64,000 bases of DNA, taken from an uncultured virus (IMG/VR IMGVR_UViG_3300025033_000013). Taxonomy: Duplodnaviria; Heunggongvirae; Uroviricota; Caudoviricetes. A program made the position numbers and the translations under genes. The DNA lies in IMG/VR virus record IMGVR_UViG_3300025033_000013. The stretch is one strand, 5' to 3'. Shown one piece after another: positions 1-64,000 of the stretch. How positions within the stretch are numbered: position 1 is the stretch's first letter; each line of letters starts with the position of its first letter. The notes under the pieces are model-generated. The model did no database searches, had not been told where the DNA came from, and saw only the letters and a list, made by a program, of their open reading frames with translations.

Positions 1-189
1 TACCATGTCCCTCGTGTCCAAATTCAACTTTAAAATGCTTCCTAAGTATTTCTTCTTTTCTCATAATAATAATTATTTTAGTGTGTTTTAAATCCGTAAA
101 AAATCGACTCCATATCTGCGATACGTTATGACCAATACTATATTATACGTTCTAATTGGGTTTTTGTTTCAAAACTTTTTAAAAATTTC

Positions 190-666
190 CTACCTTTTAA
201 TTGTTCTAATATTTAAATTCGGATAAGAACGTTTCAAATTATTAATCTCTAACATAGATTCTTCATCACTAATAAGAATTTCTGTAATATATGCAACAAT
301 TCCGTGCATTTCATCAGTTTCAACTATTTCTTCCATTTCCTCATCTATACCGTAATTAAATGGTTTAAAATTCCATTTCTGACTAATTCTACCATAGTCA
401 AATGATATTCTTGCATTATATCTACCATTGCTATCACCAGCATACTCAATATCCCATAATTTTGGATTCCAAGTAAAGGAAATATTATCATATCCTTTAC
501 CATAAATACCATTAAATGAACCAGATTCTAATGAGTCACCTTTCAAAATTGAATATAATGAATCCAAACCATCAGTAAAATGGTATATTGTTTTACCTTT
601 AACATTCTCATTTAGAAATTCTCTGATTGTCGTTTTTATAAAACTTCTTAATTTGTCGTTTTCCAT
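190..666 (-). CDS. cassette protein with IKTTIREFLNE N-terminal motif, possible ADP-ribosyltransferase-like fold
   Basis: 158 aa ORF with YHFT...ISFT pattern; N-terminal motif shared with other cassette proteins. The fold is inferred. Confidence 0.45.
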   Translation of the reverse strand: MENDKLRSFIKTTIREFLNENVKGKTIYHFTDGLDSLYSILKGDSLESGSFNGIYGKGYDNISFTWNPKLWDIEYAGDSNGRYNARISFDYGRISQKWNFKPFNYGIDEEMEEIVETDEMHGIVAYITEILISDEESMLEINNLKRSYPNLNIRTIKR

Positions 667-783
667 ATAAGTAAATACTTTATCTTATATATAAATATTC
701 ATAATTAAATTTCCCACCGCACATTTTTAAAAAGTTTTGTTCAGTGGTTCTAATCGAGTTTTGTGGTAAATAAACCGTACTGG

Positions 784-912
784 TCATAACAAGGTGTATA
801 TGTAATGGTGGTTTCATCTGTAAATCAACGTTAGTTGTTTCTATGAAGTTCAGTGGTTAATCAAAGCTCGGTTCTTTCTATCCACTACTACATATACACC
901 CAACCGTTAGGC
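784..912 (+). repeat. attC-like site (example)
   Basis: TCATAAC-aa-GGTGTATATG ... CATATACACC-caacc-GTTAGGC. Confidence 0.85.
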
Positions 913-1149
913 GCAATTAAGTCGCTTCTCTTCAAGTTTGTTTATCACTTCAACCCATTGGCTGCTTTCAATACCCATTGCCTCGTCTGTATATACTTCG
1001 TCTGCAAATTCCTTAAACTTTTTTGCAAGTTCTATTGCAGCCAATACATTAGCACTTTCTGACAGCTTACCAGTATATGGATTGTGGTCAGAAGATTTCA
1101 TCATTAAGTTCACTAATTTTTTTGTTGTCATAATTTTAAAAATAACTGC

Positions 1150-1279
1150 GCCTAACAATGTATATAGCAAATTGGGGCGCAATTCCAATAAACTACATTT
1201 GTGCTTTTAATTTACTTTTCTGCAAATTAAAAGGGTAGCACATTTTAATCCCCAACTTGCCATATACTTAACGTTGTGC
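1150..1279 (+). repeat. attC-like site (example)
   Basis: GCCTAAC ... GTATATAGCAAATTGGGG / CCCCAACTTGCCATATAC ... GTTGTGC. Both arm mismatches are A.C on the top strand, so G.T on the bottom strand. Confidence 0.85.
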
Positions 1280-1321
1280 TGCATTAAAACGACACCACAA
1301 CAATAAATAAACAACATAAAA

Positions 1322-1588
1322 TTATTTAATGTCATCTAAATATGATTTCACGAGTTCCCAAAAGTCGTGTTGCTCTTGTGTTTGATTACAAACCTCTTTA
1401 TAACCCCATCCGTCAAGAACTGCTAGTTTATTTAGTTCAATAGCTTTATAAGAGCAACACTTGGCTATGCTATAAATATCAGAAGCAAACAATTCTGCTG
1501 CTTCATCAACTGTGTTTTGCATCTCATTAAATAATTCTTCTGCCACCCATTTAGCATGTGAGTGTTTGCTTCCTTTAAATTTTTTCAT
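1322..1588 (-). CDS. hypothetical protein located inside an attC-like loop
   Basis: 88 aa ORF between arms AATAAACAACATAAAATTAT and ATAATTTTACGATTGTTTATT. Confidence 0.7.
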   Translation of the reverse strand: MKKFKGSKHSHAKWVAEELFNEMQNTVDEAAELFASDIYSIAKCCSYKAIELNKLAVLDGWGYKEVCNQTQEQHDFWELVKSYLDDIK

Positions 1589-1643
1589 AAGTCATAATTT
1601 TACGATTGTTTATTATTGTCCGTTATGCTCCATTGCTAAGGAA

Positions 1644-1871
1644 CTACTCCGAATTAGCATTTGTGGTAACATTTTTATTCTTTTCTTCCTTCGCTTTAAA
1701 ATAAGAAACAAGAATGGTTTCAACCATATTATTAAATGATGGTCTATTCGTTTCATCAATTTCCTTATTTATTGCTTCAACTAACCAATCATTTTTGTCA
1801 GTTAATTTTAATGATATTCGCTTTGCCATAATTTTATTTTTGGAAACCACTTTCTGGTTCATAATTATCAT
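1644..1871 (-). CDS. small ribbon-helix-helix-like DNA-binding protein
   Basis: KRISLKL...RPSFNNMVETIL pattern; likely start at MAKRIS. Confidence 0.5.
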   Translation of the reverse strand: MIIMNQKVVSKNKIMAKRISLKLTDKNDWLVEAINKEIDETNRPSFNNMVETILVSYFKAKEEKNKNVTTNANSE

Positions 1872-2208
1872 CTCCCATTGTTTCTATTAAATCTTCACAT
1901 GGTTGAATGTTTGCAATATTAATATTCCAACGTCTTCCATCTACATTACTTTTACAAACAGCATTCACTTTGTTAATTCTTTCGATTACAAAAGTTTCGT
2001 TTTTAATTTTATCACGACCACCAATATATTTAACGGTCATACCAAATTTTAAAACATCCTTGTTTAATTTACCTTCAATTTGCATTTTCAATTGAAGCAT
2101 TTCAGTTACTCTATTTCTTAACTCCCTAAGTTCAGCAACTGATAATTTGTTTAATTCTGAATTTGTCATACCTTTAAATTTTAAGTTGTTTATTAATTTA
2201 TACGTCAA
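1834..2208 (-). CDS. hypothetical protein
   Basis: 124 aa ORF in the same cassette as the RHH-like gene. Confidence 0.7.
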   Translation of the reverse strand: MTYKLINNLKFKGMTNSELNKLSVAELRELRNRVTEMLQLKMQIEGKLNKDVLKFGMTVKYIGGRDKIKNETFVIERINKVNAVCKSNVDGRRWNINIANIQPCEDLIETMGDDNYEPESGFQK

Positions 2209-2478
2209 AGGTAATACTTTTGTTTCAAATTACCTAATAAATTTGCAAATATTTTCAATATATTTTCTAATATGTTGATAATCAATATAATTATTTTCCC
2301 CATCACACAAAAGAATAAAAATGTTTTTAGTGCTTCGATTGAAGGGTTTGAGTAAATTTACCGCAACGAGAGCATAACAACGTGTATATTCAAGTTTGCA
2401 TCAGCATTTGTGCATAATTCAAGGTCTCTACAAGCAAACCTGAATATACACGCAACCGTTAGCCACAATAAAAAATGG

Positions 2479-2781
2479 CTACTGTTCGAGTTCCATTAAG
2501 GCAAGTTTTTTACCTGCATTTCCATCTTTGCAATCGCCCAAGCAATCAGCAATTCCATCATTAAGCCAGTAATGTATTTCCGTCGTTTCTTTACCATTGT
2601 AGTAGCCTGTTCTTACGCTTGGTCTTAGTGTTGGTTTTTCCAAATCACCGTTCCAAGTCCAAGCATTTGTGCCTTCTCGTGTTCCTTTTGTAATTACAGG
2701 AAGTTGTGTTAATCCAATTTCTTCATTTACTTTAAAAGTCAAGTAATCAATTCCGTTATATTTTTCTAGTTTAGCTTTCAT
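2479..2781 (-). CDS. hypothetical protein (WTWNGDLEKPTLRPS motif, DUF6527-like)
   Basis: Recognisable W-x-W-N-G-x-x-x-x-P-T-L-x-P-S motif. Confidence 0.55.
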   Translation of the reverse strand: MKAKLEKYNGIDYLTFKVNEEIGLTQLPVITKGTREGTNAWTWNGDLEKPTLRPSVRTGYYNGKETTEIHYWLNDGIADCLGDCKDGNAGKKLALMELEQ

Positions 2782-5700
2782 TTACCGCTATTTTTAAAAG
2801 TGGGTAACACAGTATATAAAATATAGCTGTTTTCGCTTCCCACTTGGTTAATATTCTATTTATTTAATTCAGCTCTTAATCGTTGCTTTTCGGCTGTTTA
2901 CACGCTACATTTCATATACTCGGCACGTTAGCCACAATACCCTAACTGACATTTAAGCCATTCATTACAATCACTTTCAGTTCCTTGATACACGCAGTGC
3001 CCATTTTGTTCTACTTGGTATGTATTATTTATTAGCCATTTAACCTCGTACTTATCATCTAAGTAAGAAGTACTGTGGCTAACATCAAATAAAACCAATA
3101 AAAGGTTTTTTGCCTGTTCCGTAGTTATTACATCATTGGCAAGTTCATCTGCTATTTTTAAAATTTGTCGTTTCATATCTTTTACTGTTTTTATTTGCAA
3201 AACGTTAGCAAACATTTACACTAACAATATCTCGTCTGCTTTCTAAATCAAGTCTATCAAACCTTTTTTCTACGTCATTTTTATTCTTACCTTCCAAGTA
3301 AGTTGTGTGTAATGGTTCTAAATTTCCATCCATTAAAAATTCAATCTTAAAACGTTTGCTAACAATGTGTATAGCAAATGCCTTTTGTATTCTTTTGATA
3401 ATTTGTTTCATAATTTCAATATTTTGTATTATTAATTAAGTTCTGTGTAGGCACTTGCCATACACTCGTCCGTTAGGCACAATAAAAATTACTACCATTG
3501 CGTAAATACTTGTTCAAATGTGTAATCAAAAAAGTACATCATGTAAAACACTTTGTACCCTATCCAACATATCGCCTGATACATCACTAATCCGAATGTT
3601 AATGGAATTGAATATTTAGATATATCCCACCATGTTATTTCACCCAAATCAGGCAATATTCGCTTTATTACCCACCATGTACCAATTATTGGTATCAGCA
3701 TCTTATAAATATCGTGTTTTACTTTTTGTTCCATATACGTAATTTTTACAGATGCCTAACAGCAAGTATAAAACATGCCTGTCGTGCATCTAAGTTAATA
3801 TTTATGTTAATTTCAAATTCATTGTTCCAATCAAAGTTTGTGTTGGCACGTTTTATACTTGCGTACCGTTAGCAGAAATAAAAATTACTGCTTTCGTGCT
3901 TCAATTTTAGCTTTCCACTTTTCATAACTTATTCGTTCTCGTTCTGCTATTTTACTTGGTGCGTGTTTGCCACAATACCAATTATTATTTTCAAAGTATT
4001 TAGCATTAAACCCACATATTTCATCAGAAAATCCGTTTATCATTTTACTCATAATCTGCCTACTTGTTTTGTCATTTACAGTAGCAGAACAAATATGTTT
4101 TTCTTTCATAATCCGTAATTTTTACTATCTGCTAACAGCGTATATACAAGATACGCCTACAAGCATTTGTTTATAATTGAAATTTCGTTAAGGCGTACCT
4201 TGTATATACGCAAAACGTTGTGCGTAATGCTAAGATTTGCACTTCGGATGCCGTTTTTTGTCTTTAACCCACTCTTTAAACTCTTTTCGATAATAAGCAA
4301 ACTCAACAATTATCCAAGTAGTTTTTATCTGCCTACCTAATTTATCAAGTAGAAGTTTACTTAAATATCCTACTGCTACTACGCTTCCAATTATTGCAGA
4401 AAGCCAAAAAACTACTAATCCAATCCAATAATAAATTTGTTCCATCGTTTTGATTATTAAAGCACTACGCACAACACGCAATATAAAACATGCTGGGTTT
4501 CTGCGTTATTTAAAGTTTCGTTCATTCTATTAAGTTATTAGTAATTTGATAGTTATGTGGTTTCTATTCCACCACGTTTCATACACAACCCGTTACCACC
4601 AATTAAAGGTTCTCAACCATTCGGAGTATTTCTAAAACAGCCTCACCTTTAAAATGGTTTACTTTATATTGTTCATTAGACCATCTTATTTGTTCTGCTT
4701 TTTCTTTTTCAAACCTTGCTTCATCTGAACATCTATTTGGTTTATATTCTTTCTTTTCCCATTCATTTTGTCGTTGTAAATAATTGTTTTTTTCAACTGT
4801 GTAGTGTATTATTTTATCCTTGATTAAGGAAATCATTTTCCATTTCAAATATCCTTTGTAAATTTTAAACATAATTATTAAATTAACTGGTGGTAACACA
4901 GGCTAAAAAACATAGCCAATAAAGTTCCTACCTATTTTGAAACGTGATTACAAGGCTACGTTTCTTAGCCTCATCGTTGTGTGCCATTAACGCAAACGGT
5001 CTTTAACCTCTTGCTCCAATAGTTGTTTTGCTTTTGTTTTGCAAGTATTGCATTCAATGTAAGAGTACATTACACCGTTTGCACACCATTGAAAAGTTTT
5101 ATTTCTGATGTTACTTTTACATATTGGTTTATTATTGCTATCTACCAAATGTGTTTTTGTTGTTGTTTTTGTGTTTGCAAAATATCCAGTTCTCATAATT
5201 CTAAAATTAACGGCACACAACATTGTATATAGTTAATGTACCAATGAAGGTCAGTGCTTAGTTTAATAGTTTGTGGTAGGTGCACTAACCATATACCTGT
5301 CCGTTATAAAACATAAAATTATTAAGCAAAGATTGTTTCTTCGCCTATTTTAAGTTTCCAACCATTATCAAAACACCAATCTTTAATTTCTTCATCTGTT
5401 GCATTTGAAAAGAAACAATCCATAAACTGTTCTCGTGTTCCTTCAAACATATCACCATTTTCAACTACAATCCAAGTTTCTAAGTTCATAATTTTACGAT
5501 TTTATAACAACAAATATAAAACATTTAAATCAAATTTCCAAATATTTTATCACTTATTTTTATTTTTTAATTATTTTTAGTTATTAATCTGAAACTTGCT
5601 GTGTACTTGCACGCAAATTTCCTTACACGCAAAACGTTGGCACACATTTGAAAAAAAAATGATGATTTATAAAAATAGAAATTATTTTAATAATACATTT

Positions 5701-6214
5701 AGATATAAAAAAGTTGATGAAAACACTAATGATTATCATCCTCCTTTCGTTTACTCACAGTCTGACAATTTAATTTCATCAGACATTACATTCCGAATAT
5801 CTTGTCCAACCATTTCCCAATCGGATTTTAAAGCTTTGTAGTCTGCTTCTTCTCCTGATTTTGAAGTGTTAAATTTATTTGGTTCTCCGAAAATGCTTAA
5901 TACATTAGAAAAACCTGTCCAAAAACTTCTCTTTGGAAACAAAAAGTCTGTCCTTTTATCTGTGTCTATCATTTCTAAAAAATTTAATTCCATAATACTA
6001 ATATAAGTGAAATTGAGTGCAAAAGTAAATATTTTTGACTTAAATTATTGTTAATAATACGAAAATAAAATAACTATTGCCAACACCGTATATAAAAAAT
6101 AGCTAAATAAGTGCTAAACTCAATTTGCTTTACTAATTTAATAACGTTATTTTAGTCGGAAAAGTATGTGCTTATTTACACGCTACTTTTCATATACAAG
6201 ACCGTTGTGCTTAA

Positions 6215-6472
6215 TTATTTTGCTACCATCCGTTCATAAACTACAATAGCGAGTTTTAGCCAACGTGGTATGTCTTTATTTGGTTGAGTAATCGACTTTA
6301 CAGAATCATCACTATTACCAGTTATGCCAGCAATATCGGAGTTAGTTAATCCTAACCCTGATTTCATTGCTTTAAATCTTTCGTGCCAATTCATACATTG
6401 TATTTTTGATTGTGTAAATAACTTATTTCTTCTTCTGTCATTAAATTGATTGTTTCTAATATCTTTTTCCAA
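6215..6472 (-). CDS. small HTH protein
   Basis: LGLTNSDIAGITGNS..SVKS helix-turn-helix pattern; likely start at MNWHERF. Confidence 0.55.
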   Translation of the reverse strand: MEKDIRNNQFNDRRRNKLFTQSKIQCMNWHERFKAMKSGLGLTNSDIAGITGNSDDSVKSITQPNKDIPRWLKLAIVVYERMVAK

Positions 6473-6917
6473 GAATCTTCAATTTTATTAAAATCATCAA
6501 CATTAAAATTTCCTTTGTTTTCAAGGTGAGATAATACATTCATCCACCTTTTACCTTTTACTTCTCTTACAGCAATCATCCAATCAAAATGACAACTTCT
6601 GCACCAGTTTGTAAAAACTTTTTTCTTTCTAGTTTTCATAAGTTATCCTTTCTATAATGTTTAATGTTTTATTTGTATCTGTATATTTTGGCGTATTAGA
6701 AGATTTACTTTCTTCATATTCTTTTTTAGAAATTTTTTCGCCATAAAAACCTTTTTCATAATCATCAAACCTTTTGTTATAAACCTCTGTTCCGTTTATA
6801 ATTCTTTTTGTTATTGTTACAGTTTCCATCTCTATTTGTTTTACTCTGTAAATGTAAACATAAATTTACTAACTACCAAATTAAAGTAAACATATTTTTA
6901 CATAACCCGCAAAATAA

Positions 6918-7121
6918 CTAAAGCACAACATTGATTTGCATTTTTTCATTTACAAGTATTGGACTGAATAAATAGCGTTCCTTAAATGAACTGATTAGCC
7001 TTTTAATGTGCAATTCATTTGGCTTTCTGTTACCAATCAAAGTTTTAAACTTTGAGTAATCCCTACTTGTTTGCACTTGGTTACTATACTTAGCCATTGG
7101 TGCTTGTTTTAATTTATTCAT
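6918..7121 (-). pseudogene. truncated ParB-like N-terminal domain
   Basis: DYSKFK..GNR...PILVNEKMQI ends at the cassette arm, just before the expected DGQHR motif. Confidence 0.5.
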
Positions 7122-8041
7122 TTTATTTATTTGGGTTTTATAACTTCACCTAGAAGTTTTATTTTAATTCTATAAAGGCACTACTGCAAACATCGATTTG
7201 TAAAAATTGCTAATTATGTTTAATTCCATTTGTTCTGGTTTTTTAATTATTTTTATTTATTAATCTGAAAATTGCAGTGTACTTGCACGCAAATTTCCTT
7301 ACACGCAAAACGTTAGTCGCAATTTAAAAACGCCTTAATGTTTGGTAAGTCTCTTATGTGGTCTGCTGCTACTACTTTTCTATGGTACTCCCATCTATAA
7401 TCCTTAATGGCATTTTTATAATGTCTAATTTTCTTAGGTGGTTGCACTCGTCTACTAAAGTTAGTTGCATACATATTCAAACACCAATCTTTCATAGTAG
7501 GTAATTCTTCAGAAATTAAAGCTTGACCTTCTTCGCAGGGGACTAAATAAAAAACCGACCCTAATAAAAGATTTTAGTTCGTTAAGTCTGCTTTCTGCTA
7601 TATAAAAACTTGTGTACATAATTTTCCGTTTTTTTAACTAAGTTTATACTAATCCGTTATGCCTCATTTGCCAACCCACGCTTATGAAAATCATCCTGTA
7701 TCATAAATTCAGTTGTCAAGATATCCCCGTTGCTTATCTGTATCTGAAATTTATTACAGTATTTTAATCTAATTAACTGAATTATTTTACCTCCTTTTCT
7801 TCCAAATCTGTCAGTCCATTTTGGAATGCTTTCTCCTAATCTGAATCCGTAAAGTTTCTTTGTTCGTGTCATTTTTAAAGTTTTATACCACCGCACAAAA
7901 CGAACGCATAACAATGTATAAAAACAATAGGCGTGTCCGTGCAAGTAGGTTGTTTATATTCATTTAATTAACTCTTTCTGGTTGCGAAGTTTAGCGTTTT
8001 AAATCGCCTACTATTCTTATACTTACCGTTAGCCACAAGTG

Positions 8042-8554
8042 CTACGATAGTGCTTCGTAATAAAGATTGTTGCGATTAAATTCAACAACCGAAGAATTAC
8101 CTTCGTATAGAATTTTTGCTTTTTCTAACATATTTTCATCATTAATTGAGTTTTTAATTGCTAATGCAAAATCAGTATTTGATTCAGCTATCCATTGTGA
8201 ATTTGTAGGGACACAACATATAATAGCTTCTTCATATTCTGAAATTATCATACCAGTATAAAATCCTTTTAATCCATATTTCATAACAAATTCATCAGCA
8301 TTACACCAAATACAAACACAATTTTTATCACGTAACAAATAAACCCACGTTGAATCAATTACAAATTTGTTAAATCCAAGTAATCCTTTTTCTGTTCCGT
8401 GTCCTAACATCACAATTCTATCGTGTTCTTTTATTTGTTCTTTCAACACTTTTTTTGATGTGTTTGTATTGATAACAGTCCAATCTTTATCCTTGTATAT
8501 TTCACACAAGAAATCGGTTGTTGAATCTTTCGGATGTATTACTAATGTTTTCAT
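8042..8554 (-). CDS. hypothetical phage protein
   Basis: 170 aa ORF filling a cassette (MLGHG motif). Confidence 0.75.
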   Translation of the reverse strand: MKTLVIHPKDSTTDFLCEIYKDKDWTVINTNTSKKVLKEQIKEHDRIVMLGHGTEKGLLGFNKFVIDSTWVYLLRDKNCVCIWCNADEFVMKYGLKGFYTGMIISEYEEAIICCVPTNSQWIAESNTDFALAIKNSINDENMLEKAKILYEGNSSVVEFNRNNLYYEALS

Positions 8555-9100
8555 TTTAAATTTCGTTAATTAAACCGCACCATATGGCTAACATGGTATA
8601 TAAAAAATAGCCTATGAAAGGTCAGTACATAATATCAAAGTCTGTGGTTAGGCTACTTTTCATATACCTGTCCGTTAGCCACCATTTAAGATGAAGTGGC
8701 TTTTACAATATCACGTTCTTTACTTATTTCAAAGTCATAGTGATAGCTTTCGTTTGTCAAATGTGATAGTGCGTAACTAATTCCATTTTGTCTAATATTT
8801 ATACCAGTTACAAGTCTCTCACATTGTTCAGGGTCTGTTTTTAAATAAACACTATCCCCAATGTCAAAATGGAGTATGTGCTTTTCAAAAACGGTGGCTA
8901 ACACTGTATAACCGTAATTGGCTGGTTTAGTGCTTAATCCATCGTCTGTGCTTTTTATTTTACTTTGTTTTTTATCCATAATTTTCGCTTTTAAATCGCC
9001 AACTAGCGGTTATACTTTAACGTTGTAAAACATTAAAACGATTTTACAACACGGTATATAGTTTATGCCTAATTCCGTGCTGTATAAAAGTTTTGTGCTT

Positions 9101-9403
9101 CTAATCTTTTTCTTTTATTTTTTCTTCCTCCCTTAAAATAATATCTCTAAACATAAAAACTTTAGCTACAGATTCTGGCATCATACGAAGTTTGTTTTTA
9201 ATAGCTTCAAAATCTTCCTTCGTTTCAGCACTTTCAATTTCAGCTTTATATAGTTTCCTATAATGTTTTTTAAGTTTATCAATAGCTTTATCTAAAGCAT
9301 CGTCCAATTCGATGTACTTTTTGTTTACCAAATAAGTGCTTTTAGTTATTTTCTTTTCTGAAAGCATTTTATCATTCCAGTCTAAAGTGTATCCACCTCT
9401 CAT
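9101..9403 (-). CDS. hypothetical protein located inside an attC-like loop
   Basis: 100 aa ORF between arms GGTATATAGTTTATGCC and GGCACAAACCATATACC. Confidence 0.7.
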   Translation of the reverse strand: MRGGYTLDWNDKMLSEKKITKSTYLVNKKYIELDDALDKAIDKLKKHYRKLYKAEIESAETKEDFEAIKNKLRMMPESVAKVFMFRDIILREEEKIKEKD

Positions 9404-10438
9404 AATTTTAGTTCTTTTGCCCTCGCTAAAAAAATAAAAGAAAAAGGGCGGTTAATAATTAAAAGGTTCGTTTTTCAAAAGGCACAAACCATATACCTAT
9501 CGTTATAAGCAATAAAAATTAAACATACACCGCTACTACTGCTAATATCACATCTCCACCACCAAGCCAAGTTTTTGTTTCTAATCGCTTTTCAAGTTCT
9601 TTAAACGTAAATTTTGTAGCATAAAATTGATTGCTCCAATCTTTATTTTTATCATCCCAAAACTTGTCTTTTGTTTTATTCCAAATTACCCAATTCATAA
9701 GTTTAATTTTTACAGCTTATAACAAAGGCTAAAAAGCAATTGCAACTAAGCGTGTTATCAAGCAGTATTTGTTATAGGCAACTGCTTTTAGCCTCAACCG
9801 TTACCCACCATTTGAAGAACGTACTTTCACAATACTTCCGTCAGGCATAAATGCAGGTACAGGAACTACATCACGCTTTCTACCTGTATATCCACATTCA
9901 TGGCATCCACAACCTTTTTGTGGTGTTTGTTGCATTTCTTTTTGTTCTGCACATCCACTACAAGCGTGGCTATACTTGTAAGGGTAAACTAATTCACCGC
10001 AAAACTCTTCCCATTTATGCCTTTTGTCAAGTTTTAGTTTTTTAACGGCATCAGCCACCGAATCAAAAACGGTGGGTAACACTGTATATACGTCAGTTGC
10101 AGTTTGGTGCTTATTCGATACTTTTTCCATTCTATTAAGTTTTCTTTTAAATTGATACGTTCGTGCTTCTAATCGCAACCGAACGCATATACTTCCCGTT
10201 ATGCACAAGTGGCTACATCCGTTTCCTTTTTCAACTTTAGTCCTAATTCATCAGGCTCTAAATAAAATACAGGTGCTCGAAAACCACAAGCACACCATAC
10301 ACCATAGCAATCTTGATAACCTTCTGGTCCGTGCAGTTCGTGTCCACTTTCCTTTTCTAAATGCGAGTATGGGCATTCGTATTTACTGTAATCTGCTTTA
10401 TTTTTCATAATATTTGTCTTTTAAGTCCGCCACCAGAT

Positions 10439-10502
10439 GCATAACAGCACCTAAATCGCAACTCCGCTACGCTCCGCAGCGTTTAGCTGCATCACGTTAT
10501 AG
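10439..10502 (+). repeat. short (~64 bp) attC-like site
   Basis: GCATAACAGCACCTAAATCGC...GCGTTTAGCTGCATCACGTTATAG; size and layout match a classical minimal attC. Confidence 0.85.
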
Positions 10503-10508
10503 CCAATA

Positions 10509-11594
10509 CTACTTTTGTGCTTCGATTGAACTTTCGTAAGAAAAAGAATTTAAAAAATTTTCCCCTCTCAAAAAAGAAAAAATAAAAGAAATCACATCCA
10601 CAGTCCAGCCATTACCAAGCGCCTTAATTGCTTGTGTGTCTGAAATTGAGTTTGTATATCCATCAGGTACAGTTTGCAATCTTTCACACTCTAATCTTGT
10701 TAGTTTTCTAATTACACCCTCAATCTCATATAGTCCCGTTTTTCCACCAATCCCACCGCTATTTGCGTTTAGTGTTGCTGATTTTCCATTGCTTGAATAA
10801 ACTCTATTTCCTTGTGAAAAATTACGCTGTAATAATTTTCCATTATCAAGCCAAAGTTTATGTGTTGGTTTCATTACACCACCCAAGCAAACTAATCCAG
10901 AGTTTGAAGAATGTTTGTCAACAGGTATAAATAGCAAAGTATCTTTTGCAACGGTTGTCATTGCATTGCTTTTTTCTGTACCGTTCAACTCATATTTCTG
11001 AATTACTTTCCCATTCTCATCGTATCTACCTCTTTGTGCTAAACCTAAACTTTGCAATCCATCTTCGGTAATATCTTTTAGTAGGATGGTTTTATCGTTT
11101 GGTAATCCTTTTACTGGTATGTTTGTCCAATAATACCTAACTCTATTTTGTGCTGATACTAAATTTGAGTTTATCATTATTGGCTCTACACCTAAATAAC
11201 TTGAAATTATATTTTGGTATTCCTTTTTCATCTTTACATTTTCCAATAAAAAGTAAGTCGGATTACATTCGTTTTTCAATCTCACAAACTCAAAAAACAG
11301 TTTACTTCTTGGGTCATCAAAGTTTAGTTGCTTCCCTGCAAATGAAAACCCTTGACAAGGGCTTCCACCTATCAATAAATCAATCTTTGGTAAGTCAGCA
11401 CCTTTTACAGTCAAAACACTTCCTAATTGCTTTGTATTTGGATAATTTGCTTGTGTTACTTTTATTGGTGATGGCTCAATTTCAGAAGCAAAGTAATTTT
11501 CAACTTCAATTCCTTGTCGTTCTAACGCAATCTGTCCACAGCTAATACCATCAAACAAACTCAATACATTTATTTTTTCTTTTCCCACGCTCAT
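10509..11594 (-). CDS. DNA (cytosine-5)-methyltransferase
   Basis: Motifs SLFDGISCG (I), GGSPCQGFS (IV), LLENV (VI), QNRVRYYW (VIII) and LGNGW (X). Confidence 0.95.
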   Translation of the reverse strand: MSVGKEKINVLSLFDGISCGQIALERQGIEVENYFASEIEPSPIKVTQANYPNTKQLGSVLTVKGADLPKIDLLIGGSPCQGFSFAGKQLNFDDPRSKLFFEFVRLKNECNPTYFLLENVKMKKEYQNIISSYLGVEPIMINSNLVSAQNRVRYYWTNIPVKGLPNDKTILLKDITEDGLQSLGLAQRGRYDENGKVIQKYELNGTEKSNAMTTVAKDTLLFIPVDKHSSNSGLVCLGGVMKPTHKLWLDNGKLLQRNFSQGNRVYSSNGKSATLNANSGGIGGKTGLYEIEGVIRKLTRLECERLQTVPDGYTNSISDTQAIKALGNGWTVDVISFIFSFLRGENFLNSFSYESSIEAQK

Positions 11595-13688
11595 TTTTTA
11601 AATTCTTTTTTTAGTTCTTCGATTAAAGTTTTGTACTAATTAAACCGTACTGGCTATAACACGTGCTATATGCAAGTTTGCCATTAAGTTTGTTGTAACT
11701 TGACAATTTCTACAAGGCAAACCTGACATATAGCACCATCCGTTGTAGGCAATTAAAATGCTACGGATGGTAAAGTATCTTTTTACAATCTTCGCAATAT
11801 TCCACGAGTTCAGTTGCTGTTCTGCGACCTTTGTGTTCGCATTTTAACTGTTCGCTTCGCCCTACAACAACGGGTATAGTTAATTTTTTAACTAGTACCT
11901 TTAATTCTTCCGTTCTTACACTAACACCAGTCAATTCTTCTTTATCCAATCCTAAACAACTAATCTCGTATTGCAATTGTCCTATTTTATTTTCTATTTC
12001 TTTTATCATAATTTCTGTTTTATTTACCCGTTAAAAAACTAACCATACCCAAAACGTTAGCAACAATAATTAGAATTGTGCTTCTGGAACAGTATATGGT
12101 AATGTTTTGGAATAGCTTAATTCCCATTCATCAGTTCCTCTTCCTATTAATGTTGGTATGTGTCCAATCATATTAAATATCAACTGTTTTGGTTCAACAA
12201 AAACCACATCACTTCCAATACAAGTATGTTTTACTTCTACAATAGCATCTTCATCCAATAAAATATTTGTTTGGTTTTTGATTGACCAAAACTTAGTTCC
12301 TTTGGGAATTAATCTATTTTCTCCGATTTTAATTTCGTTCATAAAATATTACTGTTGCTAACAAGGTATATATGCAATACCTTATTAAGGTTTATACTAA
12401 TATTCAAAGTTCGTGCAAAGGTACTGCATATATACCCAACCGTTGGCACACATACTAAGAAATGTCCGTTATTTCAGTAGTTGTCCTCCAATTCAGTTTA
12501 GGATGTTCATCTTCAAAGTAAGCAATAGCTGATTCCCTGTTTGGTGCTTGTACATTTATTACAAACTTCACTCCGTTTGCCATTCCAGAAAATCGGAAAG
12601 TACGTGTGCCAACACCCAATAAACGCAAAACTTGGTCTGCGAATACATTGGGCGCAAGGTCATCTATCAAAGCCTGTATGTACATCTGTTCTATTTTCTC
12701 TTTCATCGTTCTGCGTTTATTTTTAACGTTATCTTCAATTTTTGCTTTCCCACCCATACCGCTCAAGTACAGGAGTCAGCTTTTGAAGATGTTGCTCATT
12801 CAATTCCCGCCTCCCCTGCAAGTAATGGCTAAGGGTTTTAGTAGGAAGCCCTGCCTCACGTTCCAAACAACGAAGCGAAAGGCAAGGTCTTTCTTTTAGC
12901 CAGTCTTTCATTCTTTAGCTATTTCTAACGCTTTAGCTATTTTTCCATCCAATACCAAACCGCATACCTGAAAACATTCTTCGGTGGGGAGGTCTTTCAG
13001 CCGTGGGCTGTCCTTACCAAAGCGTTCGGTCATGTTCTTTTCTGCCTCTCGGTAGGCTTCCCGCCTATCTTCGTGGTATTGGTAAAAACCTTGCACCAGC
13101 TTATGGTTAAGCATTGTGCATTTCCCCCCGTCATTGCCGTATATAAACCACAATTTGCGAAAGGCATTGAGTTGCTCGTCTGTCAAATTCATAGTCCAAT
13201 TGATTTAGCTGTCATTTTCATGTATTCTTTGAGCGGCATTTTAGCCATTTTTTTTAAACCTTCTTTGATACATGCTTTACAGTATATGGCAAAGACAGGT
13301 TCAATTGCATTCTTTGGTACTTCAAATTCATAAGAGCATTTTTTACATTTCAGCATAACTTTATATTTTAGTGCTTGTACCAACAAAGGTACGCATAATA
13401 TTTGGAAGTACCAAATCAGGTACAAATATATTTTCCCACCGCACGCAAAAACAGAAGATAACAACACCTAAAACGCCATGCCCTGCGGGACACAGGCGTT
13501 TAGCTGCGATACGTTACCATTAATACTACTTCTGTGCTTCTAAATGTGCCTTATTGATTAAGTAGCTTATATAACCGCTTATATTTTCAGTTCCTAATAC
13601 CAAAACAGATAAATTAACTGCTTTCTGTTTGGTATCTTCAGTCATTCATATCGTTATTTTTTATTTTTTGTCTTAATTTATAATAATA

Positions 13689-13944
13689 AAGTTCTTTGAG
13701 TATCAGCCCAGTCGCCTGTTATCAAGCCTGTCAACACATTCTTTTCAGTGCATCGGTTTTAATTCCTGCATAACTATGACACCACCGTTTATTTAGGTTG
13801 AACACTTCGCCAAGTGTTCGGGTTTTATTTTCCTAAAGCGTACTTTTTCCCTATCTTATATAGCGTATAACCTTCATAACTCTCATCTCCATAGACCGCA
13901 TCTTGTTGCTTTCACGTTTTCGGTTTTGTTTACTCAAAGAACTT
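13689..13944 (-). ncRNA. candidate structured ncRNA carried as cassette cargo
   Basis: 14-bp terminal stem AAGTTCTTTGAGTA/TACTCAAAGAACTT, internal hairpin GAACACTTGGCGAAGTGTTC, no ORF, and a start just after TATATTTG (13948-13955). Confidence 0.6.
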
Positions 13945-14880
13945 ATGCAAATATAGTAAATAATTTGTAAATACAAAAGGAATATTAAAAAGTTTTGTAA
14001 TAATTTTACCGTACTAATGGTAACAACGGCTATATGTCCATTGCTCGTACCTCACAACGGCACATAGCCAAACCGTTACCCCACATTATAAGCAGGGAGT
14101 ACAACTTTCATACTTAGATTAAAACCTTTTGTTTCTTCTTTAAAGTGGTCAAGTGCTTTACCTAAAGCCTCGTGTTCATTTGAAGCATCAGTTATTAAGC
14201 ATCGCAAAAGGTTTTCTCTTGCGTTTACAAATACCAATGAAACAGAATAACGTGGGGTAACATTGTATAAAACCAATAGCTCTTGCTCTAGGTCATTTAT
14301 ACACATGTTTCCTTCATCAAATCTTTCCATTAATTCAGTTATCTTTTCTTTCATGTCGCTACTGTTTTTATACCTTGCCGTTAGCAACAATTATGTGGCT
14401 TTGGGGTGTTCACATTTCTCACGTCCGCATTTACATTTAGTGGCACTGCTTGTGCTATTGTCAGGGTCGAAAGAGCCACATAAAAGATTGCTAACATTGT
14501 GTATAGGTAATTTTTGCCCTACGTTAATACCTTTTAAGTACATTTCTGCTTTTTTTTCAACTCTTGCTCTTATGTTGTGGTCATAGTCATTTTCTTGCAT
14601 CCACATATAAAAGTCTGTTAATTCTTTAATCTTATCCATAATTCAGTTTTATTTAATCGGGCAAAAACTACCCATACACTCGTTCGTTAGCAAACATAAA
14701 AATTATGCTTCCAACCATTGTATTAAGTAATCTAATGTATCAAAAGAAAAAAGTTCAACATCATATTCATTTATAGTTCCACTTCCATCAGAAAATATCC
14801 TGAATTCAACACATGTTCTACCACTTTTTTCTTCAAACTTGTGTATTAATTTAAGTTTATCGTTAATTAACCGCACCAGC

Positions 14881-14934
14881 AGGTAACAAGGTATAAACCA
14901 CATTAAAACGATGGTTTATACCCGTCCGTTAGCC
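14881..14934 (+). repeat. minimal attC-like site with CATTAAAACG loop
   Basis: AGGTAACAAGGTATAAACCA-CATTAAAACGA-TGGTTTATACCCGTCCGTTAGCC; the same loop occurs in the site at 21988-22041. Confidence 0.8.
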
Positions 14935-16675
14935 ACCATTTGAGAAACGTTCTTTATAATAAGTTTCCCCATCTCTTGGAGCATCTATATTACACCTAGA
15001 TTTACATCCATTATTTACGGCATCAACTATTTGCTTTTTCTCTTTGTTCAACCAAATTTGAATATCTGCATCTATATTATTTCTCAAAGGGTCATTCAAA
15101 CTTGTATAAGTTTTAATATAATCAATTAATTCTTGTACTACTGTCATAATAAAAAAGGTTTCTAACAATGTGTATAAAAAATAGCCTAATTAAGTTTTGT
15201 AATAATTCCGAACGCCTATGTATGGGCTAATTTTCATACACTCGTCCGTTAGCCGTAATTCAATCACGCCATGTTACGTGCATTGCTTCGAGCTTATCTC
15301 CGAGCAGTGGCGAACCATAGTTTTCAAACTTCATTTTTAATAAAGGATATACTTCTAAATTGTTTGGGCATTGTATTTTAAATGGTAGCTTACGTTTATC
15401 TTCCGAAATCTGTAATGCCTCTAAAATGAAGTCATTCAAACTTTTTTCTTCATCAGATGAACTACGGCTAACATCGTATAAAAAAACATTGCCAGCTTCA
15501 TCGGTAATTTTAAATTCGTATTTCATATCAAGTTTATTTTAAGTTTAACATTCGTGTTTCAAAATGGCAACGTTTCTTATACGTAACCGTTATGAGTAAT
15601 GCTAATTATCCCTTTCAAAAGTCGATTTTCCTTTTAAATTCGTTCCGAAAATTTCATTTAAAGGGTCAATAACATCTTGAGAAACTCCCATTAATTTTAA
15701 TCTTAAATTAGAAATTTCAGTAGTCATTTCTCTTTCCCTTTTTGAAGCATTTCTAACAACTTCATTTAACCCTTCATATCTAAATTCTGCGTGTTCATAA
15801 TTTTGCTTAAGTAGTGTAACACTTTTTAAAATTGTCCATTTATGAAAGAATTTTGGAACTCTTTTATAATACCACCAAAATAAAATGTGATTTGCTTTTA
15901 ACAACACCGCACTACTCATAACAGTGGTTATAAGCAATTGCCACTTTTGTCTTAAATTTAAAGACCGTTTTGTTCTTGTTTTCATTGTTTATTAATTTGA
16001 AGTTTAGGCAGTTTTATTGGCAACTGCTTATAGCTACAAAACGTTATAAATAATAAAAATTATTACCTAAGTATATCAACATAATAATTATCGTTATCAT
16101 AACCATATTGCTTCTTTGCAGTTTCTGCTTCTTCTTTTGTATTATATGGTGCAAGTATCACACCATTCTTATCTTTTCCATGTGCAGGTTCTTTTTCATA
16201 AACTGCAAATTGTTCTTTCTTTTTATACATAATTTTTACATATTTATAACAACAAATATAAGCAATTATTTCATTACTTTTAATAAATATTGTTGTTTAA
16301 TAATATTTTTACTCTTTTAATTAAGTTTAGTTAATAACTACTTATATTTGCAACCGTTAGCATTCAGCTTAAAATGCTCCGAGATGCCGTAGAGTTGAAT
16401 GAGTTCTTTCTTTATCTAACTCTAAATTCTTGCGTTCAATATCTCCTAAGTCTGTCTGAGATAGTTTTTCAACAACATAACGCCAATAATGATTTAAAGC
16501 ATCAATTGTTATTTCTGTTTGCCAATCGTTCAATTCATTCATATTTTTAAATATTATTGTTTAACAAAAGCCGAAATGCTAACAAAGTGTATAGCAAATA
16601 AGCCATTAAAGTTTGTACTAATTTGATAGTTTCGTGCGTGGCTTACTTGCCATACACTAAACGTTAGCACCAATA

Positions 16676-17209
16676 CTACGAAAGTGCTTCGATTTCAAGT
16701 ATCATATCTTTATTTTTTACAGCAAAAACAAATTCACCTACATATCCTGCGTCTTCTCCGTAAATAGCATCGCAACTATTCAATTCAGTTAGAAATTTGC
16801 TTGATAAGTATTCTCCCAAAACATTTGAAAATAAATCAAGTTCTTCTTTGTAATTTGATGTAATTGCTATATCACCGATTACGAATAATCCTTGTTGTCT
16901 ATTAAATCTATTTCCGTTTTTACCAGTTTTTTCACTATAAATTTTATTCCATTTATCTAATTTTAGAATATTATAATTTGTTGTATCTATGGTTATTTTA
17001 TAACAATTATCACCGAATTTTTTAGCGTAATCTAAGTTAACCGCTAAATAATCAACACCACTTCGGTTTTTATCGTAAACACCATCAACACATTTATACA
17101 CTTTGGTTTTACCAAAGTTTTTAACTTTATCTATTAATTTTCTTATTTCCATATTTTTACTTATAAATTTACCCCCAATTTCCATTTTAATATCTTCACT
17201 ATGTTTCAT
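16676..17209 (-). CDS. cassette protein, possible ADP-ribosyltransferase-like fold
   Basis: VYK...YLAVNLDYAKKFG..Y pattern; the C-terminal IEALS comes from the cassette frame. Confidence 0.4.
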   Translation of the reverse strand: MKHSEDIKMEIGGKFISKNMEIRKLIDKVKNFGKTKVYKCVDGVYDKNRSGVDYLAVNLDYAKKFGDNCYKITIDTTNYNILKLDKWNKIYSEKTGKNGNRFNRQQGLFVIGDIAITSNYKEELDLFSNVLGEYLSSKFLTELNSCDAIYGEDAGYVGEFVFAVKNKDMILEIEALS

Positions 17210-19305
17210 TATCTATTTGTTAAGTTAATTCTCTGTTCACGCAACACGCCATAAACTTTTCGTTAGTGGCAAGGCTAAAGAACGACCTAAATATCTTCAC
17301 CACGTTTCAATCTTTTAATTTTGTGTTGCAATTCATTGATAGTAACAAGATGAAGTTGAGAATTAACTCTTTCAAATCGTTCTTTAACTTCTTGAGATTT
17401 CCAGTCTTTCAGTTCTTTTTTCAGTCTTTTAATTTCGTCTGTCATTTTAATTTTTTTTGTGAAAAGCCCAGCCACTAACAGCGTGTATATGCAAGTGGCG
17501 GTTCTGTGGTTTATTCAAGTTTAGTTCTTCTGTCAAACTTTCTGCGTAATTGAAAAGTTAGAGCTTCTAATCGCCCCCCTGACATATACACGCAAAACGT
17601 TAGGCACAATAAAAATTACTCAGTTTGTCTTACTATCATTGAAGATAAAACATTAATAATATCAGTGCTTGTTAATTCACATTTAGGTTCTTCTTCACTT
17701 TTATAGTCTAATATAACTTTGAGAAGTTTTATCTTCAATTCTTCTTTTGCTCTAAATTTCATCATTTGTTTGTCTTGGTCTTTCATATCCGTAATTTTTA
17801 CAGATGCCTAACAGCAAGTATAAAACATGCCTATCCTGCATCTAAGTTAATATTTATGTTAATTTAATGTCCATTGTTTCAATCAAAGTTTGTGTTGGCA
17901 CGTTTCATACTTGCGTAACGTTATATTCAATTTTGGGGAAACCATTGTGTATCTGTTAATTCAGACCGCATCCTTCTCAGATGGCAAATAGTTCAAGGAG
18001 TTTTACTGAAACTCATCCCCAAAACTGAAATATAACAACAAATATAAAACATTGCTGTCGTTTTTCAATTATATTATACGTTTAATTTCAAATTTTGTTA
18101 CACTAATTATAATTTTTGTTACAACGTTTTATATTTGCAACCGTTATGTGCAAGCCTAATTAGCGTCATAGTCAGCTTTTGGCTCAGGTTTCCAATCGCC
18201 ATCAGCATCTAAATGAATAGGCGGCCAACCATGTTTCCTAACCATTAACATTCTCATAAACCTGCTCCACATTTTTACCAAACCGTTTACAGCAAAATAG
18301 GCCGCTCCGTTTAGTAATATCATCATTCCTACAAATGGCCAAAAGCCACTAAATGCGATTTCAATTATTTTGTTTATCATTCTATTTGAGTTTTTGAGAA
18401 GGCCAGCACATAACAGCACTATGGCGGGTTTCTCGGTTAATATTAAGTTTAGTGTTTCAAATCAAGTTAAGTGCTTACAGATAGTTCAGCGTTCCAAAAT
18501 CCGCCACATCGCCTATCTGCAAACCGTTAGCACCAATGCCATCAGACCTTCGTATCGACAGCAAAACAGTAAGATAATTCTTCTGCTAATTGCCTCATTT
18601 GTTCATACTCATCATCTTTTAATCCTTCATTGGTGTATGTCATATAAAGTTCTTTCATTTTAGAAAGCCTTACTAATTCTTCTTCGGAAATGTTATCGGG
18701 TAATTTTACTGTTTTTGCCATTGTATTTTTATTTAAGTTTTAATATTTAATTTCGTGTAGGCACTGGTGCTAACACTATGTAAAAAACATTGCTGGCGTT
18801 CGTGTTCCTTCCCAAACAATCCATATTCTTCTTGTTCGTGCAGTTTTCCAAATAGTTCTTCATTCATATCGCAACGATTTTTTACATTTTTCCGTTATAA
18901 GCCATTTAAGAAACTACACGTCTTTTCATAAAGCAAGTCGATAGCTACTTGTTTAGCATCATAAGTTTGGAAACGAACATCTGAACCTCTTTCTGCTTTT
19001 TCATTAGCTATATCCATTGCATCTATAAATAATTTCAATTTGGTAATACTATAATCCTTTATAGCTTCTTTTACTTTGTTATCTGGTATTTTATTATACA
19101 TTTTATTTAAAATTTGTGAAGAAAAACGGCTTATAACAGCACCTAACCAAAATTGGCGGTTCAGTGGTTATATCAACGTTTATGCTTCGATTATACATTT
19201 TTTTTAAATTCAAGTTTTGTGCTTCGTAATCGCCAACTTCGGTTAGCTGCAAATCGTTGTAAAACATTAAAACGATTTTACAACAAAGGCTATAAATAAT
19301 AAGGC

Positions 19306-19494
19306 TTAGGTTCGTGGTTCATCAGGTAAAGCCATCCACCAAGTTTCATCCTCATTACTGTATTTAATCATCTTCGTATCAAGGATGCTTATTGCCATAC
19401 TCGCTTGGCTTTCATTCATTATTCTGTAAACCAACATCTTTTCACCATCAATCTCGCAAGATGGCTTTCGGTCTTTTAATTTAATCCATTTCAT
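19306..19494 (-). CDS. DUF551-like small phage protein inside an attC-like loop
   Basis: MKWIKLKDRKP...TWWMALPDEP. Confidence 0.65.
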   Translation of the reverse strand: MKWIKLKDRKPSCEIDGEKMLVYRIMNESQASMAISILDTKMIKYSNEDETWWMALPDEPRT

Positions 19495-22112
19495 AATTCA
19501 AAGTTTTGTGTTTTAAAATCGCCTTACTATTCATAGCCTATCTACGTTAGTGGCAAGTGCTAACTCTCCGCTTCAATTCAGCTTTGTAGTCTGAAAAATT
19601 AAGTTGGCTTTTAGCTTCTTTGCCATAATAAGTTTCCTCATCATACCACATATCTTCAGCACACGAGCCACCGCCCATTCCTACCGTTAATCCTTCCTTT
19701 GCTTTCCGTTCAATCCATTTAATGATATTTTTCAAGTGATTCGTTTCTAAATCAGTCAACTTAATTTTTTTACCATCTTTTGTTTTATGAAATTTCATTT
19801 TCGTTTAATTTACCGCACCAGCCACTAACAGCGGTTTGGTGCTATTATTTTACCTATTAAATTTATCTAAAACTTGAAATGTCTGCAAGGCAAAATAACA
19901 GACACCAAGCCGAAAAACGTTGTGCAACATTAAAACGATTGCACAACACGGTATATAGTTTATGCCTAATTCCGTGCTGTATCAACGTTTAGTGCTTCTA
20001 ATCTTTTTCTTTTATTTTTTTCCACCCCTCTCAAGATTACGCTTAACAATTCTGTAATTATCGTTTTCAAATTCTTCTTTTTTCAGTCTGCTAAAATGGT
20101 ACTCTAAACTTTGCTTATCAAGTTCAGTAATTTCTTCACACATAACAGGCAAAGAGTCGAGAATATTCTCGGCTCTTTTGTTTGCTTATTTAAAAACCAG
20201 TAAGCCATTATTCAAAAGTTCTTGTTTCGATTATACAGTTTTTAAATTTTTCTGGGTCTTCGTCAATTAAGCTTTGTAAATAATCTTTATCCTCTTCCAT
20301 TTCAGGTTCCCAATTATTAGGATAAAATTTCATTTCTATTGTATCAAAGCTTTCGTCTGTTTTTGTGTTTAAGATGTAATGTAAAGTTTTCATAATTTTG
20401 TGTTTTAAATTGTTATTAATTAATTATTACACTACAAATATATAACTTATTTTGTAACTACCAAAGAAAAAAGCAAAATATTTTAATTATTTTGTAAATA
20501 ATTGCTTTTACAAGCATTTGCCCACGCTCAAAAAAAATAAAAGAAAAAGGGCGGTTAATAATTAAAAGGTTCGTCTTTCAAAAGGCAAATAACCTAATTC
20601 AGTATTTAACCCAATGTGTTTTTCGAATATTTACTCTGCTTCTGTCATTTCATTAAAGTTTATTATTATTAAATCGCACTAACCATACAACCGATACGTT
20701 ATAACCAATACTACTTATCCGCTTCGATTGTAGATAATAATTCATTAACCATTTCATCAACCAAAGAGATACCATGTAAGTCTTTAGTTTTTTTATAATC
20801 ACCCACATTGATGTTTGTAGCTTTGATTTCTTTTTCATCATCACTAATAGTGATTTTAATTGTTAAATTTTCCATTTTACTTGTTTTTAATTTTATCATT
20901 TATTATTTTTGCTAATTCATAATCTTCATTATCAATTGCGTTTTTTAGTTTGGTTTCTAAACTCCTTGGTATTATAACTGCAACTAAAAAAGAACTATCT
21001 ATCTTAATTATAACATCATCACCATTGTTAATTCCATCAACTATATCATTTCTATCTACTTTACAAGTATCATCTATTGCGTAGATGTTTCCGTTTAATT
21101 TAAAAACATTTACTTCGGTAAAATAAACATTATCATTTTCAATATAAAATATATCTGAAGTGTAATTTTGTTTTTCATTACCAAATATTAATAAACTATT
21201 ATCCATAAATTAATTTGTTAATGTCATTTCGTTAATTACTTTTCTAACGCTTTCCATCCAAGCACCTAATATATCTTTTCTAAAATTAAAAATAGACATA
21301 TGTGCATCCCAAATTTCTTTTGGAACTTCTACTTTAATAATTCTTCTATTCTCCATAATTCATTATTTTACAAATATACTAATTATTTTCCAATTAATCA
21401 AGTTTTATCTTAAATTACCGTACTGGTTATAACAAGGTGTATAAGAAAGTTTGCTATTAACAGTGTGGTAATTTGAAAGTTTATACAAGCAAACCTTCTC
21501 ATACACCCAACCGTTAGCACCAATACTACGAAAGTGCTTCGATTTAAAGTTTATTGCTATATTTTGTAAAAAATCCATCACTACCAATTCTTAAAGTATT
21601 AACAATTTCTTTATGTCCACGAAAATCAATAATTTCAACATCTTCTTTGTTTCTATCAATGTAAACCCTTATCGGCTCATCATTTTTATAAAAATTAAAA
21701 AAATGTTCTACGGTTAAATTTTCGTTATGATGGATTATTTCATCATTAGGTATTATAAACACATTGTCACACTCTTCTAAAATTACGCCAACTTGTGGGC
21801 TAATAAATAAACACTGTACATCATCACTAATCATTTCAGTAATTAATGGTTGTAACTCATTTTTAATTGCATCTTTTTTATTGGTTTTTTCAAACCAGTT
21901 CCATTGTTTTTCCATAAATTTATTTTTTTTACAAATATACTAATTATTATCCATTTAATCAAGTTTTATCTTAAATTACCGTACTGGTGCTAACAACAAA
22001 TATATTGCATTAAAACGACAATATATTTGCAGCCGTTATGCTCCATGCCTTAGTTCAGTCCTTCTATTTAACATTTGTGATGAAAAACAAAAAGAATTTT
22101 CCCAACGCACTT

Positions 22113-22700
22113 TTAAAAACCTTTTAATTTATATGCTTTTACAAATTTAGCACCTTTTCCTTTATTTTTCAAATTTATTTCATGTTCATTTGGAAATGAT
22201 AAATTCTGAATTATTGTTTGAATAATATCTATTTCAGATAAAGGAACACTAAGTTCCATTATATAAGGCACTACATCATTATCCCAGTTCTCACTACCAA
22301 TCATTAAAAGCATATCTCCATCAATAGCCCATTTATATGGTGTAACGTGTTCCCCAATATTTTCAATGTCTATCAGTTTTTTATTTTTAACACCAACTGC
22401 TCTATACATTATTGAAGGATTTGGTAATTTTTTATAAAATTCCACCCTTTCTTTTAATTCTTTAAAAGCTTCTTCTTCATCTTCAAATCCTTCCCACCCA
22501 AAAAAATCAATACATTTCAATATTTTATCATCATCTAAATCGTGGAATGTTTTTATTGAATTTTTAAAATCTAATAATCTTTCTTTATATGGCTTTACAC
22601 CTTTAAATGAAGCATATGTGTCATTTTCAAGTTCTTCTTTAATAATTTTAGCAACAAATTCTTTTAAGGTAGTTTTAATATGGTTTTTCATCTCACTCAT
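22113..22700 (-). CDS. cassette protein with IKTTLKEF N-terminal motif, possible ADP-ribosyltransferase-like fold
   Basis: Likely start at MSEMKNHIKTTLKEF; MYRAV...NEHEI pattern. Confidence 0.45.
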   Translation of the reverse strand: MSEMKNHIKTTLKEFVAKIIKEELENDTYASFKGVKPYKERLLDFKNSIKTFHDLDDDKILKCIDFFGWEGFEDEEEAFKELKERVEFYKKLPNPSIMYRAVGVKNKKLIDIENIGEHVTPYKWAIDGDMLLMIGSENWDNDVVPYIMELSVPLSEIDIIQTIIQNLSFPNEHEINLKNKGKGAKFVKAYKLKGF

Positions 22701-24079
22701 AGTATTTTCTTTATATATATAAATATTCCAAATTAAAATTTCCACCCTAAAATTCTTTTTGTTTTTCTTTATTGTTCCAAATTAAGTTTTGTGCTTAATA
22801 ATTCGGCACGAGAGCCACAATACCCTAACTGACATTTAAGCCATTCATTACAATCACTTTCAGTTCCTTGATACACGCAGTGCCCATTTTGTTCTACTTG
22901 GTATGTATCATTTAATCCAATCCTTATACATTTCACTTTCCCTGTGTGCTCTTACCATATTAGTTTTTCCACATCTGCATTGTGTTACTAGAAAATTTGT
23001 ATTGTTTTCCATAGGTATATCATACAATTTATTTTCAAATTTACACTTATGAAAACGATACATAACAGCATATAACCAAAATAGCGGGTTAGGTATGTTA
23101 ATTGTCCATTTTTCTTTCATATCAAGTTTATTTTTATATTCAACATTTGGTTTTAAAGTCCGCTACTTAGGTTATATGCAACCCGTTATACACTATTTAA
23201 CGAGCAAGTTTCAATTCAACAATAAATATTTCAACTGTTTCCTTTTCCAAATCATATAAATTCTTAGGATGTTTACTGTTACAGCACTTATCAATAAAAG
23301 AATCTATTTCATCTTGTGATGGTTTGTTAATGTAAGCGTTTTTACTATAATATTTGGTTTTTCCATCAAATGAAGCATATTTTCCTTTTGCACAAATTTG
23401 ATATAAAACTGTGCCTAACACCGTGTATAAAACATGGTGGGTTTCTGCGTTATTTAAAGTTTCGTTCATTCTATTAAGTTATTAGTAATTTGATAGTTTC
23501 GTGCGTGGCTTACTTGCCATACACTAAACGTTAGCACCCATTTGACCAATCATCAATATCCTCATCTTCAACTAATTCAATCTGACTATTACTATCTTCT
23601 ATTATTTTATTCAACATACCTAATCCATAAGAAGTTGCAGTTCCATAACTCTTTTTATGACATTTGTAGCAACTACCGCTAAAACCGATAAAATAATAGA
23701 AATCAGCATCTTGTTCAACTTTTTCAATTCCAGAATTTAACTTCCACCTGTCACCATTTAAATAATCACCACTCCAAGTTCCAAAAACTTTATAATAATT
23801 GTTTGATAGTTTTAATATTACCCACTTTTCAGGGGTTTCGGTTATATTTCTTTTCATAATTTTAATTTTTAAAAACGTGTTATAACAAGGTATATATGCA
23901 AGTGGGAGTTCTGTTGTTTATTCAACATTCGTTCTTCTATCAAACATTCTGTGTAATTGAAAGGTAAGTGCTTCTAATCGCCACCTGGCATATACACGCA
24001 AAACGTTATGTGTAAGTGTTCAGTTCATCGTTCTAACCAACATTTCGGTTGAAAAATTTAAAAGAAAATCCCACCCACT

Positions 24080-24640
24080 TTATTTAATTCTTTTTAATTT
24101 GATTTTATCATAATTCCATATAATTATTTGATGACCATCTCTGCTATAATATGGTTCTTTGCCATCAAAGCCTTTTGATTTTAAATATTCTTGTTCTAAA
24201 AAATCAATACTACTACCAGTCATCGGGTCTATATATGTTGCATATTTTTTATATTTATCAGTTTCAATAGGTCTAATTAAATCATTCCCATCTAAATTCT
24301 TAACAACATCACCATTAGGTTTAATTACCTTATCCATTTCATAAAACCCATTTTTAATTCCAAAATCAACGAGTTGTTCCCTATTTGGTTGTTCATTTGG
24401 TTTGGCTATTCTTAATTCCTCAAAATTTTCTATTACATATATATAATCACGTTTTCCAATAGATTCTATACCCCAATCATCAATATTTTTTGTTACATAA
24501 AAACCTTTACCCAATTGTCCTTGTTTCGGGTTATAGTTTTTATCAATTTTTAAATTTGGATTATCGGATAAATGATAAACTCTATTCTCATTCAAAAATT
24601 CTCGCATCGTTGTTTTTATAAATTGTTTCAAATCTTTCAT
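24080..24640 (-). CDS. cassette protein with IKTTMREFLNE motif, ADP-ribosyltransferase-like
   Basis: VYHLS...GQLGKGFYVT...LKSKGFDG...QIIIWN pattern typical of ART-like phage domains. Confidence 0.55.
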   Translation of the reverse strand: MKDLKQFIKTTMREFLNENRVYHLSDNPNLKIDKNYNPKQGQLGKGFYVTKNIDDWGIESIGKRDYIYVIENFEELRIAKPNEQPNREQLVDFGIKNGFYEMDKVIKPNGDVVKNLDGNDLIRPIETDKYKKYATYIDPMTGSSIDFLEQEYLKSKGFDGKEPYYSRDGHQIIIWNYDKIKLKRIK

Positions 24641-24767
24641 TGTTTCAAATCTTTCATTGTTTTATTTTTTCTCCCACCACACAAATTTAAGAAAAAATGT
24701 TATTATCCCCAATATCCCAAGTTCCATCATTATCAACCGATTTAATTTGATTTGGTTTAAATGTAAC

Positions 24768-24980
24768 GTGAACTACCCACCCACGCCAGAGGCGATGGGT
24801 TGGGCTTCGGGGGTCACAGACTCACCTAATGGTAACGCCTCATCCCGTTTTTGTTTATACTCCGACTGCATACCACAACCAGAGTTAATAAAAATATACA
24901 ACTTTATTTTTAAAAGTCAAATCTTTTTGTCGCTTACATCCCATTCACGCTAAAGCGATGAATGGGTTTTACGCTCCTTT
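24768..24980 (-). mobile_element. IS200/IS605-derived MITE inserted into an attC-like left arm
   Basis: Right end GTGAACTACCCAC and left end hairpin CCCATTCA..TGAATGGG-TTTTACGCTCC; near-identical to 44088-44300. Confidence 0.9.
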
Positions 24981-25066
24981 ATAAAACATACCCAATCAAG
25001 GTCTGTGGTTTATATCAACTGTTTACTATGGCTACGTTTCATACACACAACCGTTAGCTGCAAGTG

Positions 25067-26812
25067 CTACGTTCCCGTTTTCAATGATGGTTCGTGCATA
25101 TAAGCCGTAATAATATTTTTTTCTTCCCCACGCTCTTTGTCTGCTTGGGCAGCCATTTGGTTAAATATGTGAGTAATCATTCCAACTTCCCAACCATTAC
25201 CAGTCGCTTTTACTGTTTGGTTATCACTTATCTCATCACAATAATTGTCAGGCAAATTCATCAACCTACACCTTTCAATTTTATTGTAGTTCCTAAATGG
25301 TAATTTCCTATTAAAAGCGTCAGGGTGTCGCCCTATTTCCATTGTCGTTAAAACCGTGTCTTTTGCTACGGTAGTAAGGCAATTACTTTTATCTCGATTA
25401 GTTGCTCTTACTTCAAGGCATTGCGTAATTGGTATGGTTTTGTCATAATCTTGTCGTTTACCTAGTTCATCTAATCTACGCCCTAAAATAGTGGCTTTAT
25501 TCAATCTTCTGCCACGTATCGCACTTGGGCCAATCATTTCAGTATCTTCCAAAATATCTTCAAGTCCTATTCCTTTGTCGGTTGGTTCAGTAATATCGAA
25601 GTTTGCCCAATACAATCTCACACGGTTTTGAGCAGAAGTTAAAGAACTATTCAATTTTACTGGCTCAACACCCAAATGTTGGCTTATTACGTCTTGGTAT
25701 TCTTGCTTCATTACCACATTTTCAAGTAGCCAGTATTTAGGCTTCACTTCATTAAGCAACCGAACAAATTCAAAGAATAGTTTACTTCGTGGGTCTTCAA
25801 AGTTCAATTGCTTACCACTAAAACTAAATCCTTGGCAAGGAGAACCACCACATAAAAGGTCTATTCTTCCTTTAAATACGTTTAATCCTCCCTCATACTC
25901 AACCACCGTGACTTGTTCCTCCTTATGAAGTCGTAAGAAATCCCAGTAATTCTTTTCAATTTTGTCAACTTCATCCCATCTTTGTAATTCTTTGATAATT
26001 TCTTCAATAGAATTAATCTCTTCTTCTTTTCGGTCTCTTTCTTTTTTCTTGACCTCTCTTCGTAATCTATCTTCATCCGACTCTCCAAGTATTTCTTTCT
26101 CACTTCTGGAGTCCGCATCGCTTCTTTGGTTTTCTTTGAAATTAAATCCCTCTCCTTTTTGTCTTGAAATCTTTTCTTCAATGTTTGTGATATTCTCTTT
26201 TTCTGAATATCTGTCTTTGGCACTCCCTTTTGACTCTCTAATATTTTCTTGCAAATTTCGGGTGTGAAACTCATAGTCATACCCCCAGCTGCTACATTGT
26301 AGTTTAAAGGGTTTTCTACAATCATTTTCATCTCCATTCTTTCTGCTTCCTGTATTGTTCCTACCTTTAGTAATACTTCCCATACTATTGTTTGAAAACC
26401 GTATTTCCTCAATGCATTGTAAAGTGGTAAATTCTTGTACTTCTTGTCCTTCATTCGACTTTTGTGTTCCGACTTTCGTTGACATAGCGTATTTCTTGTC
26501 AAGCCAATATAATATTTCCCATTCGGAAATTTTGCTTTGTAAATTGTTATCATAATTGCAAATATACGAATAAACCTCCGATAAGTAAAGTAATTTTACT
26601 TTTACTTTGGTTACATCACCAATCTGTTTTGTATTTGGGTGGTTGCTTTGAGTTACCTTAATTGCGTGTTTGTCAATCTCGGAAGCAAAGTATTTATTTA
26701 CTTTAATTCCTGCACGTTCTAAAGCTACTTGTCCACAACTAATGCCATCAAATAAAGACAGTACGTTAATGCCCTCGCTCAAAAAAATATTATTACTACG
26801 TTCGTTTTTCAT
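25067..26812 (-). CDS. DNA (cytosine-5)-methyltransferase with ~243-codon in-frame insertion
   Basis: Motif I at the N-terminus; GGSPCQGFS, LLENV and GNGW follow the insert at ~25871-26599. Confidence 0.85.
   Translation of the reverse strand: MKNERSNNIFLSEGINVLSLFDGISCGQVALERAGIKVNKYFASEIDKHAIKVTQSNHPNTKQIGDVTKVKVKLLYLSEVYSYICNYDNNLQSKISEWEILYWLDKKYAMSTKVGTQKSNEGQEVQEFTTLQCIEEIRFSNNSMGSITKGRNNTGSRKNGDENDCRKPFKLQCSSWGYDYEFHTRNLQENIRESKGSAKDRYSEKENITNIEEKISRQKGEGFNFKENQRSDADSRSEKEILGESDEDRLRREVKKKERDRKEEEINSIEEIIKELQRWDEVDKIEKNYWDFLRLHKEEQVTVVEYEGGLNVFKGRIDLLCGGSPCQGFSFSGKQLNFEDPRSKLFFEFVRLLNEVKPKYWLLENVVMKQEYQDVISQHLGVEPVKLNSSLTSAQNRVRLYWANFDITEPTDKGIGLEDILEDTEMIGPSAIRGRRLNKATILGRRLDELGKRQDYDKTIPITQCLEVRATNRDKSNCLTTVAKDTVLTTMEIGRHPDAFNRKLPFRNYNKIERCRLMNLPDNYCDEISDNQTVKATGNGWEVGMITHIFNQMAAQADKERGEEKNIITAYMHEPSLKTGT
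25882..26553 (-). CDS. GIY-YIG homing endonuclease nested in an alternate frame of the MTase
   Basis: TIY...YYIGLT..R..EH...LYNALRKYG...E...YNV motifs, followed by NUMOD3-like basic repeats. Confidence 0.85.
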   Translation of the reverse strand: MITIYKAKFPNGKYYIGLTRNTLCQRKSEHKSRMKDKKYKNLPLYNALRKYGFQTIVWEVLLKVGTIQEAERMEMKMIVENPLNYNVAAGGMTMSFTPEICKKILESQKGVPKTDIQKKRISQTLKKRFQDKKERDLISKKTKEAMRTPEVRKKYLESRMKIDYEERSRKKKETEKKKRLILLKKLSKNYKDGMKLTKLKRITGISYDFIRRNKSRWLSMRED

Positions 26813-27071
26813 ATCAAAGTTTTTTGTTTAAAATCCGCACCAGACATTAAGTATTCTTTGATTATTGTTTTTATAAATTTTCTCAATTCCATTTGTCCTT
26901 TATTTTATATATAAATATTCCAAATTTAAAATTCTACTAATAAAGCGTACTGGGCTAACAAATTGTATAAGCAATAACTGTTAGATGTTTTTACTATTGC
27001 TGTTGTTAATATTATATTTTCTACATCTAATCAATTGTCCTGTGTTACTTTTCATTTTTGTATTTATCTTA

Positions 27072-27557
27072 TTATATTGCTTTTAATTTCTTTTTAAGGT
27101 CTCTAATGGCCGCTTTGATAATACGTTGTTTCTCATCTGTAAGCTTGTTAGTGCCTTTATATCTATCAGATGTAACTCTACTATTAAAAGTAGCAGCTAT
27201 AGCCTTTAAATCGGCTATTTCTAATGCCGTTTCTTGTTGTGAAGTTGCTTTACCACCTTGCTTTTTAACTTCGACCAAGACTTGTTTCTTACCGTAACGT
27301 CTAGGTGTGTCAGGTTTAATTTTAATTTCTTGATAAAGTTGTTTATGCCTATCAGAAACCAATATCACATCTTGGTGAATAGTTTCAAGAGATTCAACTT
27401 CTTTAGGTGTTAACGTACCATTTTCAGCGGATTCTAATAAGGTATTAAAACCATATGTACCAGTTTTGTCGATGTGCACTCTTTGAAGTAAAGGGTCTTT
27501 GTTGATTAATCTAATTGTTTTAATTGAATTGAATTCTAATGTTTTTGTAATTTCCAT
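27072..27557 (-). CDS. hypothetical protein
   Basis: 161 aa ORF preceded by TATCTTTG (caaagata at ~27583). Confidence 0.7.
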   Translation of the reverse strand: MEITKTLEFNSIKTIRLINKDPLLQRVHIDKTGTYGFNTLLESAENGTLTPKEVESLETIHQDVILVSDRHKQLYQEIKIKPDTPRRYGKKQVLVEVKKQGGKATSQQETALEIADLKAIAATFNSRVTSDRYKGTNKLTDEKQRIIKAAIRDLKKKLKAI

Positions 27558-27906
27558 GATGTAGTTTTTAATTATTATGATACAAAGATAAAAAGAATGT
27601 TTGATATATCCTAATAAAATCTTGGTTTTTTTTCTTCACAGATTTGTTTTATTAAAAATCGCTTATAATTTGGATTACTTTTTTCCATGTAATACCATAA
27701 TCTACTAGCATTATCATTATTACTCCATGAGGTGCCGACAAAGGCTTTAACTTTTTTCTTTAATTTTCTGGGAATACGAATATTGCCATAAAACGGGCTG
27801 ATTGTTTCAGGTGCTATAAAAACGAAAAAACCAAATAATTTTTAATTTATACGAAACGGAGCGTAAAACCCATTGGTCGTTTCACCAATGGGATGTAAGC
27901 GACACA

Positions 27907-28311
27907 CTAACCTTGTGATAAGATATATTGACGTATGGTTTCTGGACTTGCTTCACCTATTGAACAAACGAAATAACCTGCTGACCAGAACATATCTTTG
28001 TACCAGTATTCTCTACGAAGTAAGGTTGGGTATAATTGCCAAATGCGATATGTAGATTCTTGTTTTAACCTACGGACTATTTGTGATATTGAAAGACGTG
28101 GTATGTAACGGATAAGGAAATGTATATGGTCTATATCTGACTCGAAGACCTCTACACTAAAATCTGAATTATCTATGATATTGTTGAATATTAAGTACAT
28201 ATCTTCCTTTAGTTGATTAACTAATAATGGTTTACGATACTTTGTAACCAATATGATATGTGCTTTTAGATAATGTTTTGAATGATTTGTAGAAATGTAA
28301 TTTGATTGCAT
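27907..28311 (-). CDS. tnpA: IS200/IS605 Y1 transposase
   Basis: HIILVTKYR, DHIH (HUH), FWSAGYF and YI..Q motifs. Confidence 0.95.
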   Translation of the reverse strand: MQSNYISTNHSKHYLKAHIILVTKYRKPLLVNQLKEDMYLIFNNIIDNSDFSVEVFESDIDHIHFLIRYIPRLSISQIVRRLKQESTYRIWQLYPTLLRREYWYKDMFWSAGYFVCSIGEASPETIRQYILSQG

Positions 28312-28458
28312 AATGTAGTATTTTGTTTAAATTATTTACAACCAAAGACGAAATGATTTAAACAAAATATGGCATCAAATGAAATAAATTTACAAAAAAC
28401 TTAACAAATCGTATAAAATATTGTACTTTTACAAAAGTTTAGACTATTTAATAATAGA

Positions 28459-29655
28459 GTGAAGAATATACACAGAACATATAAATTTGAATTATTACCT
28501 AATAAGGAGCAGAAAACCTTATTGGATAAGCACTTTGGTTGTGTTAGGTATATTTACAATCACTTTTTAAATGAACGTAAGGAACAGTATCAAGCAGATA
28601 AAAAAACCGATAACTATTACGGACAAGCCAAAACATTAACTGAATTAAAAAAACAAGAAGACACCATTTGGTTGAAAGAAGTGAATAGCCAAACACTTCA
28701 ATTTGCTTTACGCTCTTTAGACACCGCTTATGTGAACTTCTTTAGAGGTAACGCTAAGTTCCCAAGATTTAAATCAAAAAAGAATAAAAATACATTTACA
28801 GTACCACAACATACTAAAGTTATGGATGGCAGAATATACGCACCTAAATTTAAAGGTGGTATTAAGGTGAATATTCATAGAGAAATTAAAGGTGAGGTGG
28901 GTAAATTCACAATATCTAAAACTCCAACTGGGAAGTATTTTGTTTCAATTTTCACTGAACAAGAATATCATCCAAGTAAAAAAACTTATAAATCGGTTGG
29001 AATAGATTTAGGTTTAAAAGACTTTGCTATCACTTCTGATGGAATAAAGTATAAAAATAATAGATACACAAAAAGATATGAAAGAAAATTAAAGAAAGCA
29101 CAACAACATCTTTCTCGTAAACAGAATGGTAGTAATGGGTTTGAAAAACAAAAACTCAAAGTTGCCTTAATTCACGAGAAAATCACAAACACAAGGCAAG
29201 ATGTATTACATAAAGTAAGTAATGAAATTGTAAATAATTATGATGTAATATGCCTTGAAGATTTAAATATTAAAGGAATGGTTAAAAACAGAAAATTATC
29301 CAAACATATCTCTGATGCAAGTTGGGGTACGTTTGTTAGATTTGTTGAGTACAAAGCAAATTGGAATGATAAAACTGTTGTTAAAATCAATCGTTGGTAT
29401 CCCTCAAGTAAGACTTGTAGTGTTTGTGGATATATAAATCAAGACTTAAATCTTTCAGATAGAGAGTGGACTTGCAATAATGGTCATAAATTAGACCGTG
29501 ATTTAAATGCAAGCACCAATATCTTAAATGAAGGGTTAAAAATATATCGTGAGGAACTTGCGATTACAAAGGTGGAGAGTAAATCAGACTTTGGCAACAA
29601 AGCACACTCTATGAAACCAGAAGCCCATCCCATCAGCTATGCTGTGGGTGGGTAG
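28459..29655 (+). CDS. tnpB: RNA-guided endonuclease TnpB
   Basis: HTH N-terminus; RuvC motifs GIDLG, LEDL and DRDLNAS; zinc finger. Confidence 0.95.
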   Translation: MKNIHRTYKFELLPNKEQKTLLDKHFGCVRYIYNHFLNERKEQYQADKKTDNYYGQAKTLTELKKQEDTIWLKEVNSQTLQFALRSLDTAYVNFFRGNAKFPRFKSKKNKNTFTVPQHTKVMDGRIYAPKFKGGIKVNIHREIKGEVGKFTISKTPTGKYFVSIFTEQEYHPSKKTYKSVGIDLGLKDFAITSDGIKYKNNRYTKRYERKLKKAQQHLSRKQNGSNGFEKQKLKVALIHEKITNTRQDVLHKVSNEIVNNYDVICLEDLNIKGMVKNRKLSKHISDASWGTFVRFVEYKANWNDKTVVKINRWYPSSKTCSVCGYINQDLNLSDREWTCNNGHKLDRDLNASTNILNEGLKIYREELAITKVESKSDFGNKAHSMKPEAHPISYAVGG

Positions 29656-30586
29656 TTCACTTGGCTCTATTTATAATTTCTTGTATTACTTCGTCATGTC
29701 GTTTAACTATCTCAGCGGTCCGTTTTTTAGTTTTCCTCATATTTAAATCTAGGGCAGTGATAAATGATTCCAATAACGTATGATTAATTTTAGCTGTTCT
29801 TCGTTGATATAGAATATCTTTTAGTTTCATGACCATAAAATGTGAATCACACATATGGTCAATTTCAGTACCTTCAATATTATGATATTGATTTGATAAG
29901 TCTTTATCTAATTCAGATAATTCTTTTTTAGCTTGTTCTCTTAATGATAGTAATTGGTCAAAAGTCTCATGAATGTTATCGATTAGACTTTTAATGTCAT
30001 TAGTGTCTACTTTTTTACTCAAATTATCTTCCTTGCCTACCTAATGAATGATTTATTGTTGAAGAAAAATTCATAAGAACTTTTTGAATTTGTCCTAATT
30101 CATCTTCATCAAACATGTAAGTACCACCTTCATCATTTTGCATTTTCTTAACTTTCTTTCTGAATTTAGACCTGTTGGTAGCTTCACTATTATTAGACCA
30201 TTCTTCACCTTTCATTCTACGAACAATTGCTGCATGATTGATAAGGTCATTATCTAATAACTTGACAACTTTTTCATAATCGTTATCTTTAGCCGCTTCA
30301 TCGTTAGATTTAGGCTTAACAGCATGCTGAATATGTGGGTTGGGAGCTTCAGATAGCCCAACACTTATTTCTCGCAATATTTTTTTAATCTTATTTTTTT
30401 CCATTATATTATAACTTTACACATCAAACTTATTACAGTTATACTATAAATATACTGAAAAGTAATAAAAAGACGTAAAATATTATATTAATTCTAGGTT
30501 TTCAGGTTCATTCCAGAAAGGTGGATATCCAAACTCTTTATATAATTTACCCTGACCATTATACCAATTGACCCCTATGTTATGTA

Positions 30587-30886
30587 GTGAACTACCCACA
30601 CACTAAAAAGATGTGTGGGCTTCTTGCACAACGCATAGCCTAATGGCTCACGTTAGCGTACAAAGGGTTGTCCCTAACCCCGAAATTACTTATCACATTT
30701 GGCGTTCATCTCACAGGTCATTCTTATTTAAACATTTTTGGAAAGAACATACTTTTTGGTCAGATGGTTATTTCGTTTGCTCAATCGGTGAGGCTTCTCC
30801 TGATACCATTCGTGAGTATATCCTTTCACAAGGTTAGTCGCTTACATCCCACAGGCTAAAGACCTGTGGGTTTTACGCTCCCTTTT
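30587..30886 (-). mobile_element. IS200/IS605 internal-deletion derivative with tnpA 3' remnant
   Basis: Both ends present; FWSDGYFVCSIGEASPDTIREYILSQG fragment. Confidence 0.85.
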
Positions 30887-30910
30887 ATAAAAATTAATTA
30901 AAATACAAAA

Positions 30911-31765
30911 TTATTTTACTAAATTTAATTTTAATTTCTCCAAAGACTCATCTCTGATTTGTCTAACTCTCTCAGCTGTAATACCTAATAAGAAGCCTAT
31001 TGTCTTAAGCGGTATAGGTTCTTGCCCATCCAAACCGTAGATTAATTTAACAACTTCACGCTCAATATCTTTATCTAAAAGATTTAAAATGGCGTTTTGA
31101 CGTTTTTTAGTATCTTCTTCATCTAGATAGTGTGATGCATCAATGTTATTGGTTTCTTGAATAAGATTATACAAGGCTGTTGTTGAACCTTCATGACCCA
31201 TTTCAGCATCTAAAGAGATTGTATGAGTATCAATTGAATCAAAATAAAATGCCACATCTTCTTCACAAAAAACACCATCTAATGCATGTACAACTTCATC
31301 ATAACATGGTGACCTTTGTAATTTTTGTTCAAGAATATTAAATTCTTCTTTTATCTTGGTAATAACGTTAATTTTGTTATTTGGTAATCTAATTGTTTTA
31401 CCATTTTCAGCAATAAAAGATAAAATATAACGTCTAATCCAGTATACTGCATATGATAAGAATTTAAAACCTCTTGATGGGTCAAATTTAGATGAAGCGA
31501 TAACCAATCCTATATTACCCTCATTGATTAAATCTTCAAGTCTAAGCTGAGATTTTTCGTATTGTTTTGCAACACTTATAACAAATCTTAGGTTATGTTT
31601 TACTAATAATTCTTTAGCTTTTTCATTACCATTAAAGGCTAAGTAAGCTATCTCGTATTCTTCGTCATGTTTTAAAACTTTTATTTTTGCAAGTTCTTGG
31701 AAGTATGACTTCAAGGCATGAGAGTCACGATTTGTGATAGATTGTTTAATTTCGACTGATTTCAT
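30911..31765 (-). CDS. RNA polymerase sigma-70 family factor
   Basis: NLRFVISVAKQY, DLINEGNIGL, FDPSRGFKFLSYAVYWIR and region-4 TAERVRQI motifs. Confidence 0.95.
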   Translation of the reverse strand: MKSVEIKQSITNRDSHALKSYFQELAKIKVLKHDEEYEIAYLAFNGNEKAKELLVKHNLRFVISVAKQYEKSQLRLEDLINEGNIGLVIASSKFDPSRGFKFLSYAVYWIRRYILSFIAENGKTIRLPNNKINVITKIKEEFNILEQKLQRSPCYDEVVHALDGVFCEEDVAFYFDSIDTHTISLDAEMGHEGSTTALYNLIQETNNIDASHYLDEEDTKKRQNAILNLLDKDIEREVVKLIYGLDGQEPIPLKTIGFLLGITAERVRQIRDESLEKLKLNLVK

Positions 31766-31849
31766 TATTTAATTAGGTTAAAATTTATAATTATTTAGTG
31801 TTTTACATGTTGGTGTCGTAATGATTTTCTTGTCTTTTTACGTGGTGTA

Positions 31850-32380
31850 TTACTCCCCACGTTCAACTAAATGATGGTTAAATGTAATTTTTTGTGTTTT
31901 TCCCCATTCTAAAAATGCATCGGTATGTATTTTACGGTCATCAAAAAAAGTAATTTCTTTTAAATTTGGAAATTGTTTTTGTAATGAATTTAGATAGTTT
32001 ATTTTAAATGATAATGTGTTATTAGCTCCGTTGTTAAATCTCTTATCACCAGTTAAAACAACGTCATCAAACTTAAAACCATGTTTCTTTAAAATAGCTT
32101 TAACTTGATTTGTTAATGGTGTGATTCTACCAGTGCATAATGCTACAAAAGTATCAGGTTGTGATTTGGCTTTATTAAATTCACTTTCCATATCATCAAA
32201 GGCGTTATTAGGGAAAATGTTTAAATCAAGTGACTCTCTTTTACTCCACCAACCTTTGTGTGGGAAGTCTTCACCAGTTTTCTCTTTCCATAATTTTTTA
32301 CCCTCATCAGGCATCGTAGTGTCTATTAACGTACCGTCAAAATCGAAGACAGAGACTTTTGTAATCTTGGTTACATCCAT
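31850..32380 (-). CDS. HAD-family phosphatase (Swiss Army Knife RNA repair-like)
   Basis: FDFDGTL, TGR and FDDR motifs. Confidence 0.8.
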   Translation of the reverse strand: MDVTKITKVSVFDFDGTLIDTTMPDEGKKLWKEKTGEDFPHKGWWSKRESLDLNIFPNNAFDDMESEFNKAKSQPDTFVALCTGRITPLTNQVKAILKKHGFKFDDVVLTGDKRFNNGANNTLSFKINYLNSLQKQFPNLKEITFFDDRKIHTDAFLEWGKTQKITFNHHLVERGE

Positions 32381-32874
32381 ACAATATAATAAATTTTTTT
32401 GTTAATTAAAGCAAATGTACGCTTTTTAGGTATATAAACCCCGTTTTTTGTGATTTATTTTTATACACACTCACAAGCTTTAGGAATTATATTAGGAATT
32501 TCTACATATTCTAACATACCTCTTTGGGTAAAATTTTGGATAAAATCATCCCAATCTTGACAGCACATAGTTGATATATCAGAAGGTAATTTTATTCCAT
32601 TATCATTTATAATGTCATAATAATAATCACCATCATTGATACTTTCTAATAATTTTATCACTGATTTTCTATCACTTGGATATGCGGCCATGAAGTGTCC
32701 ATCGCCATCAATACTAACTAATATTTGCATATTTTTAAAACGTTTTTTGTAAAATTCCCTATACTATAAATATCAAAAAAAGTGATAAAAGTCACCTAAT
32801 TTTGATTGTTTTTCTCTATGATTATAGCTTAATATATAGACCTAATTTATCTCTAAAAGCTACACTAAATAAAC

Positions 32875-34221
32875 TCATACTAATTCTTTTTTATAATAAA
32901 CAGCTTTCAAAACTTCATTGAATAACTCTTCAACCGTTCCGTTGTTTTCTATTACTACATCACACCATGAATGGTCACCCATATTTACCTCGGACTCATG
33001 AGTTAAAGTATCAAATAACTTTTCGTCATCATTCTGTAGCATTGATGGTATGGCATATGGGTCATCAGGCATTTCACGAAATGCATACTCTGGAAATCTT
33101 AACCCAAATTTTCGTCTAACGCCAATCAATAAACCGCCTCTATCACTAACAGCTTTACCTTCATTTTCAGGAAATCTAACGTCAGTTATAATCCAGTTAG
33201 AGGTAGGTTCAGGTAATATTGGTTGAATTTCTTCTATTTCTTTACCTACATGCTTCCATTTCCTTCCTTTTTTTATATCTGTAATAGTTGTAGGTGATAC
33301 ATTAACTCTTCTTGCTATTTCAGTATTGGTATATTTTCCAGAAAATAACCAGTCTTTAATTTGTAAAACAATAGTATCTGTAAGTTTAGCATCTTTTTGC
33401 TTTTCTCCTATATTAGCTTTACCTACTTTATAATTATATCTTACATTATCTGCTTGTTTAACCCACTCAAGATTTTTATAAAAGTTATTTTCTTTATTGT
33501 AATCAATATGATTAATCACATAATCTTTACCTTCAGGTTGTTTCAAAAAATGTCTAGCCACTAAACTATGTACAGTGTAAGTAATTCCACTTAACGATAC
33601 TGTTGCATATCCACCACTTAAAGTAGGTTTTAATAATTGTCCTTTTCTAGTGTGGTATTCTCCTTTATGATTACCATAAGTTATTTTTCTATCCAAACTT
33701 TTTACATTACCAAAAGAAGAGATTTGGTATAATCCTTCATAACTTTTAATATTTTTCCAAGTTTCAATATCTCCTGTGTAGTCAGAAAAAAGCGAGTTGC
33801 ACCAAATATTTGGATGAATAATATTTCTACCACATTCAGTACCTAATAATTGAAGTAAAAGTCTAGGAGTTAATTTAATAAGAGGTAATTTCTTATTACT
33901 TTTATAAGGAGTATTATAAAGATAAATTCCAGTATTTCCTTTATAATACCACCAATCTTCACTTAATTCAGTATTCTTATAATCTCTATCTTCAAGTTGT
34001 TCCCTAGTACAACCTAAAATAAGGCATAGGCAATCTTTAAGTTTATCAGCGAATTTCTTTATTTGATATTTGGTATATAATGTAAATGTAAATGTAACTT
34101 GAAACTCTTGAAAGCCTTCAAATGTTGGTTCAGCAATTTCATCACCAATATATTGAATCATCTGCCCTACAAGGTCTTTACCAGCTTTAATGCCCCCACT
34201 AACACCAATTAAATTATTCAT
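32875..34221 (-). CDS. deoxynucleoside monophosphate kinase with in-frame NUMOD4-HNH insertion
   Basis: Kinase motifs GVSGGIKAGKD, FADKLK, PRLLLQLLGTECGR, ITDVRF, HESE and ENNGT. The insert is WKNIKSYEGLYQISSFG...NHIDYNKENN..NLEW. Likely start at MNNLIG; the ORF track extends the frame to 34482. Confidence 0.85.
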   Translation of the reverse strand: MNNLIGVSGGIKAGKDLVGQMIQYIGDEIAEPTFEGFQEFQVTFTFTLYTKYQIKKFADKLKDCLCLILGCTREQLEDRDYKNTELSEDWWYYKGNTGIYLYNTPYKSNKKLPLIKLTPRLLLQLLGTECGRNIIHPNIWCNSLFSDYTGDIETWKNIKSYEGLYQISSFGNVKSLDRKITYGNHKGEYHTRKGQLLKPTLSGGYATVSLSGITYTVHSLVARHFLKQPEGKDYVINHIDYNKENNFYKNLEWVKQADNVRYNYKVGKANIGEKQKDAKLTDTIVLQIKDWLFSGKYTNTEIARRVNVSPTTITDIKKGRKWKHVGKEIEEIQPILPEPTSNWIITDVRFPENEGKAVSDRGGLLIGVRRKFGLRFPEYAFREMPDDPYAIPSMLQNDDEKLFDTLTHESEVNMGDHSWCDVVIENNGTVEELFNEVLKAVYYKKELV

Positions 34222-34699
34222 TTTTTTCTTTTTAAATTTCGATGTCATTTCTTCATTTTTAAACGCTTCCATCTTTTTAAGAAACCTTATATTAGCTTCA
34301 AGATTACCTTCCATCAATTCACATATCCTAACGTGATATGGTTTAATGAATTCAGGTATTATCTCTTTCTTAAGCTGTCTAAGTCTTGCTTCAGATTCAG
34401 GAATAGATTTTCTAAGTTGCTTAATAATTGGGTCTGTAAAACTACTCACCTTTTTTATATTCTTGTGGGAATCTATCATCACCCCATAAATAAGGTTTGT
34501 TTAAACATTCCTTCATTTTTAATACGCTACTTCAACTCTTTTTTTGTATTTCCAGAAATATCAACTGAGTTTTCTGTATAACTATGGGGGTTACTTTTGT
34601 CATCACTATAAACTTCATGAATAGCCAACCAAGTTTCCACTTCACCATCAGCATGTTTATGTTCTGTGACCAACACTCTAAAATTCCACGTAATCTTCA

Positions 34700-34954
34700 T
34701 TATTTTAATTTAATTAAATCTAAAATGGCTAATTCCATAAGGGTTTTAGCAAGTTCTTTATTCTTATATTGTGATTTACTAGAGTTTATAGTTATCTTAA
34801 TTCCTAAGTCTTTATGTTCAACAACTGTAGGGTAATACTGCATGCCAGCTACTTGACCACCTACACGCTCTTTTGGTACGTCTAAGTATATCTCACATTG
34901 CGACATTAATAATTCTAATTCATCCATTATAATCTTATCTGTGAATACTTCCAC
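34700..34954 (-). CDS. small GGQ (class I release factor/ArfB-like) peptidyl-tRNA hydrolase domain protein
   Basis: GGQ motif followed by H...GI.I....KSQYKNKELA. Confidence 0.7.
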   Translation of the reverse strand: MEVFTDKIIMDELELLMSQCEIYLDVPKERVGGQVAGMQYYPTVVEHKDLGIKITINSSKSQYKNKELAKTLMELAILDLIKLK

Positions 34955-35885
34955 TGTTATTAATATTAATTATTGCATTTGCTATTTCATTTGCCACTGA
35001 AATGACGGTCAATTTACCACCCATATTATATATTTCTTCTTCTTGTTCTAATGAATTTGAACAAATAAATTCATCAATAATAGAACTTTCAATCATCTCA
35101 TAAGCATTACCACTCATAACCGCATGCGTTACCAACACTCTAACGGTTAATGCCCCAGCGGCTAATAATGCATTGGCTCCTTTAACCAATGTATTACCAG
35201 TATCACACATATCATCTATTACCAAAACATCTTTACCTTCAACATTACCCAACACTTCCATACTATCAACATTGTTAGCTTCCGACCTAGTTTTATCTAT
35301 TGATACGAATGATAATTTAATACTTTCATTACGCTTATATATAAGGTCTCTTATCATTTTAACACGTTTTAATCCACCAGCGTCAGGTGAGCATAAAACG
35401 GTCTTAGAAGAGCTTGTTTTAACTATATAATCATGGAATAGATATTTACCTCTTAAATGAATTACGGGTATTCTAAAAAACCCTTCAATTTGGTCTGAAT
35501 GCAAGTCTAATGTAATAATAGACGTTGCCCCTCTACCTTCAATCATTTCAACCATAACTCTAGCACCAATTGGGCCTCTTCGTTGGTCACGTTTATCTTG
35601 TCTAGCATAAGGAAAATAAGGTATTATGGGTATTATTTCAGCAGCACTAGCTCGTTTAAGGGCATCTATTGCTAACATTAGTTGCATGATTTTTAATGAT
35701 GAATTTGGTGATGTAAGAAGATACACTCTTTTACCTCTAACACTTGTTTTAAAATGTGGGCATGTTTCACCATCTTTAAAGATTGGAATTGCAACTTCAC
35801 CCAAAACAATTGCGTGCCAACTGGAATCAATTATTCCATTGAATAAACTATTAGTTTCATTTAGATTAAATATTACTGATTCCAT
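34935..35885 (-). CDS. prs: ribose-phosphate pyrophosphokinase-like protein
   Basis: FKDGE, PYFPYARQDKR, DLHS, SPDAGG and VIDDMCDTGNT motifs. Confidence 0.9.
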   Translation of the reverse strand: MESVIFNLNETNSLFNGIIDSSWHAIVLGEVAIPIFKDGETCPHFKTSVRGKRVYLLTSPNSSLKIMQLMLAIDALKRASAAEIIPIIPYFPYARQDKRDQRRGPIGARVMVEMIEGRGATSIITLDLHSDQIEGFFRIPVIHLRGKYLFHDYIVKTSSSKTVLCSPDAGGLKRVKMIRDLIYKRNESIKLSFVSIDKTRSEANNVDSMEVLGNVEGKDVLVIDDMCDTGNTLVKGANALLAAGALTVRVLVTHAVMSGNAYEMIESSIIDEFICSNSLEQEEEIYNMGGKLTVISVANEIANAIININNSGSIHR

Positions 35886-37082
35886 TTATATCTTTTTCCA
35901 GTTTTTAAGATTATATTTTGTGCGATAAACTCCAGCTTCAAATTTCTGTACATAACAGCAAATTTCTAACGCTTTTGGTAATGTATACCATACACGTTTT
36001 ATGATTTCTTTTTGTTCATCAGTGTATTGTGGTCCATATGGGCTTAATGGGTCAAAATCATCTTCTGGTTTACCAAATAACATAATACCAATGTCTTCAA
36101 TAATGTGAAAACCACCAAAAGGTGTTTCAGCACCTTCTTCGATAAAGCTTGATATTTTATTACTGTCTTTGATTATTTCCCAACCCAAATGCTTAATTAA
36201 AATTAAGTGATACTCTTCTATTTCAAATTTTACTAATACCATTATATTAATCTTGTTTTTTCTATGTATTCTATTTTAAAAAAGCAACCTTGACCTTGAT
36301 AAAGGCTCATTTCATAGTTTCTAAATTGATAACGAGCTGTTTGAAACATATCTTCACTCTCTAATTCAGTTCCATATTCTTGAAAAAAATCAAACACTAC
36401 GCCCATCAACGTACTACTACCATCAATCCCACGATAATATAATCTATCCTGAATCTTTTCTTCCCATTTACAATATCTAACTACTAAACTATGTAAACAC
36501 TCATTAGTTAATGTTTGAACGTATTTATTAAGATTTTTAACTCTCTTTTTTTGTCGTTTATCAGCACGAGCAAGCCTACCGAAATATTCTTCAGTTGCCT
36601 TTTTACCCTCTTCACTTTCAAGTATGGCTTTTAACTTATCTACCATTTCACTCATAACTAATTTTATTTAATGCAAATATACACAATTTTTTCTAATTAA
36701 CCAAGTAATTAAAGACCATTATTATATTTCTTATTAAACCAATCTAATTTTACAATATCGACTTTACAATTTGGTGCTCTCATTTTACCATCAGATAAGA
36801 ACATTTTAATAGCCCTATCTTTAGTTATAATATTATTACTTTTATCGTATTTAGTTGGTGACCACCCTAAACGTAATATAAAACTTATTTTTCATCACTA
36901 TTAAGTTTTATGAATTCTTTCAATTTATTATCAACAAATTTTGACTTATTAATTGCTAATGAATCAGCTAATTCACAGAAGTTATTATAAATTTCTTCAT
37001 CTAATGTAAATGTTTTTTTAATTTTTTTTCTTTTCATAATTGTAATACTTATACATATAAATATTACAATTTATTAGAAAAG

Positions 37083-37586
37083 TCAAGAATCTTTATATTT
37101 TTCCTTAAAATAATCGTAAATAAGCTTCCATTTTGTTGGGTCAAAACCGCTTTTATCTTCAAATAAGATATTCATGTATGGCTTCTTATCATAATTTCCA
37201 TACCCACTTGTTTGAACATCAGGGTTTTCATTCACATATTTGAAGATTATTCCATCTTCTTTGAACTTTGCTTGATATTCAATAATCTCATCTTCATGTG
37301 AACATGTGTAGATATTTAAATCTAAATCACTCTGTTTACTAAGTAATTGAAGTGTTTCTTTAGCGTAAGGATAATAAACAAGGTCAGTATTTCCGACAGC
37401 CCTATTAGGTTTTATGATAGTCCCATGCAAATCAAACATCAAGAATATTCTATCCCAACCTCTATCACGCATATTTTGATATTCACGCTCAATTGATTTA
37501 ATGATATCAGGTGTTTTTGTAATCCAGAAAGTATTTAACCATAAAGTTAAAAACATAATGGTTGTTATCATAAAAAATATTGTCAT
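37083..37586 (-). CDS. HAD-like protein
   Basis: FDLHGTI, YTC, VNENP and FEDKSG motifs. Confidence 0.65.
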   Translation of the reverse strand: MTIFFMITTIMFLTLWLNTFWITKTPDIIKSIEREYQNMRDRGWDRIFLMFDLHGTIIKPNRAVGNTDLVYYPYAKETLQLLSKQSDLDLNIYTCSHEDEIIEYQAKFKEDGIIFKYVNENPDVQTSGYGNYDKKPYMNILFEDKSGFDPTKWKLIYDYFKEKYKDS

Positions 37587-37921
37587 AGCTTATTATTTAA
37601 AGTATTTTTTTAATGAATTTAATTTTTTCTGCTAGATACCATACACCACCTTGATTTTCGGGGCGTTTCATTTCAGTAAACCCATCGATTTCCAATTCAA
37701 CCCAAATTCGATTTTCACCAGTTTTAAGTTGCGTTTTCAAATGTGGTGCTGACATCTTAGCTGTACAATGAAAAAATGGTCTTTCCGCAAAACCGTTTGT
37801 TGGATGGTTTTGCGCCTCATACCAAATCCCAAAATCATATCGCTCTTGCTTGTTGATGAATAAGGAAGTGATTTCGCCATTTTTCAATTCTCGTACTAAT
37901 TTATACGCTTTCATTATATGC

Positions 37922-38305
37922 TCATGATAATTCGTCTCTAACTATTGTACTTAACACCCTACCATCGTATGTCCCATCATATTTACTTTTGAAATGAGCC
38001 ATAATAAGCCCCATACCACTCATTGATTCGATATCATCTTTGTTGATAACTTCTTTAACCAAATATCTCATTTGAGATTCAGTTATTTGTTGGGGTAAAT
38101 ATTTTTCCAACACTTCAACTTCAGCATCATTACCACCGTTTTCTTTGATATTTTCAATCATTTTTTTAACTGTTCTAATTACATCAGCATCTTCAGTTAA
38201 GAAACCTCTTTGTAATTCACCTCGTAATACTCGTAACACATCTCTTTTAAGTGTATCACCTTCTTTCATGGCTTGTACCATGTCTTTTTTAATTTGTTCT
38301 ACCAT
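37922..38305 (-). CDS. GatB/YqeY domain protein
   Basis: IKKDMVQAMKEGD...E.EVLEKYLPQQ...MGLIM...DG pattern. Confidence 0.85.
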   Translation of the reverse strand: MVEQIKKDMVQAMKEGDTLKRDVLRVLRGELQRGFLTEDADVIRTVKKMIENIKENGGNDAEVEVLEKYLPQQITESQMRYLVKEVINKDDIESMSGMGLIMAHFKSKYDGTYDGRVLSTIVRDELS

Positions 38306-38880
38306 TTTAATTTATATTTGTTTTCAGTCCCATCAGCCTTACTATATCTAAAATCTTTTGCTTCTACAGTAATCGCATCTTTAGTAGATAACGTTTGTAC
38401 ATATTTCTTACCAGTTCCAGCTTTAACATATGCTATCGTTGCATGTGGATAATAATCGGGGTAATCGCTTGTATGAGGTAATTTTACAAATTTAGTATTC
38501 ATATCACTTAACTTACCTTTACTAACCCCAGTGATATCGAATTTAACAACGTCATATTTATCATTATTCTCGAAGATTGAAATCTTTTTCAATATCAATT
38601 CCGTTGGTTTAAGTCCATCAACCAATTCTTCAATTTTAGAATCTGGAACATCCGCATGCAAACCATATAATACGGTTACATGTGGGTCATTTTCACGGCC
38701 ATATGTCTGGTCACCTTCTTCTTCATAAAGGTCCTCATCAGCTATTAATGATTGAATCCTATCCCAATCACTTTTCTTTATATTAAAATAAAGCATAACA
38801 CACCCATAATCATAAGTGTCACCTTTCTTTTCTAATAAACCTCTTCTTAATTCTTCTTTAATTTTATATTTCATTACCAA
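38299..38880 (-). CDS. 2H phosphoesterase, Acb1 (anti-CBASS)-like
   Basis: Two HxT motifs (PHVTVLYG and PHATIAY). Confidence 0.7.
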   Translation of the reverse strand: MVMKYKIKEELRRGLLEKKGDTYDYGCVMLYFNIKKSDWDRIQSLIADEDLYEEEGDQTYGRENDPHVTVLYGLHADVPDSKIEELVDGLKPTELILKKISIFENNDKYDVVKFDITGVSKGKLSDMNTKFVKLPHTSDYPDYYPHATIAYVKAGTGKKYVQTLSTKDAITVEAKDFRYSKADGTENKYKLKW

Positions 38881-39812
38881 TTGTTTTTATTATGTTCATC
38901 ATCAGGATATAAATCGGGTACGTTATCTGACTGCCAATATTCGTTGGTATCAATATCCATTATAGTTAATTTACCACCCCCACCAGCACCAGTATCAACA
39001 TTCCAAATCTTATCAGCTTTTATAGGTTCAGTACCTCTTACCGCTGTATGTCCAATGAATATTTGGTTGAATTGTTCAGGATAAATCAACATCATTCCTG
39101 AATCTTTAATCTCTAACGCTCTTTTCCATAAATGTCTATCCCACATGAATATGTAAGGTAAAGTTTGTTTTATCGGAATACCTAGATTAAACCCACCATG
39201 AACAAATAAATTATTAAGGTGGTCTTTATAATAATTGTTTTGTTTTCTGAAGAAAGCTTTATGACTATCTGGTACATCACCTGAATTAAAATTCAAAATA
39301 TATCCATTATCTCTAAAAAATTCATCATCTTTACTTGGTAACTTTTGAATCAATAATTCAATCCCAGCAGCTTTTGCGTATGATTTAGCTGTAGATAAAG
39401 CACCCATCCCCCATCGTTCTGAATGAACGGTAGTGTCTAAAAACTCTTGAAACCAAAAGTCATGATTCCCACGAATATCAATTCTATTCTTAATCTTAAG
39501 CAACTCTTCAACCACCATGAATGAATCGCCCCATCCATCAACAATATCACCAATGGTTATAAGCTCATCATTATCATAGTCAAATCCACAACGTTCTAAA
39601 ACTTGTAAAAGTGCTAAATATGCGCCATGTATGTCGCCCAAGATGAAGCGTCGCCCCTTTTTATTTGTATTTTTTATTTCTAAATTATCTTTAATTTTAT
39701 TAATTTTTAAAATTCCAAATATAACCTTTATATTTTTTATTTTATTTCTACAACGCTCAGATATAGCACTTATACACCCATATATTTTATATATTTCAAA
39801 CATTAATCCCAC
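38874..39812 (-). CDS. metallophosphoesterase (Ser/Thr phosphatase family)
   Basis: GDIHG, GDIVD, RGNHD, VHGG, GHT and DTGA motifs. Confidence 0.9.
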   Translation of the reverse strand: MGLMFEIYKIYGCISAISERCRNKIKNIKVIFGILKINKIKDNLEIKNTNKKGRRFILGDIHGAYLALLQVLERCGFDYDNDELITIGDIVDGWGDSFMVVEELLKIKNRIDIRGNHDFWFQEFLDTTVHSERWGMGALSTAKSYAKAAGIELLIQKLPSKDDEFFRDNGYILNFNSGDVPDSHKAFFRKQNNYYKDHLNNLFVHGGFNLGIPIKQTLPYIFMWDRHLWKRALEIKDSGMMLIYPEQFNQIFIGHTAVRGTEPIKADKIWNVDTGAGGGGKLTIMDIDTNEYWQSDNVPDLYPDDEHNKNNW

Positions 39813-40855
39813 ATTTTTTGAATGTTATGTTCCACTAATTCCCATAAAAGTTTATGCGCTCTAAGTTGTTTTTCATGGCTTTCTTTTAACAACCTTAATC
39901 TAGTTTCATTAATCTCTTTAATCCGCTCAGGGGTTTCAGTTAATTCATATGAATATTTCAACTCACTATAACCTTGATTGTCTTCACATGGAATAAATTT
40001 ATGCTTTAATATATCTTCACCATATAGTTCAATTAGTTTATCATAATATTCACCTCCATATTCTTCATCATAAACTTTATCCATTAAATTAATTATCATC
40101 TGTAAACGTTTATGATTATCTTTAGCTGATAAAGTCATTGCTTTATCTGAATTTAAATAATCTGAAGTTTTTTGTAATTGAAATTTAAATACATCAATGG
40201 CATATCTATAATCAAAATCGAATTGATTCCAAATGATAGGTAACCATCTAAATACGTTACGTATTTGCCAAAATTTTCTTTTAAACCAATATTTAATATC
40301 ACCCATTAATCTTTTTTTAATATATTTTCTAAAAATAATTTAATTTGTTCTAATTTTTTGATATCACTCAAATTTTCAGGGAAAATCACTATTCCCTTAT
40401 TCAAACCATCAAAATTATTCGTTCCAAACTTTAAATCACCATTTTCTGTTTCTTCTATTATCATTCTCCTAGTTTATAAATTTTAGTACCATTTAAGGTT
40501 TTTGTCCCTTCTAACAGTTTAAATACTTCTAGTTCAAATATATCTGATTTAAGTACAATGTGTTCAAAATTAGCGTCTATTATAGTAGGAAATACACCCT
40601 TTAATGTACCAACATGAAGTTTTTTATAAAAAATCTTACAATCAATTTTATATGAAGACGCTATTGGTTTTGAATTATGATATTCTGTATTAACCAAACG
40701 GTCATTAAGATATAGAATCAAATCTTCATCGGCATTTTCAATAACAACTTTATAATTATTTGGGTTACGATTTAATGATTCATCATATTCAGGTAATAAT
40801 ATTTCAGCCTCATACCTAATATCGTTAATTTCAATTTCAATTATTTTTTTATACA

Positions 40856-41389
40856 TTATTCTTTAACTTTTATATATTTTGGTGGAACTTCATCCACTAA
40901 CCAAACACCATTCTTTGATTGAAAGAACTTGAATTTATCAGCATACATAGCACCACTATTAACAACCAATATGATTGCCTCACCTCTTCTACTACCAACT
41001 TTAGTCGCAGTAGATAAATCATGGCTTAAATTGACTGCATGGCGATTCATTTTCTTTAGACCATCTTTTTTGATTGCATCCAGAAATTTAGATACAGTTC
41101 CATGGTATAACTCCATTGGTGGTCGTTGAGCTTTAAGTTGTAAATCAACCTTTACACTATGACCTTGAGCCGCTCTAATTTTGGTTTCATCTTCGTTAAA
41201 TTCGAAACGTTTTTTATCATTAAAATAAACAATTTCCTTTAATTCCATTAAAGGAATCTCTTTATTATGCTGTTTTAATTTAGCTAATAATTCATCAACC
41301 TCAACCCATCCATTTTTATCCAATTTTATTTTAATGGTTTCAGGTTTATGTCTTAAAACCAAACTTAAAAATTTACTATTATTTTTCAT
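40856..41389 (-). CDS. kptA: RNA 2'-phosphotransferase (Tpt1/KptA)
   Basis: LSLVLRH, DKKRF, IRAAQGHS, LYHGT and NGVWL motifs. Confidence 0.92.
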   Translation of the reverse strand: MKNNSKFLSLVLRHKPETIKIKLDKNGWVEVDELLAKLKQHNKEIPLMELKEIVYFNDKKRFEFNEDETKIRAAQGHSVKVDLQLKAQRPPMELYHGTVSKFLDAIKKDGLKKMNRHAVNLSHDLSTATKVGSRRGEAIILVVNSGAMYADKFKFFQSKNGVWLVDEVPPKYIKVKE

Positions 41390-42033
41390 TTTTTAATTTA
41401 TTAATATAGATATGAATCAAACAATGGTGAATATCTATAATTATTACGTCTTAACCAACTAGTAACTTTATCCCTTCCAACTTTACCATCTTCAAAGTAA
41501 CATGAAGTCTCTAAATAAACTACTATTTCAGCGGGTATTAAGAAATTTATCATGCGGTTATTTGAATTTTCACTTCTTCTAGTAGAAATTTTAACTTTAC
41601 CTTCACTTATCAATTTTGGAAATTTATAACGTAATTGTTTTAATTTTACATCTCTATCCATCTTTCAGTAATTATTCTACTTTAAACTTTATAATATTTA
41701 ACTCTAAAATTCTACCTAACCCCATTGAAGATGTTGCTGAATTCTCAATATGTTCAATTCTTTTATTTATAAACTCATAAAGTTCTTTCATCATATACTT
41801 CTTTGCAACGTTCTCGGTTTAAATATTCACTATTCAAACACCTTTCTTTAAAATCAGTAATATCCATTATTTGAATGAATACTTCTTCCAAATCAATATC
41901 ATGTTCAGAAAACATTTCAATACTTTCATTAGCTAAATCAAAATCATCAGTATGATATACAACTAACGCTAAAAATTCTTCAGGATAGTGCCACATTTGG
42001 GTTAAACCATGTAGTATGGTCTGCAATCTAGGG

Positions 42034-42630
42034 TCATTTTCTATTTTTTCTAATGGATTCATTAATATATTTTATGTTTAATAAAAAAGCATCTTTTAAA
42101 GAATTCGGGAATTTTGATTTACCTAACCAAATTTCATCATAAGCTTGTTTCATCTGTGCGGCACATATTTCAGGTGATACATTACCCACACCAGTTCCTA
42201 AACCACTAATTGTAACTTTATTAATTCTAGTTTCACCTTTTAATTGACTAAAAATAGCTTTGGCCGCTAAATAGACATTAACTGTATTCTCAATATTCAT
42301 GGAGACTCTCATTGTTGGTGCTGAAATACAAAATGGTATTTCTTTGTTTTCAGTTGGAACCATTATTGCTTGACCAACCAATAATTCTTTTATATCAGTT
42401 TCTTTAATTCGGTCTTGAATATTTTTCTCAACTTGTGAACCTAAACGTTTAGTAATCACACCATCTAAGCCGCCATCCATAAACCCAAATGAATTTGCTG
42501 GTGATACTATGCAGTCAGTTTCTGGTGTGAAAAAGTCGCCACAAAATGTAATAACATCGTCACAATCCACGAATTCTTTTGCCCATGCATCGCACATTTC
42601 TTTATTTCTATCTACTAATTGTATTATCAT
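42034..42630 (-). CDS. macro domain (ADP-ribose) protein
   Basis: VSPANSFGFMDGGLD, APTM and GLGTGVG motifs. Confidence 0.9.
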   Translation of the reverse strand: MIIQLVDRNKEMCDAWAKEFVDCDDVITFCGDFFTPETDCIVSPANSFGFMDGGLDGVITKRLGSQVEKNIQDRIKETDIKELLVGQAIMVPTENKEIPFCISAPTMRVSMNIENTVNVYLAAKAIFSQLKGETRINKVTISGLGTGVGNVSPEICAAQMKQAYDEIWLGKSKFPNSLKDAFLLNIKYINESIRKNRK

Positions 42631-43286
42631 AATTTATATTTTGTGTTGCAAATATACTAAATTTATTTGAAAATAATAAATTTTTACCACTCAAAATCAT
42701 CCCAACACCAAATCGGTCCATTTTCTATGTAACCGCCAGAAACGTTATATGTAAAATATTCATATGCTTCTTCATACGACATTTCATCTCGTTCCATTAA
42801 TATTGCAATACATTTACTTACAGAGTATATTAATCTTGGGTCTGTAAAATCAGTTGCAATACCAATAACAGCTTTATCAAAACCATCAGCTATGAAGATT
42901 TACTCATCTTCATAATTTTCTAAAATTTGTTCTAACATAATTATTTTTTTATTTGTTTATTATACCATTTAATGAAATTAAGTACCGCCTGATATGTTGC
43001 TTCTAACTTTGTACTTAATACAACATTATTAAAATATATTGGTGGATTAGCAATTGGTTTATCAAGCCTTAATTTAGTACCTTGAATGGTACACCCGTTA
43101 GCACCAATATATACAGCGAAATAGCCATGATGCTCATCTTTGATTGATTCGATTTTTTCAACCACCAACATTAATTTATCCCATTTTTCATGATATCTTA
43201 ATTGACTAGCATGATATGGGTCACCATCAATTTCATATCCATTGTAATCGGGGTGTTTGGAATAACCCATAAATTCAGCAATTAGT

Positions 43287-43718
43287 TCATTTATTTTTTC
43301 TGTTTTCATCCCTTTTTTCCATTATTAATTTACCTAAATTGTTTTCACCTATACCAGTTTTGATAACAACACCCCAAAAAGTATCATTCCACCAGTTGCC
43401 TTCTTGAATATACATGTTACCCGTTTCATCCAATTGGGTTTTATATGGTTCTTGAGAAAACTTCTGGTTAATACATTCTCTCATTACATCAAGTTTGAAA
43501 TCATGCCAACCCTCAATTAAGAAGATACCTTTACTTTCAGCTTTTATTTGTCTTGCTGATATTTGACCATCGGCACATCTAGATTTCCATTCCATATTAT
43601 GCGATTTGGCCGACATATAAGCGTGTTCGACTGATGGATATTCAATTCCATCATACATTATTTTAACTGGTGTCATGTTGCTTAACCAAGCATATTGACC
43701 TTTAAACGATTCTATCAT
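43287..43718 (-). CDS. NADAR family protein
   Basis: LSN, YPSVEHAY..AK, KF, EGN.W.DTFWG and GENNLGKLIM motifs. Confidence 0.9.
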   Translation of the reverse strand: MIESFKGQYAWLSNMTPVKIMYDGIEYPSVEHAYMSAKSHNMEWKSRCADGQISARQIKAESKGIFLIEGWHDFKLDVMRECINQKFSQEPYKTQLDETGNMYIQEGNWWNDTFWGVVIKTGIGENNLGKLIMEKRDENRKNK

Positions 43719-44087
43719 GACGCAATTATACTATAAAAAAATGAATAAACAAATTTTTTACCTATAAATCACTAAAAGTATCTTCGTCTGTATCATATTC
43801 AAATTCACAACATGGGTATTCTCTACCCTTACTATCTAATGGAGTCCATTCAACGTCTTTCTCAAGCCACTTCCAATCTTTACCTTCAACCCCATCTTTG
43901 TCGGTTGGTGCACTTTCCCATTTATTAAATAAATGGTGTGAATTACAAGAGCAACCTCTTGGAACACAATCATCACATGAAAAATCATTATCACTATCAC
44001 TATAACCTGGCATGTATAACCATTTCGCTGGCTTACCGCAATCACAATATTTCTTACCCATTTATAAAATCTTCTATACAATTATTA

Positions 44088-44300
44088 GTGAACTACCCAC
44101 CCACGCCAGAGGCGATGGGTTGGGCTTCGGGGGTCACAGACTCACCTAATGGTAACGCCTCATCCCGTTTTTGTTTATACTCCGATTGCATCCCAAAACC
44201 AGAGTTAATAAAAATATACGACTTTATTTTTAAAATTCAAATCTTTTGGTTGCTTACATCCCATTCACGCTAAAGCGATGAATGGGTTTTACGCTCCTTT
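44088..44300 (-). mobile_element. IS200/IS605-derived MITE
   Basis: Near-identical to 24768-24980; supplies the C-terminus of ORF 44270..44629. Confidence 0.9.
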
Positions 44301-44652
44301 ATAAAGCTTTTAAGATACAAATAATTGAAAGTACCTTTATTAAGTACTCTATCACTTATCTTACTGACTAGTTCTTCTTTATTTTCCCAAATTCGTTTTG
44401 CTATCTCACCATCCAATGCTGTAGGTAGGTCAATTTCCTTCCTTAAGATACCCCGTATTTCTTCATAAGCATCAATATAATGGGTTGCCCTCATTATATT
44501 ATCTTTATTCATTGAAGCCCATTTATAGTGCTCATTTCGTTTCATGTGATTTTCGAATGAGGTCCAAAATTCATTCATTTTAAATTGAACTCTTTTGTTA
44601 ACTTCAGCTTCTATTAATGCATCATTCATAATTATAATTTATTTAAATTAAA

Positions 44653-44914
44653 AAATAAGTGCATGTCGTACCCACGGTTCTGTTTTAATTATACATTTAC
44701 CTATTTGCCCCAACCCGATTATCATAGGTCTGCCTCTCACCTAAATCTATTTGGGTTGCATCCTCGGTAGTGCAAACGAGTAATAAAGGCATTTACCAAC
44801 GAAGTCTTTGGTATCTTTCCTATTTTATGACTTCTCCTTTATTAAACTCTCCTACCTCTAGCAGTGATGCCGTGAAGTTCCTCACCGTAGTGCGTATAAA
44901 CCTCTGACTTATTT
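44653..44914 (-). ncRNA. rnpB: minimal RNase P RNA
   Basis: GAGGAACTTCACGGC (CR-I) pairs with ACAGAACCGTGGGTA (CR-V) to form P4; terminal P1 AAATAAGT/ACTTATTT. Confidence 0.75.
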
Positions 44915-46449
44915 TTACAATTATACTATAAAACTTTGATATAAACAAATTAAACCTTTAATTTATCATATTCATGCCTAACTTTATCTATCTCAAGTTT
45001 TAATTTATTATATTTTTTATTTAATTCTAATTTCTTTGATAATTCATCTTCATATCTTTGTATAATCTCATCATCTGCCAACTCAACGTTAAATCCTGAA
45101 AATTCATAACCATTATGGTCAGTATGATGTTCTATAGCTATATGTGTCGCACCTTTCTTTTTATACTTCTTCAATAGCTTTTCTAAATCACTAATTTTAA
45201 GTGGTGTTGTATCAACATAGTATCGTACTTTCTTTCTAATTGAATCATTTTTAATTGAATCTATAATGTATATTTCATCATTTTCATAATCATACCCAAA
45301 ACTATCCTGTAGTTCAAAATCCAATTCACTTAATTCATCAACACCAACTAAGTCTTTCCTAATATATATTTTTCTACCTTTGTTATTCATTACTTATTTT
45401 TTAAAAGTTCATTTTGTTCTTTAATTTCTTTTGAATTATCCATCTATTAATTTATTAAGTTCGACTTCCGTTAATTTTATTTTAGTTGTTGATTTTATTT
45501 CATTTTTCCTTTTATGTTCAGGTACATAATACTCATATGGGTTAGGTCCCCATTGTTCAACCTTCTTTTTTTGTTCAATAATTAAAGGTATCATATCAAT
45601 CCAATTCTTTGTGTGCGTATAATATCTCCATCTACCTTCTATCTTATGCCATTTGCTGTGGCCAACTGGAAAATCACTTCTAACATTCCATCGGTAGCTA
45701 TATTGAGCTCTACCTTTATGGTCACCAAATCTAACTGAACCTATTCTACTATCACTAAAACGTATATAAGCACTACCAGTGGTGGCCGCATGCCATAAAT
45801 AACATTCAACCCCTTCCGCTTTTAAACGTTTAATTACTCTTTCAGCTAATTTCTTAAAATTCATCATCAGCTAATTTCTTAAAATTCATCATCAGTTAAT
45901 GGAACAAATAGTATCTATTCCAAATATCTTTACCGCTCATAATTTCCTTTATCTTGGCATTGTATCTTTCAACAACATCTGGATGTTCTTTCGGAAGTTT
46001 TAACTCTTTAGTTATTTCTTTCATAATACCGTCCTTAACCTTTTGATTTTTACTTCTATGACATTTTTGACCTTCCTTTTGTGCATTAGATAACATCTTT
46101 CGATATTTTTTGTGACTCCGCACTTCTTCCTCAGTCATTCCATTTTCAGACATAAGCCTACGAAGTAACTTACTTTCGTCTTTGTTCATTATATGAACAC
46201 CTTCAGGAGCATTTTTATTCTTGCTACCAAATTCTTGCCCAAACCAATATTCGTCACAATCATCCCAATAACTCATAATTCTATATTTTATATTAGAATA
46301 CAAAGATATGAAAAATATTTTAATTACACAAATAAAACTATGATTTTCTTTTAATCTACACTTTAACGATATTATAGGTAGAATGTCGAAATACTTTGAT
46401 AATTGGGTTATTTGTTGTATCTTTGTAAGATTAACTCAAAAATAAAAAT

Positions 46450-46798
46450 TATGAATTGGACATTTAAGAGTAAATTGGAAGATAATGAAGAAGCTAAAGA
46501 AACAATTGAAATTGTTAATAAGTTATTAGATAGAACTGATGTTGAAAGAATGATTTCACCTAAATCAGATGAATACTTTCTAATAGATAGGGTAAATGAA
46601 TACTGTATGGTTATTGGCCATGATAAAATAATATTGGCTAACCATAAATTTAGTACTACTGTGGAATTAGGTTTATCATTTACGGAAAAGGTTAAAAGTA
46701 TCGTAAGAGATAGACTTGAAGATGAACGACAAGCCTTAAAAGAAACCTTATTTGAGAATAAGATTGATTTACTTAAACGAATTAAAGATTCAATTTAA
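46450..46798 (+). CDS. hypothetical protein (rare plus-strand gene)
   Basis: Likely start at MNWTFK, with TATCTTTG promoter element at ~46418. Confidence 0.7.
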
Positions 46799-46812
46799 AT
46801 GTTGTATTTTTG

Positions 46813-46886
46813 TGCGGAATGTCGGATTCGAACCGACAGCTCAACCTTGGAAGGGTCACATGTTAGCCATTGGACACCAATCCCGC
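46813..46886 (-). tRNA. tRNA-Gly(TCC)
   Basis: Cloverleaf with anticodon loop CT-TCC-AA and T-loop TTCGAAT. Confidence 0.9.
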
Positions 46887-46989
46887 AAGTCGGTGTCTCA
46901 ACTACCTTTCACACCTAGCAGTTCACTAAGGAGTGTTGAGTCAGCTCTCAACAATATATTACTTATACAGTTGCTGGGGTTGTTTTACC

Positions 46990-47865
46990 TCATATTTCTT
47001 TCAACCAATTACCCTTATGAAGCAATTGGAATTTTAATTTACGTAAAGACTTATCTCTAATCAAAGCAATTCTTGCTTTGCTAAGTTCTAACATATTTGA
47101 TACTTCTTTGATACTTACTGGTTCTCTACCATCTAAGCCATATAATAATATTAATATGGTTTTCTCTTCATCATTTAACCTACTAAGTAATACTTCAGTT
47201 CTAATGTCAGAATCACCTAACTTAACTAAGTCATTTGAATCGAAATCATTTGAATCTTTTAACAAATCTAATAACGTTATAGAATCATCATCTTCTCCTA
47301 AAGGTGCGTCTAATGATTGTACCTTATTACTTAAATTATCAATAAAAAACTCTATTTCAGAATCACTAAACTCATTACCTAAATGGTCTACCAATTCATT
47401 GTAAGCTGGAGTTCTTTCTAACTTTTGCTCCAACAAGGTATATTCTTTTTTCATTTTAAATGATTTAATATATTTACCAAGTGGTGGTCTAACAATTTTA
47501 CTGTTTGCTTGTATGTGTGCTATTATTGTTTGTCTAATCCACCATACAGCATATGATATAAATTTAAAACCTCTTGATGGGTCAAACTTTTCTGACGCTT
47601 TAAGCAACCCTATATTACCCTCATTGATTAAATCTTCAAATTTAATCCCATATATTTGATATTGTTTTGCAACACTTATTACAAATCTTAGGTTATGTTT
47701 TACTAATAATTCTTTAGATTTTTCATCACCATCAAACGCTTTTACCGCAATTTCATACTCTTCTTCAGGTGTTAAAATCTTAATTGATTGAATGTCATTG
47801 AAGTACATTTGTAATGAAGGTGAACTTCTATCTGTTATCGATGGTGTTACCACTAATTCTCTCAT
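46990..47865 (-). CDS. RNA polymerase sigma-70 family factor (second paralogue)
   Basis: NLRFVISVAKQY and FDPSRGFKFISYAVWWIRQ motifs. Confidence 0.95.
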   Translation of the reverse strand: MRELVVTPSITDRSSPSLQMYFNDIQSIKILTPEEEYEIAVKAFDGDEKSKELLVKHNLRFVISVAKQYQIYGIKFEDLINEGNIGLLKASEKFDPSRGFKFISYAVWWIRQTIIAHIQANSKIVRPPLGKYIKSFKMKKEYTLLEQKLERTPAYNELVDHLGNEFSDSEIEFFIDNLSNKVQSLDAPLGEDDDSITLLDLLKDSNDFDSNDLVKLGDSDIRTEVLLSRLNDEEKTILILLYGLDGREPVSIKEVSNMLELSKARIALIRDKSLRKLKFQLLHKGNWLKEI

Positions 47866-47988
47866 ATCTTATTTTTAATTTACTACAAAGATACGAAATA
47901 TTAATGTAATAACCAAATCATACCTTATAATTTAACAACTTTGGTCACAATATCTTGTACCACAAGTTTCACAATCCAAATGGCTCGG

Positions 47989-48061
47989 AGCACCCACTCG
48001 TACACGATACGAGACCCTTGAAATACCAATCCAAAATTCTAACCACTTAAACTATGGGTGC
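47989..48061 (-). tRNA. tRNA-Thr(GGT)-like, non-canonical T-loop
   Basis: Perfect acceptor GCACCCA/TGGGTGC, anticodon loop TT-GGT-AT, T-loop ATCGTGT. Confidence 0.6.
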
Positions 48062-48170
48062 ATTCGGTAATTAACGGTAACGTTTTGTGATTTTCTATAA
48101 AATCAATCCATTGTAAACCAATTAATTACACTTTTTATACCACCTTAACGGTAACATCTGGTAATTTTTG

Positions 48171-48257
48171 TGACCCCGACAGGATTCGAACCTGTGACAT
48201 TTCCGTTAAAAGCGGAAAGCTCTAAGGATTTCTCCAAACCAACTGAGCTACGGGGCC
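48171..48257 (-). tRNA. tRNA-Lys(TTT) with enlarged D-loop
   Basis: CT-TTT-AA; the D-loop contains extra GGAGAAATCC. Confidence 0.85.
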
Positions 48258-48370
48258 ATTAACCTATTTTTTAAAGATGTTAGGTTAAAACATCTCCCTC
48301 TTTATCTTTATTTCATTTTGCGACCTAATCTTTTATATATAATATATCAAAAAGTACAAAAGTTCCAAAG

Positions 48371-48444
48371 TTACTCCACTAGGGCTCGAACCTAGACTCT
48401 TCTGGCTCAAAACCAGACGTGTTAACCAATTACACCATGGGGCA
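48371..48444 (-). tRNA. tRNA-Gln(TTG)
   Basis: TCTGG-TT-TTG-AG-CCAGA. Confidence 0.9.
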
Positions 48445-48594
48445 ATATTTACTAATATTCCATATCGTAATATGCGATATGTCACAATTCATAATGTATC
48501 TGACTTAAGGTAATTAATCTTATCACCAGATTGTAGCCTGACCTCTCCACGAAGCTGAAGCTAGACATCAATAATTGCTTTCTACATGTATAGT

Positions 48595-48673
48595 TGGGAA
48601 GGAGGGATTCGAACCCCCGAAGCCTAAGCACCTGATTTACAGTCAGGCCGTTTTGACCGCTTACCTACTTCCC
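48595..48673 (-). tRNA. tRNA-Tyr(GTA)
   Basis: CCTGA-CT-GTA-AA-TCAGG with long variable arm. Confidence 0.85.
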
Positions 48674-48818
48674 AATTTTAAAGAGGACGACACCAAAACC
48701 GCTAAGTTCAGGTTTGTTATAAACATACCCAATATGCCCTGTCATCTTACTTGTCACTTTAACTATACTCGCTATAACTGGCTCGATAGTCTACTCACCA
48801 AATAATATCCTCTTTTTG

Positions 48819-48897
48819 TGGGGCACCATGTCGGAATCGAACCGACCAGCCTTCTGGGTTACAAATCCAGTACCTTCTCCTATTCAGTCTATGGTGC
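48819..48897 (-). tRNA. tRNA-Thr(TGT)
   Basis: TT-TGT-AA loop; encoded CCA. Confidence 0.85.
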
Positions 48898-48987
48898 ATA
48901 TCATCCAGTGTTAAGTGCTTTATATGTTGGTATGCGATATAGGCAAATGATAATTTTGGTTCAGTTCAGACTATCAACTGAACTTTG

Positions 48988-49060
48988 TGACCCCCACGGG
49001 CTTCGAACCCGTAACCCTCTCCTTAAAAGGGAGATGCCCGTCCACTTGAGCTTCGAGGTC
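48988..49060 (-). tRNA. tRNA-Lys(TTT)
   Basis: TCTCC-CT-TTT-AA-GGAGA. Confidence 0.9.
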
Positions 49061-49236
49061 ATTATAAGAGACAAGACATTGTTAACCATGCTACCACGTA
49101 TTTCTTAGGTTCACTATTCTCTTATTTCATTTTACGACCTAATCTAAATCCTTCTGGAATCTAGACGATGCCCCAATAAATCTAATTTTATGCTAGGATA
49201 CGTTTCTCCTTCTATGAATTAGTAACAGTCTGGTCG

Positions 49237-49319
49237 TCGGGAAAGTCGGAATCGAACCGACCATACTGAAGCTTCCAAGGCCCCGTAGCCTTTTTTCATT
49301 CTACCTTGGTCATTTCCCG
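49237..49319 (-). tRNA. tRNA-Pro(TGG), atypical D-arm
   Basis: Acceptor CGGGAAA/TTTCCCG; CT-TGG-AA loop. Confidence 0.7.
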
Positions 49320-49388
49320 TTTTTTAATATATTCTTTTAATTTATACATAAGTAAAGATTTTGAACCAAAATCCAAAAAATTTTCATG

Positions 49389-49475
49389 TCTAAGGGGTGG
49401 GATTCGAACCCACGATGTTATTTCTAACTCTTGCACCCAAGGCAAGCGAGTCTAGCCATCTGCTCTAACCCCTAG
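49389..49475 (-). tRNA. tRNA-Pro(TGG) with long variable arm
   Basis: CTTGC-CT-TGG-GT-GCAAG; variable arm AGTTAGAAATAACATC. Confidence 0.8.
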
Positions 49476-49533
49476 ATAAAAATACAATATTTCAAAGAAC
49501 TCCAATTTTATAGATTTGGAAACTATTAAACGC

Positions 49534-49572
49534 AAAAAACCCAGTTGAAATTGTTTTATCAACTGGGTTTTT
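49534..49572 (-). terminator. intrinsic terminator (attenuator) upstream of tRNA operon 1
   Basis: AAAAACCCAGTTGA-loop-TCAACTGGG followed by TTTTTT on the minus strand. Confidence 0.85.
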
Positions 49573-49601
49573 ATATATTGTTTATATAACTATATTCTAC
49601 A

Positions 49602-49700
49602 TTAGAATTCTGTTATGTCACTACAACGTATACTCAGTTGACCTTGGGACTTCCCGCCCTTCGGTTGATACTGTTTCGTATATGTTGTATAATTTCTCAT
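49602..49700 (-). CDS. putative attenuator leader peptide MRNYTTYTKQYQPKGGKSQGQLSIRCSDITEF
   Basis: 32-aa ORF between promoter and terminator; it contains the anti-terminator segment TCAACTGAGT. Confidence 0.75.
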   Translation of the reverse strand: MRNYTTYTKQYQPKGGKSQGQLSIRCSDITEF

Positions 49701-49726
49701 TATTTCTTATTTTGGGATTTACCCTT

Positions 49727-49805
49727 GTTATTAATATATAGTGCAAATATAGTAAATGTTTTAATATAAAACAAGTTTTTTTGCAATTATTTTTAAATTA
49801 TTTTT
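49727..49805 (-). promoter_or_regulatory. Bacteroidota-type promoter block, duplicated at 62575-62652
   Basis: TATATTTG (-7) at 49744-49751, inside a ~75-nt block near-identical to the one before tRNA operon 2. Confidence 0.8.
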
Positions 49806-50043
49806 TAACTACTTGATTATCAGTCTTATATTTTTTTTATATAATTCATCAATTTCTAAATTTTCACTGATACGATATACTTCAGTATATAATAATTCAA
49901 CATTATATTTAGTTTTCGCCTTATAAGTTACTTGAACGACAATATCATTTTTATCAAAAGCATCCATTAAAGCTAACTCAGTTGGAATGTATGATAATTC
50001 ATTCTCACATTTATATTTAGTTCTAATCATCACTCTAGGGACT

Positions 50044-50160
50044 GTGAACTACCCATCCACACTTCGTGATGGATGGGCTTCAAGTTTCATTGACTTGCCC
50101 AACGACAACGCCTCCACTTGTTTTTGTTTATTGTCCGAAATGCGTCCCACATTCAGACAT
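50044..50160 (-). mobile_element. IS200/IS605 right-end remnant
   Basis: GTGAACTACCCATCCAC..GATGGATGGGCTTCAAGTTTCATTGAC, similar to the copy at 52543. Confidence 0.75.
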
Positions 50161-50277
50161 GAAAATTCTTTTCATTTGCTTTCCATGATTTTATGGAAGT
50201 GGCAACATTCACAATTGCATTTTCAGCTTGGTTACAGATACCAACTCAATGCTGGTCTGGCTACACTCCCCATTTAG

Positions 50278-50367
50278 TGGTACAAGATGGACTCAAACCA
50301 CCAACCTTGCCTACTTCAACCGTTTATCGGATGTTTCAACACGCTCTATCAATTGAGCTACTGCGCC
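50278..50367 (-). ncRNA. tRNA-like RNA with extended anticodon arm
   Basis: Acceptor, D and T arms are recognisable; ~34 nt replaces the 17-nt anticodon arm. Confidence 0.6.
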
Positions 50368-50431
50368 TTTCAAAATGAATATGTGTGGTAGGCAACTCAT
50401 ATCGTCATGTATTCACATATTCATTTTATAG

Positions 50432-50503
50432 TCGGAATGGTAGATTTGATACTACATTACCTTCCAGCAATAGGAAGTGTCTTCAAATTAGACGATATCT
50501 CCG
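50432..50503 (-). ncRNA. degenerate tRNA-like element
   Basis: GTCT/AGAC D-stem, CTTCC-TATTGCT-GGAAG arm, non-canonical T-loop. Confidence 0.45.
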
Positions 50504-50504
50504 T

Positions 50505-51330
50505 TAAAGGCTTGAGTGTTGGGCCCTTGTAATACCTTTTGCTTTCGGTTTCCCTATTTCACACACCTCATGTTTCCACTTGGTAGGCATCATTAAGACA
50601 GTCTTGGAGTGACTGCAAACTCTTTTACCACAGATTGATATAAACCAATTTCACTACCTAGCTCCCTTGCGAGGATGAGAAGGTGCGACCCTCCTACTAA
50701 CGATACCTAGTCTCCGTTTCAGCGTTACCCTTGTGAGGTTAATAACTGCCCACATATTTCAGTGGGATAACTTAATTTTGTATCCGTGACCGCTAGAACT
50801 TTTACTTATCTTTGCTTTTTTAACATAAAAGTGGTTGGGCTATCGCCCCACCTAATTGATTAGCGATGCTCTCTCTTACAGGATGTGTCTAGCAGTTGAC
50901 AAACGTGCTGGCTTTTGACCAGTTTAGTTTACGACACCCCGTTGCAGTGTTTTACCACCACATCATTTCTTCATTACTTAGATTTACAAATTAACTTAAC
51001 TTAATATAACGCTTGGTTTCCCAAGATTATAATGAAGCATCATTATTAAACATTCCATAACAAATCATGATGAAATCAGCCTATCCGCTTTTTACACGTT
51101 TCAACCGAAATCTACTAACCGCCTATTGATATTTCTATCTCAACTCCCCGAAGCTAGGGAGTGAACTCGTTAATCTCAGCCATTCAGCCATTGACCCTTG
51201 TTCGTAGTTAATATGCTTACACAGATTGTTGACCCGAAAGCCCTCAACGCAATGCCTTGTTTGGACATCACTTTATACCTATCACTAGGTTTATCTTTTC
51301 CCGAAGGAAGGAGCATAAGCACCCCATTAT
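50505..51330 (-). ncRNA. large (~820 nt) structured ncRNA, GOLLD/ROOL-like candidate
   Basis: ORF-free and GC-richer than its flanks, with many hairpins (e.g. CTTCGG loops), its own TATATTTG promoter (51367-51374), and tRNA-like genes next to it. The family assignment is not verified. Confidence 0.6.
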
Positions 51331-51817
51331 TTTCAATATTTTAATGAACGTATTTTAATTCTTGTGCAAATATACAACTTATTTTTTAATTAAACAAGTT
51401 TTTTGCGATTTTTTTTAAAAAAGTTTTAAGAGCCTCACTTAAAGTTGTTTTATAATGATTTCGCCTCATTATAACTTTCCTATTTTTACTCTGCAAATGT
51501 ACATAATATATATTTAAAAAACAAGTAAAATAACAAAAAATTTTAAACTTTTTTTAACTACTTGATTTTCAGCATTTAAAAAATAAAAAGGGCTTGAAGT
51601 TTCTCTCTTCGGCTGGTGAACCAGGTGATTTGGATAGCCCCTTTTAAAAATGATTGGTATCTATATTCGTTTAACATGATAGCTAAATCCCTATCTAGAT
51701 ACCAATTCATACGTTTGGTATCTACATGTGCAAGAAATTTATTTTCCATGGAAAACATTTTATGGTTCCCATATGGAAGTTTTTTAGAATTGTCATAGTT
51801 GTCATAATATTATTATT

Positions 51818-52396
51818 TTAAAGATTAATATACGCTTTTAAACCACCATAAACATTGAGTCTCCATTCCCAAGGTCTGTAAGAACCAGAGGGGTCATCAT
51901 ATTTGGCGGCCAAATCCCCTCGTTGCATTAATGTTGTTTTTAAATTAAGACTTAACCACTTGGTTAAGAATATAGCAAAATCATCAGTGATTTCAAGACT
52001 TATATAACTTAAGTTATCTTCAGGGAAATTTCTTATAATAACCCCAGCACCACCATAAATTGCGTTATCAAAATAACCTAAATTAAAAGGCAATTTATTA
52101 TTTCTAAAATTGTAACCCCCTTGAAGGCCATAACGAGTGAAATTGAATTCATATAAATCAGCATACTCAAAAGTCAAACCAATTACAAGACTACCAGTTC
52201 CATCATAATCACCTTCCATCATAAATTCAAATCTCACATCTGGAGTAAAAGGTTCATTACCATAATCATCTATAGTCATTGCTAACTTAATATCTTGATA
52301 AAGACTAAAAGATAGCCTAGGGTCTTCTCCAGCAACTTGCGCTGAAGATATACTAAATGTTAATAAAACGATTATATATAGTAATACTTTTTTCAT
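51818..52396 (-). CDS. signal-peptide protein, possible outer-membrane beta-barrel
   Basis: MKKVLL..SSAQ signal peptide, alternating beta-strand pattern, C-terminal YGGLKAYINL. Confidence 0.55.
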   Translation of the reverse strand: MKKVLLYIIVLLTFSISSAQVAGEDPRLSFSLYQDIKLAMTIDDYGNEPFTPDVRFEFMMEGDYDGTGSLVIGLTFEYADLYEFNFTRYGLQGGYNFRNNKLPFNLGYFDNAIYGGAGVIIRNFPEDNLSYISLEITDDFAIFLTKWLSLNLKTTLMQRGDLAAKYDDPSGSYRPWEWRLNVYGGLKAYINL

Positions 52397-52542
52397 AATG
52401 ATTGGTTTTAATTGTGTAATTATACATAATTAAAACAAAAAAAACAAATTTATTTATAAAAATTCAATAGCTAATGTTAGGGTTGGCGTCCAATCACCGC
52501 TATAATCATCATCTACATCATAATAATGTGTGTAACCTACAT

Positions 52543-52755
52543 GTGAACTACCCACCCACGCCAGAGCCGATGGGTTGGGCTTCAAGTTTCATTGACTCGA
52601 CCAATGTCAACGCCTCCACTTGTTTTTGTTTATACTCCGATTGCATCCCAAAACCAGAGTTAATACAAATATACGACTTTATTTTTAAAAGTCAAATCTT
52701 TTTGTTGCTTACAACCCATTCACGCTAAAGCGATGAATGGGTTTTACGCTCCTTT
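52543..52755 (-). mobile_element. IS200/IS605-derived MITE
   Basis: Same ends and length as the copies at 24768 and 44088. Confidence 0.9.
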
Positions 52756-52921
52756 ATAAATTACTTGTTGGGCTTAAAGCTTGTCTAAAACTAATTGGTA
52801 CACCAAGGCCATTAACTTGCCGAATAATCCTTTTGATTTTGTCATTTTAAAATTTTTAATGTTATTGATGTCGCAACGATATGAATAATATTTTAAACTA
52901 CCAAATATTTTTTAACTTTTT

Positions 52922-54277
52922 TTAATAACCTAGTTTTTTACTACTTTTTTTAAGTTTACTATCGATGGTAGCACTCTTTAATTTATTTTCTAACGTCGTA
53001 TTCTTTTTACTGATTTCAGCTATAATTTTAGCTAAGTCTAACGGAGTTTCTAAAATTTCAGATTTATTTTTAAAATCTTGAATTGCTTCATAAATAAATG
53101 CGCCAGTAAACCCTTCTGATTTAAAGAAATTAACCAACATTTCATCAGTTAATATTTTTATATCCTCTTCACTTACTGAATTATATTTTTTATCTAAATT
53201 TTCTAATGATTTAATAATTATCGACTTAACATTTTCATTTGTCAATTCATCAAAGAATAATAATTTATGGAAACGGCCTGGCCTCTGTGCGGCTAAATCA
53301 ATTAAATGTGGCGCATTTGTACTTGCAATAACACCTACATTATCAGGTAATTTGTCAACACCATCTAATATATCTAAGAAAGCACCTAATAATGGGCTAT
53401 ATGAACCATGATTCCTATCACCTAGATATAAATCAATATCATCTAATATCAACACACAAGGTGCTAAAATTTTAGCCAATTCAAATTTGTCTTTAATGAT
53501 TTTACAGATATTTGTTTTAATGATTGTAACATTTTGATTATTCAAAAGTTTACTAATCGCCCTAGTTGACTCGGTTTTACCCGTTCCTGGCGCACCACTA
53601 AACATGTATCTAGGTAGCACCCCTTTCTTCTCGAATAACTTAATGTACATATTTAAATCATCCATCAAATCTTCAGGTAAGAATACATTATCAAAAGATA
53701 ATTCTTTAAGGTCACGTATTTTCCACTCTAAAAACTCATCAGCGATTGTTAAATAACTACCTTTTAAGTTGGAACTATCAACAGCTAATTTAAATAACTT
53801 ATCATATACTACATGAGATTTAATATCATCATCATCTAAGCTACTTAATCTAACTAAATTTCTAACTTGACCACCTTCTCTAAACGCTAATAAAACAAAA
53901 GTCATATTATTACCATTAATACTAATTAAAACAGTATATTCAAACACCACAGGTGGATAATCAGGTAAATAATCAATATAGTTATTATCTATATTTAAGA
54001 TACCTTTAAATTTAACACCTTCATAAGATTCGACTCCTTCATTAGTTCGTTTATGACTTAACAGATTAAAGAAGTTAAAAAATATCGCCATGATTGGTTT
54101 ATTTACTTCATCATAAAAACTAACCTTCGATTTATAATTATTTCTTGAAGTGACCTCTTCATCATAATAAAAATCTTCACCCATATCTATAGCAGTTGCT
54201 TCGTTGACCTCTTCATCCCAACCTTCGAAATCTTTATTTGACGTTATTTTTCTACTCATCATTAATTGTTTTATCAT
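52922..54277 (-). CDS. AAA+ ATPase
   Basis: Walker A GAPGTGKT, Walker B LILDDID, STN and RPGRF motifs. Confidence 0.9.
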   Translation of the reverse strand: MIKQLMMSRKITSNKDFEGWDEEVNEATAIDMGEDFYYDEEVTSRNNYKSKVSFYDEVNKPIMAIFFNFFNLLSHKRTNEGVESYEGVKFKGILNIDNNYIDYLPDYPPVVFEYTVLISINGNNMTFVLLAFREGGQVRNLVRLSSLDDDDIKSHVVYDKLFKLAVDSSNLKGSYLTIADEFLEWKIRDLKELSFDNVFLPEDLMDDLNMYIKLFEKKGVLPRYMFSGAPGTGKTESTRAISKLLNNQNVTIIKTNICKIIKDKFELAKILAPCVLILDDIDLYLGDRNHGSYSPLLGAFLDILDGVDKLPDNVGVIASTNAPHLIDLAAQRPGRFHKLLFFDELTNENVKSIIIKSLENLDKKYNSVSEEDIKILTDEMLVNFFKSEGFTGAFIYEAIQDFKNKSEILETPLDLAKIIAEISKKNTTLENKLKSATIDSKLKKSSKKLGY

Positions 54278-54487
54278 TTAACCCCTTAGCGAACACTAAT
54301 GCTTCATCATGGTTGTTAAATTGTTTACTATCTATTTGTTTTCCCTTACTGTTAGTTACAATAAAATAACCATTTTTGTTATCAAATTTAAACCTAACCT
54401 TAAAATTTAACCCAGCACAAGATTTGCTAGGCTTACTCAATTTAATTTTTTTGTTCGCCATCGTTTCTTTTTATTTAAGCAAATATA

Positions 54488-54952
54488 CTATTTTAATTGT
54501 TTACTAACAAATAATTTTGTTATTTTTTTTAAAAACTTTTTTTGAGACTCATGTAATAACCTTTCTGCGAAGTCTAACGTCTCCCATATAGTAATATCGT
54601 TCTCAGGTAATTGCATGCCCGTATAGGTGCATTCAAACATGCTAACGCATGTCAAGTCTAAATTCAATTCAGACAGCGGGAAATCGACTAAAAACAAGTG
54701 ACCTTGTATCTTTTTATTCTTACTAGAATATGATTCTATTCCTAAATCTTTATAAAATGTAATATTCTCATAAAGTTTCAAATCTAAATTAGTTTCTTCT
54801 AAAGCTTCTCTGATTGCAGCTTCTTTTGAAGTTTCACCTTCTTCGTATAATCCTTTAGGTACTGACCATACAGCTAATGTATGACCCATTGCATGAGTAA
54901 CCAATATCTTCCCTAAACTATCTATTATAAACGCACCATTTGTTATCTCCAT
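54488..54952 (-). CDS. NUDIX hydrolase
   Basis: PKGLYEEGETSKEAAIREALEETNL Nudix box. Confidence 0.9.
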   Translation of the reverse strand: MEITNGAFIIDSLGKILVTHAMGHTLAVWSVPKGLYEEGETSKEAAIREALEETNLDLKLYENITFYKDLGIESYSSKNKKIQGHLFLVDFPLSELNLDLTCVSMFECTYTGMQLPENDITIWETLDFAERLLHESQKKFLKKITKLFVSKQLK

Positions 54953-54953
54953 A

Positions 54954-55406
54954 TTATTGTTTCCACCAAGGTATATCTTCTTCTTTTATTGGTTGTTCGT
55001 ATTTGTATATTCTAACCTTTAAATTCATTTTTTTTGCTAAATCTATCATGTGGGCTGTGCCTTTAGATGATTTATCCCAGAAAGCAATCAACGCATCAGC
55101 ATATTCAGCCATTTCTTTATTACGCACCATTCCAGCGATTTTCCAATAAGGTTTGCCTGATTTATCACACCCAATTTGACTTTCTGGTTTATCTTCAACA
55201 CTGTCCCAATTTGCTGGAAATTCTTTTATTGGATAACCCATAAATCTAGCAAATTGTTCACCTAATTTATCAGCCCCATTTGCTTTACCAGAAACCACTT
55301 CAACATTTTGTTTATTTTGAAGTATGTGCATACAGAATTCAGATAACGTTCTAAAATCATCGAAGTCCCTACCACCAGCAATTATAACTCTAAATTTATC
55401 TTCCAT
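54954..55406 (-). CDS. YspA-like SLOG (DUF2493) protein
   Basis: IIAGGRDF, SGKANGAD, AG.VRNKEM and FWDKSSKGTAHMI motifs. Confidence 0.85.
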   Translation of the reverse strand: MEDKFRVIIAGGRDFDDFRTLSEFCMHILQNKQNVEVVSGKANGADKLGEQFARFMGYPIKEFPANWDSVEDKPESQIGCDKSGKPYWKIAGMVRNKEMAEYADALIAFWDKSSKGTAHMIDLAKKMNLKVRIYKYEQPIKEEDIPWWKQ

Positions 55407-55587
55407 TATTTTAATAATGTTATACGAAAAGAAAGCAAGTCTAAATATTTAGACTTGCCCATTCTTTCCGAAAATTTACCATAAAAGTTTTTATGGTTTT
55501 TATTTCTAAAAGCTAACCCTTTACCCCATATTCGAAACCAGAATATGCCATTACCTGTATAGATATATAACGGCCCTATTCTCATAT

Positions 55588-56256
55588 TTATTTATATTCA
55601 GTATATATCCATAACACACCATTCTCATCTTTAATTGGCTCATTCATAGGCCAATCACATGGTACGTCTACTTTAATTTTATTACTTATTCCAGTATCAT
55701 TATCACTTAATGTAATTCCAGTTTCAACTGTTGCATTGGCATTTAATACTAGATTTATTGAACTCGCAACAGTACCTTCAACTATCAATTTGGCACCAAC
55801 TGGAGTGTTATAAGCTTTATCTTCTTGATAGCTTTCAAATATTAACGTACCGCTTCCATTTATATCACCTTTAATTATACAATTTACTGACCTCATATGA
55901 AGTTCTTTACCTTCAGGTATTGTAATTGAACTTTGGAATCCAATCCATGGGCCTACAGAATAAGTTTGGTCTATGTCATTTTTAATCATCCCCGAAAAAT
56001 ATCTCCCACTAAGGTTATTAATATCAATATTTCTACTTTCCCAATCCATCCAAACTGGTGTTTCTTTTGTACTAGGAATGAATCCTTCAGCTGTATATGC
56101 TTTACTGGATGAAGATTTAAGTGTCATTCCAGCTGTTACTTTTTGTTTATAAACTGTTTTAGTACAGTTATCTGGTTGACATTTGGTTACCATGAAGCCT
56201 ATTTGCGCTATTAACAATATGACTCCGATTGCATAAATAATGTTTTTGTTTTTCAT
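55588..56256 (-). CDS. hypothetical membrane-anchored/secreted protein
   Basis: 222 aa with an N-terminal hydrophobic segment. Confidence 0.6.
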   Translation of the reverse strand: MKNKNIIYAIGVILLIAQIGFMVTKCQPDNCTKTVYKQKVTAGMTLKSSSSKAYTAEGFIPSTKETPVWMDWESRNIDINNLSGRYFSGMIKNDIDQTYSVGPWIGFQSSITIPEGKELHMRSVNCIIKGDINGSGTLIFESYQEDKAYNTPVGAKLIVEGTVASSINLVLNANATVETGITLSDNDTGISNKIKVDVPCDWPMNEPIKDENGVLWIYTEYK

Positions 56257-56503
56257 AATTTGTTATTTTTAATATTTAAGCAATGATACAAAAAAAAATT
56301 TACATAAACAAATTATTTATATAAATTTTCTAACTTTTTAAAGATTAAATGCAAATATTCCCGATAATACGCACTTTGCTTATATTCATCAGTAAGCCAT
56401 TTATCGTTAAATTTTAACTCTTCTATTAAAGATTCGCTATCCATTTATTTCATTAATAATTGATATTTATCAAAATTTACCATATAACCATCATGTGGAA
56501 AAC

Positions 56504-57676
56504 GTGAACTACCCACCCACGGCAGAGCCGATGGGATGGGCTTCATGAGTCAGCACTCTCACTAATGTGGGCAGTTCATCATGATTTTTAAGAGTGTGTT
56601 CCCCACTCAAAATATTTTTTAATGCAAATAATTTAATATTTATGGCAGCGTTTACATCTCTATCAAGAACAGAATTACACTTTTGGCAAGTCCAAGACCT
56701 ATCTTTTAGTGTCAGTTCTTTATTTATGTATCCACAACAGTTGCAAGTCTTGGATGATGGTGCAAAACGTCCTATACGTAGAATGTTTTTACCATACCAT
56801 TCAGCCTTGTATTCCAACATAGTTACAAAAGTTGACCAGCTTACATCATTTATTGCTTGTGCTAAATTGTGGTTTTTGACCATATTACTTACTGCCAAAT
56901 CCTCTAAACAAATTGTTTGGTTCTCACGAATTAATTTAGTGGATGTTTTATGCAGAAAATCTTTACGTTTGTTTACTACTTTTTCGTGTAGTAAGGCAAG
57001 ACGGTGTTTAGTGTGTTTACCTTTGTTTTTTGAATATTTACGTTGTACATATTTTAGTTTACTTTGTGCTTTTCGTAAGTTCTTTGGATTTTCAAATACT
57101 TCACCATCAGATGTAATTGCAAAATCTTTAATACCCAAGTCAATGTTGTGTTTTCTTTAATAGGTGCTTTAATAGGCATTTCAGTATTAGTATCAACCAA
57201 TACTGAAACAAAATATTTACCTGTTGGGGTAACACTTATGGTAGCACTTTTAATTGTTCCTTTAATTTCTCTATGCAAAACTATATTAATTCCTTCTTTG
57301 AATTTAGGAATAATCAAAAGGTCATTTTCAACTATTACGTTTTGTGGAATTGAAAAAGATTGTTTTCCTTTATGTTTAGATTTGAATTTTGGAAAACCTG
57401 CACCTTTAAAGAATTTCTTAAATGCAATATCCATATTTTGTATAGATTGTTGTAATGATTGGCTGTTGACTTCTTTTAACCACTCACATTCTTTTTTAAG
57501 TTCTGGTAGTTGTTTGATTAAGTCAAAAGGAGAAAAATTATGTTTAGAACCTAAATACGCTGTATTTTTGTTTCTAATGCAAGGTTATACACAAAACGAC
57601 TACTACCAATATGTTTGGCAATCAACTCTTTTTGTGAGTTTGTTGGGTATAATCTATATTTAAATCCTTTAAGCAT
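56504..57676 (-). pseudogene. tnpB: frameshifted tnpB with IS right end
   Basis: Fragments MLKGFKYRLYP..., FFKGAGFPKFKSK and GIKDFAITSDG...DRDVNAA lie in different frames; GTGAACTACCC end at 56504. Confidence 0.85.
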
Positions 57677-57776
57677 ATATTATTAAATAGTCTAAACTTT
57701 TGCAAAAATACAATATTATTTTGACAAAACCAAATATTTGTTTAAATTCACAAAATGTAAGCGACAAATGTAGTAA

Positions 57777-58181
57777 TTAACCTTGACTTAAAATATATTG
57801 ACGAATAGTATCTGGACTTGCTTCACCAATAGAGCAAACGAAATACCCTGCTGACCAAAACATACTTTTGTACCAATACTCCCTACGAAGCAATGTTGAA
57901 TGTAATTGCCAAATATGATATGTAGATTGTTGTTTTAACCTACGTACAATTTGAGATATAGACAAACGAGGTATGTACCTAATTAAGAAATGTATGTGGT
58001 CTATATCACTTTGAAATACCTCTACATTAAAATCTGAATTATCTATGATGTTGTTGAATATTACATACATATCTTCTTTAAGTTGATTAACTAATAATGG
58101 TTTACGATATTTTGTAACCAATATAATATGTGCTTTAAGATAATGTTTTGAATGGTTTGTAGAAATGTAATTTGATTGCAT
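57777..58181 (-). CDS. tnpA: IS200/IS605 Y1 transposase (second copy)
   Basis: Nearly identical to 27907..28311. Confidence 0.95.
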   Translation of the reverse strand: MQSNYISTNHSKHYLKAHIILVTKYRKPLLVNQLKEDMYVIFNNIIDNSDFNVEVFQSDIDHIHFLIRYIPRLSISQIVRRLKQQSTYHIWQLHSTLLRREYWYKSMFWSAGYFVCSIGEASPDTIRQYILSQG

Positions 58182-58327
58182 AATGTAGTATTTTGTTTAA
58201 ATTATTTACAACCAAAGACGGAATGATTTAAACAAAATACGGTATGAAATAAATTAATTTTAACCAAAGTTTGTGATTTAGATAAAAATATTGTACTTTT
58301 ACAAAAGTTTAGACTATTTAATAATAT

Positions 58328-59446
58328 ATGCTTAAAGGATACAAATACAGAATATTTCCAACAGATGACCAAAAAGACCAACTACAAAGGTATTTTGGTG
58401 TAAATAGACTTGTCTATAATTTGGGGTTGGAAACCAAGACTGTTGCGTATGCCTCAAATAAAAAATCAATATCTAAATATGATTTAATAAAACAACTTCC
58501 AGAATTGAGAAAAGAATTTGACTACATTAAAGAATGTCCAAGTCAAGTATTACAACATAGCATAATCAATTTAGATACAGCATATCAAAACTTTTTTAAG
58601 GGTAAAGGTCAATTTCCTAAATTTAAAAATAAGTATTCCAAACAGTCAATTACGTTTCCACAAGGATTTGAAATATCGTTTAAAGAGGGAATACTAAAGC
58701 TACCTAAATTAAAAGAAGTTGCTATTGATTACCACAGAGAATTTAAAGGTTTACCTAAAAGAGTTACATTAACTAAAACAGTAACTGGTAAATATTTTGT
58801 TTCAATATTGGTTGATACTCAAACCGAAAAACCAAAGAAAAAATCAATTAAAACTGAAACATCTGTTGGTATTGATTTTGGAATTAAAGATTTAGCTATT
58901 ACTTCTGATGGTGTAGTATATGAAAATAAAAACTTCTTTAAATCACAACAAAGAAGATTAAGAGTTGAACAAAGAAGCCTTGCAAGAAAACAGAAAGACT
59001 CAATAAATAGAGAAAAACAAAAATTAAAAGTAGCATTACTGCAAGAAAAAATTCGTAACCAAAGGACTGATTACTTGCACAAAATATCTACTGAATTAGT
59101 TAAATCTTATAATACAATTGTATTGGAAGATTTGTCTGTTAGTAATATGGTTAAGAACCATAATTTAGCTAAAGCAATATCTGATATGGGTTGGCGACAA
59201 TTAAGAACAATGCTTGAATATAAGACTGAATGGCAAGGTAAAAATCTTGTTGTAATTGGAAGGTTTGAACCAAGCAGTAAAGTATGTTCTAACTGTGGAA
59301 ACCACAAGAAAGATTTAAAACTTTTAGATAGAACTTATGATTGTGATAAGTGCGGTAATTCAATTGATAGAGATGTAAACGCTGCATATAACATAAAGAA
59401 TTTCGGGGTTAGGGACAACCCTTTGTACGCTAACGTGAGCCATTAG
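58328..59446 (+). CDS. tnpB: RNA-guided endonuclease TnpB
   Basis: GIDFG, LEDL, DRDVNAA and CxxC motifs; right end GTGGGTAGTTCAC ends at 59499. Confidence 0.95.
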   Translation: MLKGYKYRIFPTDDQKDQLQRYFGVNRLVYNLGLETKTVAYASNKKSISKYDLIKQLPELRKEFDYIKECPSQVLQHSIINLDTAYQNFFKGKGQFPKFKNKYSKQSITFPQGFEISFKEGILKLPKLKEVAIDYHREFKGLPKRVTLTKTVTGKYFVSILVDTQTEKPKKKSIKTETSVGIDFGIKDLAITSDGVVYENKNFFKSQQRRLRVEQRSLARKQKDSINREKQKLKVALLQEKIRNQRTDYLHKISTELVKSYNTIVLEDLSVSNMVKNHNLAKAISDMGWRQLRTMLEYKTEWQGKNLVVIGRFEPSSKVCSNCGNHKKDLKLLDRTYDCDKCGNSIDRDVNAAYNIKNFGVRDNPLYANVSH

Positions 59447-59582
59447 GCTGTGCGTTGTGCAGGAAGCCCACACATCTTTTTAGTGTGTGGGTAGTTCACC
59501 GTGGGTAGTTTCGTATAATTTTCGATAATCCTTACTCATAAATATAATATAATAAATTATATTCATAAGTAAAGAATGTTTG

Positions 59583-59620
59583 TGGAGACAAAGGAAATCG
59601 AATCCTTCTCTCGGACATTG
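59583..59620 (-). pseudogene. 3' half of split tRNA (Ala-type acceptor)
   Basis: CAA-TGTCC-GAGAG-AAGGA-TTCGATT-TCCTT-TGTCTCC-A; pairs with the 5' half at 60368-60403. Confidence 0.75.
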
Positions 59621-59693
59621 TGGACACGCTGGGATTCGAACCCAATCTTCCTCATTGCAAATGAAGAGCATTTGCCATTTATGCTAACGGCCC
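59621..59693 (-). tRNA. tRNA-Ala(TGC)
   Basis: CTTCA-TT-TGC-AA-TGAGG; G3:U70 pair; slightly irregular acceptor stem. Confidence 0.8.
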
Positions 59694-60320
59694 ATATTTA
59701 TTATCCCATTTATTAACTTTTTTTATTAAATCTTCTAGATTAATACTACTTTTACCATCTTTTTTATTATTTTCACCATGCCTCATTAATTTACAATTGG
59801 CTGGGTGACTAATATAATACGGGTCAACACCATTTTTAAATCCTTCACTAATTGAGTACATATGGTCTCTACTTATCCCATTTGGATTGTCACCCATATT
59901 TTTAGCTTTATACCAGCCATACTCTTCAATCAACCAAAAATCAAATTTATCTGGGTATGAATTAAGACTAAATTTAAATTTACAAGCTTTACGGTATTCA
60001 ATTTTATCACTCCTATCAAATGAATCTAACCATAGTTCCCTTTTAAGCTTTTTAGTTTTTAAGGCCTTGTTAATAACATCTTTAGTATGTAATTTACTCC
60101 AATTAATGTTACCAACTTTTGCTTGGGCTTTTGCTGATATTGAGAGATTCTTTCTTCTTTCAGGGTCACGATTGGCCAATAAAACTTTTTCAGATTTTTT
60201 AGCGATTTCAGATTTTTTACTTTTATCTTCTTTGGACCAAGTTCTACTATTAGCACAAGACCTAGAACAAAACTTACCCTTTTTATGGTGGTTATTACCA
60301 CACTTTGGACATTCTTTCAT
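59679..60320 (-). CDS. HNH-type homing endonuclease
   Basis: Likely start at MKECPKC; KFCSRSCAN zinc motif; RDHMYS...HPANC....H.ENNKK. Confidence 0.75.
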   Translation of the reverse strand: MKECPKCGNNHHKKGKFCSRSCANSRTWSKEDKSKKSEIAKKSEKVLLANRDPERRKNLSISAKAQAKVGNINWSKLHTKDVINKALKTKKLKRELWLDSFDRSDKIEYRKACKFKFSLNSYPDKFDFWLIEEYGWYKAKNMGDNPNGISRDHMYSISEGFKNGVDPYYISHPANCKLMRHGENNKKDGKSSINLEDLIKKVNKWDNKYGPLA

Positions 60321-60367
60321 ATTAATAAATATCACAAAATAATCGAAACGACCACATAAGTTTAGGT

Positions 60368-60403
60368 AAATGTCCAACGCCTTGCCTTGGTACATGTGCC
60401 CCC
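60368..60403 (-). pseudogene. 5' half of split tRNA (Ala-type acceptor)
   Basis: GGGGGCA...GGACA-TTT; acceptor pairs with TGTCTCC and anticodon stem GGACA pairs with TGTCC. Confidence 0.75.
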
Positions 60404-60410
60404 CATATTG

Positions 60411-60484
60411 CGGTTTTCGGAGGGCTCGAACCTCCATCTCTGTACTGACACGCACAGTATCTTTTGCCATTTAGACGATAAACC
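60411..60484 (-). tRNA. tRNA-Asp(GTC)-like with 8-nt anticodon loop
   Basis: CTGTG-CGTGTCAG-TACAG; discriminator G. Confidence 0.6.
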
Positions 60485-60496
60485 ATATTAATTTTT

Positions 60497-60562
60497 TGGA
60501 AACAATGGGACTCGAACCCATATCTTACCAATAGCTATCCTAACCAGTTAGACGATACCCCC
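60497..60562 (-). ncRNA. tRNA-like element with truncated anticodon arm (G3:U70 acceptor)
   Basis: D and T arms intact; anticodon arm reduced to about GCTATTGGT. Confidence 0.55.
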
Positions 60563-60594
60563 AAGGAAATTAATAACCTTAGTTTGCAAACTTG

Positions 60595-60666
60595 TAGCCC
60601 ATGAGAGAGTCGAACTCTCGTTTACAGGTCGAAAACCTGTCGTCCTAACCATTAGACGAATGGGCC
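60595..60666 (-). tRNA. tRNA-Glu(TTC)
   Basis: ACAGG-TT-TTC-GA-CCTGT. Confidence 0.9.
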
Positions 60667-60758
60667 ATATTTGGGTAGAATCAATGTGCACATTGTCTAC
60701 CGAGACTAGTTTCATTACCTAAGACTTCATAGATAAGAGGATTAACTATCACAATTTG

Positions 60759-60800
60759 TGGTCGGAGTTGGAATCGAACCAACGACACATGGTTCTTCAA
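60759..60800 (-). pseudogene. 3' half of split tRNA-Phe(GAA)
   Basis: TT-GAA-GA-ACCAT-GTGTC-GTTGG-TTCGATT-CCAAC-TCCGACC-A; 5' remnant GGTCGGGTAGAGCA at 61460-61473. Confidence 0.75.
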
Positions 60801-60816
60801 TAACTTTTTGGTATAG

Positions 60817-60889
60817 TGGCTTGAACTGGAATCGAACCAGTGACATATGGATTTTCAGTCCACTACTCTACCAACTGAGTTACCAAGCC
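60817..60889 (-). tRNA. tRNA-Phe(GAA)
   Basis: Canonical cloverleaf, CT-GAA-AA. Confidence 0.92.
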
Positions 60890-61381
60890 TTATAGAAAGG
60901 TTTTACCTTTATACTCTAAATTTATTTTTTCTAAAATCCCATAAGTGCTATGTTCTAATCTGTGACACAGTGCACATAATAATTCACACTTATCCAATTC
61001 TTCTTTACCCCTTTCCCAAGATTTATTAGCCAAGTTTAAACCACTTGGATTAAAATCTTTTTGATTTGGGTCTTTATGATGAAAATCAAATCCTGATACA
61101 TCACCCTCCCAACCACATCTTTTACATTCACCACCTAGATATTCAACAGCTAATTTCTTGACTCTATATCTCCTTAGATTAGTGTTACACGTACCACATA
61201 ACTTCTTTTTAGATGTCTTACCACACACTAGACAATTATTAGGTTTATTTTTATGTAATGTTATATTAAACTTATCTAAAGTTCTATAAACTGTTTTCCT
61301 ACCTATTTTTAATTCTTTTGATATAACTGTGGCTGTTTCACCAGCGTTATACATTTCTATAATCTTTTCGTCTCTACTCAT
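60890..61381 (-). CDS. HNH-type homing endonuclease with N-terminal HTH
   Basis: Likely start at MSRDEK; YLGGECKRCG, FDFHHKDP and CELLCALCHRLEH motifs. Confidence 0.85.
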   Translation of the reverse strand: MSRDEKIIEMYNAGETATVISKELKIGRKTVYRTLDKFNITLHKNKPNNCLVCGKTSKKKLCGTCNTNLRRYRVKKLAVEYLGGECKRCGWEGDVSGFDFHHKDPNQKDFNPSGLNLANKSWERGKEELDKCELLCALCHRLEHSTYGILEKINLEYKGKTFL

Positions 61382-61484
61382 ATTAATAAATATGAAGTTT
61401 TTATTAAAAGACACATTTTTTAAAAAATAAATTCTACCAAAATGTCAAATAACTTATTATGCTCTACCCGACCATTATTATTTG

Positions 61485-61558
61485 TACTGCCGACCAGATT
61501 CGAACTGGCGTCTGCAAGGTTGAAAGCCTTGTGTACTTGACCGCTATACTACGGCAGC
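61485..61558 (-). tRNA. tRNA-Glu(TTC)
   Basis: CAAGG-CT-TTC-AA-CCTTG. Confidence 0.9.
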
Positions 61559-61565
61559 AAATTTG

Positions 61566-61636
61566 TGGGAACTAAGAGAGTCGAACTCTTACCTTATGGG
61601 CTTCAACCATACGAACTACCATTATTCGAAGTCCCC
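61566..61636 (-). tRNA. tRNA-Phe(GAA)
   Basis: TATGG-TT-GAA-GC-CCATA; acceptor GGGGACT/AGTTCCC. Confidence 0.8.
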
Positions 61637-61697
61637 TTATGAACCATTTAAAAACCTCCCCGACAAGGGTTAAAACAATGATTCTTTGTTTTATTTT

Positions 61698-61787
61698 TGG
61701 CAACTACAACGGGAGTCGAACCCGCTACATGGATAAACCAAACCTGAGTGACAGTCAGGTACACCAACCGTTATGCGCTGGTACTGT
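61698..61787 (-). tRNA. tRNA-Asp(GTC) with long variable arm, weak acceptor stem
   Basis: CCTGA-CT-GTC-AC-TCAGG; encoded G-CCA. Confidence 0.6.
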
Positions 61788-62300
61788 TTGAGGGTTACAT
61801 TAACCCTCTTAATTGTTCTTTCAACTCCTGAATCTTTCTTTGTTGAAGTGGTACATTAATTTCCACAGTATTAGAGGTTTTTTTAGTTAAAGATAAAGTT
61901 AATTCATCTTCTAACATTTTGATTCTCTCAATTAATCTATTTCTCTTTTTATCAATCTTACCCATAACCATTTTCTTTTTTCCATTGGTTATGCAACCAA
62001 TTTACGTGTTCATACGCTGAACCTTTACCTTCATGAATATCATTGAATCCATTCTCTTTAGTGATTACAGATTCTTTAGGTGTTACTGAACCTCTATATT
62101 TAGTTCCATAATTACCAGTGAATTTTTTAGTTACTGGGTCGAAATCTCCCCATTTACTATAACCATCACCTATCCATTCAATATAATACTTTTTTCCTGT
62201 TTCTGGATAGAACATTATCTCTCTTCCAGTTTCATCTCGATTAAGTAGGAAATTCTTAATCACTTCTTTATTTATCCCATGATAATCAAATTTAATTTTG

Positions 62301-62373
62301 CGGATGTCACGGGGGTCGAACCCGCAATCGCTTGAGTGACAGTCAAGCATGTTACCTACAACACCTCACATCC
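62301..62373 (-). tRNA. tRNA-Asp(GTC)
   Basis: CTTGA-CT-GTC-AC-TCAAG. Confidence 0.9.
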
Positions 62374-62382
62374 GTTTATAAC

Positions 62383-62416
62383 AAAAAAAAATCTCATCCG
62401 ATTTGGATGAGATTTT
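62383..62416 (-). terminator. intrinsic terminator (attenuator) upstream of tRNA operon 2
   Basis: AAAATCTCATCC-aaatc-GGATGAGA followed by a T9 tract on the minus strand. Confidence 0.85.
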
Positions 62417-62447
62417 GTCTTATTGTTTTTATTATTTTTTAAATAAC

Positions 62448-62543
62448 TTAACTTTCATTTTTGACAATTCTCATCCTACCCAAGCTAAAATCTGCCTCGG
62501 CTGCGAAAAATTCGTTTTCAAATATGTTAATTAAGTTTCTCAT
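62448..62543 (-). CDS. putative attenuator leader peptide MRNLINIFENEFFAAEADFSLGRMRIVKNES
   Basis: 31-aa ORF between promoter and terminator; it contains the anti-terminator segment GGATGAGA. Confidence 0.75.
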   Translation of the reverse strand: MRNLINIFENEFFAAEADFSLGRMRIVKNES

Positions 62544-62574
62544 TACTTTTATTTTGTGGTACTTTATTAATACC

Positions 62575-62652
62575 GTTATTAATATATAGTGCAAATATAG
62601 TAAATGTTTCAATATAAAACAAATTTTTTTGCAATTATTTTTAAATTATTTT
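62575..62652 (-). promoter_or_regulatory. Bacteroidota-type promoter block (copy of 49727-49805)
   Basis: TATATTTG at 62592-62599. Confidence 0.8.
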
Positions 62653-62691
62653 TAAATTATTTGATTTTCAATTAATTAAAACCTTGATTTT

Positions 62692-63141
62692 TTAAATTAA
62701 TTTCAGAACTTTACCTAATTCAATGCTAAGTATTTCAGAATCATCAAATGCCACATAAGAAAAACCTTTTTCTTTAACCCTATCCATCATAACACTACCA
62801 GTGTCATATGGTACACCTAAAGCGTGACATAACTCTCTATATAGCCTTGCTTTTAATATTAATCTATCTAAACGAACTTTGGGGTCCAATAAGATTAATT
62901 TGTTATTCAAATCAATTTCAGATAAACCTTCAATTTGCTTATCCTCTTTTGCTATTAGTATATAACTAACTTTACTTAATAATTGTTCTTGAATATCGTA
63001 GCCATTTTGGGCGGCTTCGTCAACGAATTCCTCAAGATATTGAACAATAAGTGAATCGTTCATAATTACTGACCCATTGGTTTGTCCAAAACTAAAGGTT
63101 AATGTCAACATTAATAATACAAGTAGGGCTGTTTTTTTCAT
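62692..63141 (-). CDS. secreted hypothetical protein, degenerate zincin-like motif
   Basis: Signal peptide; RELCHALG in place of HExxH. Confidence 0.5.
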   Translation of the reverse strand: MKKTALLVLLMLTLTFSFGQTNGSVIMNDSLIVQYLEEFVDEAAQNGYDIQEQLLSKVSYILIAKEDKQIEGLSEIDLNNKLILLDPKVRLDRLILKARLYRELCHALGVPYDTGSVMMDRVKEKGFSYVAFDDSEILSIELGKVLKLI

Positions 63142-63943
63142 GTTTTTCTAATTTTAATTCGGCTAATTTATGAATTCTTTTTTAGATAGCCTAATTTTTT
63201 CCATTTTTTTTTCAAAATGCTTATTCTATTTATACCTATTTCGTTGATATGATTGTTTTCATCGACATAATCAGGGTATTGTTCAGCATAAAACTTTTTA
63301 ACATCTTGAGATTTGTTGATTAAAATTTCAGCATTCTCAATCATTTTATTCAAAGCATTTAATTTATCTAATAATTCTTCATCATAAGTTTTTAACAACT
63401 CCTTCCTTAGATTTTCTCTAATTGGGTAGATATTTTTTAATGCTTCAACTAATTCTTCGTTTAAATTTTCATTTAGATTCATATAAATAATTTTACCATC
63501 TCTTGTTCTAAAATTGATAACCTATGTCTTAAATGATTAAGTTTATTATCGTATTCTTCGGATGTTGTGTTAATACCAGCATTTGCTGATTGTAATTTTG
63601 ATATCTCCCTTTGGATAACATCACTTTCTCTTGTTAAGCTTTCAAATCTTTCAGCTTTTTCTGTTTGTGTCATAATATTAATTATTTTATATACCTAATA
63701 TATTCAATAAATAGTATTAATCAATAGTTTAGCTAAAATAATTGTTATTATTTTAGCTACAAAACTTATTCGACTAAATACCAGTATTATAGATTATGTA
63801 TTATTTTATGAATATCTCTAGGGGATACCAATGTGCATTATTTGGTAATTTCTTCAATACGTTTTTTTGGTATATCATAGTGATTCTTATGGAATCAACA
63901 TCGTTTGATGTTTAAATCTTTGGCCATTGCGTGTAGATTTTCA

Positions 63944-63990
63944 GTGAACTACCCATTAGCTAAAGACCAATGGGTTTTACGCTCCAAAAT
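63944..63990 (-). mobile_element. 47-bp IS200/IS605 mini element (both ends fused on one hairpin)
   Basis: GTGAACTACCCATTAGCTAAAGACCAATGGGTTTTACGCTCC next to a TTTAT target. Confidence 0.75.
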
Positions 63991-64000
63991 ATAAATATGT

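Follow-up and report, generated by a model that had tools for sequence, protein, structure and literature searches.

Positions 125 to 27010 of the window, the 64,000-nucleotide stretch of DNA analysed from the uncultured virus IMGVR_UViG_3300025033_000013, are with good confidence best explained as the distal 27 kb of an integron-like cassette platform of ~31 kb in a large phage. In such a platform ~55-60 small accessory genes would be exchangeable units, each delimited by DNA that folds into hairpins, beside the phage's own short recombinase. The attC-like sites, whose polarity is on the + strand while the cargo genes lie on the - strand, are dense from 125 to ~27,000, the last ending at 27010. 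The window starts where its contig ends, and two metagenome contigs of the same phage (L133 and L135) extend the array leftwards by a further 4.2 kb, up to ~50 nt from the gene for a 269-aa tyrosine recombinase. The array is confirmed as a real system, and the record that holds it belongs to a virus rather than to a bacterial chromosome. The "jumbo phage" of an earlier sequence-only reading goes beyond what the lengths show, since the source record measures 93 kb and the same phage is also found on a 162-kb contig. The phage hosts are probably Bacteroidota.

Well-formed hairpins in the array number 42, of which 37 are short and 5 long, and 49 GTT boundaries can be distinguished; the array proposed in the sequence-only reading stands, with somewhat fewer hairpins than its count of about 54, the remainder being degenerate half-sites. 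An inverted repeat of 14 bp, with one conserved A.C mismatch, brackets each minus-strand gene. GTT plus the following seven bases (N7) is perfectly complementary to the N7 plus AAC of the same unit in 20 units, where the 14-bp pair is broken only at position 11, an A on the + strand facing C; no such strict pair occurs in the remaining 65.5 kb of the contig. When the GTT flank of each hairpin is compared with the AAC flank of the hairpin after it, 5.3 of 7 positions match on average (7/7 in 14 of 41 pairs); comparison with the AAC flank of its own hairpin gives only 2.8 of 7. This bears out the proposal that the AAC end pairs with the start of the same unit; the four example pairs cited for it (125/781, 906/1147, 4592/4888 and 4976/5212) are all present. 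The cores GTTR and YAAC occur at 42/42 sites, and the strict GTTRRRY core fits only 3 of the 42. Read along the + strand, a cassette would begin with TT, seven variable bases, A and three bases before the minus-strand cargo gene, continue after it with three bases, C, the complement of the seven bases and AAC, and end with 1-3 spacer bases, an imperfect hairpin, 5-6 spacer bases and G. Cassette hairpins measure 46, ~85 or ~112-126 nt. In some cassettes the cargo sits inside the hairpin loop and the cassette body is empty, and these empty cassettes and the loop-nested cargo count against the integron-like reading.

All features of the array are given on the + strand unless stated otherwise. At the left edge the contig breaks off within an 81-aa cassette gene, of which only the 5' part remains, at positions 1-64 (- strand). 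A recombinase identity was rejected for this gene, whose complete ORF (L135:9819-10064) has no Pfam match. Cassette 1 (126-906) runs from TT-ATGACCA-A through a 158-aa gene (190-666, - strand) to C-TGGTCAT-AAC, a hairpin and G, and is replaced by other cassettes in the strain variant L134. Its cargo has homologs in four other phage arrays, where N7 differs yet still pairs. L hairpins (AAC..GTT) follow at 788-908 (121 nt) and 1154-1275 (122 nt), then an empty R hairpin at 1273-1301, in which the cassette ends are joined without cargo around the loop ATTAAAAC, and an L stem at 1299-1624 whose loop contains a nested gene (1322-1588). Further L hairpins are located at 2376-2460 (85 nt), 2806-2929 (124 nt) and 3081-3206 (126 nt), the GTT of the last, at 3204, being a strain breakpoint. 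In place of the two cassettes at 3207-3867, L134 has 2.4 kb of other cassettes. L hairpins lie at 3361-3474 (114 nt) and 3758-3870 (113 nt); the latter, with its left flank, shares 90% identity with 17767-17923, up to GTT, where the likeness stops. The series continues with L hairpins at 4134-4219 (86 nt), 4895-4978 (84 nt), 5219-5305 (87 nt), 6082-6206 (125 nt), 7910-8030 (121 nt), 8590-8676 (87 nt) and 8900-9024 (125 nt), an empty R hairpin at 9022-9050, again with the loop ATTAAAAC, an L stem at 9048-9504 (9053-9071 paired with 9481-9499) with gene 9101-9403 in its loop, and L hairpins at 9721-9802 (82 nt) and 10078-10200 (123 nt).

The cassette body at 10496-11660 contains a C5 DNA methyltransferase gene (10509-11594, - strand) and is followed by L hairpins at 11658-11744 (87 nt), 11866-12058 (193 nt), 12360-12444 (85 nt), 12611-12730 (120 nt), 14025-14077 (53 nt), 14259-14382 (124 nt) and 14493-14688 (196 nt), and by a minimal L hairpin of 46 nt at 14885-14930, with the loop ATTAAAAC, which shares 95.5% identity with one site of the 635-kb phage record LR745206.1. 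Next come L hairpins at 15164-15250 (87 nt), 15470-15591 (122 nt), 15920-16045 (126 nt), 16248-16358 (111 nt), 16581-16665 (85 nt), 17477-17601 (125 nt), 17810-17922 (113 nt), 18034-18145 (112 nt), 18772-18896 (125 nt) and 19135-19258 (124 nt), an empty R hairpin at 19256-19284, an L stem at 19282-19548 with gene 19306-19494 in its loop, an L hairpin at 19827-19921 (95 nt), and an empty R hairpin at 19919-19947 succeeded by an L'' arm with a degenerate partner arm. The L hairpin at 21431-21515 (85 nt), together with 85 nt of left flank, is 92% identical to L064 up to GTT, where the identity stops; after it lie a second minimal L hairpin (21992-22037, 46 nt, loop ATTAAAAC) and L hairpins at 23064-23187 and 23884-24007 (124 nt each). 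The last large cassette (25056-26860) opens with GTTAGCTGCAAGTG, and its gene (25067-26812, - strand) encodes 581 aa that include a C5 methyltransferase domain; this cassette has no hairpin before it (AAC-C-GTT at 25049-25058) and a degenerate R'' arm. The array ends distally in a truncated site at 26937-27010, made up of the R''-like GTACTGGGCTAAC and an L'' arm, in which neither L' nor R' is clear.

The hairpins differ between the two strands. The 37 short hairpins together comprise 629 Watson-Crick pairs and 95 mismatches, of which 51 are A.C on the + strand, in agreement with the A.C-on-top, G.T-on-bottom pattern previously noted. Since A.C on the + strand becomes a G.T wobble on the - strand, the bottom strand folds better: transition mismatches are turned into wobbles 55 times on the - strand versus 10 times on the + strand, and the summed DNA folding energy is -472 kcal/mol for the - strand and -405 for the + strand. 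The bottom strand is therefore probably the recombining strand, and the substrates would be folded single strands. Neither folding nor pairing counts revealed bulged extrahelical bases in the hairpins, a point counted against the integron-like reading. Compensatory changes occur at 13 of 14 consensus stem pairs, and the A.C polarity and spacer asymmetry are conserved relative to GTT in phages and in bacteria.

Folding and covariation of this kind could also be expected if the hairpins and gene-flanking stems were RNA processing or stability signals in a polycistronic transcript, with the complementarity of unit ends reflecting ordinary covariation. In the phage the better-folding strand, with its G.U wobbles, is indeed the coding strand, the stems covary, and homologous cargo is accompanied by different but still paired N7 arms. 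Nevertheless, bacterial arrays of the same polarity put the A.C mismatches on the coding strand, so the conserved feature follows GTT and the spacers rather than transcription. No Rfam family matches the sites, including the Bacteroidota Flavo-1 repeat motif suggested earlier as a candidate, and both the replacement of whole units at GTT and the adjacent recombinase are left unexplained. An RNA origin for the whole arrangement is accordingly quite improbable, although the stems may have an additional RNA role.

Replacement and insertion of cassettes between strains fall exactly at GTT. Comparison of L134 with the window reveals three blocks that are 99.9-100% identical, and between them L134 has different cassettes in place of window positions 128-902 and 3208-3866. 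Each of the four breakpoints falls at GTT, so that the unit-wise exchange at G|TT expected from the sequence-only reading is observed between near-identical strains. Two cultured phages of Polaribacter, Freya_1 and Freya_10, have flanks 100% and 99.9% identical on either side of a 4.9-kb difference in cassettes. This block lies beside the recombinase gene, between an attI-like ..GGGGT|GTT and the first cassette, and each of its two junctions is at GTT. Similarity to other arrays likewise stops at GTT at window positions 4219, 12444, 19258, 19921 and 21516.

Hairpins of one length class are 75-93% identical within and between arrays and could act as homology patches, which would allow units to be shuffled by homologous recombination between conserved intergenic hairpins, with no site-specific enzyme, as the accessible portions of two papers propose for the PeSL of T4-type phages (PMC2839356, PMC4122927). 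This route appears improbable. At the four L134 and two Freya junctions identity is bounded by GTT, the sequences on the variable sides being unalike, and homology alone would not be expected to maintain the A.C polarity and spacer asymmetry relative to GTT. Moreover, the array is not enriched in sigma-70-type promoters (86 found versus 95 expected) or in terminators (12 versus 8.3). The PeSL promoter/stem-loop cassettes, in the portion of PMC2839356 available, are similarly small accessory phage genes of unknown function, shuffled as units between repeated stem-loops, and their shuffling is ascribed there to recombination between repeated regulatory motifs, whereas here the breakpoints lie at a three-base core beside a dedicated recombinase and the cassette ends pair mutually. 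One observation weighs on the integron-like reading itself: the hairpins at 17476-17602 and 23883-24008 are 86% identical but differ in their flanks on both sides, for which strict one-sided exchange at GTT alone cannot account.

The distinct tyrosine recombinase that had been suspected left of the window corresponds to the gene at L135:4930-5739; the 93-kb record itself contains none, and the link rests on the two overlapping metagenome contigs. The protein matches PF00589 at 6e-30, and its six catalytic residues (R131, K156, H217, R220, H243 and Y252) are invariant in 11 homologs. Its best sequence matches are the XerC-like 4a8e and XerA 5hxy, of similar length (~265-290 aa), to which it aligns end to end (E 3e-44 to 3e-52, profile A2), while the alignment with IntI4 2a3v is split, with 31 profile positions opposite 79 residues. 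By sequence, then, the enzyme is classed as XerA/XerC-like and as lacking the IntI-specific insertion; it scores under the IntI model cut-offs and also, at 136-194 bits, under the NCBIfam XerA cut-off of 220. Its identity to the recombinases of the other phage arrays is only 27-32%. Xer enzymes resolve chromosome dimers at one duplex dif site, whereas the phage gene adjoins arrays of hairpin sites.

The adjacency of such recombinases to such arrays recurs. The ±8 kb of DNA fetched contains a homolog for 7 of the 15 other array-bearing viral contigs, with the array end and the strand never varying, and none for the other 8. The distance from the gene to the first GTT is 37-52 nt in three loci measured; it is also ~50 nt in this phage, counted from the start codon, and ~50 nt in Freya. 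These figures bear on whether the sites are ordinary integron attC sites, forming a CALIN without its own integrase that is served by a host IntI, the Xer-like neighbour being an unrelated phage integrase or dimer-resolution enzyme. The GTTR and YAAC cores at every site would fit such an arrangement; in the accessible text of Qi et al. 2023 (PMC9892861), IntI1 recombines 5 of 6 attC sites from virulent phages, including one from a Polaribacter phage, and in that of Bartlau et al. (PMC8776804) the Freya gene is read as a lysogeny integrase. Against it, the Xer-like gene occupies the same array end and strand in all 10 phage loci examined; the extra cassettes of Freya_10 lie exactly between the site upstream of the recombinase gene and the first cassette; and the same pairing of recombinase and array occurs on Bacteroidota chromosomes. 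IntegronFinder 2.0, according to the part of PMC9024848 available, gives Bacteroidetes only In0 elements and one complete integron (Salinibacter), so a host IntI looks rare in the phylum. Service by a host integrase is thus unlikely, though the least unlikely of the alternatives. The same excerpt of Qi et al. reports DNA methyltransferases among the cargo, a likeness to the array here, which differs in its ~55-60 cassettes over ~31 kb, its dedicated non-IntI recombinase, its fixed inverted cargo and its strain-level turnover; the literature search retrieved these phage attC clusters, and this architecture did not appear in the texts as retrieved.

The cargo of the phage arrays is inverted relative to site polarity, as had been read from the window. 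Of 55 phage units, 42 carry their cargo on the - strand (13 of 20 in the window), whereas on Bacteroidota chromosomes, which have the same site type, the + strand carries it in 26 of 32 units. Phage cargo points towards the recombinase, in a direction shared with the rest of the phage genes. At least two signature cassette ends are found on the recombinase strand in 16 of 80 Bacteroidota-dominated loci, versus the opposite strand in only 1 of 80, and no cargo is shared between the 46 bacterial and 177 phage units. Treponema-type "inverted" integrons have an integrase co-oriented with the cassettes, and it is a true IntI. The Bacteroidota chromosomal arrays resemble them in having recombinase and cargo on one strand, while in the phage arrays both are flipped relative to site polarity.

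An integron-like platform with its own Xer-like recombinase and inverted cargo is, then, the probable explanation. The enzyme would recombine the hairpin sites at G|TT; cassettes would be excised as circles, whose two 14-base ends would pair and extend the hairpin, and would be inserted at the attI-like site beside the recombinase gene. Catalysis by the Xer-like enzyme at the array sites, the circular intermediates and the manner in which phage cargo is expressed are what we infer. Classical integrons (IntI, attI and attC, including sedentary chromosomal ones such as those of Vibrio) similarly have a tyrosine recombinase gene at one end with an adjacent attI-like site, single-gene cassettes each ending in an imperfect palindrome with AAC...GTT cores, crossover at G|TT, hence an AAC arm matching the start of the same cassette, whole cassettes at the attI-like site, and one strand that folds better. 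In contrast to them, the phage-array enzyme lacks the IntI insertion and falls under the IntI cut-offs, the paired cassette ends span 14 bp with a fixed A.C mismatch, strand asymmetry derives from A.C versus G.T and an uneven spacer (1-3 versus 5-6 nt) rather than bulged bases, cargo lies on the bottom strand pointing to the recombinase and can occupy the hairpin loop, leaving the cassette body empty, and the host replicon is a phage.

Beyond the distal end of the array, 0.9 kb away, lie an IS200/IS605 TnpA (27907-28311) and TnpB (28459-29655), and a 218-bp derivative with both IS ends is located inside a cassette at 24768-24985. It is very improbable that the hairpins are substrates of this TnpA, an HUH enzyme acting on single-stranded hairpins: a TnpA/TnpB homolog is found in 0 of 16 other array-bearing phage loci, the arrays associate with tyrosine recombinases instead, and IS copies and small derivatives are spread over the entire contig.

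An anchored search for AAC...GTT units with pairing inner arms, run across the 93-kb virus record, recovered 37 clear short hairpins between window positions 788 and 24,007, with only weak chance matches in the rest of the record. A further five, which are longer, make 42 hairpins in all, and the distinct GTT boundaries number 49. The sequence-only reading, which had counted about 54 attC-like hairpins, was right about the density of the array, but the remainder of its count consists of half-sites. Each hairpin is ordered as AAC, 1-3 spacer bases, stem, loop, stem, 5-6 spacer bases and GTT, in length classes of 46, about 85 and about 112-126 nt. YAAC and GTTR cores are found at all 42 sites, and the strict 7-mers RYYYAAC / GTTRRRY at only three. 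In 20 units, GTT plus seven variable bases (N7) is perfectly complementary to the N7 plus AAC of the same unit; no strict pair of this kind occurs in the remaining 65.5 kb outside the array. This cassette-end pairing reaches 14 bp with one mismatch, at position 11, where the A of the + strand always faces a C. Between the GTT flank of one hairpin and the AAC flank of the next, a mean of 5.3 of the seven variable positions agree (7/7 in 14 of 41 comparisons), against 2.8 of 7 when both flanks belong to the same hairpin. The claim that the AAC end pairs with the start of the same unit is thereby upheld, as it is in integrons, where R'' complements the start of the same cassette and crossover falls at G|TT; the four GTT/AAC end pairs quoted for it are exact in the window sequence. 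Because the ends form an inverted repeat, the unit-end pattern alone is the same on both strands.

The hairpin stems contain 629 Watson-Crick pairs and 95 mismatches, 51 of which are A.C on the + strand, as the sequence-only reading had described and as the conserved A.C of the cassette ends repeats. Transition mismatches turn into wobbles on the minus strand in 55 cases versus 10 on the plus strand, and, folded as DNA, the hairpins total -405 kcal/mol on the + strand versus -472 on the - strand. Integron R''-L'' arms mark the bottom strand with extrahelical bulged bases, whereas none were found in these stems, the sequence-only reading having missed an obvious one in many L-arms; their interruptions are 1x1 mismatches at conserved places, combined with an uneven spacer. 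An alignment of 14 hairpins has compensatory changes at 13 of its 14 consensus stem pairs, and in the 85-nt class the loop sequence is conserved too. The Flavo-1 motif of Rfam, named earlier for comparison with the sites, does not match the hairpins: at gathering thresholds only tRNAs were matched, and at E values up to 10 over window 1-30,000 only two chance microRNA matches appeared. Neither sigma-70-type promoters (86 versus 95 expected, Bacteroidota-type promoters being outside the models of the tool) nor intrinsic terminators (12 versus 8.3 expected) are enriched. The loops of the 85-nt hairpins (e.g. window 11690-11700 and 15195-15205) carry conserved TAAGTTTG-like words on the + strand; these are similar to the -7 promoter motif of Bacteroidota, although their direction is opposite to that of the cargo. 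The hairpin at 4475-4592 has mismatched halves, the left (4482-4554) being 98.6% identical to 23426-23498 and the right different, which looks like a junction of two sites inside the loop.

The position of exchange is visible in three kinds of comparison. Within the array, 3715-3871 and 17767-17923 share a gene start, AAC arm and hairpin at 90% identity, and identity stops at GTT. Against the arrays of other phages, similarity typically begins some way inside a unit, continues across AAC and the hairpin, and breaks off at GTT, as at window 4219, 12444, 19258, 19921 and 21516. The best evidence on the crossover position comes from L134, an 8.1-kb contig of a strain variant, which matches window 1-127 at 100% identity, 903-3207 at 99.9% and 3867-5357 at 100%. 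In L134, window 128-902 (one cassette) is swapped for 1.2 kb of other cassettes and window 3208-3866 (two cassettes) for 2.4 kb of others; identity starts or stops at GTT at all four junctions, and the variable sides are unlike. A lack of unit-wise gain or loss at G|TT in relatives had been named beforehand as counting against the integron-like reading, and L134 displays the opposite, unit-wise replacement at GTT. Since identity ends at GTT in the array, phage and strain comparisons, the cassette can be defined on the + strand as TT...cargo (reverse)...AAC-hairpin-G. Homologous recombination between hairpins, in the manner of PeSL, for which recombination between elements has reportedly been proposed, leaves unexplained why breakpoints fall at a core of three bases and why the sequences to one side of it are unlike. 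One pair of hairpins, 17476-17602 and 23883-24008, is 86% identical with both flanks different, which does not fit a simple one-sided exchange.

Additional information on the cassette comes from the motif CATTAAAACGA, which occurs six times, always on the + strand and inside the array. Four of the six copies form the tiny loops of 'empty' cassette bodies, in which the 14-base ends are joined without an insert (1273-1301, 9022-9050, 19256-19284 and 19919-19947); the other two form the loops of the minimal 46-nt hairpins (14885-14930 and 21992-22037). Of the empty bodies, three precede an L stem, the stem of an AAC...GTT hairpin, with a gene in its loop (1299-1624, 9048-9504 and 19282-19548), and the fourth (19919-19947) is followed by an L'' arm with a degenerate partner arm. 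Therefore, either loop of the two-stem structure can hold cargo. The cargo itself is largely anonymous: among 16 proteins scanned, eight cargo proteins comprise two C5 methyltransferases (window 10509-11594 and 25067-26812) and six proteins without a Pfam match, and 49 of 54 small cargo proteins have no Pfam match, the other five matching DUF6527, the UVR motif and, in three cases, models under the curated cut-off. Five larger cargo proteins gave no match in PHROG. Together with one in the left extension of the array, the cargo includes three DNA methyltransferases, as would suit a function in evading restriction by the host.

The window corresponds to bases 29,028-93,027, read on the reverse strand, of a 93,027-bp IMG/VR record listed as 'linear', and its position 1 is therefore a contig end. 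No match to PF00589, nor to three array recombinases used as tblastn queries, was found in the 93-kb record. When the record was considered as a circle and its ends were joined, there was no terminal repeat, and the gene cut at window 1-64 was not continued at the other end; that gene is an 81-aa cassette gene, which ruled it out as the recombinase. On L133 and L135, overlapping metagenome contigs of the same phage, the array goes on for 4.2 kb to the left of the window, with seven further hairpins and a cassette encoding an N6/N4 methyltransferase, and comes to an end at GTTGTAGGCAATGC; roughly 50 nt separate this end from the start codon of a tyrosine recombinase gene. This gene encodes 269 aa on the minus strand (L135:4930-5739; PF00589 at 6e-30), in agreement with one of two earlier suggestions, that a distinct tyrosine recombinase might be encoded left of the window or by the host. 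The apparent link between array and recombinase in this phage rests on the overlap of metagenome contigs.

The 269-aa enzyme and ten homologs share invariant R131, K156, H217, R220, H243 and Y252. Its best NCBIfam model is archaeal XerA, at 136 bits versus a cut-off of 220, and the integron-integrase model TIGR02249 gives 72 bits versus a cut-off of 265; over all tested recombinases, TIGR02249 gives 72-159 bits and PRK15417 gives 32-105 bits (cut-off 435). As the score is under every NCBIfam equivalog cut-off, the recombinase belongs to no named Xer family, although it has the R-K-H-R-H-Y residues and the full-length similarity of Xer-type recombinases. The profile of the homolog alignment runs along XerC-like 4a8e and XerA 5hxy without a break; against IntI4 (2a3v) its match falls into two stretches, with 31 profile positions opposite 79 IntI4 residues, so the IntI insertion is absent. 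The enzyme thus differs, in both its scores and the split against 2a3v, from the integron integrase with its IntI-specific domain. By analogy with integrons, the enzyme would be active on folded single-strand substrates, with a choice of strand and circular intermediates.

In the phage collection, the closest homologs of the recombinase are the 'integrase' of Cellulophaga phage Ingeline and those of the cultured Polaribacter phages Freya_1 to Freya_10, whose genomes measure 43,978 to 48,920 bp. Freya_10 has cassette-type sites upstream of its 'integrase' gene in the same layout. A 4.9-kb block of cassettes is present only in Freya_10. It occupies the interval from ..GGGGT|GTT to the first cassette, at a distance of about 50 nt from the start of the recombinase gene, and its flanks are 100% and 99.9% identical to Freya_1. 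The Freya_1 junction reads ...TATAGGGGT|GTT|GTAAACA..., while in Freya_10 the junction beside the recombinase gene reads ...TATAGGGGT|GTT|AGCAACA... and that on the far side of the block ...CATATCC|GTT|GTAAACA.... These junctions place whole cassettes exactly at an attI-like site, just as integron cassettes are inserted at the attI beside the integrase; the difference would reflect either a gain in Freya_10 or a loss in Freya_1. The available portion of the paper on the Freya phages takes the gene as a sign of lysogeny, and the words 'cassette' and 'hairpin' are absent from that portion of its text (PMC8776804). Since Freya_1 to Freya_10 share the design and differ by cassettes, a laboratory model is already at hand.

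A 15-base motif from the empty cassettes was found at 126 loci in IMG/VR, many of which are chance matches. At least two strict cassette-end pairs are present in 15 distinct contigs, seven of which carry a recombinase homolog within the fetched +-8 kb. The array recombinases are mostly 44-79% identical to each other and 27-32% identical to the enzyme of this phage, and in four of five whole records searched, exactly one PF00589 gene exists and is located in the array locus. In phage loci the recombinase gene always shares the strand of the cargo and occupies the GTT-proximal end; at the three loci where the distance was measured, it is 37-52 nt away from the first GTT. An ..ATATA..|GTTA site is conserved beside its start in ten phage loci, with one also in L135. 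Homologs of the 158-aa protein of cassette 1 (window 126..906) occur in four other arrays at other positions, with N7 changed (ATACACA versus ATGACCA) and still paired. At 19,000-21,000 of LR745206.1, a 635-kb uncultured phage, there are a few cassettes of the same type, and one 46-nt site among them shares 95.5% identity with window 14865-14931. L002, a viral contig of 501 kb, encodes a protein homologous to that of cassette 1 (56% identity), but hairpins are absent from the surroundings of its gene.

These fixed arrangements bear on the source of the recombination activity. An attC cluster without an integrase, known as a CALIN, would describe the 93-kb record, whereas on the overlapping contigs the array ends at a non-IntI tyrosine recombinase. 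The action of a host IntI on a CALIN is possible in principle, and the available part of Qi et al. 2023 describes 17 small CALINs in phages and the use of phage attC sites by IntI1 (PMC9892861); such action leaves unexplained both the fixed position of the Xer-like gene and the presence of cassettes at the upstream site of that gene. Action of the neighbouring IS200/IS605 element on the hairpins was also considered; TnpA or TnpB was found in none of the 16 other array-bearing loci, and the element is regarded here as a neighbour by chance.

A scan with the recombinase alignment against one bacterial genome per species yielded 80 loci, mostly in Flavobacteriia and other Bacteroidota. At least two signature cassette ends were found on the recombinase strand at 16 of the 80 loci and on the opposite strand only at one, and in Flavobacterium, Lutibacter and Xanthomarina the arrays lie directly downstream of the recombinase gene. 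The 38 bacterial hairpins contain 56 A.C mismatches, transitions favour the minus strand by 63 versus 8, and the spacers (1-3 and 5-6 nt) and site polarity equal those of the phages. The cargo lies on the + strand in 26 of 32 bacterial units and on the - strand in 42 of 55 units from nine other phage loci; of the 20 window units, 13 have it on the - strand and one on the + strand, the other six lacking an ORF that covers half of the unit. At equal site polarity the bacterial cargo is opposite, and thus the inversion of phage cargo, announced by the sequence-only reading as 'all genes inverted', is real with respect to the bacterial form of the same system. It also separates the phage arrays from integrons, in which the cargo ORF lies on the top strand, followed by attC, with the promoter at the attI end. 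A purely RNA role of the hairpins fails on the same comparison, because the conserved polarity follows GTT and not transcription, the direction of which is opposite in bacteria and phages. No cargo pair was common to 46 bacterial and 177 phage units at E 1e-8.

The usual view of integrons is that they are bacterial devices and that IntI, with its extra domain, defines them; this domain is regarded as required for attC chemistry. Here, an integron-like platform of about 31 kb lies within a phage and is paired with a shorter enzyme of a different family, and there is direct strain-level evidence of whole-cassette exchange at a three-base core. One reading, which we consider about equally likely to be right or wrong, is that of a second, IntI-independent integron lineage in Bacteroidota and phages, with an XerA-like enzyme and folded single-stranded sites. 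In such a lineage, a compact XerA-like recombinase would act on folded single-stranded sites, the A.C/G.T asymmetry would encode strand choice, and the system would be common to Bacteroidota chromosomes and their phages, the latter having flipped the cargo onto the recombining strand. The array of up to about 60 cassettes would then be a stock of accessory genes, probably with anti-defence functions, that can be exchanged rapidly, each excised cassette forming a dumbbell that may carry cargo in either loop. Three matters become testable: the need for the IntI domain in recombining folded sites, the ways of encoding strand choice, and the renewal of many small accessory genes by large phages. 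In the accessible parts of the literature on phage attC sites, Bacteroidota integrons and Freya/Ingeline integrases, no account was found of this recombinase-array pairing or of inverted or nested cargo; the accessible part of the IntegronFinder 2.0 paper lists Bacteroidetes with only In0 elements plus one complete integron (PMC9024848).

Two metagenome contigs, 161,968 and 112,047 bp long, contain the same phage, with one difference in 10,038 bases, and the 162-kb contig runs beyond both the array end and the record end. The genome therefore measures at least 162 kb, and the CheckV estimate of 100% completeness is wrong; the jumbo phage proposed earlier was not borne out, 162 kb being a lower bound. 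Outside the array, the record encodes DNA ligase, RNA ligases, endonuclease VII, polymerase-like genes, two sigma factors, RNA-repair enzymes and HNH endonucleases; a PF03237 search of the record for terminase found none, no structural genes were seen among 44 larger ORFs scanned, and the record looks like the non-structural portion of a big phage. Near-identity searches of the phage collection gave one 67-nt match for window 1-25,000 and no match for 30,001-55,000. Runs containing the phage sequence come from aquifer, groundwater and one hot-spring assembly.

The window DNA has about 30% G+C, and the minus strand holds nearly all genes. Window 1121 is T, as in L135, and C in the copy of the genome record. 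IS200/IS605-family genes, including TnpA (Y1_Tnp, 1.4e-33) and TnpB (OrfB_IS605 plus a Cas12f-like TNB domain), lie at 27907-28311 (-), 28459-29655 (+), 57777-58181 (-) and 58328-59446 (+), with further copies at 56509-57138 (-) and L219:6754-7956; the set includes further TnpB-like genes. A repeat of about 218 bp occurs at window 24768-24985, 44088-44305 and 52543-52760, at contig 92657-92869 (window orientation) and at L134:5772-5989, one copy being within a cassette and another within the variant cassette block of L134; because its ends match those of the IS copies, it is probably a small non-autonomous IS derivative. Two sigma-70-family factors are encoded at 30911-31765 and 46990-47865 (-), and 15 tRNA genes form three clusters within 46816-62373 (-). 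The RNA-repair set of RNA ligases, 2'-phosphotransferase and phosphatase (38299-41389 (-); L219:10268-11230; L220:1856-2815) fits a phage with many tRNAs. Finally, a 535-aa ORF at 32875-34482 (-) combines matches to deoxynucleoside monophosphate kinase with NUMOD4/HNH endonuclease domains in its middle, and has the look of a kinase gene that a homing endonuclease either invaded or became fused with.

Follow-up and report, generated by a model that had tools for sequence, protein, structure and literature searches.

We think it probable that an array of attC-type sites in phage DNA belongs to an integron-like cassette store of Bacteroidota and phages, in which a Xer-type recombinase acts, a gene forms the terminal loop of its site and the whole unit is one cassette. 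The window, the whole 64,000-nucleotide stretch that we analysed, is phage and comes from a 93-kb record. On the + strand, each site of the array opens with xxxxAAC and a short spacer, continues with the 5' arm, the loop and the 3' arm, and closes with a long spacer and GTTxxxx. An arm-pair scan gave 36 rows that we judged to be attC-type, and reading the sequence brought the number to about 50. The spacers are asymmetric (2-3 nt versus 5-6 nt, longer on the R' side), and the arms carry two conserved A.C positions on the top strand, which are G.T on the bottom strand. All ORFs of the array lie on the minus strand, antisense to the sites, so the integron feature of mostly promoterless, sense ORFs is absent here. 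Across 39 sites of the window, the ORF starts before R'' in 25; in 8 it begins in the loop and extends across L''/R'', in 3 it is wholly inside, and the remaining 3 have no ORF. The layout fits a CALIN (an attC cluster without integrase), as judged by the arm scan rather than by an attC model. No match to TIGR02249 (the integron-integrase model), PF00589 (Phage_integrase) or the Gillisia recombinase was found in the 93-kb record, whose contig end cuts off the array on its attI side. Two TnpB genes are located outside the array. The features are these:

784..25,060, + strand: attC-type array
1150..1279, + strand: ordinary attC-type site, 130 nt; shares its R' box with hairpin 1, of which the box forms the left half
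1273..1301, + strand: hairpin 1, GTTGTGCTG-CATTAAAACGA-CACCACAAC; 15 nt separate the R' box of site 1150-1279 from the R'' box of the site after it
1274..1622, + strand: inside-out cassette 1, G|TT to G|TT, with the hairpin, R''/L'' at 1295-1323, minus-strand ORF 1322-1588 (88 aa) and L'/R' at 1594-1628; intact long site 1295-1628, 334 nt
8896-9028: ordinary site preceding hairpin 2
9022..9050, + strand: hairpin 2, GTTGTAAAA-CATTAAAACGA-TTTTACAAC
9023..9502, + strand: inside-out cassette 2, with R''/L'' at 9044-9066, an inner inverted repeat at 9106-9123 / 9429-9446 (read by eye), minus-strand ORF 9101-9403 (100 aa) and L'/R' at 9484-9508; intact long site 9044-9508, 465 nt
14881..14934, + strand: minimal attC-type site, 54 nt, with CATTAAAACGA as terminal loop
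19131-19262: ordinary site preceding hairpin 3
19256..19284, + strand: hairpin 3, sequence as hairpin 2
19257..19546, + strand: inside-out cassette 3, with R''/L'' at 19278-19300, minus-strand ORF 19306-19494 (62 aa) and L'/R' at 19525-19552; intact long site 19278-19552, 275 nt
19823-19925: ordinary site preceding hairpin 4
19919..19947, + strand: hairpin 4, GTTGTGCAA-CATTAAAACGA-TTGCACAAC
19920..20704, + strand: decayed inside-out unit, a paralogue of cassette 2 with intact 5' frame; R'' box from 19941, 5' arm, truncated ORF 20012-20152 (43-46 aa), ORF 20208-20393 (61 aa), 19-nt inner inverted repeat at 20003-20021 / 20531-20549
21988..22041, + strand: second minimal attC-type site, 54 nt, with the same CATTAAAACGA loop

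The motif GTTGT-N4-CATTAAAACGA-N4-ACAAC has four exact + strand matches, at the positions given by the earlier note (1273, 9022, 19256 and 19919), whereas 100 shuffles gave none and none is expected by chance. The units at 9022 and 19256 are indeed identical, and each of the four measures 29 nt, not the 28 bp first claimed. There are exactly six copies of CATTAAAACGA in the window, all on the + strand: besides the four in hairpins, exact matches place it, as had been proposed, in the loops of the two minimal sites. ORF 14703-14903 starts at the CAT of this loop in site 14881-14934. The earlier note took the hairpins for empty cassettes in their own right and CATTAAAACGA for the default empty loop. 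The former is wrong, as the hairpins have no attC of their own and each makes up the opening 28 nt of the cassette after it. The latter needs qualifying: CATTAAAACGA is similar in its left part to the flank found generally at cassette starts (GTTxxxx-NN-CATT/AATA...) and in its right part to the flank that precedes many R'' boxes (AAAACG-N4-xxxxAAC), and a fully empty unit, with CATTAAAACG(A) in both loops, was found only once.

Three of the four hairpins precede an attC-type site of 275-465 nt that is intact, with matching 5' and 3' arms and a GTT box, and that encloses a whole minus-strand ORF. The claim that every hairpin is followed by such a site thus stands for 1273, 9022 and 19256 and falls for 19919, where the 3' arm near 20574-20590 is degenerate and lacks a GTT box, the next one lying at 20698; an intact relative of this decayed unit exists (L124). 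In cassette 1, the 5' arm at 1302-1323 has a second, more distant partner at 2177-2198, which is followed by GTC instead of GTT. The core of the proposal, that hairpin and long site are one unit with the gene between L'' and L' and only CATTAAAACGA in the usual cargo slot, survived every test we ran.

With a cassette taken as whatever lies between one G|TT point and the next on the + (top) strand, an ordinary cassette here runs TTxxxx, antisense gene, R'', L'', loop, L', G. The four units are instead inside out: TTGTnnnn, CATTAAAACGA, nnnnACAAC (R''), L'', gene with leader, L', G. Within a single strand, 9 bp would form between R' and R'' and about 17-25 bp between L'' and L'. As this pairing yields the same R-box/spacer/L-box duplex as in the other sites of the array, the gene would simply amount to an outsized terminal loop, with next to nothing left in the usual cargo slot. 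A recombinase would then cut at the G|TT of the far R' box and at that of the upstream R' box (or attI), and the whole loaded unit would travel as one cassette. Here we infer the folded long site as the substrate, the strand used and the acting enzyme.

Consistent with this scheme, in silico minimum-free-energy folds of circularised units 1-3 gave the dumbbell that the earlier note had envisaged, with 6-8 hairpin pairs and 19-25 arm pairs, and the bottom strand was the more stable. Folds in linear context gave inconsistent results. Across 30 sites, the minus strand was more stable in 29, by a mean of -2.4 kcal/mol; because control windows gave -1.3 and -0.8, this advantage is partly compositional. 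The same 30 sites have 73 G:T pairs on the minus strand and 23 on the plus strand.

The arrangement recurs widely. The hairpin occurs in about 150 IMG/VR stretches, in Cellulophaga phage phi39:1 and in 39 stretches of mostly Bacteroidota genomes, and its two N4 blocks are mutually complementary in most of 120 hairpins. Among 68 hairpin-linked matched sites, four are ORF-less and 133-137 nt long, and 64 are long; in 62 of these 64 the longest loop ORF is antisense. Arm pairing is specific to the unit: at a score of at least 24, a 3' arm of their own was detected for 54 of 99 hairpins, compared with 12 of 594 cross-unit controls; for the other 45, none was detectable within 1 kb at that score. 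The complementarity of a cassette start to its own R'' extends to L132 (GTTGTGC...GCACAAC and GTTACCC...GGGTAAC).

The enclosed ORFs are real genes, of up to about 230 codons. Six of 15 loop ORFs score above the Pfam cut-off (N6_N4_Mtase, Mom twice, SpoU, DUF7694 and DUF4031). ORF 1322-1588 has five homologues at 67-88% identity, and the exact 100-aa protein of cassette 2 is on record for 56 contigs. Unrelated genes, DNA methyltransferases and Mom among them, are held by two frame families: in one, 17 ORFs include only 4 related pairs, and in the other, 54-nt and 32-nt ends that are 93-94% identical flank unrelated ORFs. The frame ends of cassette 1 recur in L158 around an unrelated ORF.

To orient the units, we turned to loci that carry a homologue of the Gillisia recombinase. 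Among 160 oriented loci, mostly with short flanks, seven have one, and in all seven it lies upstream of the hairpin, within 100 nt in three. An attI-like G|TT junction followed by cassettes is present in these recombinase-bearing loci (L132, L017, L028, L144, L134, L150 and L151) and also in Formosa. In L132 the order is recombinase, ...GGTAC|GTTGTGC, sense ORF, attC sites; in L017 a gene for a 271-aa recombinase is followed, after a gap of 50 nt, by the G|TTGT of a hairpin unit; and in both L017 and L028 a loaded unit is the first element after the recombinase gene. The Formosa array has 35 of 38 ORFs sense to the hairpin strand, and Roseimarinus is arranged similarly. The recombinase position and the bacterial arrays support the polarity that had been assumed, with + as top strand and a crossover at G|TT. 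The strand that carries the hairpin is thus the top strand, and the hairpin is therefore the empty start of the following cassette (R' remainder, 11 nt, R'') rather than a separate one.

The recombinase is, by sequence, of Xer type and without the IntI-specific insertion in the catalytic domain, which leaves it outside the IntI family. The Gillisia protein scores 207 bits against TIGR02249 (cut-off 265), in two stretches that skip model positions of about 180-238, and the family it fits best is NF040815 (XerA type), with 236 bits. In a PDB search it matched XerA (4a8e) best, end to end, and IntI4 (2a3v) in two stretches; for the 271-aa phage recombinase, the match to IntI4 is confined to residues 11-170.

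Comparative sequence indicates that loaded units are discrete modules that occur in different contexts, with homology ending at two G|TT points. Units of the same content lie between differing neighbours, and their homology ends at their own two boxes (L014 versus L020/L043, L039/L109 and L049/L075). Of 41 left-hand homology ends, 19 fall within 0-3 nt of the G in GTTGT, and right-hand ends coincide with the unit's own GTT box in L014/L043, L014/L020, L067/L115 and L039/L109. Comparison of 104 distinct hairpins gave 25 pairs with only the right flank in common, one with only the left and two with both. From these breakpoints and the attI-proximal positions we infer that loaded long sites recombine. 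A pure G|TT model would not lead one to expect the breaks that also occur at ACAAC and within the loop: 10 pairs (a manual count) have a common right flank and different yet complementary N4 stems, and four hairpins (L022, L056, L090 and L133) combine left and right N4 blocks from different alleles.

Breakpoints at all three conserved blocks are what one might see if homologous or microhomology recombination shuffled the modules, with GTTGT, the 11-nt loop, ACAAC and the arm cores as short homologies and the arms as regulatory or structural hairpins. ORF modules and attC bodies do assort independently (L019/L022 and attC-only matches), and the lack of a detected recombinase in the phage record fits as well. 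In T4-type phages, promoter-early stem-loop (PeSL) modules are promoter-plus-terminator repeats shuffled by homologous recombination; like the array, they set small phage accessory genes in rows separated by repeated stem-loops thought to drive shuffling, but the array has integron-type boxes, and its relatives a dedicated recombinase. That this recombinase gene sits at the same array end in all seven loci, that every cassette start is complementary to its own R'', that arm pairing is unit-specific and that many homologies end directly after GTT make shuffling of this kind an unlikely account.

A second alternative holds that the long sites are dead: a gene, or a small element with inverted repeats of its own, would have entered an ORF-less cassette at its loop and put the site out of action, and the unit would since have persisted or moved passively with its neighbours. 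ORF-less hairpin cassettes do exist (4 of 68), inner inverted repeats surround ORFs, the fourth unit has decayed, and 45 of 99 hairpins are without a clear arm partner. In classical integrons, moreover, longer loops reduce the recombination of attC sites, and recombination from double-stranded DNA drops with terminal loop length, as far as the available text of PMC5027507 describes. Yet loaded units of the same content recur between different neighbours with homology ending at their own boxes, loaded units lie directly after the recombinase gene in L017 and L028, and the arms are still complementary across 64 diverged loaded units; we regard dead sites as rather improbable. ORFs may all the same have entered an ORF-less site, which is compatible with units that still occur as discrete modules in varied contexts.

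It is very unlikely that the hairpin is not an empty cargo slot but a double-stranded Xer core site, in which strands are exchanged within a constant, asymmetric centre of 11 bp flanked by the inverted arms GTTGTnnnn / nnnnACAAC. The invariant centre between variable arms, the four hairpins that look recombinant with a break in the centre and the nearness to the recombinase gene in three of seven linked loci would suit such a site. An 11-bp centre is, however, long for this enzyme class, compensatory variation of the two N4 blocks argues for pairing within one strand, the CATTAAAACGA loop also closes L-box stems of minimal sites without adjoining GTT/AAC, and the attI junctions of Gillisia and Formosa lack the hairpin. 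Finally, the opposite polarity (with AA|C in the first boxes as the crossover point, an ORF-less cassette that consists of the preceding 130-nt site and 15 nt more and ends in the hairpin, and a long site that is part of the neighbouring cassette) was already disfavoured and is extremely improbable: although it would give the ORFs the classical sense orientation, accommodate the extra spacer bases on the + strand 3' arm and suit L085/L096, which share the left flank and hairpin and not the right flank, it puts recombinase and attI on the wrong side in every linked locus, conflicts with the sense ORFs on the hairpin strand of bacterial arrays and with right-only pairs outnumbering left-only pairs 25 to 1, and would split about 8-10 ORFs of the window by a cassette boundary.

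We return to the reading of the array as an integron-like store. Canonical attC sites are compact, at about 57-141 nt, with a short non-coding terminal structure; each intact long site of the window (334, 465 and 275 nt) encloses an ORF, and 64 of the 68 hairpin-linked sites span 195-916 nt. The array shares with classical attC sites (R''-L''-variable terminal structure-L'-R', as outlined in PMC2727003 and PMC5027507) the RYYYAAC / GTTRRRY-type boxes with conserved AAC/GTT, a further box pair inside them, a spacer that stays unpaired and a terminal loop that varies. Likewise, cassette starts are complementary to their own R'', arrays adjoin a tyrosine recombinase with an attI-like junction, and G:T mispairs are commoner on the bottom strand. 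Unlike in classical integrons, the gene here lies in the terminal loop, the cargo slot has shrunk to 11 nt, ORFs run antisense to the site, the R' side carries the extra spacer bases and the recombinase is Xer-like, without the IntI-specific stretch.

Qi et al. 2023 (PMC9892861) reported CALINs from virulent phages, Polaribacter phage P12002L among them; these similarly combine integrase-less attC-type arrays, DNA methyltransferase cargo and a Flavobacteriia host. Those are small clusters (minimum two sites), found by IntegronFinder and tested with IntI1, compared with about 50 sites here, and the available text of that paper describes no loop genes, conserved hairpin or Xer-type recombinase. 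Gene-less cassettes of Vibrionaceae chromosomal integrons also have a cargo position without an ORF; as far as the available text of PMC11014356 goes, however, their bodies are a few hundred bases long with promoter activity, whereas here an 11-nt loop lies between paired boxes and the gene, if any, is inside the site. In Bacteroidetes, the available text on IntegronFinder 2.0 gives only In0 elements and one integron that is complete, found in Salinibacter ruber M1 (PMC9024848). Our literature search found no published description of the gene-in-loop layout.

The enclosing system joins a Xer-type recombinase to attC-like arrays in Bacteroidota and phages and carries DNA-modification genes. In the textbook picture, an integron cassette consists of a gene with a short folded site behind it. 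Tolerance of a whole gene in the terminal loop would mean a second cargo position for cassettes and would extend the size range known for such sites several-fold, and ORF-less sites would be possible birthplaces of new cassettes. More speculatively, and with a low probability in our view, hairpin cassettes might be gene traps, ORF-less units that consist solely of a folded site whose R' and R'' are linked through the 11-nt loop and that take foreign genes with their own promoters into an unconstrained terminal loop. If so, any gene could become a mobile cassette in one step, which would explain both the unrelated genes in one frame and the antisense orientation, and would offer a testable route to the long-unsolved origin of integron cassettes.

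The window corresponds to the minus strand of an IMG/VR record of 93 kb, from which it differs by a single base at position 1121. The record is a phage and encodes two sigma factors, an HNH endonuclease fused to a dNMP kinase, a PRPP synthase, a NinI-like phosphatase, an RNA ligase and DNA methyltransferases. About 15 tRNA genes form two clusters, 46812-50367 and 59621-62373 (-), with the Glu, Phe, Asp and Thr species duplicated; Rfam matched only the tRNAs. Two TnpB genes of the IS200/IS605 family, at 28822-29655 (+) and 58328-59446 (+), are oriented against almost all phage genes; one encodes 372 aa (NF040570, 336 bits) and the second, shorter copy 277 aa.

Imperfect inverted repeats form an array from 784 to about 25,060. 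On the + strand, each site opens with xxxxAAC and, after a spacer of 2-3 nt, has a 5' arm (A.GTATATA...), a loop and a 3' arm (...TATAC), followed by a spacer of 5-6 nt and GTTxxxx; this is the order of an attC-type site (R''-L''-loop-L'-R'). An arm-pair scan gave 36 rows that we judged to be attC-type, and about 50 sites can be read by eye; all array ORFs are on the minus strand. Twenty-four listed sequencing runs contain at least half of the sampled words (shares 0.96-0.98), and 11 of these runs are flagged as possible sources of the DNA. Unrelated cassette ORFs share the tail (I/L/Y)-E-A-x-(K/S)-stop (3' ends 8042, 10509, 13520, 16676, 20711 and 21544), encoded by GTGCTTCGATT-like DNA about 12 nt past the R' box, and a near-identical motif, GTGCTTCTAATCGC, lies beside the 3' arm in the loops of ordinary sites. 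A 112-nt stretch that begins 7 nt ahead of an R' box and stops mid-ORF is duplicated at 97% identity (2920-3031 and 22803-22914), with GTT changed to GAG in the second copy. At the distal end of the array, 24760-24990 is G+C-rich, has no clear ORF and gave no Rfam match; the final 3' arm with its GTT box (about 25050) comes just after it.

Within this array, the pattern GTTGT-N4-CATTAAAACGA-N4-ACAAC occurs exactly at 1273, 9022, 19256 and 19919 on the + strand (four matches vs none in 100 shuffles). All four hairpins are 29 nt long, and those at 9022 and 19256 do not differ in sequence. Each hairpin joins two sites: its left half serves as the GTT box of an ordinary site of 103-133 nt, its right half as the AAC box of the site that follows:

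1150-1279, + strand, ordinary site whose GTT box is a hairpin left half
8896-9028, + strand, ordinary site whose GTT box is a hairpin left half
19131-19262, + strand, ordinary site whose GTT box is a hairpin left half
19823-19925, + strand, ordinary site whose GTT box is a hairpin left half
1295-1628, + strand, intact long site of unit 1, 334 nt, enclosing ORF 1322-1588 (-)
9044-9508, + strand, intact long site of unit 2, 465 nt, enclosing ORF 9101-9403 (-)
19278-19552, + strand, intact long site of unit 3, 275 nt, enclosing ORF 19306-19494 (-)

The four hairpins described in the earlier note are thus real, but only three of the four units are intact. The fourth has decayed: it is a paralogue of the second (93% identity between 9019-9123 and 19916-20020), it has a degenerate 3' arm and lacks the GTT box, and among its ORFs is a truncated version of a 69-aa ORF found intact in L124 (L-numbers denote fetched hairpin-bearing loci of other phages and bacteria). 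In unit 1, the 5' arm 1302-1323 has a second, farther partner at 2177-2198, followed by GTC. In some long sites, the ORF is flanked by a further inverted repeat that is perfect, AT-rich and 16-19 nt long (9106-9123/9429-9446; 20003-20021/20531-20549; also L017, L031, L147 and L150); the repeat sequence varies among units of one frame family, and in some units it gives a common C-terminal KIKEK tail.

As AAC...GTT reads alike on both strands, which box is cut had to be decided from outside the site. On a Gillisia contig, the junction ...GGTAC|GTTGTGC lies downstream of a 375-aa recombinase gene, on its strand, and after this junction come a sense ORF, the site GCACAAC...GTTACCC, a second cassette and, at the far end, a hairpin. 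Among 160 oriented loci, mostly with no more than 0.3-1.5 kb of flank, seven have a homologue of this recombinase, and in all seven it lies upstream of the hairpin, read as CATTAAAACGA. In L017, 50 nt separate a 271-aa recombinase gene from the G|TTGT of the hairpin unit, and L028 and L144 are similar. The Formosa array has 35 of its 38 ORFs (at least 60 aa) on the hairpin strand, and the ORFs beyond the Roseimarinus hairpin unit are mostly on that strand too. From the recombinase position and the ORF strands of the bacterial arrays, we conclude that the + strand of the window is the top strand, that the first box is R'' and the second R', and that cassettes run from G|TT to G|TT. Our initial assumption, based on ORF direction and extra spacer bases, that the ORF strand is the top strand was rejected on the evidence of Gillisia, Formosa, Roseimarinus and the seven recombinase loci. 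It follows that the phage ORFs are all antisense to their own sites and that each hairpin is part of the cassette to its right. The hairpin is therefore not a cassette in its own right, as the earlier note had proposed, but the empty body of a loaded, inside-out cassette, in which the gene lies between L'' and L'; the polarity and topology proposed there were right.

The recombinase is Xer-like, not a classical IntI. The Gillisia protein matched NF040815 (XerA type) at 236 bits and TIGR02249 at 207 bits, below the cut-off of 265. The latter match is in two stretches that skip about model positions 180-238. PMC8138268 describes the IntI insertion as essential for integron function. In a PDB search, the same protein matched XerA end to end and IntI4 in two stretches; the IntI4 match of the 271-aa phage recombinase is limited to the first 170 residues of IntI4. 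The 93-kb record itself gave no match to the integron-integrase model, Pfam Phage_integrase or the Gillisia recombinase. Directly before G|TTGT, the non-attC left flanks of L012, L017, L028, L036, L104, L120, L127, L128, L139, L144, L148, L154 and L157, and the Formosa and Gillisia attI, carry (G)ATATAAC-N2-3, which is likely the attI consensus. The first cassette after this candidate consensus is often a hairpin unit. An insensitive scan for attC upstream of hairpins (n = 140) gave 36 clear, 35 ambiguous and 69 unmatched cases.

Several comparisons between loci bear on whether loaded units act as cassettes. For 104 distinct hairpins flanked by at least 120 nt to left and right, the right flank alone is shared in 25 pairs, the left flank alone in one and both flanks in two. 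By all-against-all BLAST, 19 of 41 listed left-hand homology ends, some of them from duplicate records, fall 0-3 nt from the G of the hairpin GTTGT, and right-hand ends fall at the unit's own GTT box in L014/L043, L014/L020, L067/L115 and L039/L109. L063 and L073 have a common left neighbour up to GTT, followed by a hairpin unit in one and a different cassette in the other. Pairing is also unit-specific: for 99 hairpins with at least 1 kb downstream, the unit's own 3' arm scored at least 24 in 54 of 99 cases vs 12 of 594 on the downstream DNA of other units. The 68 matched sites comprise four without an ORF, of 133-137 nt, and 64 of 195-916 nt; in 62 of these 64, the longest ORF runs antisense and usually takes up 60-85% of the site. 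The ORF is likewise antisense in the hairpin units of the otherwise sense-oriented Formosa and Roseimarinus arrays. The long sites probably recombine, a reading that comparison between loci supports well.

Two other explanations are kept alive. Homology-driven shuffling of modules is favoured by ten pairs with the same right flank and different, yet complementary, N4 stems, by four hairpins (L022, L056, L090 and L133) that join halves of different alleles, and by ORF modules and site bodies that can assort separately (L019/L022). As the ten pairs and four hybrids place exchanges also at ACAAC and within the loop, the hairpin itself may be a recombination site. An intrinsic terminator was rejected as a reading of the hairpin, because a T-run follows the hairpin on neither strand.

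In-silico circles of the three intact units, folded with DNA parameters, take the dumbbell form that the earlier note had proposed: in the circular MFE structures, the hairpin (6-8 pairs) is stacked on the L''/L' arms (19-25 pairs). Circularised cassette 2 (9023-9502) would have the junction ...CTATCG|TTGTAAAACATT... Bottom strands of the circles were more stable than top strands (-35.3 vs -28.2, -42.8 vs -37.6 and -25.6 vs -16.9 kcal/mol). Similarly, the minus strand was more stable in 29 of 30 ordinary sites, by a mean difference of -2.4 kcal/mol, with 73 G:T pairs vs 23, a pattern also reported for bottom strands of attC sites in PMC5027507. Control windows likewise favour the minus strand by 0.8-1.3 kcal/mol, so the folding asymmetry is partly compositional and lends weak support. 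When sites were folded in linear context, box partners were inconsistent.

What, then, is the 11-nt loop? The window holds exactly six copies of CATTAAAACGA, all on the + strand: four in the hairpins and two as terminal loops of the 54-nt minimal sites 14881-14934 and 21988-22041. Ordinary R' boxes are often followed by NN-CATT... or NN-AATAAAAATTA, and AAAACG-N4-5 precedes about ten ordinary R'' boxes; judged by these sequences, the loop looks partly like two boundary flanks fused with nothing between. A fusion of flanks does not account for the presence of this loop on the inner stem of minimal sites, where it caps a GGT.../...ACC box, vs the GTT.../...AAC box of the hairpins. It therefore seems to cap whichever end of the two-box duplex stands empty. 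A unit capped at both ends was found once in metagenome_contigs, as a 70-nt unit in L169 with perfectly paired arms and no spacer, and never in viral_contigs. In L008, L060, L062 and L093, three or four ORF-less units stand in a row, including a 50-nt cassette with overlapping R' and R'' (GTTGGTCAAC) and a bare CAAC-ATTAAAAC-GTTG element.

The enclosed genes are varied. In other loci, six of 15 loop ORFs scored above the Pfam cut-off (a full-length N6_N4 DNA methylase, Mom twice, a SpoU methylase, DUF7694 and DUF4031); in the window, Pfam and PHROGs gave no family for ten ORFs in and around the four units, including the four loop ORFs, and tblastn of 67 window ORFs against all fetched loci left these four without a match. 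Five proteins, four of 88 aa and one of 93 aa, are homologous to the product of ORF 1322-1588 at 67-88% identity, and the exact protein of ORF 9101-9403 is recorded on 56 contigs; a related-locus search with both ORFs found none. Frames are shared between units with different genes. The frame of cassette 2, ACAAC-ACGGTATATAGTT[A/T]ATGCCTAA ... GGCAC[A/T]AACCATATACC-GTT, holds 17 ORFs with only four related pairs (E <= 1e-3), and L158 matches cassette 1 (1274-1622) over 54 nt at its start and 32 nt at its end, at 93-94% identity, around a 78-aa ORF unrelated to the 88-aa ORF of cassette 1.

The exact hairpin pattern is found in about 150 IMG/VR stretches; 118 loci from this set were retrieved for comparison. 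Cellulophaga phage phi39:1 has a minimal site, a hairpin and a 195-nt site enclosing gp03, all upstream of the small terminase gene. Bacterial genome contigs with the hairpin account for 39 stretches, most from Bacteroidota, including the complete Formosa sp. A9 chromosome, a Gillisia MAG and Roseimarinus sediminis. CALINs are known from virulent phages, including a Polaribacter phage (PMC9892861). In full-text literature searches, we found no description of genes inside attC loops or of an Xer-type recombinase-array system.

Gene position relative to the site varies across the window. When 39 sites were assigned by script, the ORF start lay ahead of R'' in 25 and within the loop, with the ORF reading across L'' and R'', in eight; three sites contain their ORF entirely, and three had no ORF assigned. 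This count missed two more spanning cases, 3077-3210 and 14489-14692. The eight are:

8896-9028, site with ORF starting in its own loop and reading across L'' and R''
10077-10204, likewise
11865-12062, likewise
14255-14386, likewise
14881-14934, likewise
15466-15595, likewise
15916-16049, likewise
23060-23191, likewise

Two of these eight ORFs begin ...YTVL(A/P)TVF... The box is crossed in differing reading frames among them, which argues for conservation at the DNA level. Given this continuum, the R''-L'' arm may be upstream of the gene, within its first codons or past its stop codon, and the loaded units are the case in which it lies past the stop codon.

Follow-up and report, generated by a model that had tools for sequence, protein, structure and literature searches.

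How can near-identical flanking sequences come to enclose unrelated genes at two places in one phage genome? The question is raised by two loci, near 9 kb and 20 kb, in the window, the whole stretch of 64,000 nucleotides analysed here from an uncultured virus of the Caudoviricetes (IMG/VR record IMGVR_UViG_3300025033_000013). A previous description made from the letters alone (the sequence-only reading) had noted such flanks around unrelated cargo, and self-BLAST confirmed them: positions 9019-9123 and 19916-20020 were 93.3% identical over 105 nt, positions 9416-9484 and 20517-20587 were 94.4% identical over 71 nt, and the inserts between the matching flanks, 292 nt and 496 nt long, showed no HSP to each other. 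The cargo also proved to lie within an A/T-rich inverted repeat, as had been claimed. The T-rich 18-mer CTTTTTCTTTTATTTTTT, which forms the arms of this inner repeat, was present in four exact copies in the window, one per strand per locus (9106-9123 with 9429-9446, and 20003-20020 with 20532-20549); the chance expectation was 0.42 copies, and four copies were reached in none of 100 shuffles. In the predicted single-stranded DNA fold, the arms paired around the cargo (z = -2.23; 2 of 100 shuffles were equally good). A second frame pair, likewise described before as a common frame and attC with different ORFs, was recovered as 3715-3871 and 17767-17923 (89.8% identity over 157 nt), together with 22 identical nt at 3472-3493 and 17599-17620. 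The cassette at 3473..3868 (+ strand) comprises the shared 22-nt start, an ORF at 3492-3734 (- strand, 80 aa), the shared leader and an attC-like site at 3757-3870; the cassette at 17600..17920 (+ strand) has the same 22-nt start, a different ORF at 17616-17786 (- strand, 56 aa), the same leader and an attC-like site at 17809-17922. The frame pairs are not an assembly artefact, because the identical sequence was found in three further metagenome contigs.

Both pairs lie in an integron-like gene-cassette array at 1..27004, in which at least 42 attC-like hairpin sites were curated; the window start is the contig end, and the array runs off there. The sites are polarised on the + strand, all ORFs of the window stand on the strand opposite to site polarity, and the arm motifs were found on the + strand only and were confined to 1-27 kb of the window. 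Each site consists of an A arm (YAAC-N2-4-L'') and a B arm (L'-N4-8-GTTR), and YAAC and GTT were present in all 42 curated sites. A constrained hairpin finder returned 52 hairpins on the + strand and 8 on the - strand, and shuffles gave 1-7. Site length was 86-135 nt in 35 of the 42, 48 nt in two and 195-198 nt in another two, and three nested sites measured 269, 328 and 459 nt. When 23 minimal sites were aligned, pairing reached 96% in the L stem, 9 of whose 11 pairs showed compensatory changes, and 97.8% in the YAAC/GTTR core, but dropped to 49.5% just beyond the core (slid controls, 31-43%). The 11-bp L stem of the minimal sites was uninterrupted and showed no extrahelical bases, and the best-fit spacers were 2-4 nt in the A arm and 4-8 nt in the B arm. 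A conserved GTGCTTCTAATC-like motif on the + strand adjoins the L' stem. One site, at 23404-23549, was a mosaic, resembling 4464-4559 in one part and 16609-16674 in another.

Cassettes are delimited by the G|TT of two successive sites. The six nucleotides 5' of YAAC were complementary to the six that follow the GTTR of the previous site at 4.37 of 6 positions on average, and perfectly so in 14 of 41 cases; the same R'' flank matched the start of the next cassette at 2.17 of 6 positions, and all-against-all comparison gave 2.16. Each cassette start thus complements its own R'', which, together with the G|TT crossover signature, is what characterises a classical cassette. A natural rearrangement was found in the metagenome variant L282, where the four-cassette block 8675..11742 (+ strand) stands between different neighbours. 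Over the 5 kb of the L282 contig that were compared, the variant was identical to 8674-11744, both ends switched exactly at the CGTT| of a B arm (8673-8676 and 11741-11744), and the sequence beyond both breakpoints was unrelated; L282 is a single such case. Within the window, 16 of 44 internal homology ends fell within 12 nt of an R box, where about 8% were expected. Ends were not confined to the B-arm GTT, as 8 of the 44 lay at an A-arm AAC.

Neither TIGR02249 nor PF00589 gave a match on the 93-kb contig from which the window derives, so that the array is without a tyrosine recombinase, and in an Rfam search tRNAs were the only matches. With at least 42 sites, counted by our own site definition, and no recombinase the array is CALIN-like; a CALIN proper is defined by two or more attC sites called by IntegronFinder or HattCI+Infernal and by the lack of an intI close by. 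PF00589 and TIGR02249 were likewise without a match in another phage record, which bears direct terminal repeats and is estimated by CheckV to be 100% complete, and PF00589 was absent from Polaribacter phage P12002L. The site pattern matched about 7,700 stretches of bacterial genome contigs, mostly of Flavobacteriaceae and often arrayed. In all five bacterial genomes examined, the best match to the IntI model was a recombinase of ~385 aa, located on the same contig and upstream of the array in three. Against TIGR02249 it scored ~115-126 plus 80-95 bits in two pieces (cutoff, 265 bits), and it aligned contiguously to XerC-like and XerA structures, without the IntI insertion. Arrayed sites with a ~385-aa Xer-like recombinase upstream and pointing in, by which we define a Bacteroidota-type system, were found for this site family and the bacterial arrays; its recombinase was absent from the phage contig. 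The enzyme would presumably come in trans, most simply from the host. Gene orientation differed between the two settings: among 92 viral sites none had genes on the same strand as the site, 55 had them on the opposite strand and 37 were ambiguous, whereas the corresponding numbers for 94 bacterial sites were 65, 5 and 24. A literature search found no paper on Bacteroidota integron-like arrays with a Xer-like recombinase or on 'reversed' phage cassettes.

In our reading, positions 1-27,004 of this large phage form an array of integron-like gene cassettes that lacks a recombinase and whose cassettes probably move as G|TT-to-G|TT units; we give this reading a probability of roughly 60%. The figure applies jointly to its parts: that cassettes are mobilised whole through site-specific recombination at G|TT, as the sequence signatures and the one natural variant suggest; that the sites of the window are recombined by any enzyme, which is predicted from the sites and the same variant; and that they are members of the site family that accompanies Xer-like recombinases in Flavobacteriaceae and other Bacteroidota, as their sequence indicates.

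The position of the gene relative to its hairpin varied within the array. Genes were found beside the hairpin, starting within it (an ATG ORF begins inside the site and reads out across the arm in 14 of the 42 sites) and wholly within it. In the last arrangement, the nested cassette, the gene occupies the terminal loop of the hairpin, and the usual gene position has shrunk to the 11-nt loop CATTAAAACGA. Four nested cassettes were recognised, all on the + strand. Frame 1 (9023..9502) runs from G|TT to G|TT, with arms spanning 9047..9504 and 11 of 12 L-stem matches in the constrained hairpin finder, and the fold described above. Its own 5' end, the 11-nt loop and R'' form a hairpin (9022-9050), followed by L'' (9054-9069), a trailer and the cargo, and on the right by the leader, L' (~9475-9490) and the B-arm GTT (9502-9504). 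Frame 2 (19920..20700) has a decayed right arm: the hairpin at 19919-19947 and the left frame to 20020 precede the cargo (20021-20516) and the right frame (20517-20587), after which a foreign B arm ends with GTT at 20698-20700, and past 20587 the L' half was seen by eye to mismatch L''. The third (1274..1622) has an R'-11 nt-R'' hairpin at 1273-1301, an ORF at 1322-1588 (- strand) between L'' and L' and 9 of 12 L-stem matches; the fourth (19257..19546) has its hairpin at 19256-19284, encloses an ORF at 19306-19494 (- strand) and matches at 11 of 12 L-stem positions. The inner A/T-rich repeat was present in two of the four; by eye, both this repeat and a pair of CCC motifs (see below) were absent from the cassettes at 1274-1622 and 19257-19546 and from two nested cassettes of another viral contig, L063.

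All four junction hairpins of the window precede a site that encloses one or more ORFs. Elsewhere among viral contigs, ten junctions could be scored, and eight of them showed this arrangement, the arms being separated by 226-788 nt and the ORFs encoding 55-220 aa. Gene-in-loop sites measured 269-459 nt in the window and up to ~790 nt in the contig L082, and a cassette of nested design without an ORF was found in another phage contig, L057. In minimal ('M-type') sites the 11-nt CATTAAAACGA itself forms the terminal loop; two are present in the window, at 14884..14930 (+ strand) and 21991-22037, and the former shared 95.5% identity across 67 nt with a site of LR745206.1, a 634-kb record from an uncultured phage. 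The six exact copies of CATTAAAACGA as a loop in the window are accounted for by the two minimal sites and the four junctions. The loop recurred in 21 minimal sites and 14 junction hairpins of other viral loci and in two minimal sites of LR745206.1, and one weak case was seen in bacteria. Once circular, a cassette would have the shape of a dumbbell, made up of two loops plus the R and L stems, in which the gene normally fills the R-side loop. In a nested cassette the gene would instead fill the L-side (terminal) loop, the R-side loop being cut to the conserved 11-nt filler. The sequence-only reading was thus borne out in describing an integron-like array with cargo inside hairpins, and the frames are the recombination hairpins themselves.

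Cargo 1 is a 100-aa orphan ORF on the - strand (9101..9403), enclosed in the attC-like hairpin, and its last seven codons derive from the shared T-rich inner arm. No Pfam family above cutoff, no PHROG and no relative among the viral contigs searched was found for it. Cargo 2 (20021..20516, - strand) contains a 61-aa ORF at 20208-20393 and a 43-codon ORF at 20012-20143 that ends in the shared arm. On the - strand it also contains, beginning at 20465, a match to the Bacteroidota-promoter-like pattern TTTG-N-TAnnTTTG, and its upstream region (~20381-20460, in part) recurs in other viral loci. In the contig L079 a homologous left frame was joined to a third, unrelated ORF. The short conserved cassette ends of the frames reach into the first and last codons. 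A replacement of cargo almost exactly from start to stop, as had been proposed, describes cargo 1, where homology ends 13 nt upstream of the ATG and inside the last seven codons; it does not describe cargo 2, whose first ATG sits 124 nt inside the boundary. That one frame occurs with different cargo is most likely due to a recent duplication of a single nested cassette; ordinary recombination, or template switching, at the perfect 18-bp A/T-rich repeat inside the frame would then have replaced what its loop contained. We consider exchange at this repeat plausible, at somewhat less than even odds. Gene conversion between sites could also account for the 93-94% identity of the frames.

Several other explanations of the frames were weighed against the cassette reading. 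The sequence-only reading had proposed a second-tier capture step inserting genes at CCC(A/T)C(G/C)C(A/T)C, a motif that would then stand repeated, in direct orientation, on either side of the cargo. Motif-like strings in direct orientation do flank both cargoes, beside the inverted arms; the degenerate pattern (at most one mismatch) occurred 35 times in the window against 16.5 +/- 4.6 expected, a roughly twofold enrichment, and the word CCC[AT]CGCT occurred six times on the + strand of the array. Enrichment at homology breakpoints had been set beforehand as the test, and none was seen beyond frame pair 1: 3 of the 44 homology ends lay within 12 nt of the motif, all three from that pair, which largely refutes the motif as the cargo switch point. 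At the other cargo edges to which motif pairs had been assigned, loose C-rich strings were found. Such strings are favoured on the + strand because the coding strand is G- and A-rich throughout (+ strand GC skew, ~-0.2). Six of the 35 matches were one identical word, CCCACCCAC, at IS605/MITE hairpin positions; in two methylase genes the motif fell on corresponding codons of paralogs, those for S-V/E-G close to the N-terminus and those for R-G-E close to the C-terminus; and in cargo 1, as in the unrelated L079 ORF, part of the motif plus T-rich arm encodes a ...KIKEKD tail. A stricter form of the motif occurred twice in 429 kb of other viral arrays, and the motif is missing from the other two nested cassettes of the window and the two of L063. 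A part of the CCC motif in cassette or cargo exchange is not supported, and capture at it is very improbable. The IS605-type hairpins (CCCACCCACGCC...GGGTTGGG) in 24768-24985 and their copies differ from the frames, and an identity of the frames as an IS200/IS605 MITE (PATE), whose ends bear the subterminal hairpins of the IS itself, was rejected.

What could survive of the capture proposal is its more general part, the placing of genes into pre-existing hairpin frames, for which the ORF-less L057 cassette leaves room; a dedicated step found no counterpart in an enzyme, a target duplication or an intermediate. Hairpins without an ORF, 'empty cassettes' with two short filler loops, would receive genes into either loop by a (semi-)dedicated process, e.g. 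template switching at stalled hairpins or a loop-targeting enzyme, and the paired frames would be two loadings of one frame. The same 11-nt CATTAAAACGA occupies whichever loop is geneless, the L057 cassette has an ORF in neither loop, one frame carries two unrelated cargoes in the window and a related left frame a third ORF in L079, and the perfect 18-bp repeat lies exactly at the cargo edges. Yet gene loss from a loop would look the same, the repeat is restricted, among the four nested cassettes of the window, to frames 1 and 2, and genes starting in the loop at 14 of 42 sites fit a gradual drift of gene position equally well. Loading of this kind is accordingly an unlikely, though not negligible, origin of the frames. 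The broader proposal that phage cassettes are two-loop dumbbells with the gene in either loop and CATTAAAACGA marking the empty position, genes being loaded into or exchanged within pre-formed 'empty cassettes', is unlikely to the same degree.

Alternatively, the palindromes could be mainly regulatory or act at the RNA level, as processing sites, terminators or translation-control hairpins, much like the promoter/stem-loop (PeSL) modules of T4-type phages, with shuffling by homologous recombination between repeats. The strict viral polarity (0 same vs 55 opposite), start codons inside 14 of 42 sites, the conserved motif beside the L' stem, the mosaic site and the homology ends at the A-arm AAC would all fit. 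However, homologous recombination does not account for why R'' is complementary to the 5' end of its own cassette, why pairing breaks down exactly beyond YAAC/GTTR and why the two L282 breakpoints fall at CGTT| with unrelated sequence beyond. It also has to contend with a site family that stands in the opposite gene orientation beside a recombinase in bacteria, and with only five Bacteroidota-type promoter-like matches on the coding strand in 27.5 kb, one of them (20465) within cargo 2. A mainly regulatory role is improbable. The strict antisense polarity (55 to 0) and the invariant 11-nt loop nevertheless hint at an additional RNA-level or protein-binding function, beyond the cassette explanation. 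Observations that count against the cassette explanation are that a phage site of this family, P12002L_attC1, is without a verified IntI1 junction, that classical extrahelical bases are lacking, that the spacers are non-classical and that L282 is the single natural rearrangement of the window.

Cassette genesis in integrons, the joining of an ORF to a recombination hairpin, is an open question on which the nested cassettes bear; a dedicated capture step is possible. A gene beside, starting inside or wholly inside the hairpin, together with the geneless L057 form, provides a comparative series for models of gain and loss, to which one frame with two cargoes adds. If true, the loading of hairpin 'empty cassettes' would give cassette genesis a concrete route that can be tested. 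A large phage can evidently carry at least 42 putatively swappable cassettes without a recombinase of its own and with a polarity opposite to that of bacterial arrays. This indicates a phage-specific cassette pool, presumably served by a host Xer-like enzyme; if true, strict antisense polarity would mark a separate pool in which the coding strand is the recombinogenic strand.

Among known systems, T4-type PeSL modules carry an early promoter plus a stem-loop per repeat and are shuffled by homologous recombination. The window array is unlike them in its few promoter-like matches, counted with a Bacteroidota-type consensus from which promoters of phage-specific sigma factors may differ, and in its G|TT breakpoints with unrelated sequence beyond. 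In large integron arrays, different ORFs with shared attC sites are the normal state. Sedentary chromosomal integrons and CALINs form attC cassette arrays, e.g. the Vibrio repeats, according to the part of Cury et al. 2016 (PMC4889954) available to us. The window resembles these in its many small, mostly orphan ORFs between imperfect palindromes with AAC/GTT cores, its G|TT crossover, cassette 5' ends that complement their own R'' and near-identical sites around unrelated ORFs; it differs in lacking IntI, and the recombinase of its bacterial relatives is Xer-like without the IntI insertion. In the sections of Nivina et al. 2016 (PMC5027507) drawn on here, attC sites are 57-141 bp long and have extrahelical bases in the L'' arm, and in each arm a central spacer of ~5-6 nt stays unpaired. 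By contrast, no extrahelical bases were seen in the minimal sites of the window, and the spacers are 2-4 nt versus 4-8 nt. Classical cassettes further carry a promoterless top-strand ORF upstream of attC, whereas the genes of the window are antisense to site polarity. Integrase-less attC clusters (CALINs) in virulent phages were reported by Qi, Rajabal, Ghaly, Tetu and Gillings 2023 (PMC9892861), and in the portion of that work available to us they include a CALIN with DNA methyltransferase cassettes in P12002L, whose P12002L_attC1 is the only one of six phage sites without a verified IntI1 junction. This site, identified through a primer in the accessible supplement of that paper, belongs by sequence to the family of the window, and P12002L carries further members, including a minimal site with the CATTAAAACGA loop. 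In comparison with the phage CALINs in the accessible text of PMC9892861, the window array has at least 42 sites over 27 kb, and neither nested cassettes nor an 11-nt default loop nor a general antisense polarity were found in that text.

Elements known as IS1111-attC insert into attC sites. Group IIC-attC introns do so as well, as stated in the part of PMC3001079 at hand. The nested cassettes resemble both in having extra DNA within an attC site. These elements, however, are self-mobile, having defined ends and encoding a reverse transcriptase or transposase of their own, whereas the insert in the window consists of a small orphan ORF and carries no mobility gene; unlike either, this insert occupies the terminal loop of a cassette that is otherwise reduced to 11 nt.

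The sequence-only reading had held that cassette frames are reused around unrelated cargo, and both pairs on which this rests were present. Frames 1 and 2 (9023-9502 and 19920-20700) are nested cassettes, in which a gene lies in the terminal loop of an attC-like hairpin. Self-BLAST aligned their left flanks (9019-9123 and 19916-20020) at 93.3% identity over 105 nt and their right flanks (9416-9484 and 20517-20587) at 94.4% over 71 nt, and gave no HSP between the enclosed stretches of 292 nt and 496 nt, which hold cargo 1 (ORF 9101-9403) and cargo 2 (20021-20516). An 18-nt word had four exact copies in the window, one inverted pair bordering each cargo; 0.42 copies were expected by chance and four were reached in 0 of 100 shuffles. 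In the second pair (cassettes 3473-3868 and 17600-17920), 22 nt were identical at one end (3472-3493 and 17599-17620) and 157 nt were 89.8% identical by self-BLAST at the other (3715-3871 and 17767-17923), and the ORFs enclosed by the shared ends were different, one of 80 aa and the other of 56 aa. Assembly error could be excluded, since three other metagenome contigs were 100% identical to the window over the 4.8-5.0 kb compared from each.

An exact search of viral_contigs with the left frame gave 0 matches, and a protein search of the same collection revealed no relative of cargo 1; a protein search with ORF 3492-3734 returned 13-residue matches only. The right frame was found by sequence scan in seven metagenome stretches, none carrying a third cargo: five were identical to the window, one was a true variant (contig L282) and one was set aside. 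The latter, a contig of 3.5 kb, matched window 7220-10070 at 99.9% and then continued into unrelated GC-rich DNA from 7 nt ahead of a YAAC, and is probably an assembly chimera. A left frame with 77% identity over 106 nt, T-rich arm included, was present in the viral contig L079, where this arm supplies the last residues, ...EKKIKEKDDNPEPSS, of an unrelated ORF (68 aa), just as it supplies ...EEKIKEKD in cargo 1. Likewise, a 42-nt start-of-cassette module (family D4, seven copies) is the source of ...EALS or ...EAQK ends in three unrelated proteins. Conserved cassette ends reaching into terminal codons are general in the array.

In the array, window 1-27 kb, the ORFs are small and invariably on the minus strand, and imperfect palindromes of plus-strand polarity lie between them. 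In each site, the A arm is formed by YAAC, a spacer of 2-4 nt and L'', and the B arm by L', a spacer of 4-8 nt and GTTR; these motifs were confined to the plus strand and to the array. With a constrained hairpin finder, the plus strand yielded 52 sites, the minus strand 8 and shuffled sequences 1-7. The curated set, obtained partly by hand, comprised 42 sites: two of 48 nt, ten of 86-89 nt, 25 of 113-135 nt, two of 195-198 nt and three of 269-459 nt. Minimal sites (with an 11-nt terminal loop) from this window, 15 IMG/VR contigs, LR745206.1 and Polaribacter phage P12002L were aligned (n=23). Pairing amounted to 96% in their L stem, where 9 of the 11 pairs showed compensatory changes, and to 97.8% in the YAAC/GTTR core, but to only 49.5% at the four positions immediately flanking the core (31-43% in slid controls). 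A crossover within the core would be expected to end the pairing precisely at AAC/GTT, as seen here. The hairpin site 23404-23549 was a mosaic, its left part being 89% like 4464-4559 (98.6% across a 73-nt core) and its right part 94% like 16609-16674, which indicates exchange within sites too, besides at R boxes.

Comparison of the 6 nt 5' of YAAC with the 6 nt after the GTTR of the previous site gave a mean complementarity of 4.37/6 (perfect in 14 of 41 cases and at least 4 in 30 of 41); controls gave 2.17/6 against the bases that follow the GTTR of the same site and 2.16 all-against-all. This complementarity to the cassette's own start is the classical integron signature. It indicates that the cassette unit runs from G/TT to G/TT, and a circular form would close a long R stem. 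L282 was identical to window 8674-11744, i.e. four cassettes, and departed from it exactly at CCGTT on both sides, its left neighbour being a site 89% like window 19095-19258. Among 44 internal homology ends from 11 repeat pairs in the window, eight lay at most 12 nt from a B-arm GTT and eight at most 12 nt from an A-arm AAC (about 4% expected for each). Judged from these sequence comparisons, the cassettes are shown to be G/TT-bounded units that have been reshuffled in nature.

The arms of frame 1 are 457 nt apart, the A arm at 9047 and the B arm at 9504; they pair with 11 of 12 L-stem matches, and ORF 9101-9403 lies between L'' and L', the place of the variable terminal loop in an attC. Upstream, the R' of the previous site (GTTGTAAAA) and the frame's own R'' (TTTTACAAC) pair without mismatch over 9 bp into a hairpin around CATTAAAACGA, the 11-nt loop to which the usual gene place is reduced. 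This junction hairpin arises by ordinary complementarity, because the cassette's own start complements its own R'', and is visible here because the usual gene segment has shrunk to 11 nt. As the minimal sites have CATTAAAACGA for their terminal loop as well, the 11-nt sequence fills whichever loop lacks a gene. Six exact copies were found in the window, two in minimal sites and four at junctions (1282, 9031, 19265 and 19928), and all four junction copies precede an ORF-enclosing site. In frame 2 (junction 19928), reading by eye showed that the L' half is lost after 20587 and that a foreign B arm stands at the end.

Hairpins of the form N9-CATTAAAACGA-N9' numbered 35 in viral loci, two in LR745206.1 and one, weak, in bacterial loci; their stems covary, and among the fetched loci the structure is essentially phage-specific. 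In other viral contigs, ten junction hairpins were scorable and four had too little flank. At eight of the ten, arms 226-788 nt apart enclosed an opposite-strand ATG ORF of 55-220 aa, and one had no partner arm. The tenth, in contig L057, had an ordinary 122-nt site and no ORF anywhere in the cassette, as confirmed by reading. The ATG that ends the 11-nt loop on the coding strand was considered as a general start codon and rejected; it opens a 66-aa ORF at 14903, but at 22008 and 9031, as read by eye, a stop follows after 6-7 codons.

Two routes to the exchanged cargo were weighed. In the one we favour, with a probability of about 0.4, the nested cassette would have been duplicated first, and the perfect inner repeat of 18 bp would then have served to swap the loop content, through either recombination or template switching. 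Bolder, and rather unlikely, is that genes enter the loops of empty cassettes. The default 11-nt loop, the existence of an ORF-less cassette and the reuse of frames all speak for such loading, but gene loss would give an identical series. The sequence-only reading had placed the switch itself at a CCC(A/T)C(G/C)C(A/T)C motif, and this proposal failed on the refuting condition set with it: only 3 of the 44 homology ends lay near the motif, all three from the frame pair, and it was not present in the other nested cassettes read. The positions named for it contain loose C-rich strings, which at the two methylases are corresponding codons of paralogs. The degenerate pattern was about twofold enriched (35 matches vs 16.5 +/- 4.6 expected), a count inflated by hairpins of a repeated element of about 218 nt, as six of the 35 matches are one identical word, CCCACCCAC, at IS605/MITE hairpin positions.

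This element starts with GTGAAC, contains two IS605-style hairpins and is present in four copies, 85-97% identical (24768-24985, 44088-44305, 52541-52760 and contig 92655-92868), of which one lies inside the cassette array; the copies look like MITE/PATE elements or solo TnpB-RNA ends. Three IS200/IS605-type copies were found (27842-29663, 56493-59499 and, outside the window, L001 6754-7956, i.e. contig 85090-86280 in window orientation), one of them directly at the inner end of the array. They hold TnpA Y1 genes at 27907-28311 and 57777-58181 and TnpB genes at 28459-29655, 58328-59446, 56509-57138 (truncated) and L001 6754-7956. Within the array, the cassette ORFs 190-666, 22113-22745 and 24080-24640 are paralogs with a common N-terminal ...IKTT(I/L/M)(R/K)EF..., showing that gene families recur there. 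The second C5 cytosine methylase (25067-26812, 581 aa) matches its paralog 10509-11594 at both ends; a lysine/glutamate-rich insertion of about 230 aa separates its N-terminal motif region from its catalytic region, and the Pfam match is in two stretches. These two methylases are the array's only cassettes with an assigned function, and for 34 array ORFs compared with PHROGs, the single match was to a family of unknown function.

The contig is listed as a virus record, and its remainder is phage-like. It encodes a DNA transfer protein (phrog_1745, 428 bits), two sigma factors, Tpt1, intein-bearing RNA ligases, a PARP, a PRPP synthase, HNH endonucleases and 15 tRNAs. The tRNA genes (Rfam) form two clusters on the minus strand at 46816-62373, and the sigma-70 family paralogs 30911-31765 and 46990-47865 share 82.7% identity over 254 nt. 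Outside the window, the RNA ligase genes are split by intein-like (Hint / intein splicing) segments (L001 9283-11230 and L002 1856-2815), and the PARP-domain protein is at L002 6956-8245. CheckV rated the 93-kb record complete, yet a 315-kb metagenome contig shares an identical 4.8 kb at its end, and from the coordinates the true phage genome may exceed 300 kb. By coordinate arithmetic on a 162-kb contig, the array would reach its far end about 11 kb past window position 1. A search with the neighbouring sigma factor returned solely another assembly of the same phage, ending in an IS element.

The tyrosine recombinase domain PF00589 was found in none of this contig, P12002L and G006, a phage record of 94 kb that has terminal repeats and the same sites and that CheckV estimates to be 100% complete; the IntI model TIGR02249 likewise matched neither this contig nor G006. 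A 398-aa ORF (28459-29655) considered as IntI was rejected, being the TnpB of an IS200/IS605 element. Matches to the site pattern were found in about 980 stretches stored in viral_contigs and, for genome_contigs, in about 7,700; those in bacteria were overwhelmingly from Flavobacteriaceae and other Bacteroidota, often as arrays. In five of five such genomes, the best match to the IntI model was a recombinase of about 385 aa, below cutoff, which in three of them shared a contig with the array and lay upstream of it. It aligned contiguously to XerC-like and XerA structures and to IntI4 only in two pieces, and therefore has no IntI insertion. We infer that the phage sites use a Xer-like recombinase supplied in trans. 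By a simple ORF-length rule, gene polarity depended on the type of host: ORFs shared the strand of the site at 65 of 94 bacterial sites (opposite 5, ambiguous 24) and at 0 of 92 viral sites (opposite 55, ambiguous 37). The antisense polarity would make the coding strand the counterpart of the recombinogenic bottom strand of bacterial arrays. Of words sampled from window 8500-12000, 96-99% were present in 24 public runs, 23 labelled as aquifer or groundwater metagenomes and one as hot springs; in contrast, the fetched bacterial relatives of the site family were mostly marine Flavobacteriaceae.

A literature search of partial coverage found no publication on Flavobacteriaceae arrays with a Xer-like recombinase, and none that joined attC/CALIN with these genera; genes inside attC loops did not surface in a search directed at attC sites in phage genomes rather than at loops. 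Phage CALINs have already been published (Qi et al. 2023, PMC9892861). Among the sites of that study, only P12002L_attC1 lacked a verified IntI1 junction (PMC9892861), and by its sequence this P12002L_attC1 is a minimal site of the family described here.

What the first reader, a model, noticed from the sequence alone, without database searches (positions are those of the whole stretch)
25067..26812. Homing endonuclease overprinted inside a methyltransferase without breaking its frame
Seen: relative to the paralogue at 10509, ~729 nt is inserted between MTase motifs I-III and IV. The MTase frame stays stop-free through the insert, giving low-complexity charged sequence. A different frame on the same strand encodes a 223-aa GIY-YIG nuclease with its own TATATTTG element 5 nt before the ATG (26559-26566). 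I see no intein C/S...HN ends or group I intron core. Inference: a splicing-free parasite tolerated as a disordered loop, or removed by an unknown RNA or translational bypass.
Basis: partly seen in the sequence, partly recalled or inferred. Interest (0 to 1): 0.7.

Follow-up and report, generated by a model that had tools for sequence, protein, structure and literature searches.

The report
Hidden GIY-YIG nuclease inside phage methylase
A selfish DNA-cutting enzyme gene sits in a shifted reading frame inside a phage cytosine-methyltransferase gene, and its codons avoid stops in the host frame so the methylase can be read straight through; the same trick was published in 2025 for an unrelated nuclease type.

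Summary
A 729-nt insert (25871..26599, minus strand) lies between motifs III and IV of a C5 DNA methyltransferase (25067..26812). A 223-aa I-TevI-like GIY-YIG endonuclease (25882..26553) is encoded in the +1 frame, and the methylase frame has no stop.

This is not chance. Synonymous shuffles of the nuclease give about 11 stops in the methylase frame, and 0 of 100,000 shuffles give none. All 17 related loci fetched, 13 distinct counting the window, are also open.

In the insert only the nuclease frame is under purifying selection. The methylase frame evolves like non-coding DNA apart from the missing stops. The methylase flanks are conserved (dN/dS 0.07-0.25).

Near-identical inserts sit in diverged methylases, and insert-free alleles reach 94-95% identity. 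No intron or intein signature was found.

Best reading: a splice-free mobile homing endonuclease translated through as a mostly disordered loop.

The principle is published for HNH nucleases in mycobacteriophage methylases (ShiLan domain, PMC11855218). This is a GIY-YIG, C5-methylase, probably Bacteroidota-phage variant. The scan noted the same element twice before on other DNA. No expression data exist.

The parts
25067..26812 (-). C5 DNA methyltransferase ORF, 581 aa, read straight through the insert
   Evidence: ORF list. Pfam PF00145, E 2.6e-31, in two stretches. The AF2 model matches DNMT3 catalytic domains at TMt 0.72-0.76.
26600..26812 (-). Methylase N-terminal part, aa 1-71, with motifs I-III (LFDGISCG, ASEID, GDVTKVK)
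   Evidence: 73% identical to the paralogue. F21, D22, G23 and E45 are invariant in 38 of 38 aligned homologs.
25871..26599 (-). Mobile insert, 729 nt, corresponding to methylase aa 72-314
   Evidence: Junctions were compared with insert-free alleles L028, L021, L026 and L047 and with the paralogue. The insert has the same span in 28 of the 120 best methylase homologs.
25882..26553 (-). GIY-YIG homing endonuclease gene, 223 aa, in the +1 frame relative to the methylase
   Evidence: PHROG homing-endonuclease families, E 1.9e-16 and 1e-14. AF2 pLDDT 87.4; the best PDB match is the I-TevI catalytic domain 1mk0 (TMt 0.79, rmsd 2.2). dN/dS 0.08-0.23.
26559..26566 (-). TATATTTG, a likely sigma-A-type -7 promoter box for the endonuclease, 5 nt before its ATG
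   Evidence: Sixteen of the 19 coding-strand copies in the window lie outside ORFs of 80 aa or more, some 16-18 nt before a gene start. The consensus TAnnTTTG lies at -12 to -5 in flavobacteria (PMC9723704). Promoter function here is inferred.
25067..25870 (-). Methylase C-terminal part, aa 315-581, with motif IV (GGSPCQGFS, catalytic Cys326), ENV, QNRVR, the target-recognition region and GNGW
   Evidence: G323, S324, P325, C326, E364, N365, V366, R397, R399, G538, G540 and W541 are invariant in 38 of 38 sequences. Insert-free homologs are 94-95% identical.
10509..11594 (-). Insert-free paralogous C5 methylase in the same genome. Its empty site (V63-K70) lies at about 11385..11408.
   Evidence: The site is 68 of 96 nt identical to the closest empty site, L028.

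Best explanation
The insert is an intron-free, intein-free mobile element consisting almost entirely of an I-TevI-like GIY-YIG homing endonuclease gene. It sits in the surface loop between motifs III and IV of phage C5 DNA methyltransferases.

The endonuclease is read in the +1 frame. It is probably expressed from its own TATATTTG promoter as a leaderless or nearly leaderless mRNA. It probably cuts insert-free methylase alleles in co-infecting phages, so that repair copies the insert in (homing).

The host gene survives because the endonuclease lineage has purged every codon pair that would make a stop in the methylase frame: no NNT codon precedes AAN, AGN or GAN. The ribosome therefore translates the methylase straight through. 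This yields a 581-aa enzyme with a 243-aa hydrophilic, mostly disordered loop, and the two catalytic halves still assemble.

Shown computationally:
- Dual coding.
- Stop purging in all relatives.
- Purifying selection on the endonuclease frame and on the methylase flanks, but not on the loop peptide.
- A mosaic distribution of inserts among methylases.

Inferred:
- Expression of both proteins.
- Absence of splicing.
- Methylase activity.
- Nuclease activity and its target.
For: 1. Stop purging.
- Window: 0 stops against about 11 expected, and 0 of 100,000 shuffles are stop-free. T-ending codons number 0 of 95 before AA/AG/GA codons against 40 of 128 elsewhere.
- The same holds in 10 further distinct loci: 5.6-13.8 stops expected, 0 observed, and T3 counts of 0 of 70 to 0 of 96 (0 of 26 in the truncated L018 ORF).
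- It also holds in L101 and L102: 0 of 95 and 0 of 97.
- The methylase frame is open in 17 of 17 fetched loci, 13 distinct counting the window. These include endonucleases only 35-39% identical to the window's.

2. Controls. Free-standing relatives L003, L004, L005 and L103 have 28, 55, 52 and 44 stops in the equivalent frame.

3. Selection.
- Inside the insert, dN/dS is 0.08-0.23 in the endonuclease frame.
- It is 0.9-2.7 in the methylase frame and 0.8-3.2 in the third frame.
- The methylase flanks give 0.07-0.25, including pairs that both carry the insert.
- Catalytic motifs are invariant in 38 of 38 sequences, 22 of them insert-bearing.

4. Decayed nucleases.
- L018 has two in-frame stops in the endonuclease, yet the methylase frame is open.
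- P0003 keeps a shortened insert in frame.

5. Mobility.
- Inserts 90-97% identical sit in methylases whose flanks are 51-76% identical.
- The window and P0002 have flanks 92% and 91% identical but inserts only 50% identical.
- Insert-free alleles reach 94-95% identity.

6. No room for or sign of splicing.
- Only 46 + 11 nt of the insert lie outside the ORF.
- Rfam gives no match, and Pfam finds no Hint domain.

7. Structure.
- In the AF2 methylase model, aa 142-270 have pLDDT below 50 (10-residue block means 27-33).
- The core matches DNMT3 catalytic domains (TMt 0.72-0.76) across the insert.
- The endonuclease model (pLDDT 87.4) best matches the I-TevI catalytic domain.
Against: - There is no expression evidence of any kind.
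- Two database proteins, P0122 and P0134, begin in the methylase frame and switch into the endonuclease frame. In those contigs the methylase frame is broken. This may be real decay or an assembly indel.
- Ascertainment is not fully neutral. The protein hits are long ORFs by construction. The DNA loci were found through 7-8-residue methylase-frame peptides at the 5' end of the insert.
- AF2 gives the insert ends (aa 71-117, 131-140, 285-314) moderate to high confidence. Yet the loop peptide shows no amino-acid-level constraint. This is unresolved.
- The paralogue in the same genome has an empty site and is not invaded.
- Pfam GIY-YIG matches only 1 of 10 family members (E 2.6e-4), and the C-terminal HTH match is weak.
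- Methylase activity with a 243-aa loop beside the catalytic motif is untested.
Confidence: 0.8

Rival explanations
1. The insert is removed before or during translation, by an unrecognised self-splicing RNA or a long translational bypass. The open frame would then be irrelevant.
For: Homing endonucleases of this family are usually intron-borne: relatives are named 'group I intron endonuclease', and the nearest solved structure is intron-encoded I-TevI. Divergent introns can escape Rfam models.
Against: A removed segment needs no open frame, yet stops are purged in 13 of 13 distinct copies. Only 46 + 11 nt lie outside the endonuclease ORF. Rfam gives no match even at E<=10. The open frame persists when the endonuclease decays (L018).
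Confidence: 0.04
2. The frame is kept open to avoid polarity or mRNA decay affecting downstream genes, not for methylase function. The insert-bearing methylase would be catalytically dead.
For: There is no activity data. The loop sits next to catalytic motif IV. The ShiLan paper argues that its own phage methylase is dispensable (PMC11855218, section 4.1). A second methylase in this genome could compensate.
Against: Methylase flanks have dN/dS 0.07-0.25, including pairs in which both carry the insert (L008/L010 0.12, L006/L017 0.21). All catalytic motifs are invariant in the 22 insert-bearing sequences. The predicted core fold is intact.
Confidence: 0.08
3. The loop peptide has been co-opted. 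Its ends fold into a clasp or small domain that is itself selected, or the loop is cut by a protease to give a two-piece methylase.
For: AF2 gives aa 71-117 and 285-314 pLDDT of 55-89, with strands and helices. Synonymous variation in the endonuclease is low in its first ~27 codons (0.09-0.23, against 0.3-0.46 elsewhere). The natural deletion variant P0003 keeps both ends.
Against: dN/dS in the methylase frame is 0.9-2.7, like the non-coding frame. The low synonymous variation at the 5' end may instead reflect the promoter and start signals. AF2 covariation is confounded by the overlapping gene.
Confidence: 0.06
4. The open frame is a by-product of the purine-rich, Lys/Glu-rich endonuclease sequence, and nothing is selected.
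For: The endonuclease is rich in AAR and GAR codons. T-poor sequence carries few stops.
Against: Shuffles that keep the protein and its codon usage still give about 11 stops, and 0 of 100,000 are stop-free. Lys/Glu/Arg-rich sequence in fact creates the risk (T|AA, T|AG, T|GA). Free-standing relatives have 28-55 stops in that frame.
Confidence: 0.01

Closest known systems
ShiLan domain and the Pacc40 gp60 insertion: out-of-frame HNH endonucleases hidden in mycobacteriophage DNA methylases (Gosselin et al. 2023, PMC9957025; Arsenault, Gosselin and Gogarten 2025, PMC11855218)
   Same: An insertion in a phage DNA methylase at a conserved site. No stop in the host frame. An endonuclease ORF in another frame fills almost the whole insert. 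No intron or intein signature. Patchy distribution among diverged methylases. The loop is predicted not to disturb the methylase. Leaderless expression is proposed. (Abstract, sections 3.6 and 4, and passages read.)
   Different: The nuclease here is GIY-YIG (I-TevI-like), not HNH. The 2025 paper has 0 occurrences of 'GIY-YIG', 'cytosine' or 'promoter'. The host gene here is a C5 methylase, with the insert between motifs III and IV. The phage carries Bacteroidota-type promoters and comes from metagenomes, not from actinophages. The start is an ATG behind its own -7 box, not a GTG. Stop avoidance is quantified here by codon-level tests, and selection is split by frame.
I-TevI, the GIY-YIG homing endonuclease of the phage T4 td group I intron
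   Same: The N-terminal GIY-YIG catalytic domain matches: model against 1mk0 gives TMt 0.79 and rmsd 2.2 over 96 columns. Conserved Y5, Y15, R26, E74 and N86 are present. The layout is a long linker plus a C-terminal helical DNA-binding part. It invades a conserved enzyme gene of a phage.
   Different: I-TevI rides in a self-splicing intron (recalled). Here no intron is detectable, and the host frame is translated through. Sequence identity to phage I-TevI-like genes is only 27-37%.
Inteins in the same methylase family (P0089, P0091)
   Same: Selfish endonuclease-bearing elements sit in the same C5 methylases a few codons away, at GGSPC|QGFS. The host frame is continuous (Pfam Hint, intein-splicing and LAGLIDADG domains).
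   Different: Inteins encode the nuclease in the host frame and remove themselves by protein splicing. The GIY-YIG insert has no Hint domain and no Cys/Ser/Thr or His-Asn junction residues.
Out-of-frame endonucleases inside inteins (preprint 10.1101/2025.01.02.630785, passages read; 10.64898/2026.09.14.751524, search listing only)
   Same: A homing endonuclease is encoded in a shifted frame of an element whose host frame stays open.
   Different: There the carrier is an intein that still splices out. Here nothing is known to remove the insert.
Free-standing endonucleases that split host genes, such as mobE in nrdA of Aeromonas phage Aeh1 (recalled, not checked here)
   Same: Intron-less and intein-less invasion of a conserved phage enzyme gene.
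   Different: There the host gene is cut into two ORFs whose products reassemble. Here it remains one ORF.

Membership tests
Out-of-frame endonuclease insertion in a phage DNA methylase (ShiLan-type layout) | The insertion is absent from close homologs and sits at a conserved site of a methylase gene | tested here: met
   Insert-free alleles reach 94-95% identity. Junctions are fixed after V-K and before G-x-I-D-L in all copies.
Out-of-frame endonuclease insertion in a phage DNA methylase (ShiLan-type layout) | No stop codon when the insert is read in the host frame | tested here: met
   There are 0 stops in the window and in 17 of 17 fetched loci. Shuffle tests give 0 of 100,000 (window) and 0 of 20,000 (9 of 11 copies tested).
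Out-of-frame endonuclease insertion in a phage DNA methylase (ShiLan-type layout) | A homing-type endonuclease ORF in another frame fills nearly the whole insert | tested here: met
   The ORF takes 672 of 729 nt. It matches PHROG homing-endonuclease families.
Out-of-frame endonuclease insertion in a phage DNA methylase (ShiLan-type layout) | The nuclease is of the HNH type, as in all published cases | tested here: not met
   The fold and motifs are GIY-YIG. An HNH version does exist at another site of the same methylase superfamily (L104).
Out-of-frame endonuclease insertion in a phage DNA methylase (ShiLan-type layout) | Patchy distribution with the insert phylogeny decoupled from the host gene | tested here: met
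   Across 253 pairs, Spearman correlation of insert against flanks is 0.34-0.40, against 0.65 between the two flanks. There are many pairs with inserts 90-97% identical and flanks 51-76% identical.
GIY-YIG homing endonuclease (I-TevI-like) | GIY...YIG motifs and conserved Arg, Glu and Asn in the catalytic domain | tested here: met
   IYKA..F..GK.YIG is present. Y5, Y15 and R26 are at least 90% conserved, and E74 and N86 are invariant in 38 sequences. Pfam PF01541 reaches E 2.6e-4 in only 1 of 10 members.
GIY-YIG homing endonuclease (I-TevI-like) | GIY-YIG alpha/beta fold | tested here: met
   AF2 pLDDT is 87.4. The top three PDB matches are the I-TevI catalytic domain (prob 1.00, TMt 0.70-0.79), followed by the UvrC GIY-YIG domain. 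Foldseek E is only 3.8e-3.
GIY-YIG homing endonuclease (I-TevI-like) | Site-specific cleavage of the empty allele, and homing | not testable with these tools
   Inferred only from the mosaic distribution.
Group I intron | Conserved ribozyme core (P3-P9) flanking or overlapping the ORF | tested here: not met
   No Rfam match at gathering thresholds or at E<=10. Only 46 + 11 nt lie outside the ORF.
Intein | Hint splicing blocks, an N-terminal Cys/Ser, and a C-terminal His-Asn followed by Cys/Ser/Thr | tested here: not met
   No Hint or intein Pfam domain. The insert starts with V-K-L-L and ends with F-K followed by G. True inteins in the same family are detected readily (P0089, P0091).
C5 cytosine DNA methyltransferase (PF00145) | Motifs I, IV (PCQ with the catalytic Cys), VI (ENV), VIII (QxRxR) and X (GNG) in order, and the fold | tested here: met
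   Pfam E 2.6e-31. The motif columns are invariant. Foldseek matches DNMT3A/B catalytic domains at E 7e-16. Activity was not tested.

The most novel reading that the evidence does not exclude
Being translated through may be a third general way, beside introns and inteins, for homing endonucleases to live inside essential-looking coding sequence, and it has arisen independently in unrelated nuclease superfamilies.

In C5 methylases of environmental phages, a GIY-YIG lineage (this insert) and an HNH lineage (L104) each occupy their own conserved site. Both can sit in one gene (P0063, 849 aa).

In the GIY-YIG lineage the stop purge is a heritable, codon-level adaptation of the nuclease itself: no NNT codon precedes AAN, AGN or GAN. 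It is older than the split between subfamilies that are now 35-39% identical.
Probability: 0.55. Interest if true: 0.6.

Novelty: new variant of a known kind. Interest (0 to 1): 0.5.

Why it matters
Homing endonucleases are thought to persist inside genes only if an intron or intein removes them. The 2023-2025 ShiLan work showed one exception, an HNH nuclease in actinophage methylases.

This locus shows the same solution in a different nuclease superfamily, a different methylase class and a different phage-host world. It also carries a clean quantitative signature, complete avoidance of one class of codon pairs. That signature can be used to search for such hidden genes.

Gene callers normally miss the nuclease, and the host protein is annotated as an over-long methylase with an unexplained linker. 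The system is small enough for direct tests of three questions:
- How large an unstructured loop a C5 methylase tolerates next to its catalytic motif.
- How a leaderless internal gene is expressed inside a translated ORF.
- Whether homing works without any splicing.

Tried and rejected
- **RNA evidence.** No RNA holder is listed among the 24 runs found; all are DNA contigs from aquifer, groundwater or hot-spring metagenomes and may be the source. Laying 4 DNA runs showed no contig joined exactly across the insert. The only joint, 25138 to 26776 (skips 1637 nt, side 30, runs X1 and X10), removes or replaces almost the whole methylase gene, not the insert.
- **Named phages.** Megablast of 24000-28500 against GenBank phages gave no match. 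tblastn of the endonuclease gave only 27-37% identical I-TevI-like genes, none at 80% coverage or more.
- **Searching with the endonuclease protein alone.** In viral contigs this found only distant free-standing relatives. The copies were reached through an alignment of the insert read in the methylase frame.
- **PDB sequence search.** A search with the endonuclease profile gave nothing meaningful (E 0.15 or worse). The fold search was needed.
- **The 80 methylase loci fetched with insert-free P0006.** None carried a ~700-nt insert. Three 'stop in between' rows came from a pattern spanning tandem methylase genes.
- **Synonymous-rate profile.** It dips at endonuclease codons 1-27 and 58-72, but this does not track the AF2-confident segments cleanly. 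It is not used as evidence.
- **TAnnTTTG as a general pattern.** It is not enriched in the window: 122 against 115 expected. Only the exact TATATTTG on the coding strand shows an intergenic bias.
- **Shuffle test on the HNH insert of L104.** It is not significant: mean 0.78 stops, with 6523 of 20000 shuffles stop-free.
- **Closer free-standing control.** The search with P0132 returned only a distant relative.
- (last line), 57 and 58 were script errors, and one search used a term that was too short. All were corrected and rerun.
Full report
**What is there**

On the minus strand, ORF 25067..26812 encodes a 581-aa protein, and ORF 25882..26553 encodes a 223-aa protein in the +1 frame (offset 259 nt). 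The long ORF is a C5 DNA methyltransferase: Pfam PF00145 matches at E 2.6e-31 in two separated stretches.

BLASTP against the 361-aa paralogue at 10509..11594 aligns two parts:
- aa 13-71, at 73% identity
- aa 316-579, at 39% identity

Codon-level comparison with insert-free alleles places the insert after G-D-V-T-K-V-K and before G-R-I-D-L-L. This is aa 72-314, or 729 nt at 25871..26599. The native linker G-x-D-L-P-K is shortened to G-R. The endonuclease ORF leaves only 46 nt of the insert upstream and 11 nt downstream.

The window is part of a 93,027-bp IMG/VR virus record rated 100% complete. This is the only same-strand nested ORF pair of 100 aa or more in that record.

**Is the open frame chance?**

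No. A methylase-frame stop arises when an endonuclease codon ending in T precedes a codon starting AA, AG or GA.
- Of 95 such positions in the window, none has T. Of the other 128 codons, 40 end in T.
- Shuffling synonymous codons among positions, which keeps both the protein and the codon usage, gives a mean of about 11 stops. None of 100,000 shuffles is stop-free.
- The third frame has 29 stops.

**Relatives**

The methylase has thousands of homologs. Among the 120 best:
- 90 lack the insert. Many of these are 342 aa long and 94-95% identical to the window protein outside the insert.
- 28 carry an insert of exactly the same span.
- P0003 carries a shortened insert that is still in frame.
- P0102 is a variant.

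These protein hits are biased towards open frames, so I also fetched DNA. I used an alignment of the insert read in the methylase frame (A1). The searches were seeded by 7-8-residue peptides at the 5' end of the insert. They returned:
- 6 viral loci
- 9 metagenome loci
- 2 loci from genome bins

Three loci are identical to the window, L008 equals L009, and L006 is nearly the same as L016. That leaves 13 distinct copies counting the window.

The methylase frame is open through the insert in 17 of 17 loci.

The shuffle test was run on the window and 10 distinct loci. It expects 5.6-13.8 stops for the ten intact endonuclease ORFs (3.0 for the truncated L018 ORF), and none is observed. The stop-free shuffle counts were:
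- 0 of 20,000 in 9 of the 11 copies
- 12 of 20,000 in L011
- 275 of 20,000 in L018, whose intact endonuclease ORF is only 77 aa

T-ending codons before AA/AG/GA codons number 0 of 70 to 0 of 97 in the twelve copies with an intact endonuclease and 0 of 26 in L018, against about 30% elsewhere. This holds for endonucleases only 35-39% identical to the window's (L011, L020).

Free-standing relatives serve as controls. L003, L004, L005 and L103 have 28, 55, 52 and 44 stops in the equivalent frame.

**Which frame is selected?**

Within the insert, pairwise Nei-Gojobori estimates are:

| Frame | dN/dS |
|---|---|
| Endonuclease frame | 0.08-0.23 |
| Methylase frame | 0.9-2.7 |
| Third frame | 0.8-3.2 |

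The loop peptide therefore has no detectable amino-acid constraint. Only stops are removed.

The methylase flanks give dN/dS 0.07-0.25. This includes pairs in which both genes carry the insert: L008/L010 0.12, L006/L017 0.21 and L007/L018 0.16. The catalytic motif columns are invariant in 38 of 38 aligned sequences, 22 of them insert-bearing.

L018 is telling. Its endonuclease has two in-frame stops and a one-codon deletion, yet its methylase frame is intact.

**Mobility**

Inserts that are 90-97% identical (read in the methylase frame) lie in methylases whose flanks are only 51-76% identical and whose target-recognition regions differ. Conversely, the window and P0002 have flanks 92% and 91% identical but inserts only 50% identical.

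Synonymous divergence is much lower inside the insert than in the flanks. Insert-free alleles are common. This is the pattern expected of homing between diverged alleles.

**What the nuclease is**

- PHROG homing-endonuclease families match at E 1.9e-16 and 1e-14. A family labelled 'homing endonuclease with GIY-YIG motif' matches at 6e-8.
- A profile search finds 103 relatives, many carrying Pfam GIY-YIG and NUMOD3, some named 'group I intron endonuclease'.
- Y5, Y15 and R26 are at least 90% conserved, and E74 and N86 are invariant in 38 sequences.
- An AlphaFold2 model (mean pLDDT 87.4) best matches the I-TevI catalytic domain: 1mk0, probability 1.00, TMt 0.79, rmsd 2.2 over 96 columns, though E is only 3.8e-3. 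UvrC's GIY-YIG domain comes next.
- Pfam's own GIY-YIG model reaches E 2.6e-4 in only 1 of 10 members, and the C-terminal helix-turn-helix match is weak.

**Splicing**

- Rfam finds no intron at gathering thresholds or at E<=10 on 24700-27100.
- The 57 nt outside the ORF cannot hold a ribozyme core.
- There is no Hint domain, and the junction residues are not those of an intein.
- Genuine inteins a few codons away in the same family are recognised readily (P0089, P0091).
- Above all, a segment removed from the RNA or skipped by the ribosome would not need an open frame.

**Structure**

The AlphaFold2 model of the 581-aa protein (38-sequence alignment, mean pLDDT 64.9) has aa 142-270 below pLDDT 50 (10-residue block means 27-33). 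The insert ends (aa 71-117, 131-140, 285-314) reach 55-89.

Foldseek aligns the model to DNMT3A/B catalytic domains at E 7e-16 and TMt 0.72-0.76, over about 560 alignment columns. The two halves are thus predicted to assemble across the loop.

Whether the insert ends truly fold is open. The dN/dS result speaks against selection for a fold.

**Expression signals**

TATATTTG at 26559..26566 matches the sigma-A -7 box TAnnTTTG of Bacteroidota. In Flavobacterium psychrophilum this box spans -12 to -5, and 5.5% of mRNAs there are leaderless (PMC9723704, passages read).

In the window, 19 copies of TATATTTG lie on the coding strand and 16 of them fall outside ORFs of 80 aa or more. Several have TTG about 20 nt upstream and a gene start 16-18 nt downstream. 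The general pattern TAnnTTTG is not enriched.

With 5 nt between the box and the ATG, the endonuclease mRNA would be leaderless or nearly so. This is inferred.

One relative sits on a 49-kb contig of a Sediminibacterium (Bacteroidota) bin. Another sits on a 3.5-kb contig binned with an archaeon, which I take to be a binning artefact. A Bacteroidota host is likely but not shown.

**Prior art**

Arsenault, Gosselin and Gogarten (Genes 2025, PMC11855218) describe an insertion in mycobacteriophage DNA methylases. I read the abstract, sections 3.6 and 4, and passages. Their insertion has these features:
- It has no stops in the host frame.
- It shows no intron or intein signature.
- It is predicted to form a loop.
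- They also describe a second case, Pacc40 gp60.

Gosselin et al. 2023 (PMC9957025, passages) showed its patchy distribution. The 2025 paper contains no occurrence of 'GIY-YIG', 'cytosine' or 'promoter'.

My full-text searches for out-of-frame or hidden endonucleases found only these papers:
- the two ShiLan papers
- a genome announcement (listing and abstract only)
- two preprints on out-of-frame endonucleases inside inteins (one read in passages; one from the listing only)

None mentions an out-of-frame GIY-YIG. Subscription journals and supplements are not covered.

The scan itself noted this same GIY-YIG element twice before on other genomes (e1-5389559, e1-5729970).

**Evidence against and limits**

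- There are no expression data. No RNA run is listed, and the DNA contigs laid add nothing on splicing.
- P0122 and P0134 are single ORFs that start in the methylase frame and switch to the endonuclease frame. In those contigs the methylase is broken, either by decay or by an assembly indel.
- Ascertainment of the DNA loci is close to neutral but not fully so.
- The paralogue in the same genome has an empty site and is uninvaded. It is 68 of 96 nt identical to the L028 site, and 23 of 36 nt identical to the window's 5' flank. Either the nuclease does not accept it or something protects it.

**Verdict**

The element works like the published ShiLan-type insertions but fails their one family-specific feature, the HNH nuclease. 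I file it as a new variant of a known kind.

Confidence in the read-through, splice-free mechanism is 0.8. Interest is 0.5.

Noticed in passing
P0063 (849 aa); L104:720-2747 with the inner ORF L104:1997-2644: The same C5 methylase superfamily carries a second read-through insert of about 220 aa between RLQTVPD and GYT..GNGW. [quoted passage not shown] The methylase frame is open, and the third frame has 27 stops. P0063 carries both the GIY-YIG and this HNH-type insert in one gene. The shuffle test on L104 is not significant.
   Followed up: partly
P0123, P0124, P0125, P0130: Endonucleases 42-48% identical to the window's are called as ORFs that begin with 8-20 residues of motif I of another C5 methylase family (MLKVATVCSGIGSPE...). 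Here the nuclease is fused in frame to the start of the host gene, which is a different mode of invasion. No DNA was obtained (one search found only a distant relative).
   Followed up: partly
P0122 and P0134: These single ORFs run from the methylase N-terminus in the methylase frame into the endonuclease frame, at endonuclease residues ~43 and ~56. They are frameshifted copies or assembly indels, and they count as counter-examples to the open-frame rule.
   Followed up: no
P0089, P0091: True inteins (Hint, intein-splicing and LAGLIDADG domains) sit at GGSPC|QGFS in the same methylase family, about ten codons from the GIY-YIG site. This region of motif IV is a hotspot for selfish elements.
   Followed up: no
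window 24880-25000 (-), just downstream of the methylase stop: A repeat of about 106-121 nt contains a hairpin (CCCATTCA...TGAATGGG) followed by TTGACT and a TATATTT(T/G) box. It looks like a terminator-promoter cassette. The 93-kb genome gives 10 matches to it (E <= 0.01), the query's own place included: 3 further copies at 94-96% identity, 4 partial copies at 83-92%, and 2 short matches of 22-27 nt. Contig depth there is several-fold higher and many contigs branch.
   Followed up: partly
window 24775-24870 (-): A G+C-rich stretch lies between that cassette and the next gene (24080..24640). It has no Rfam match and was not examined further.
   Followed up: no
window 27907-28311 (-) and 28000-30000: An IS200-like Y1 transposase (Pfam Y1_Tnp, E 1.4e-33) lies about 1.1 kb upstream of the methylase. 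GC and AT skew invert in 28001-30000, suggesting an inserted element on the other strand.
   Followed up: no
window 46816-62373 (-): Fifteen tRNA genes lie in clusters. Near-identical promoter regions with TATATTTG occur at 49744 and 62592, and again at 21371 and 21932.
   Followed up: no
window 25138 to 26776: In two DNA runs (X1, X10) a contig joins these points, skipping 1637 nt (side 30, 'between: not known'). A related genome therefore lacks or replaces almost the whole methylase gene.
   Followed up: no
P0038-P0041, P0072, P0032: Relatives of this methylase occur as tandem fusions of two C5 methylases (about 590 aa), or fused to an N6/N4 methylase domain (PF01555).
   Followed up: no
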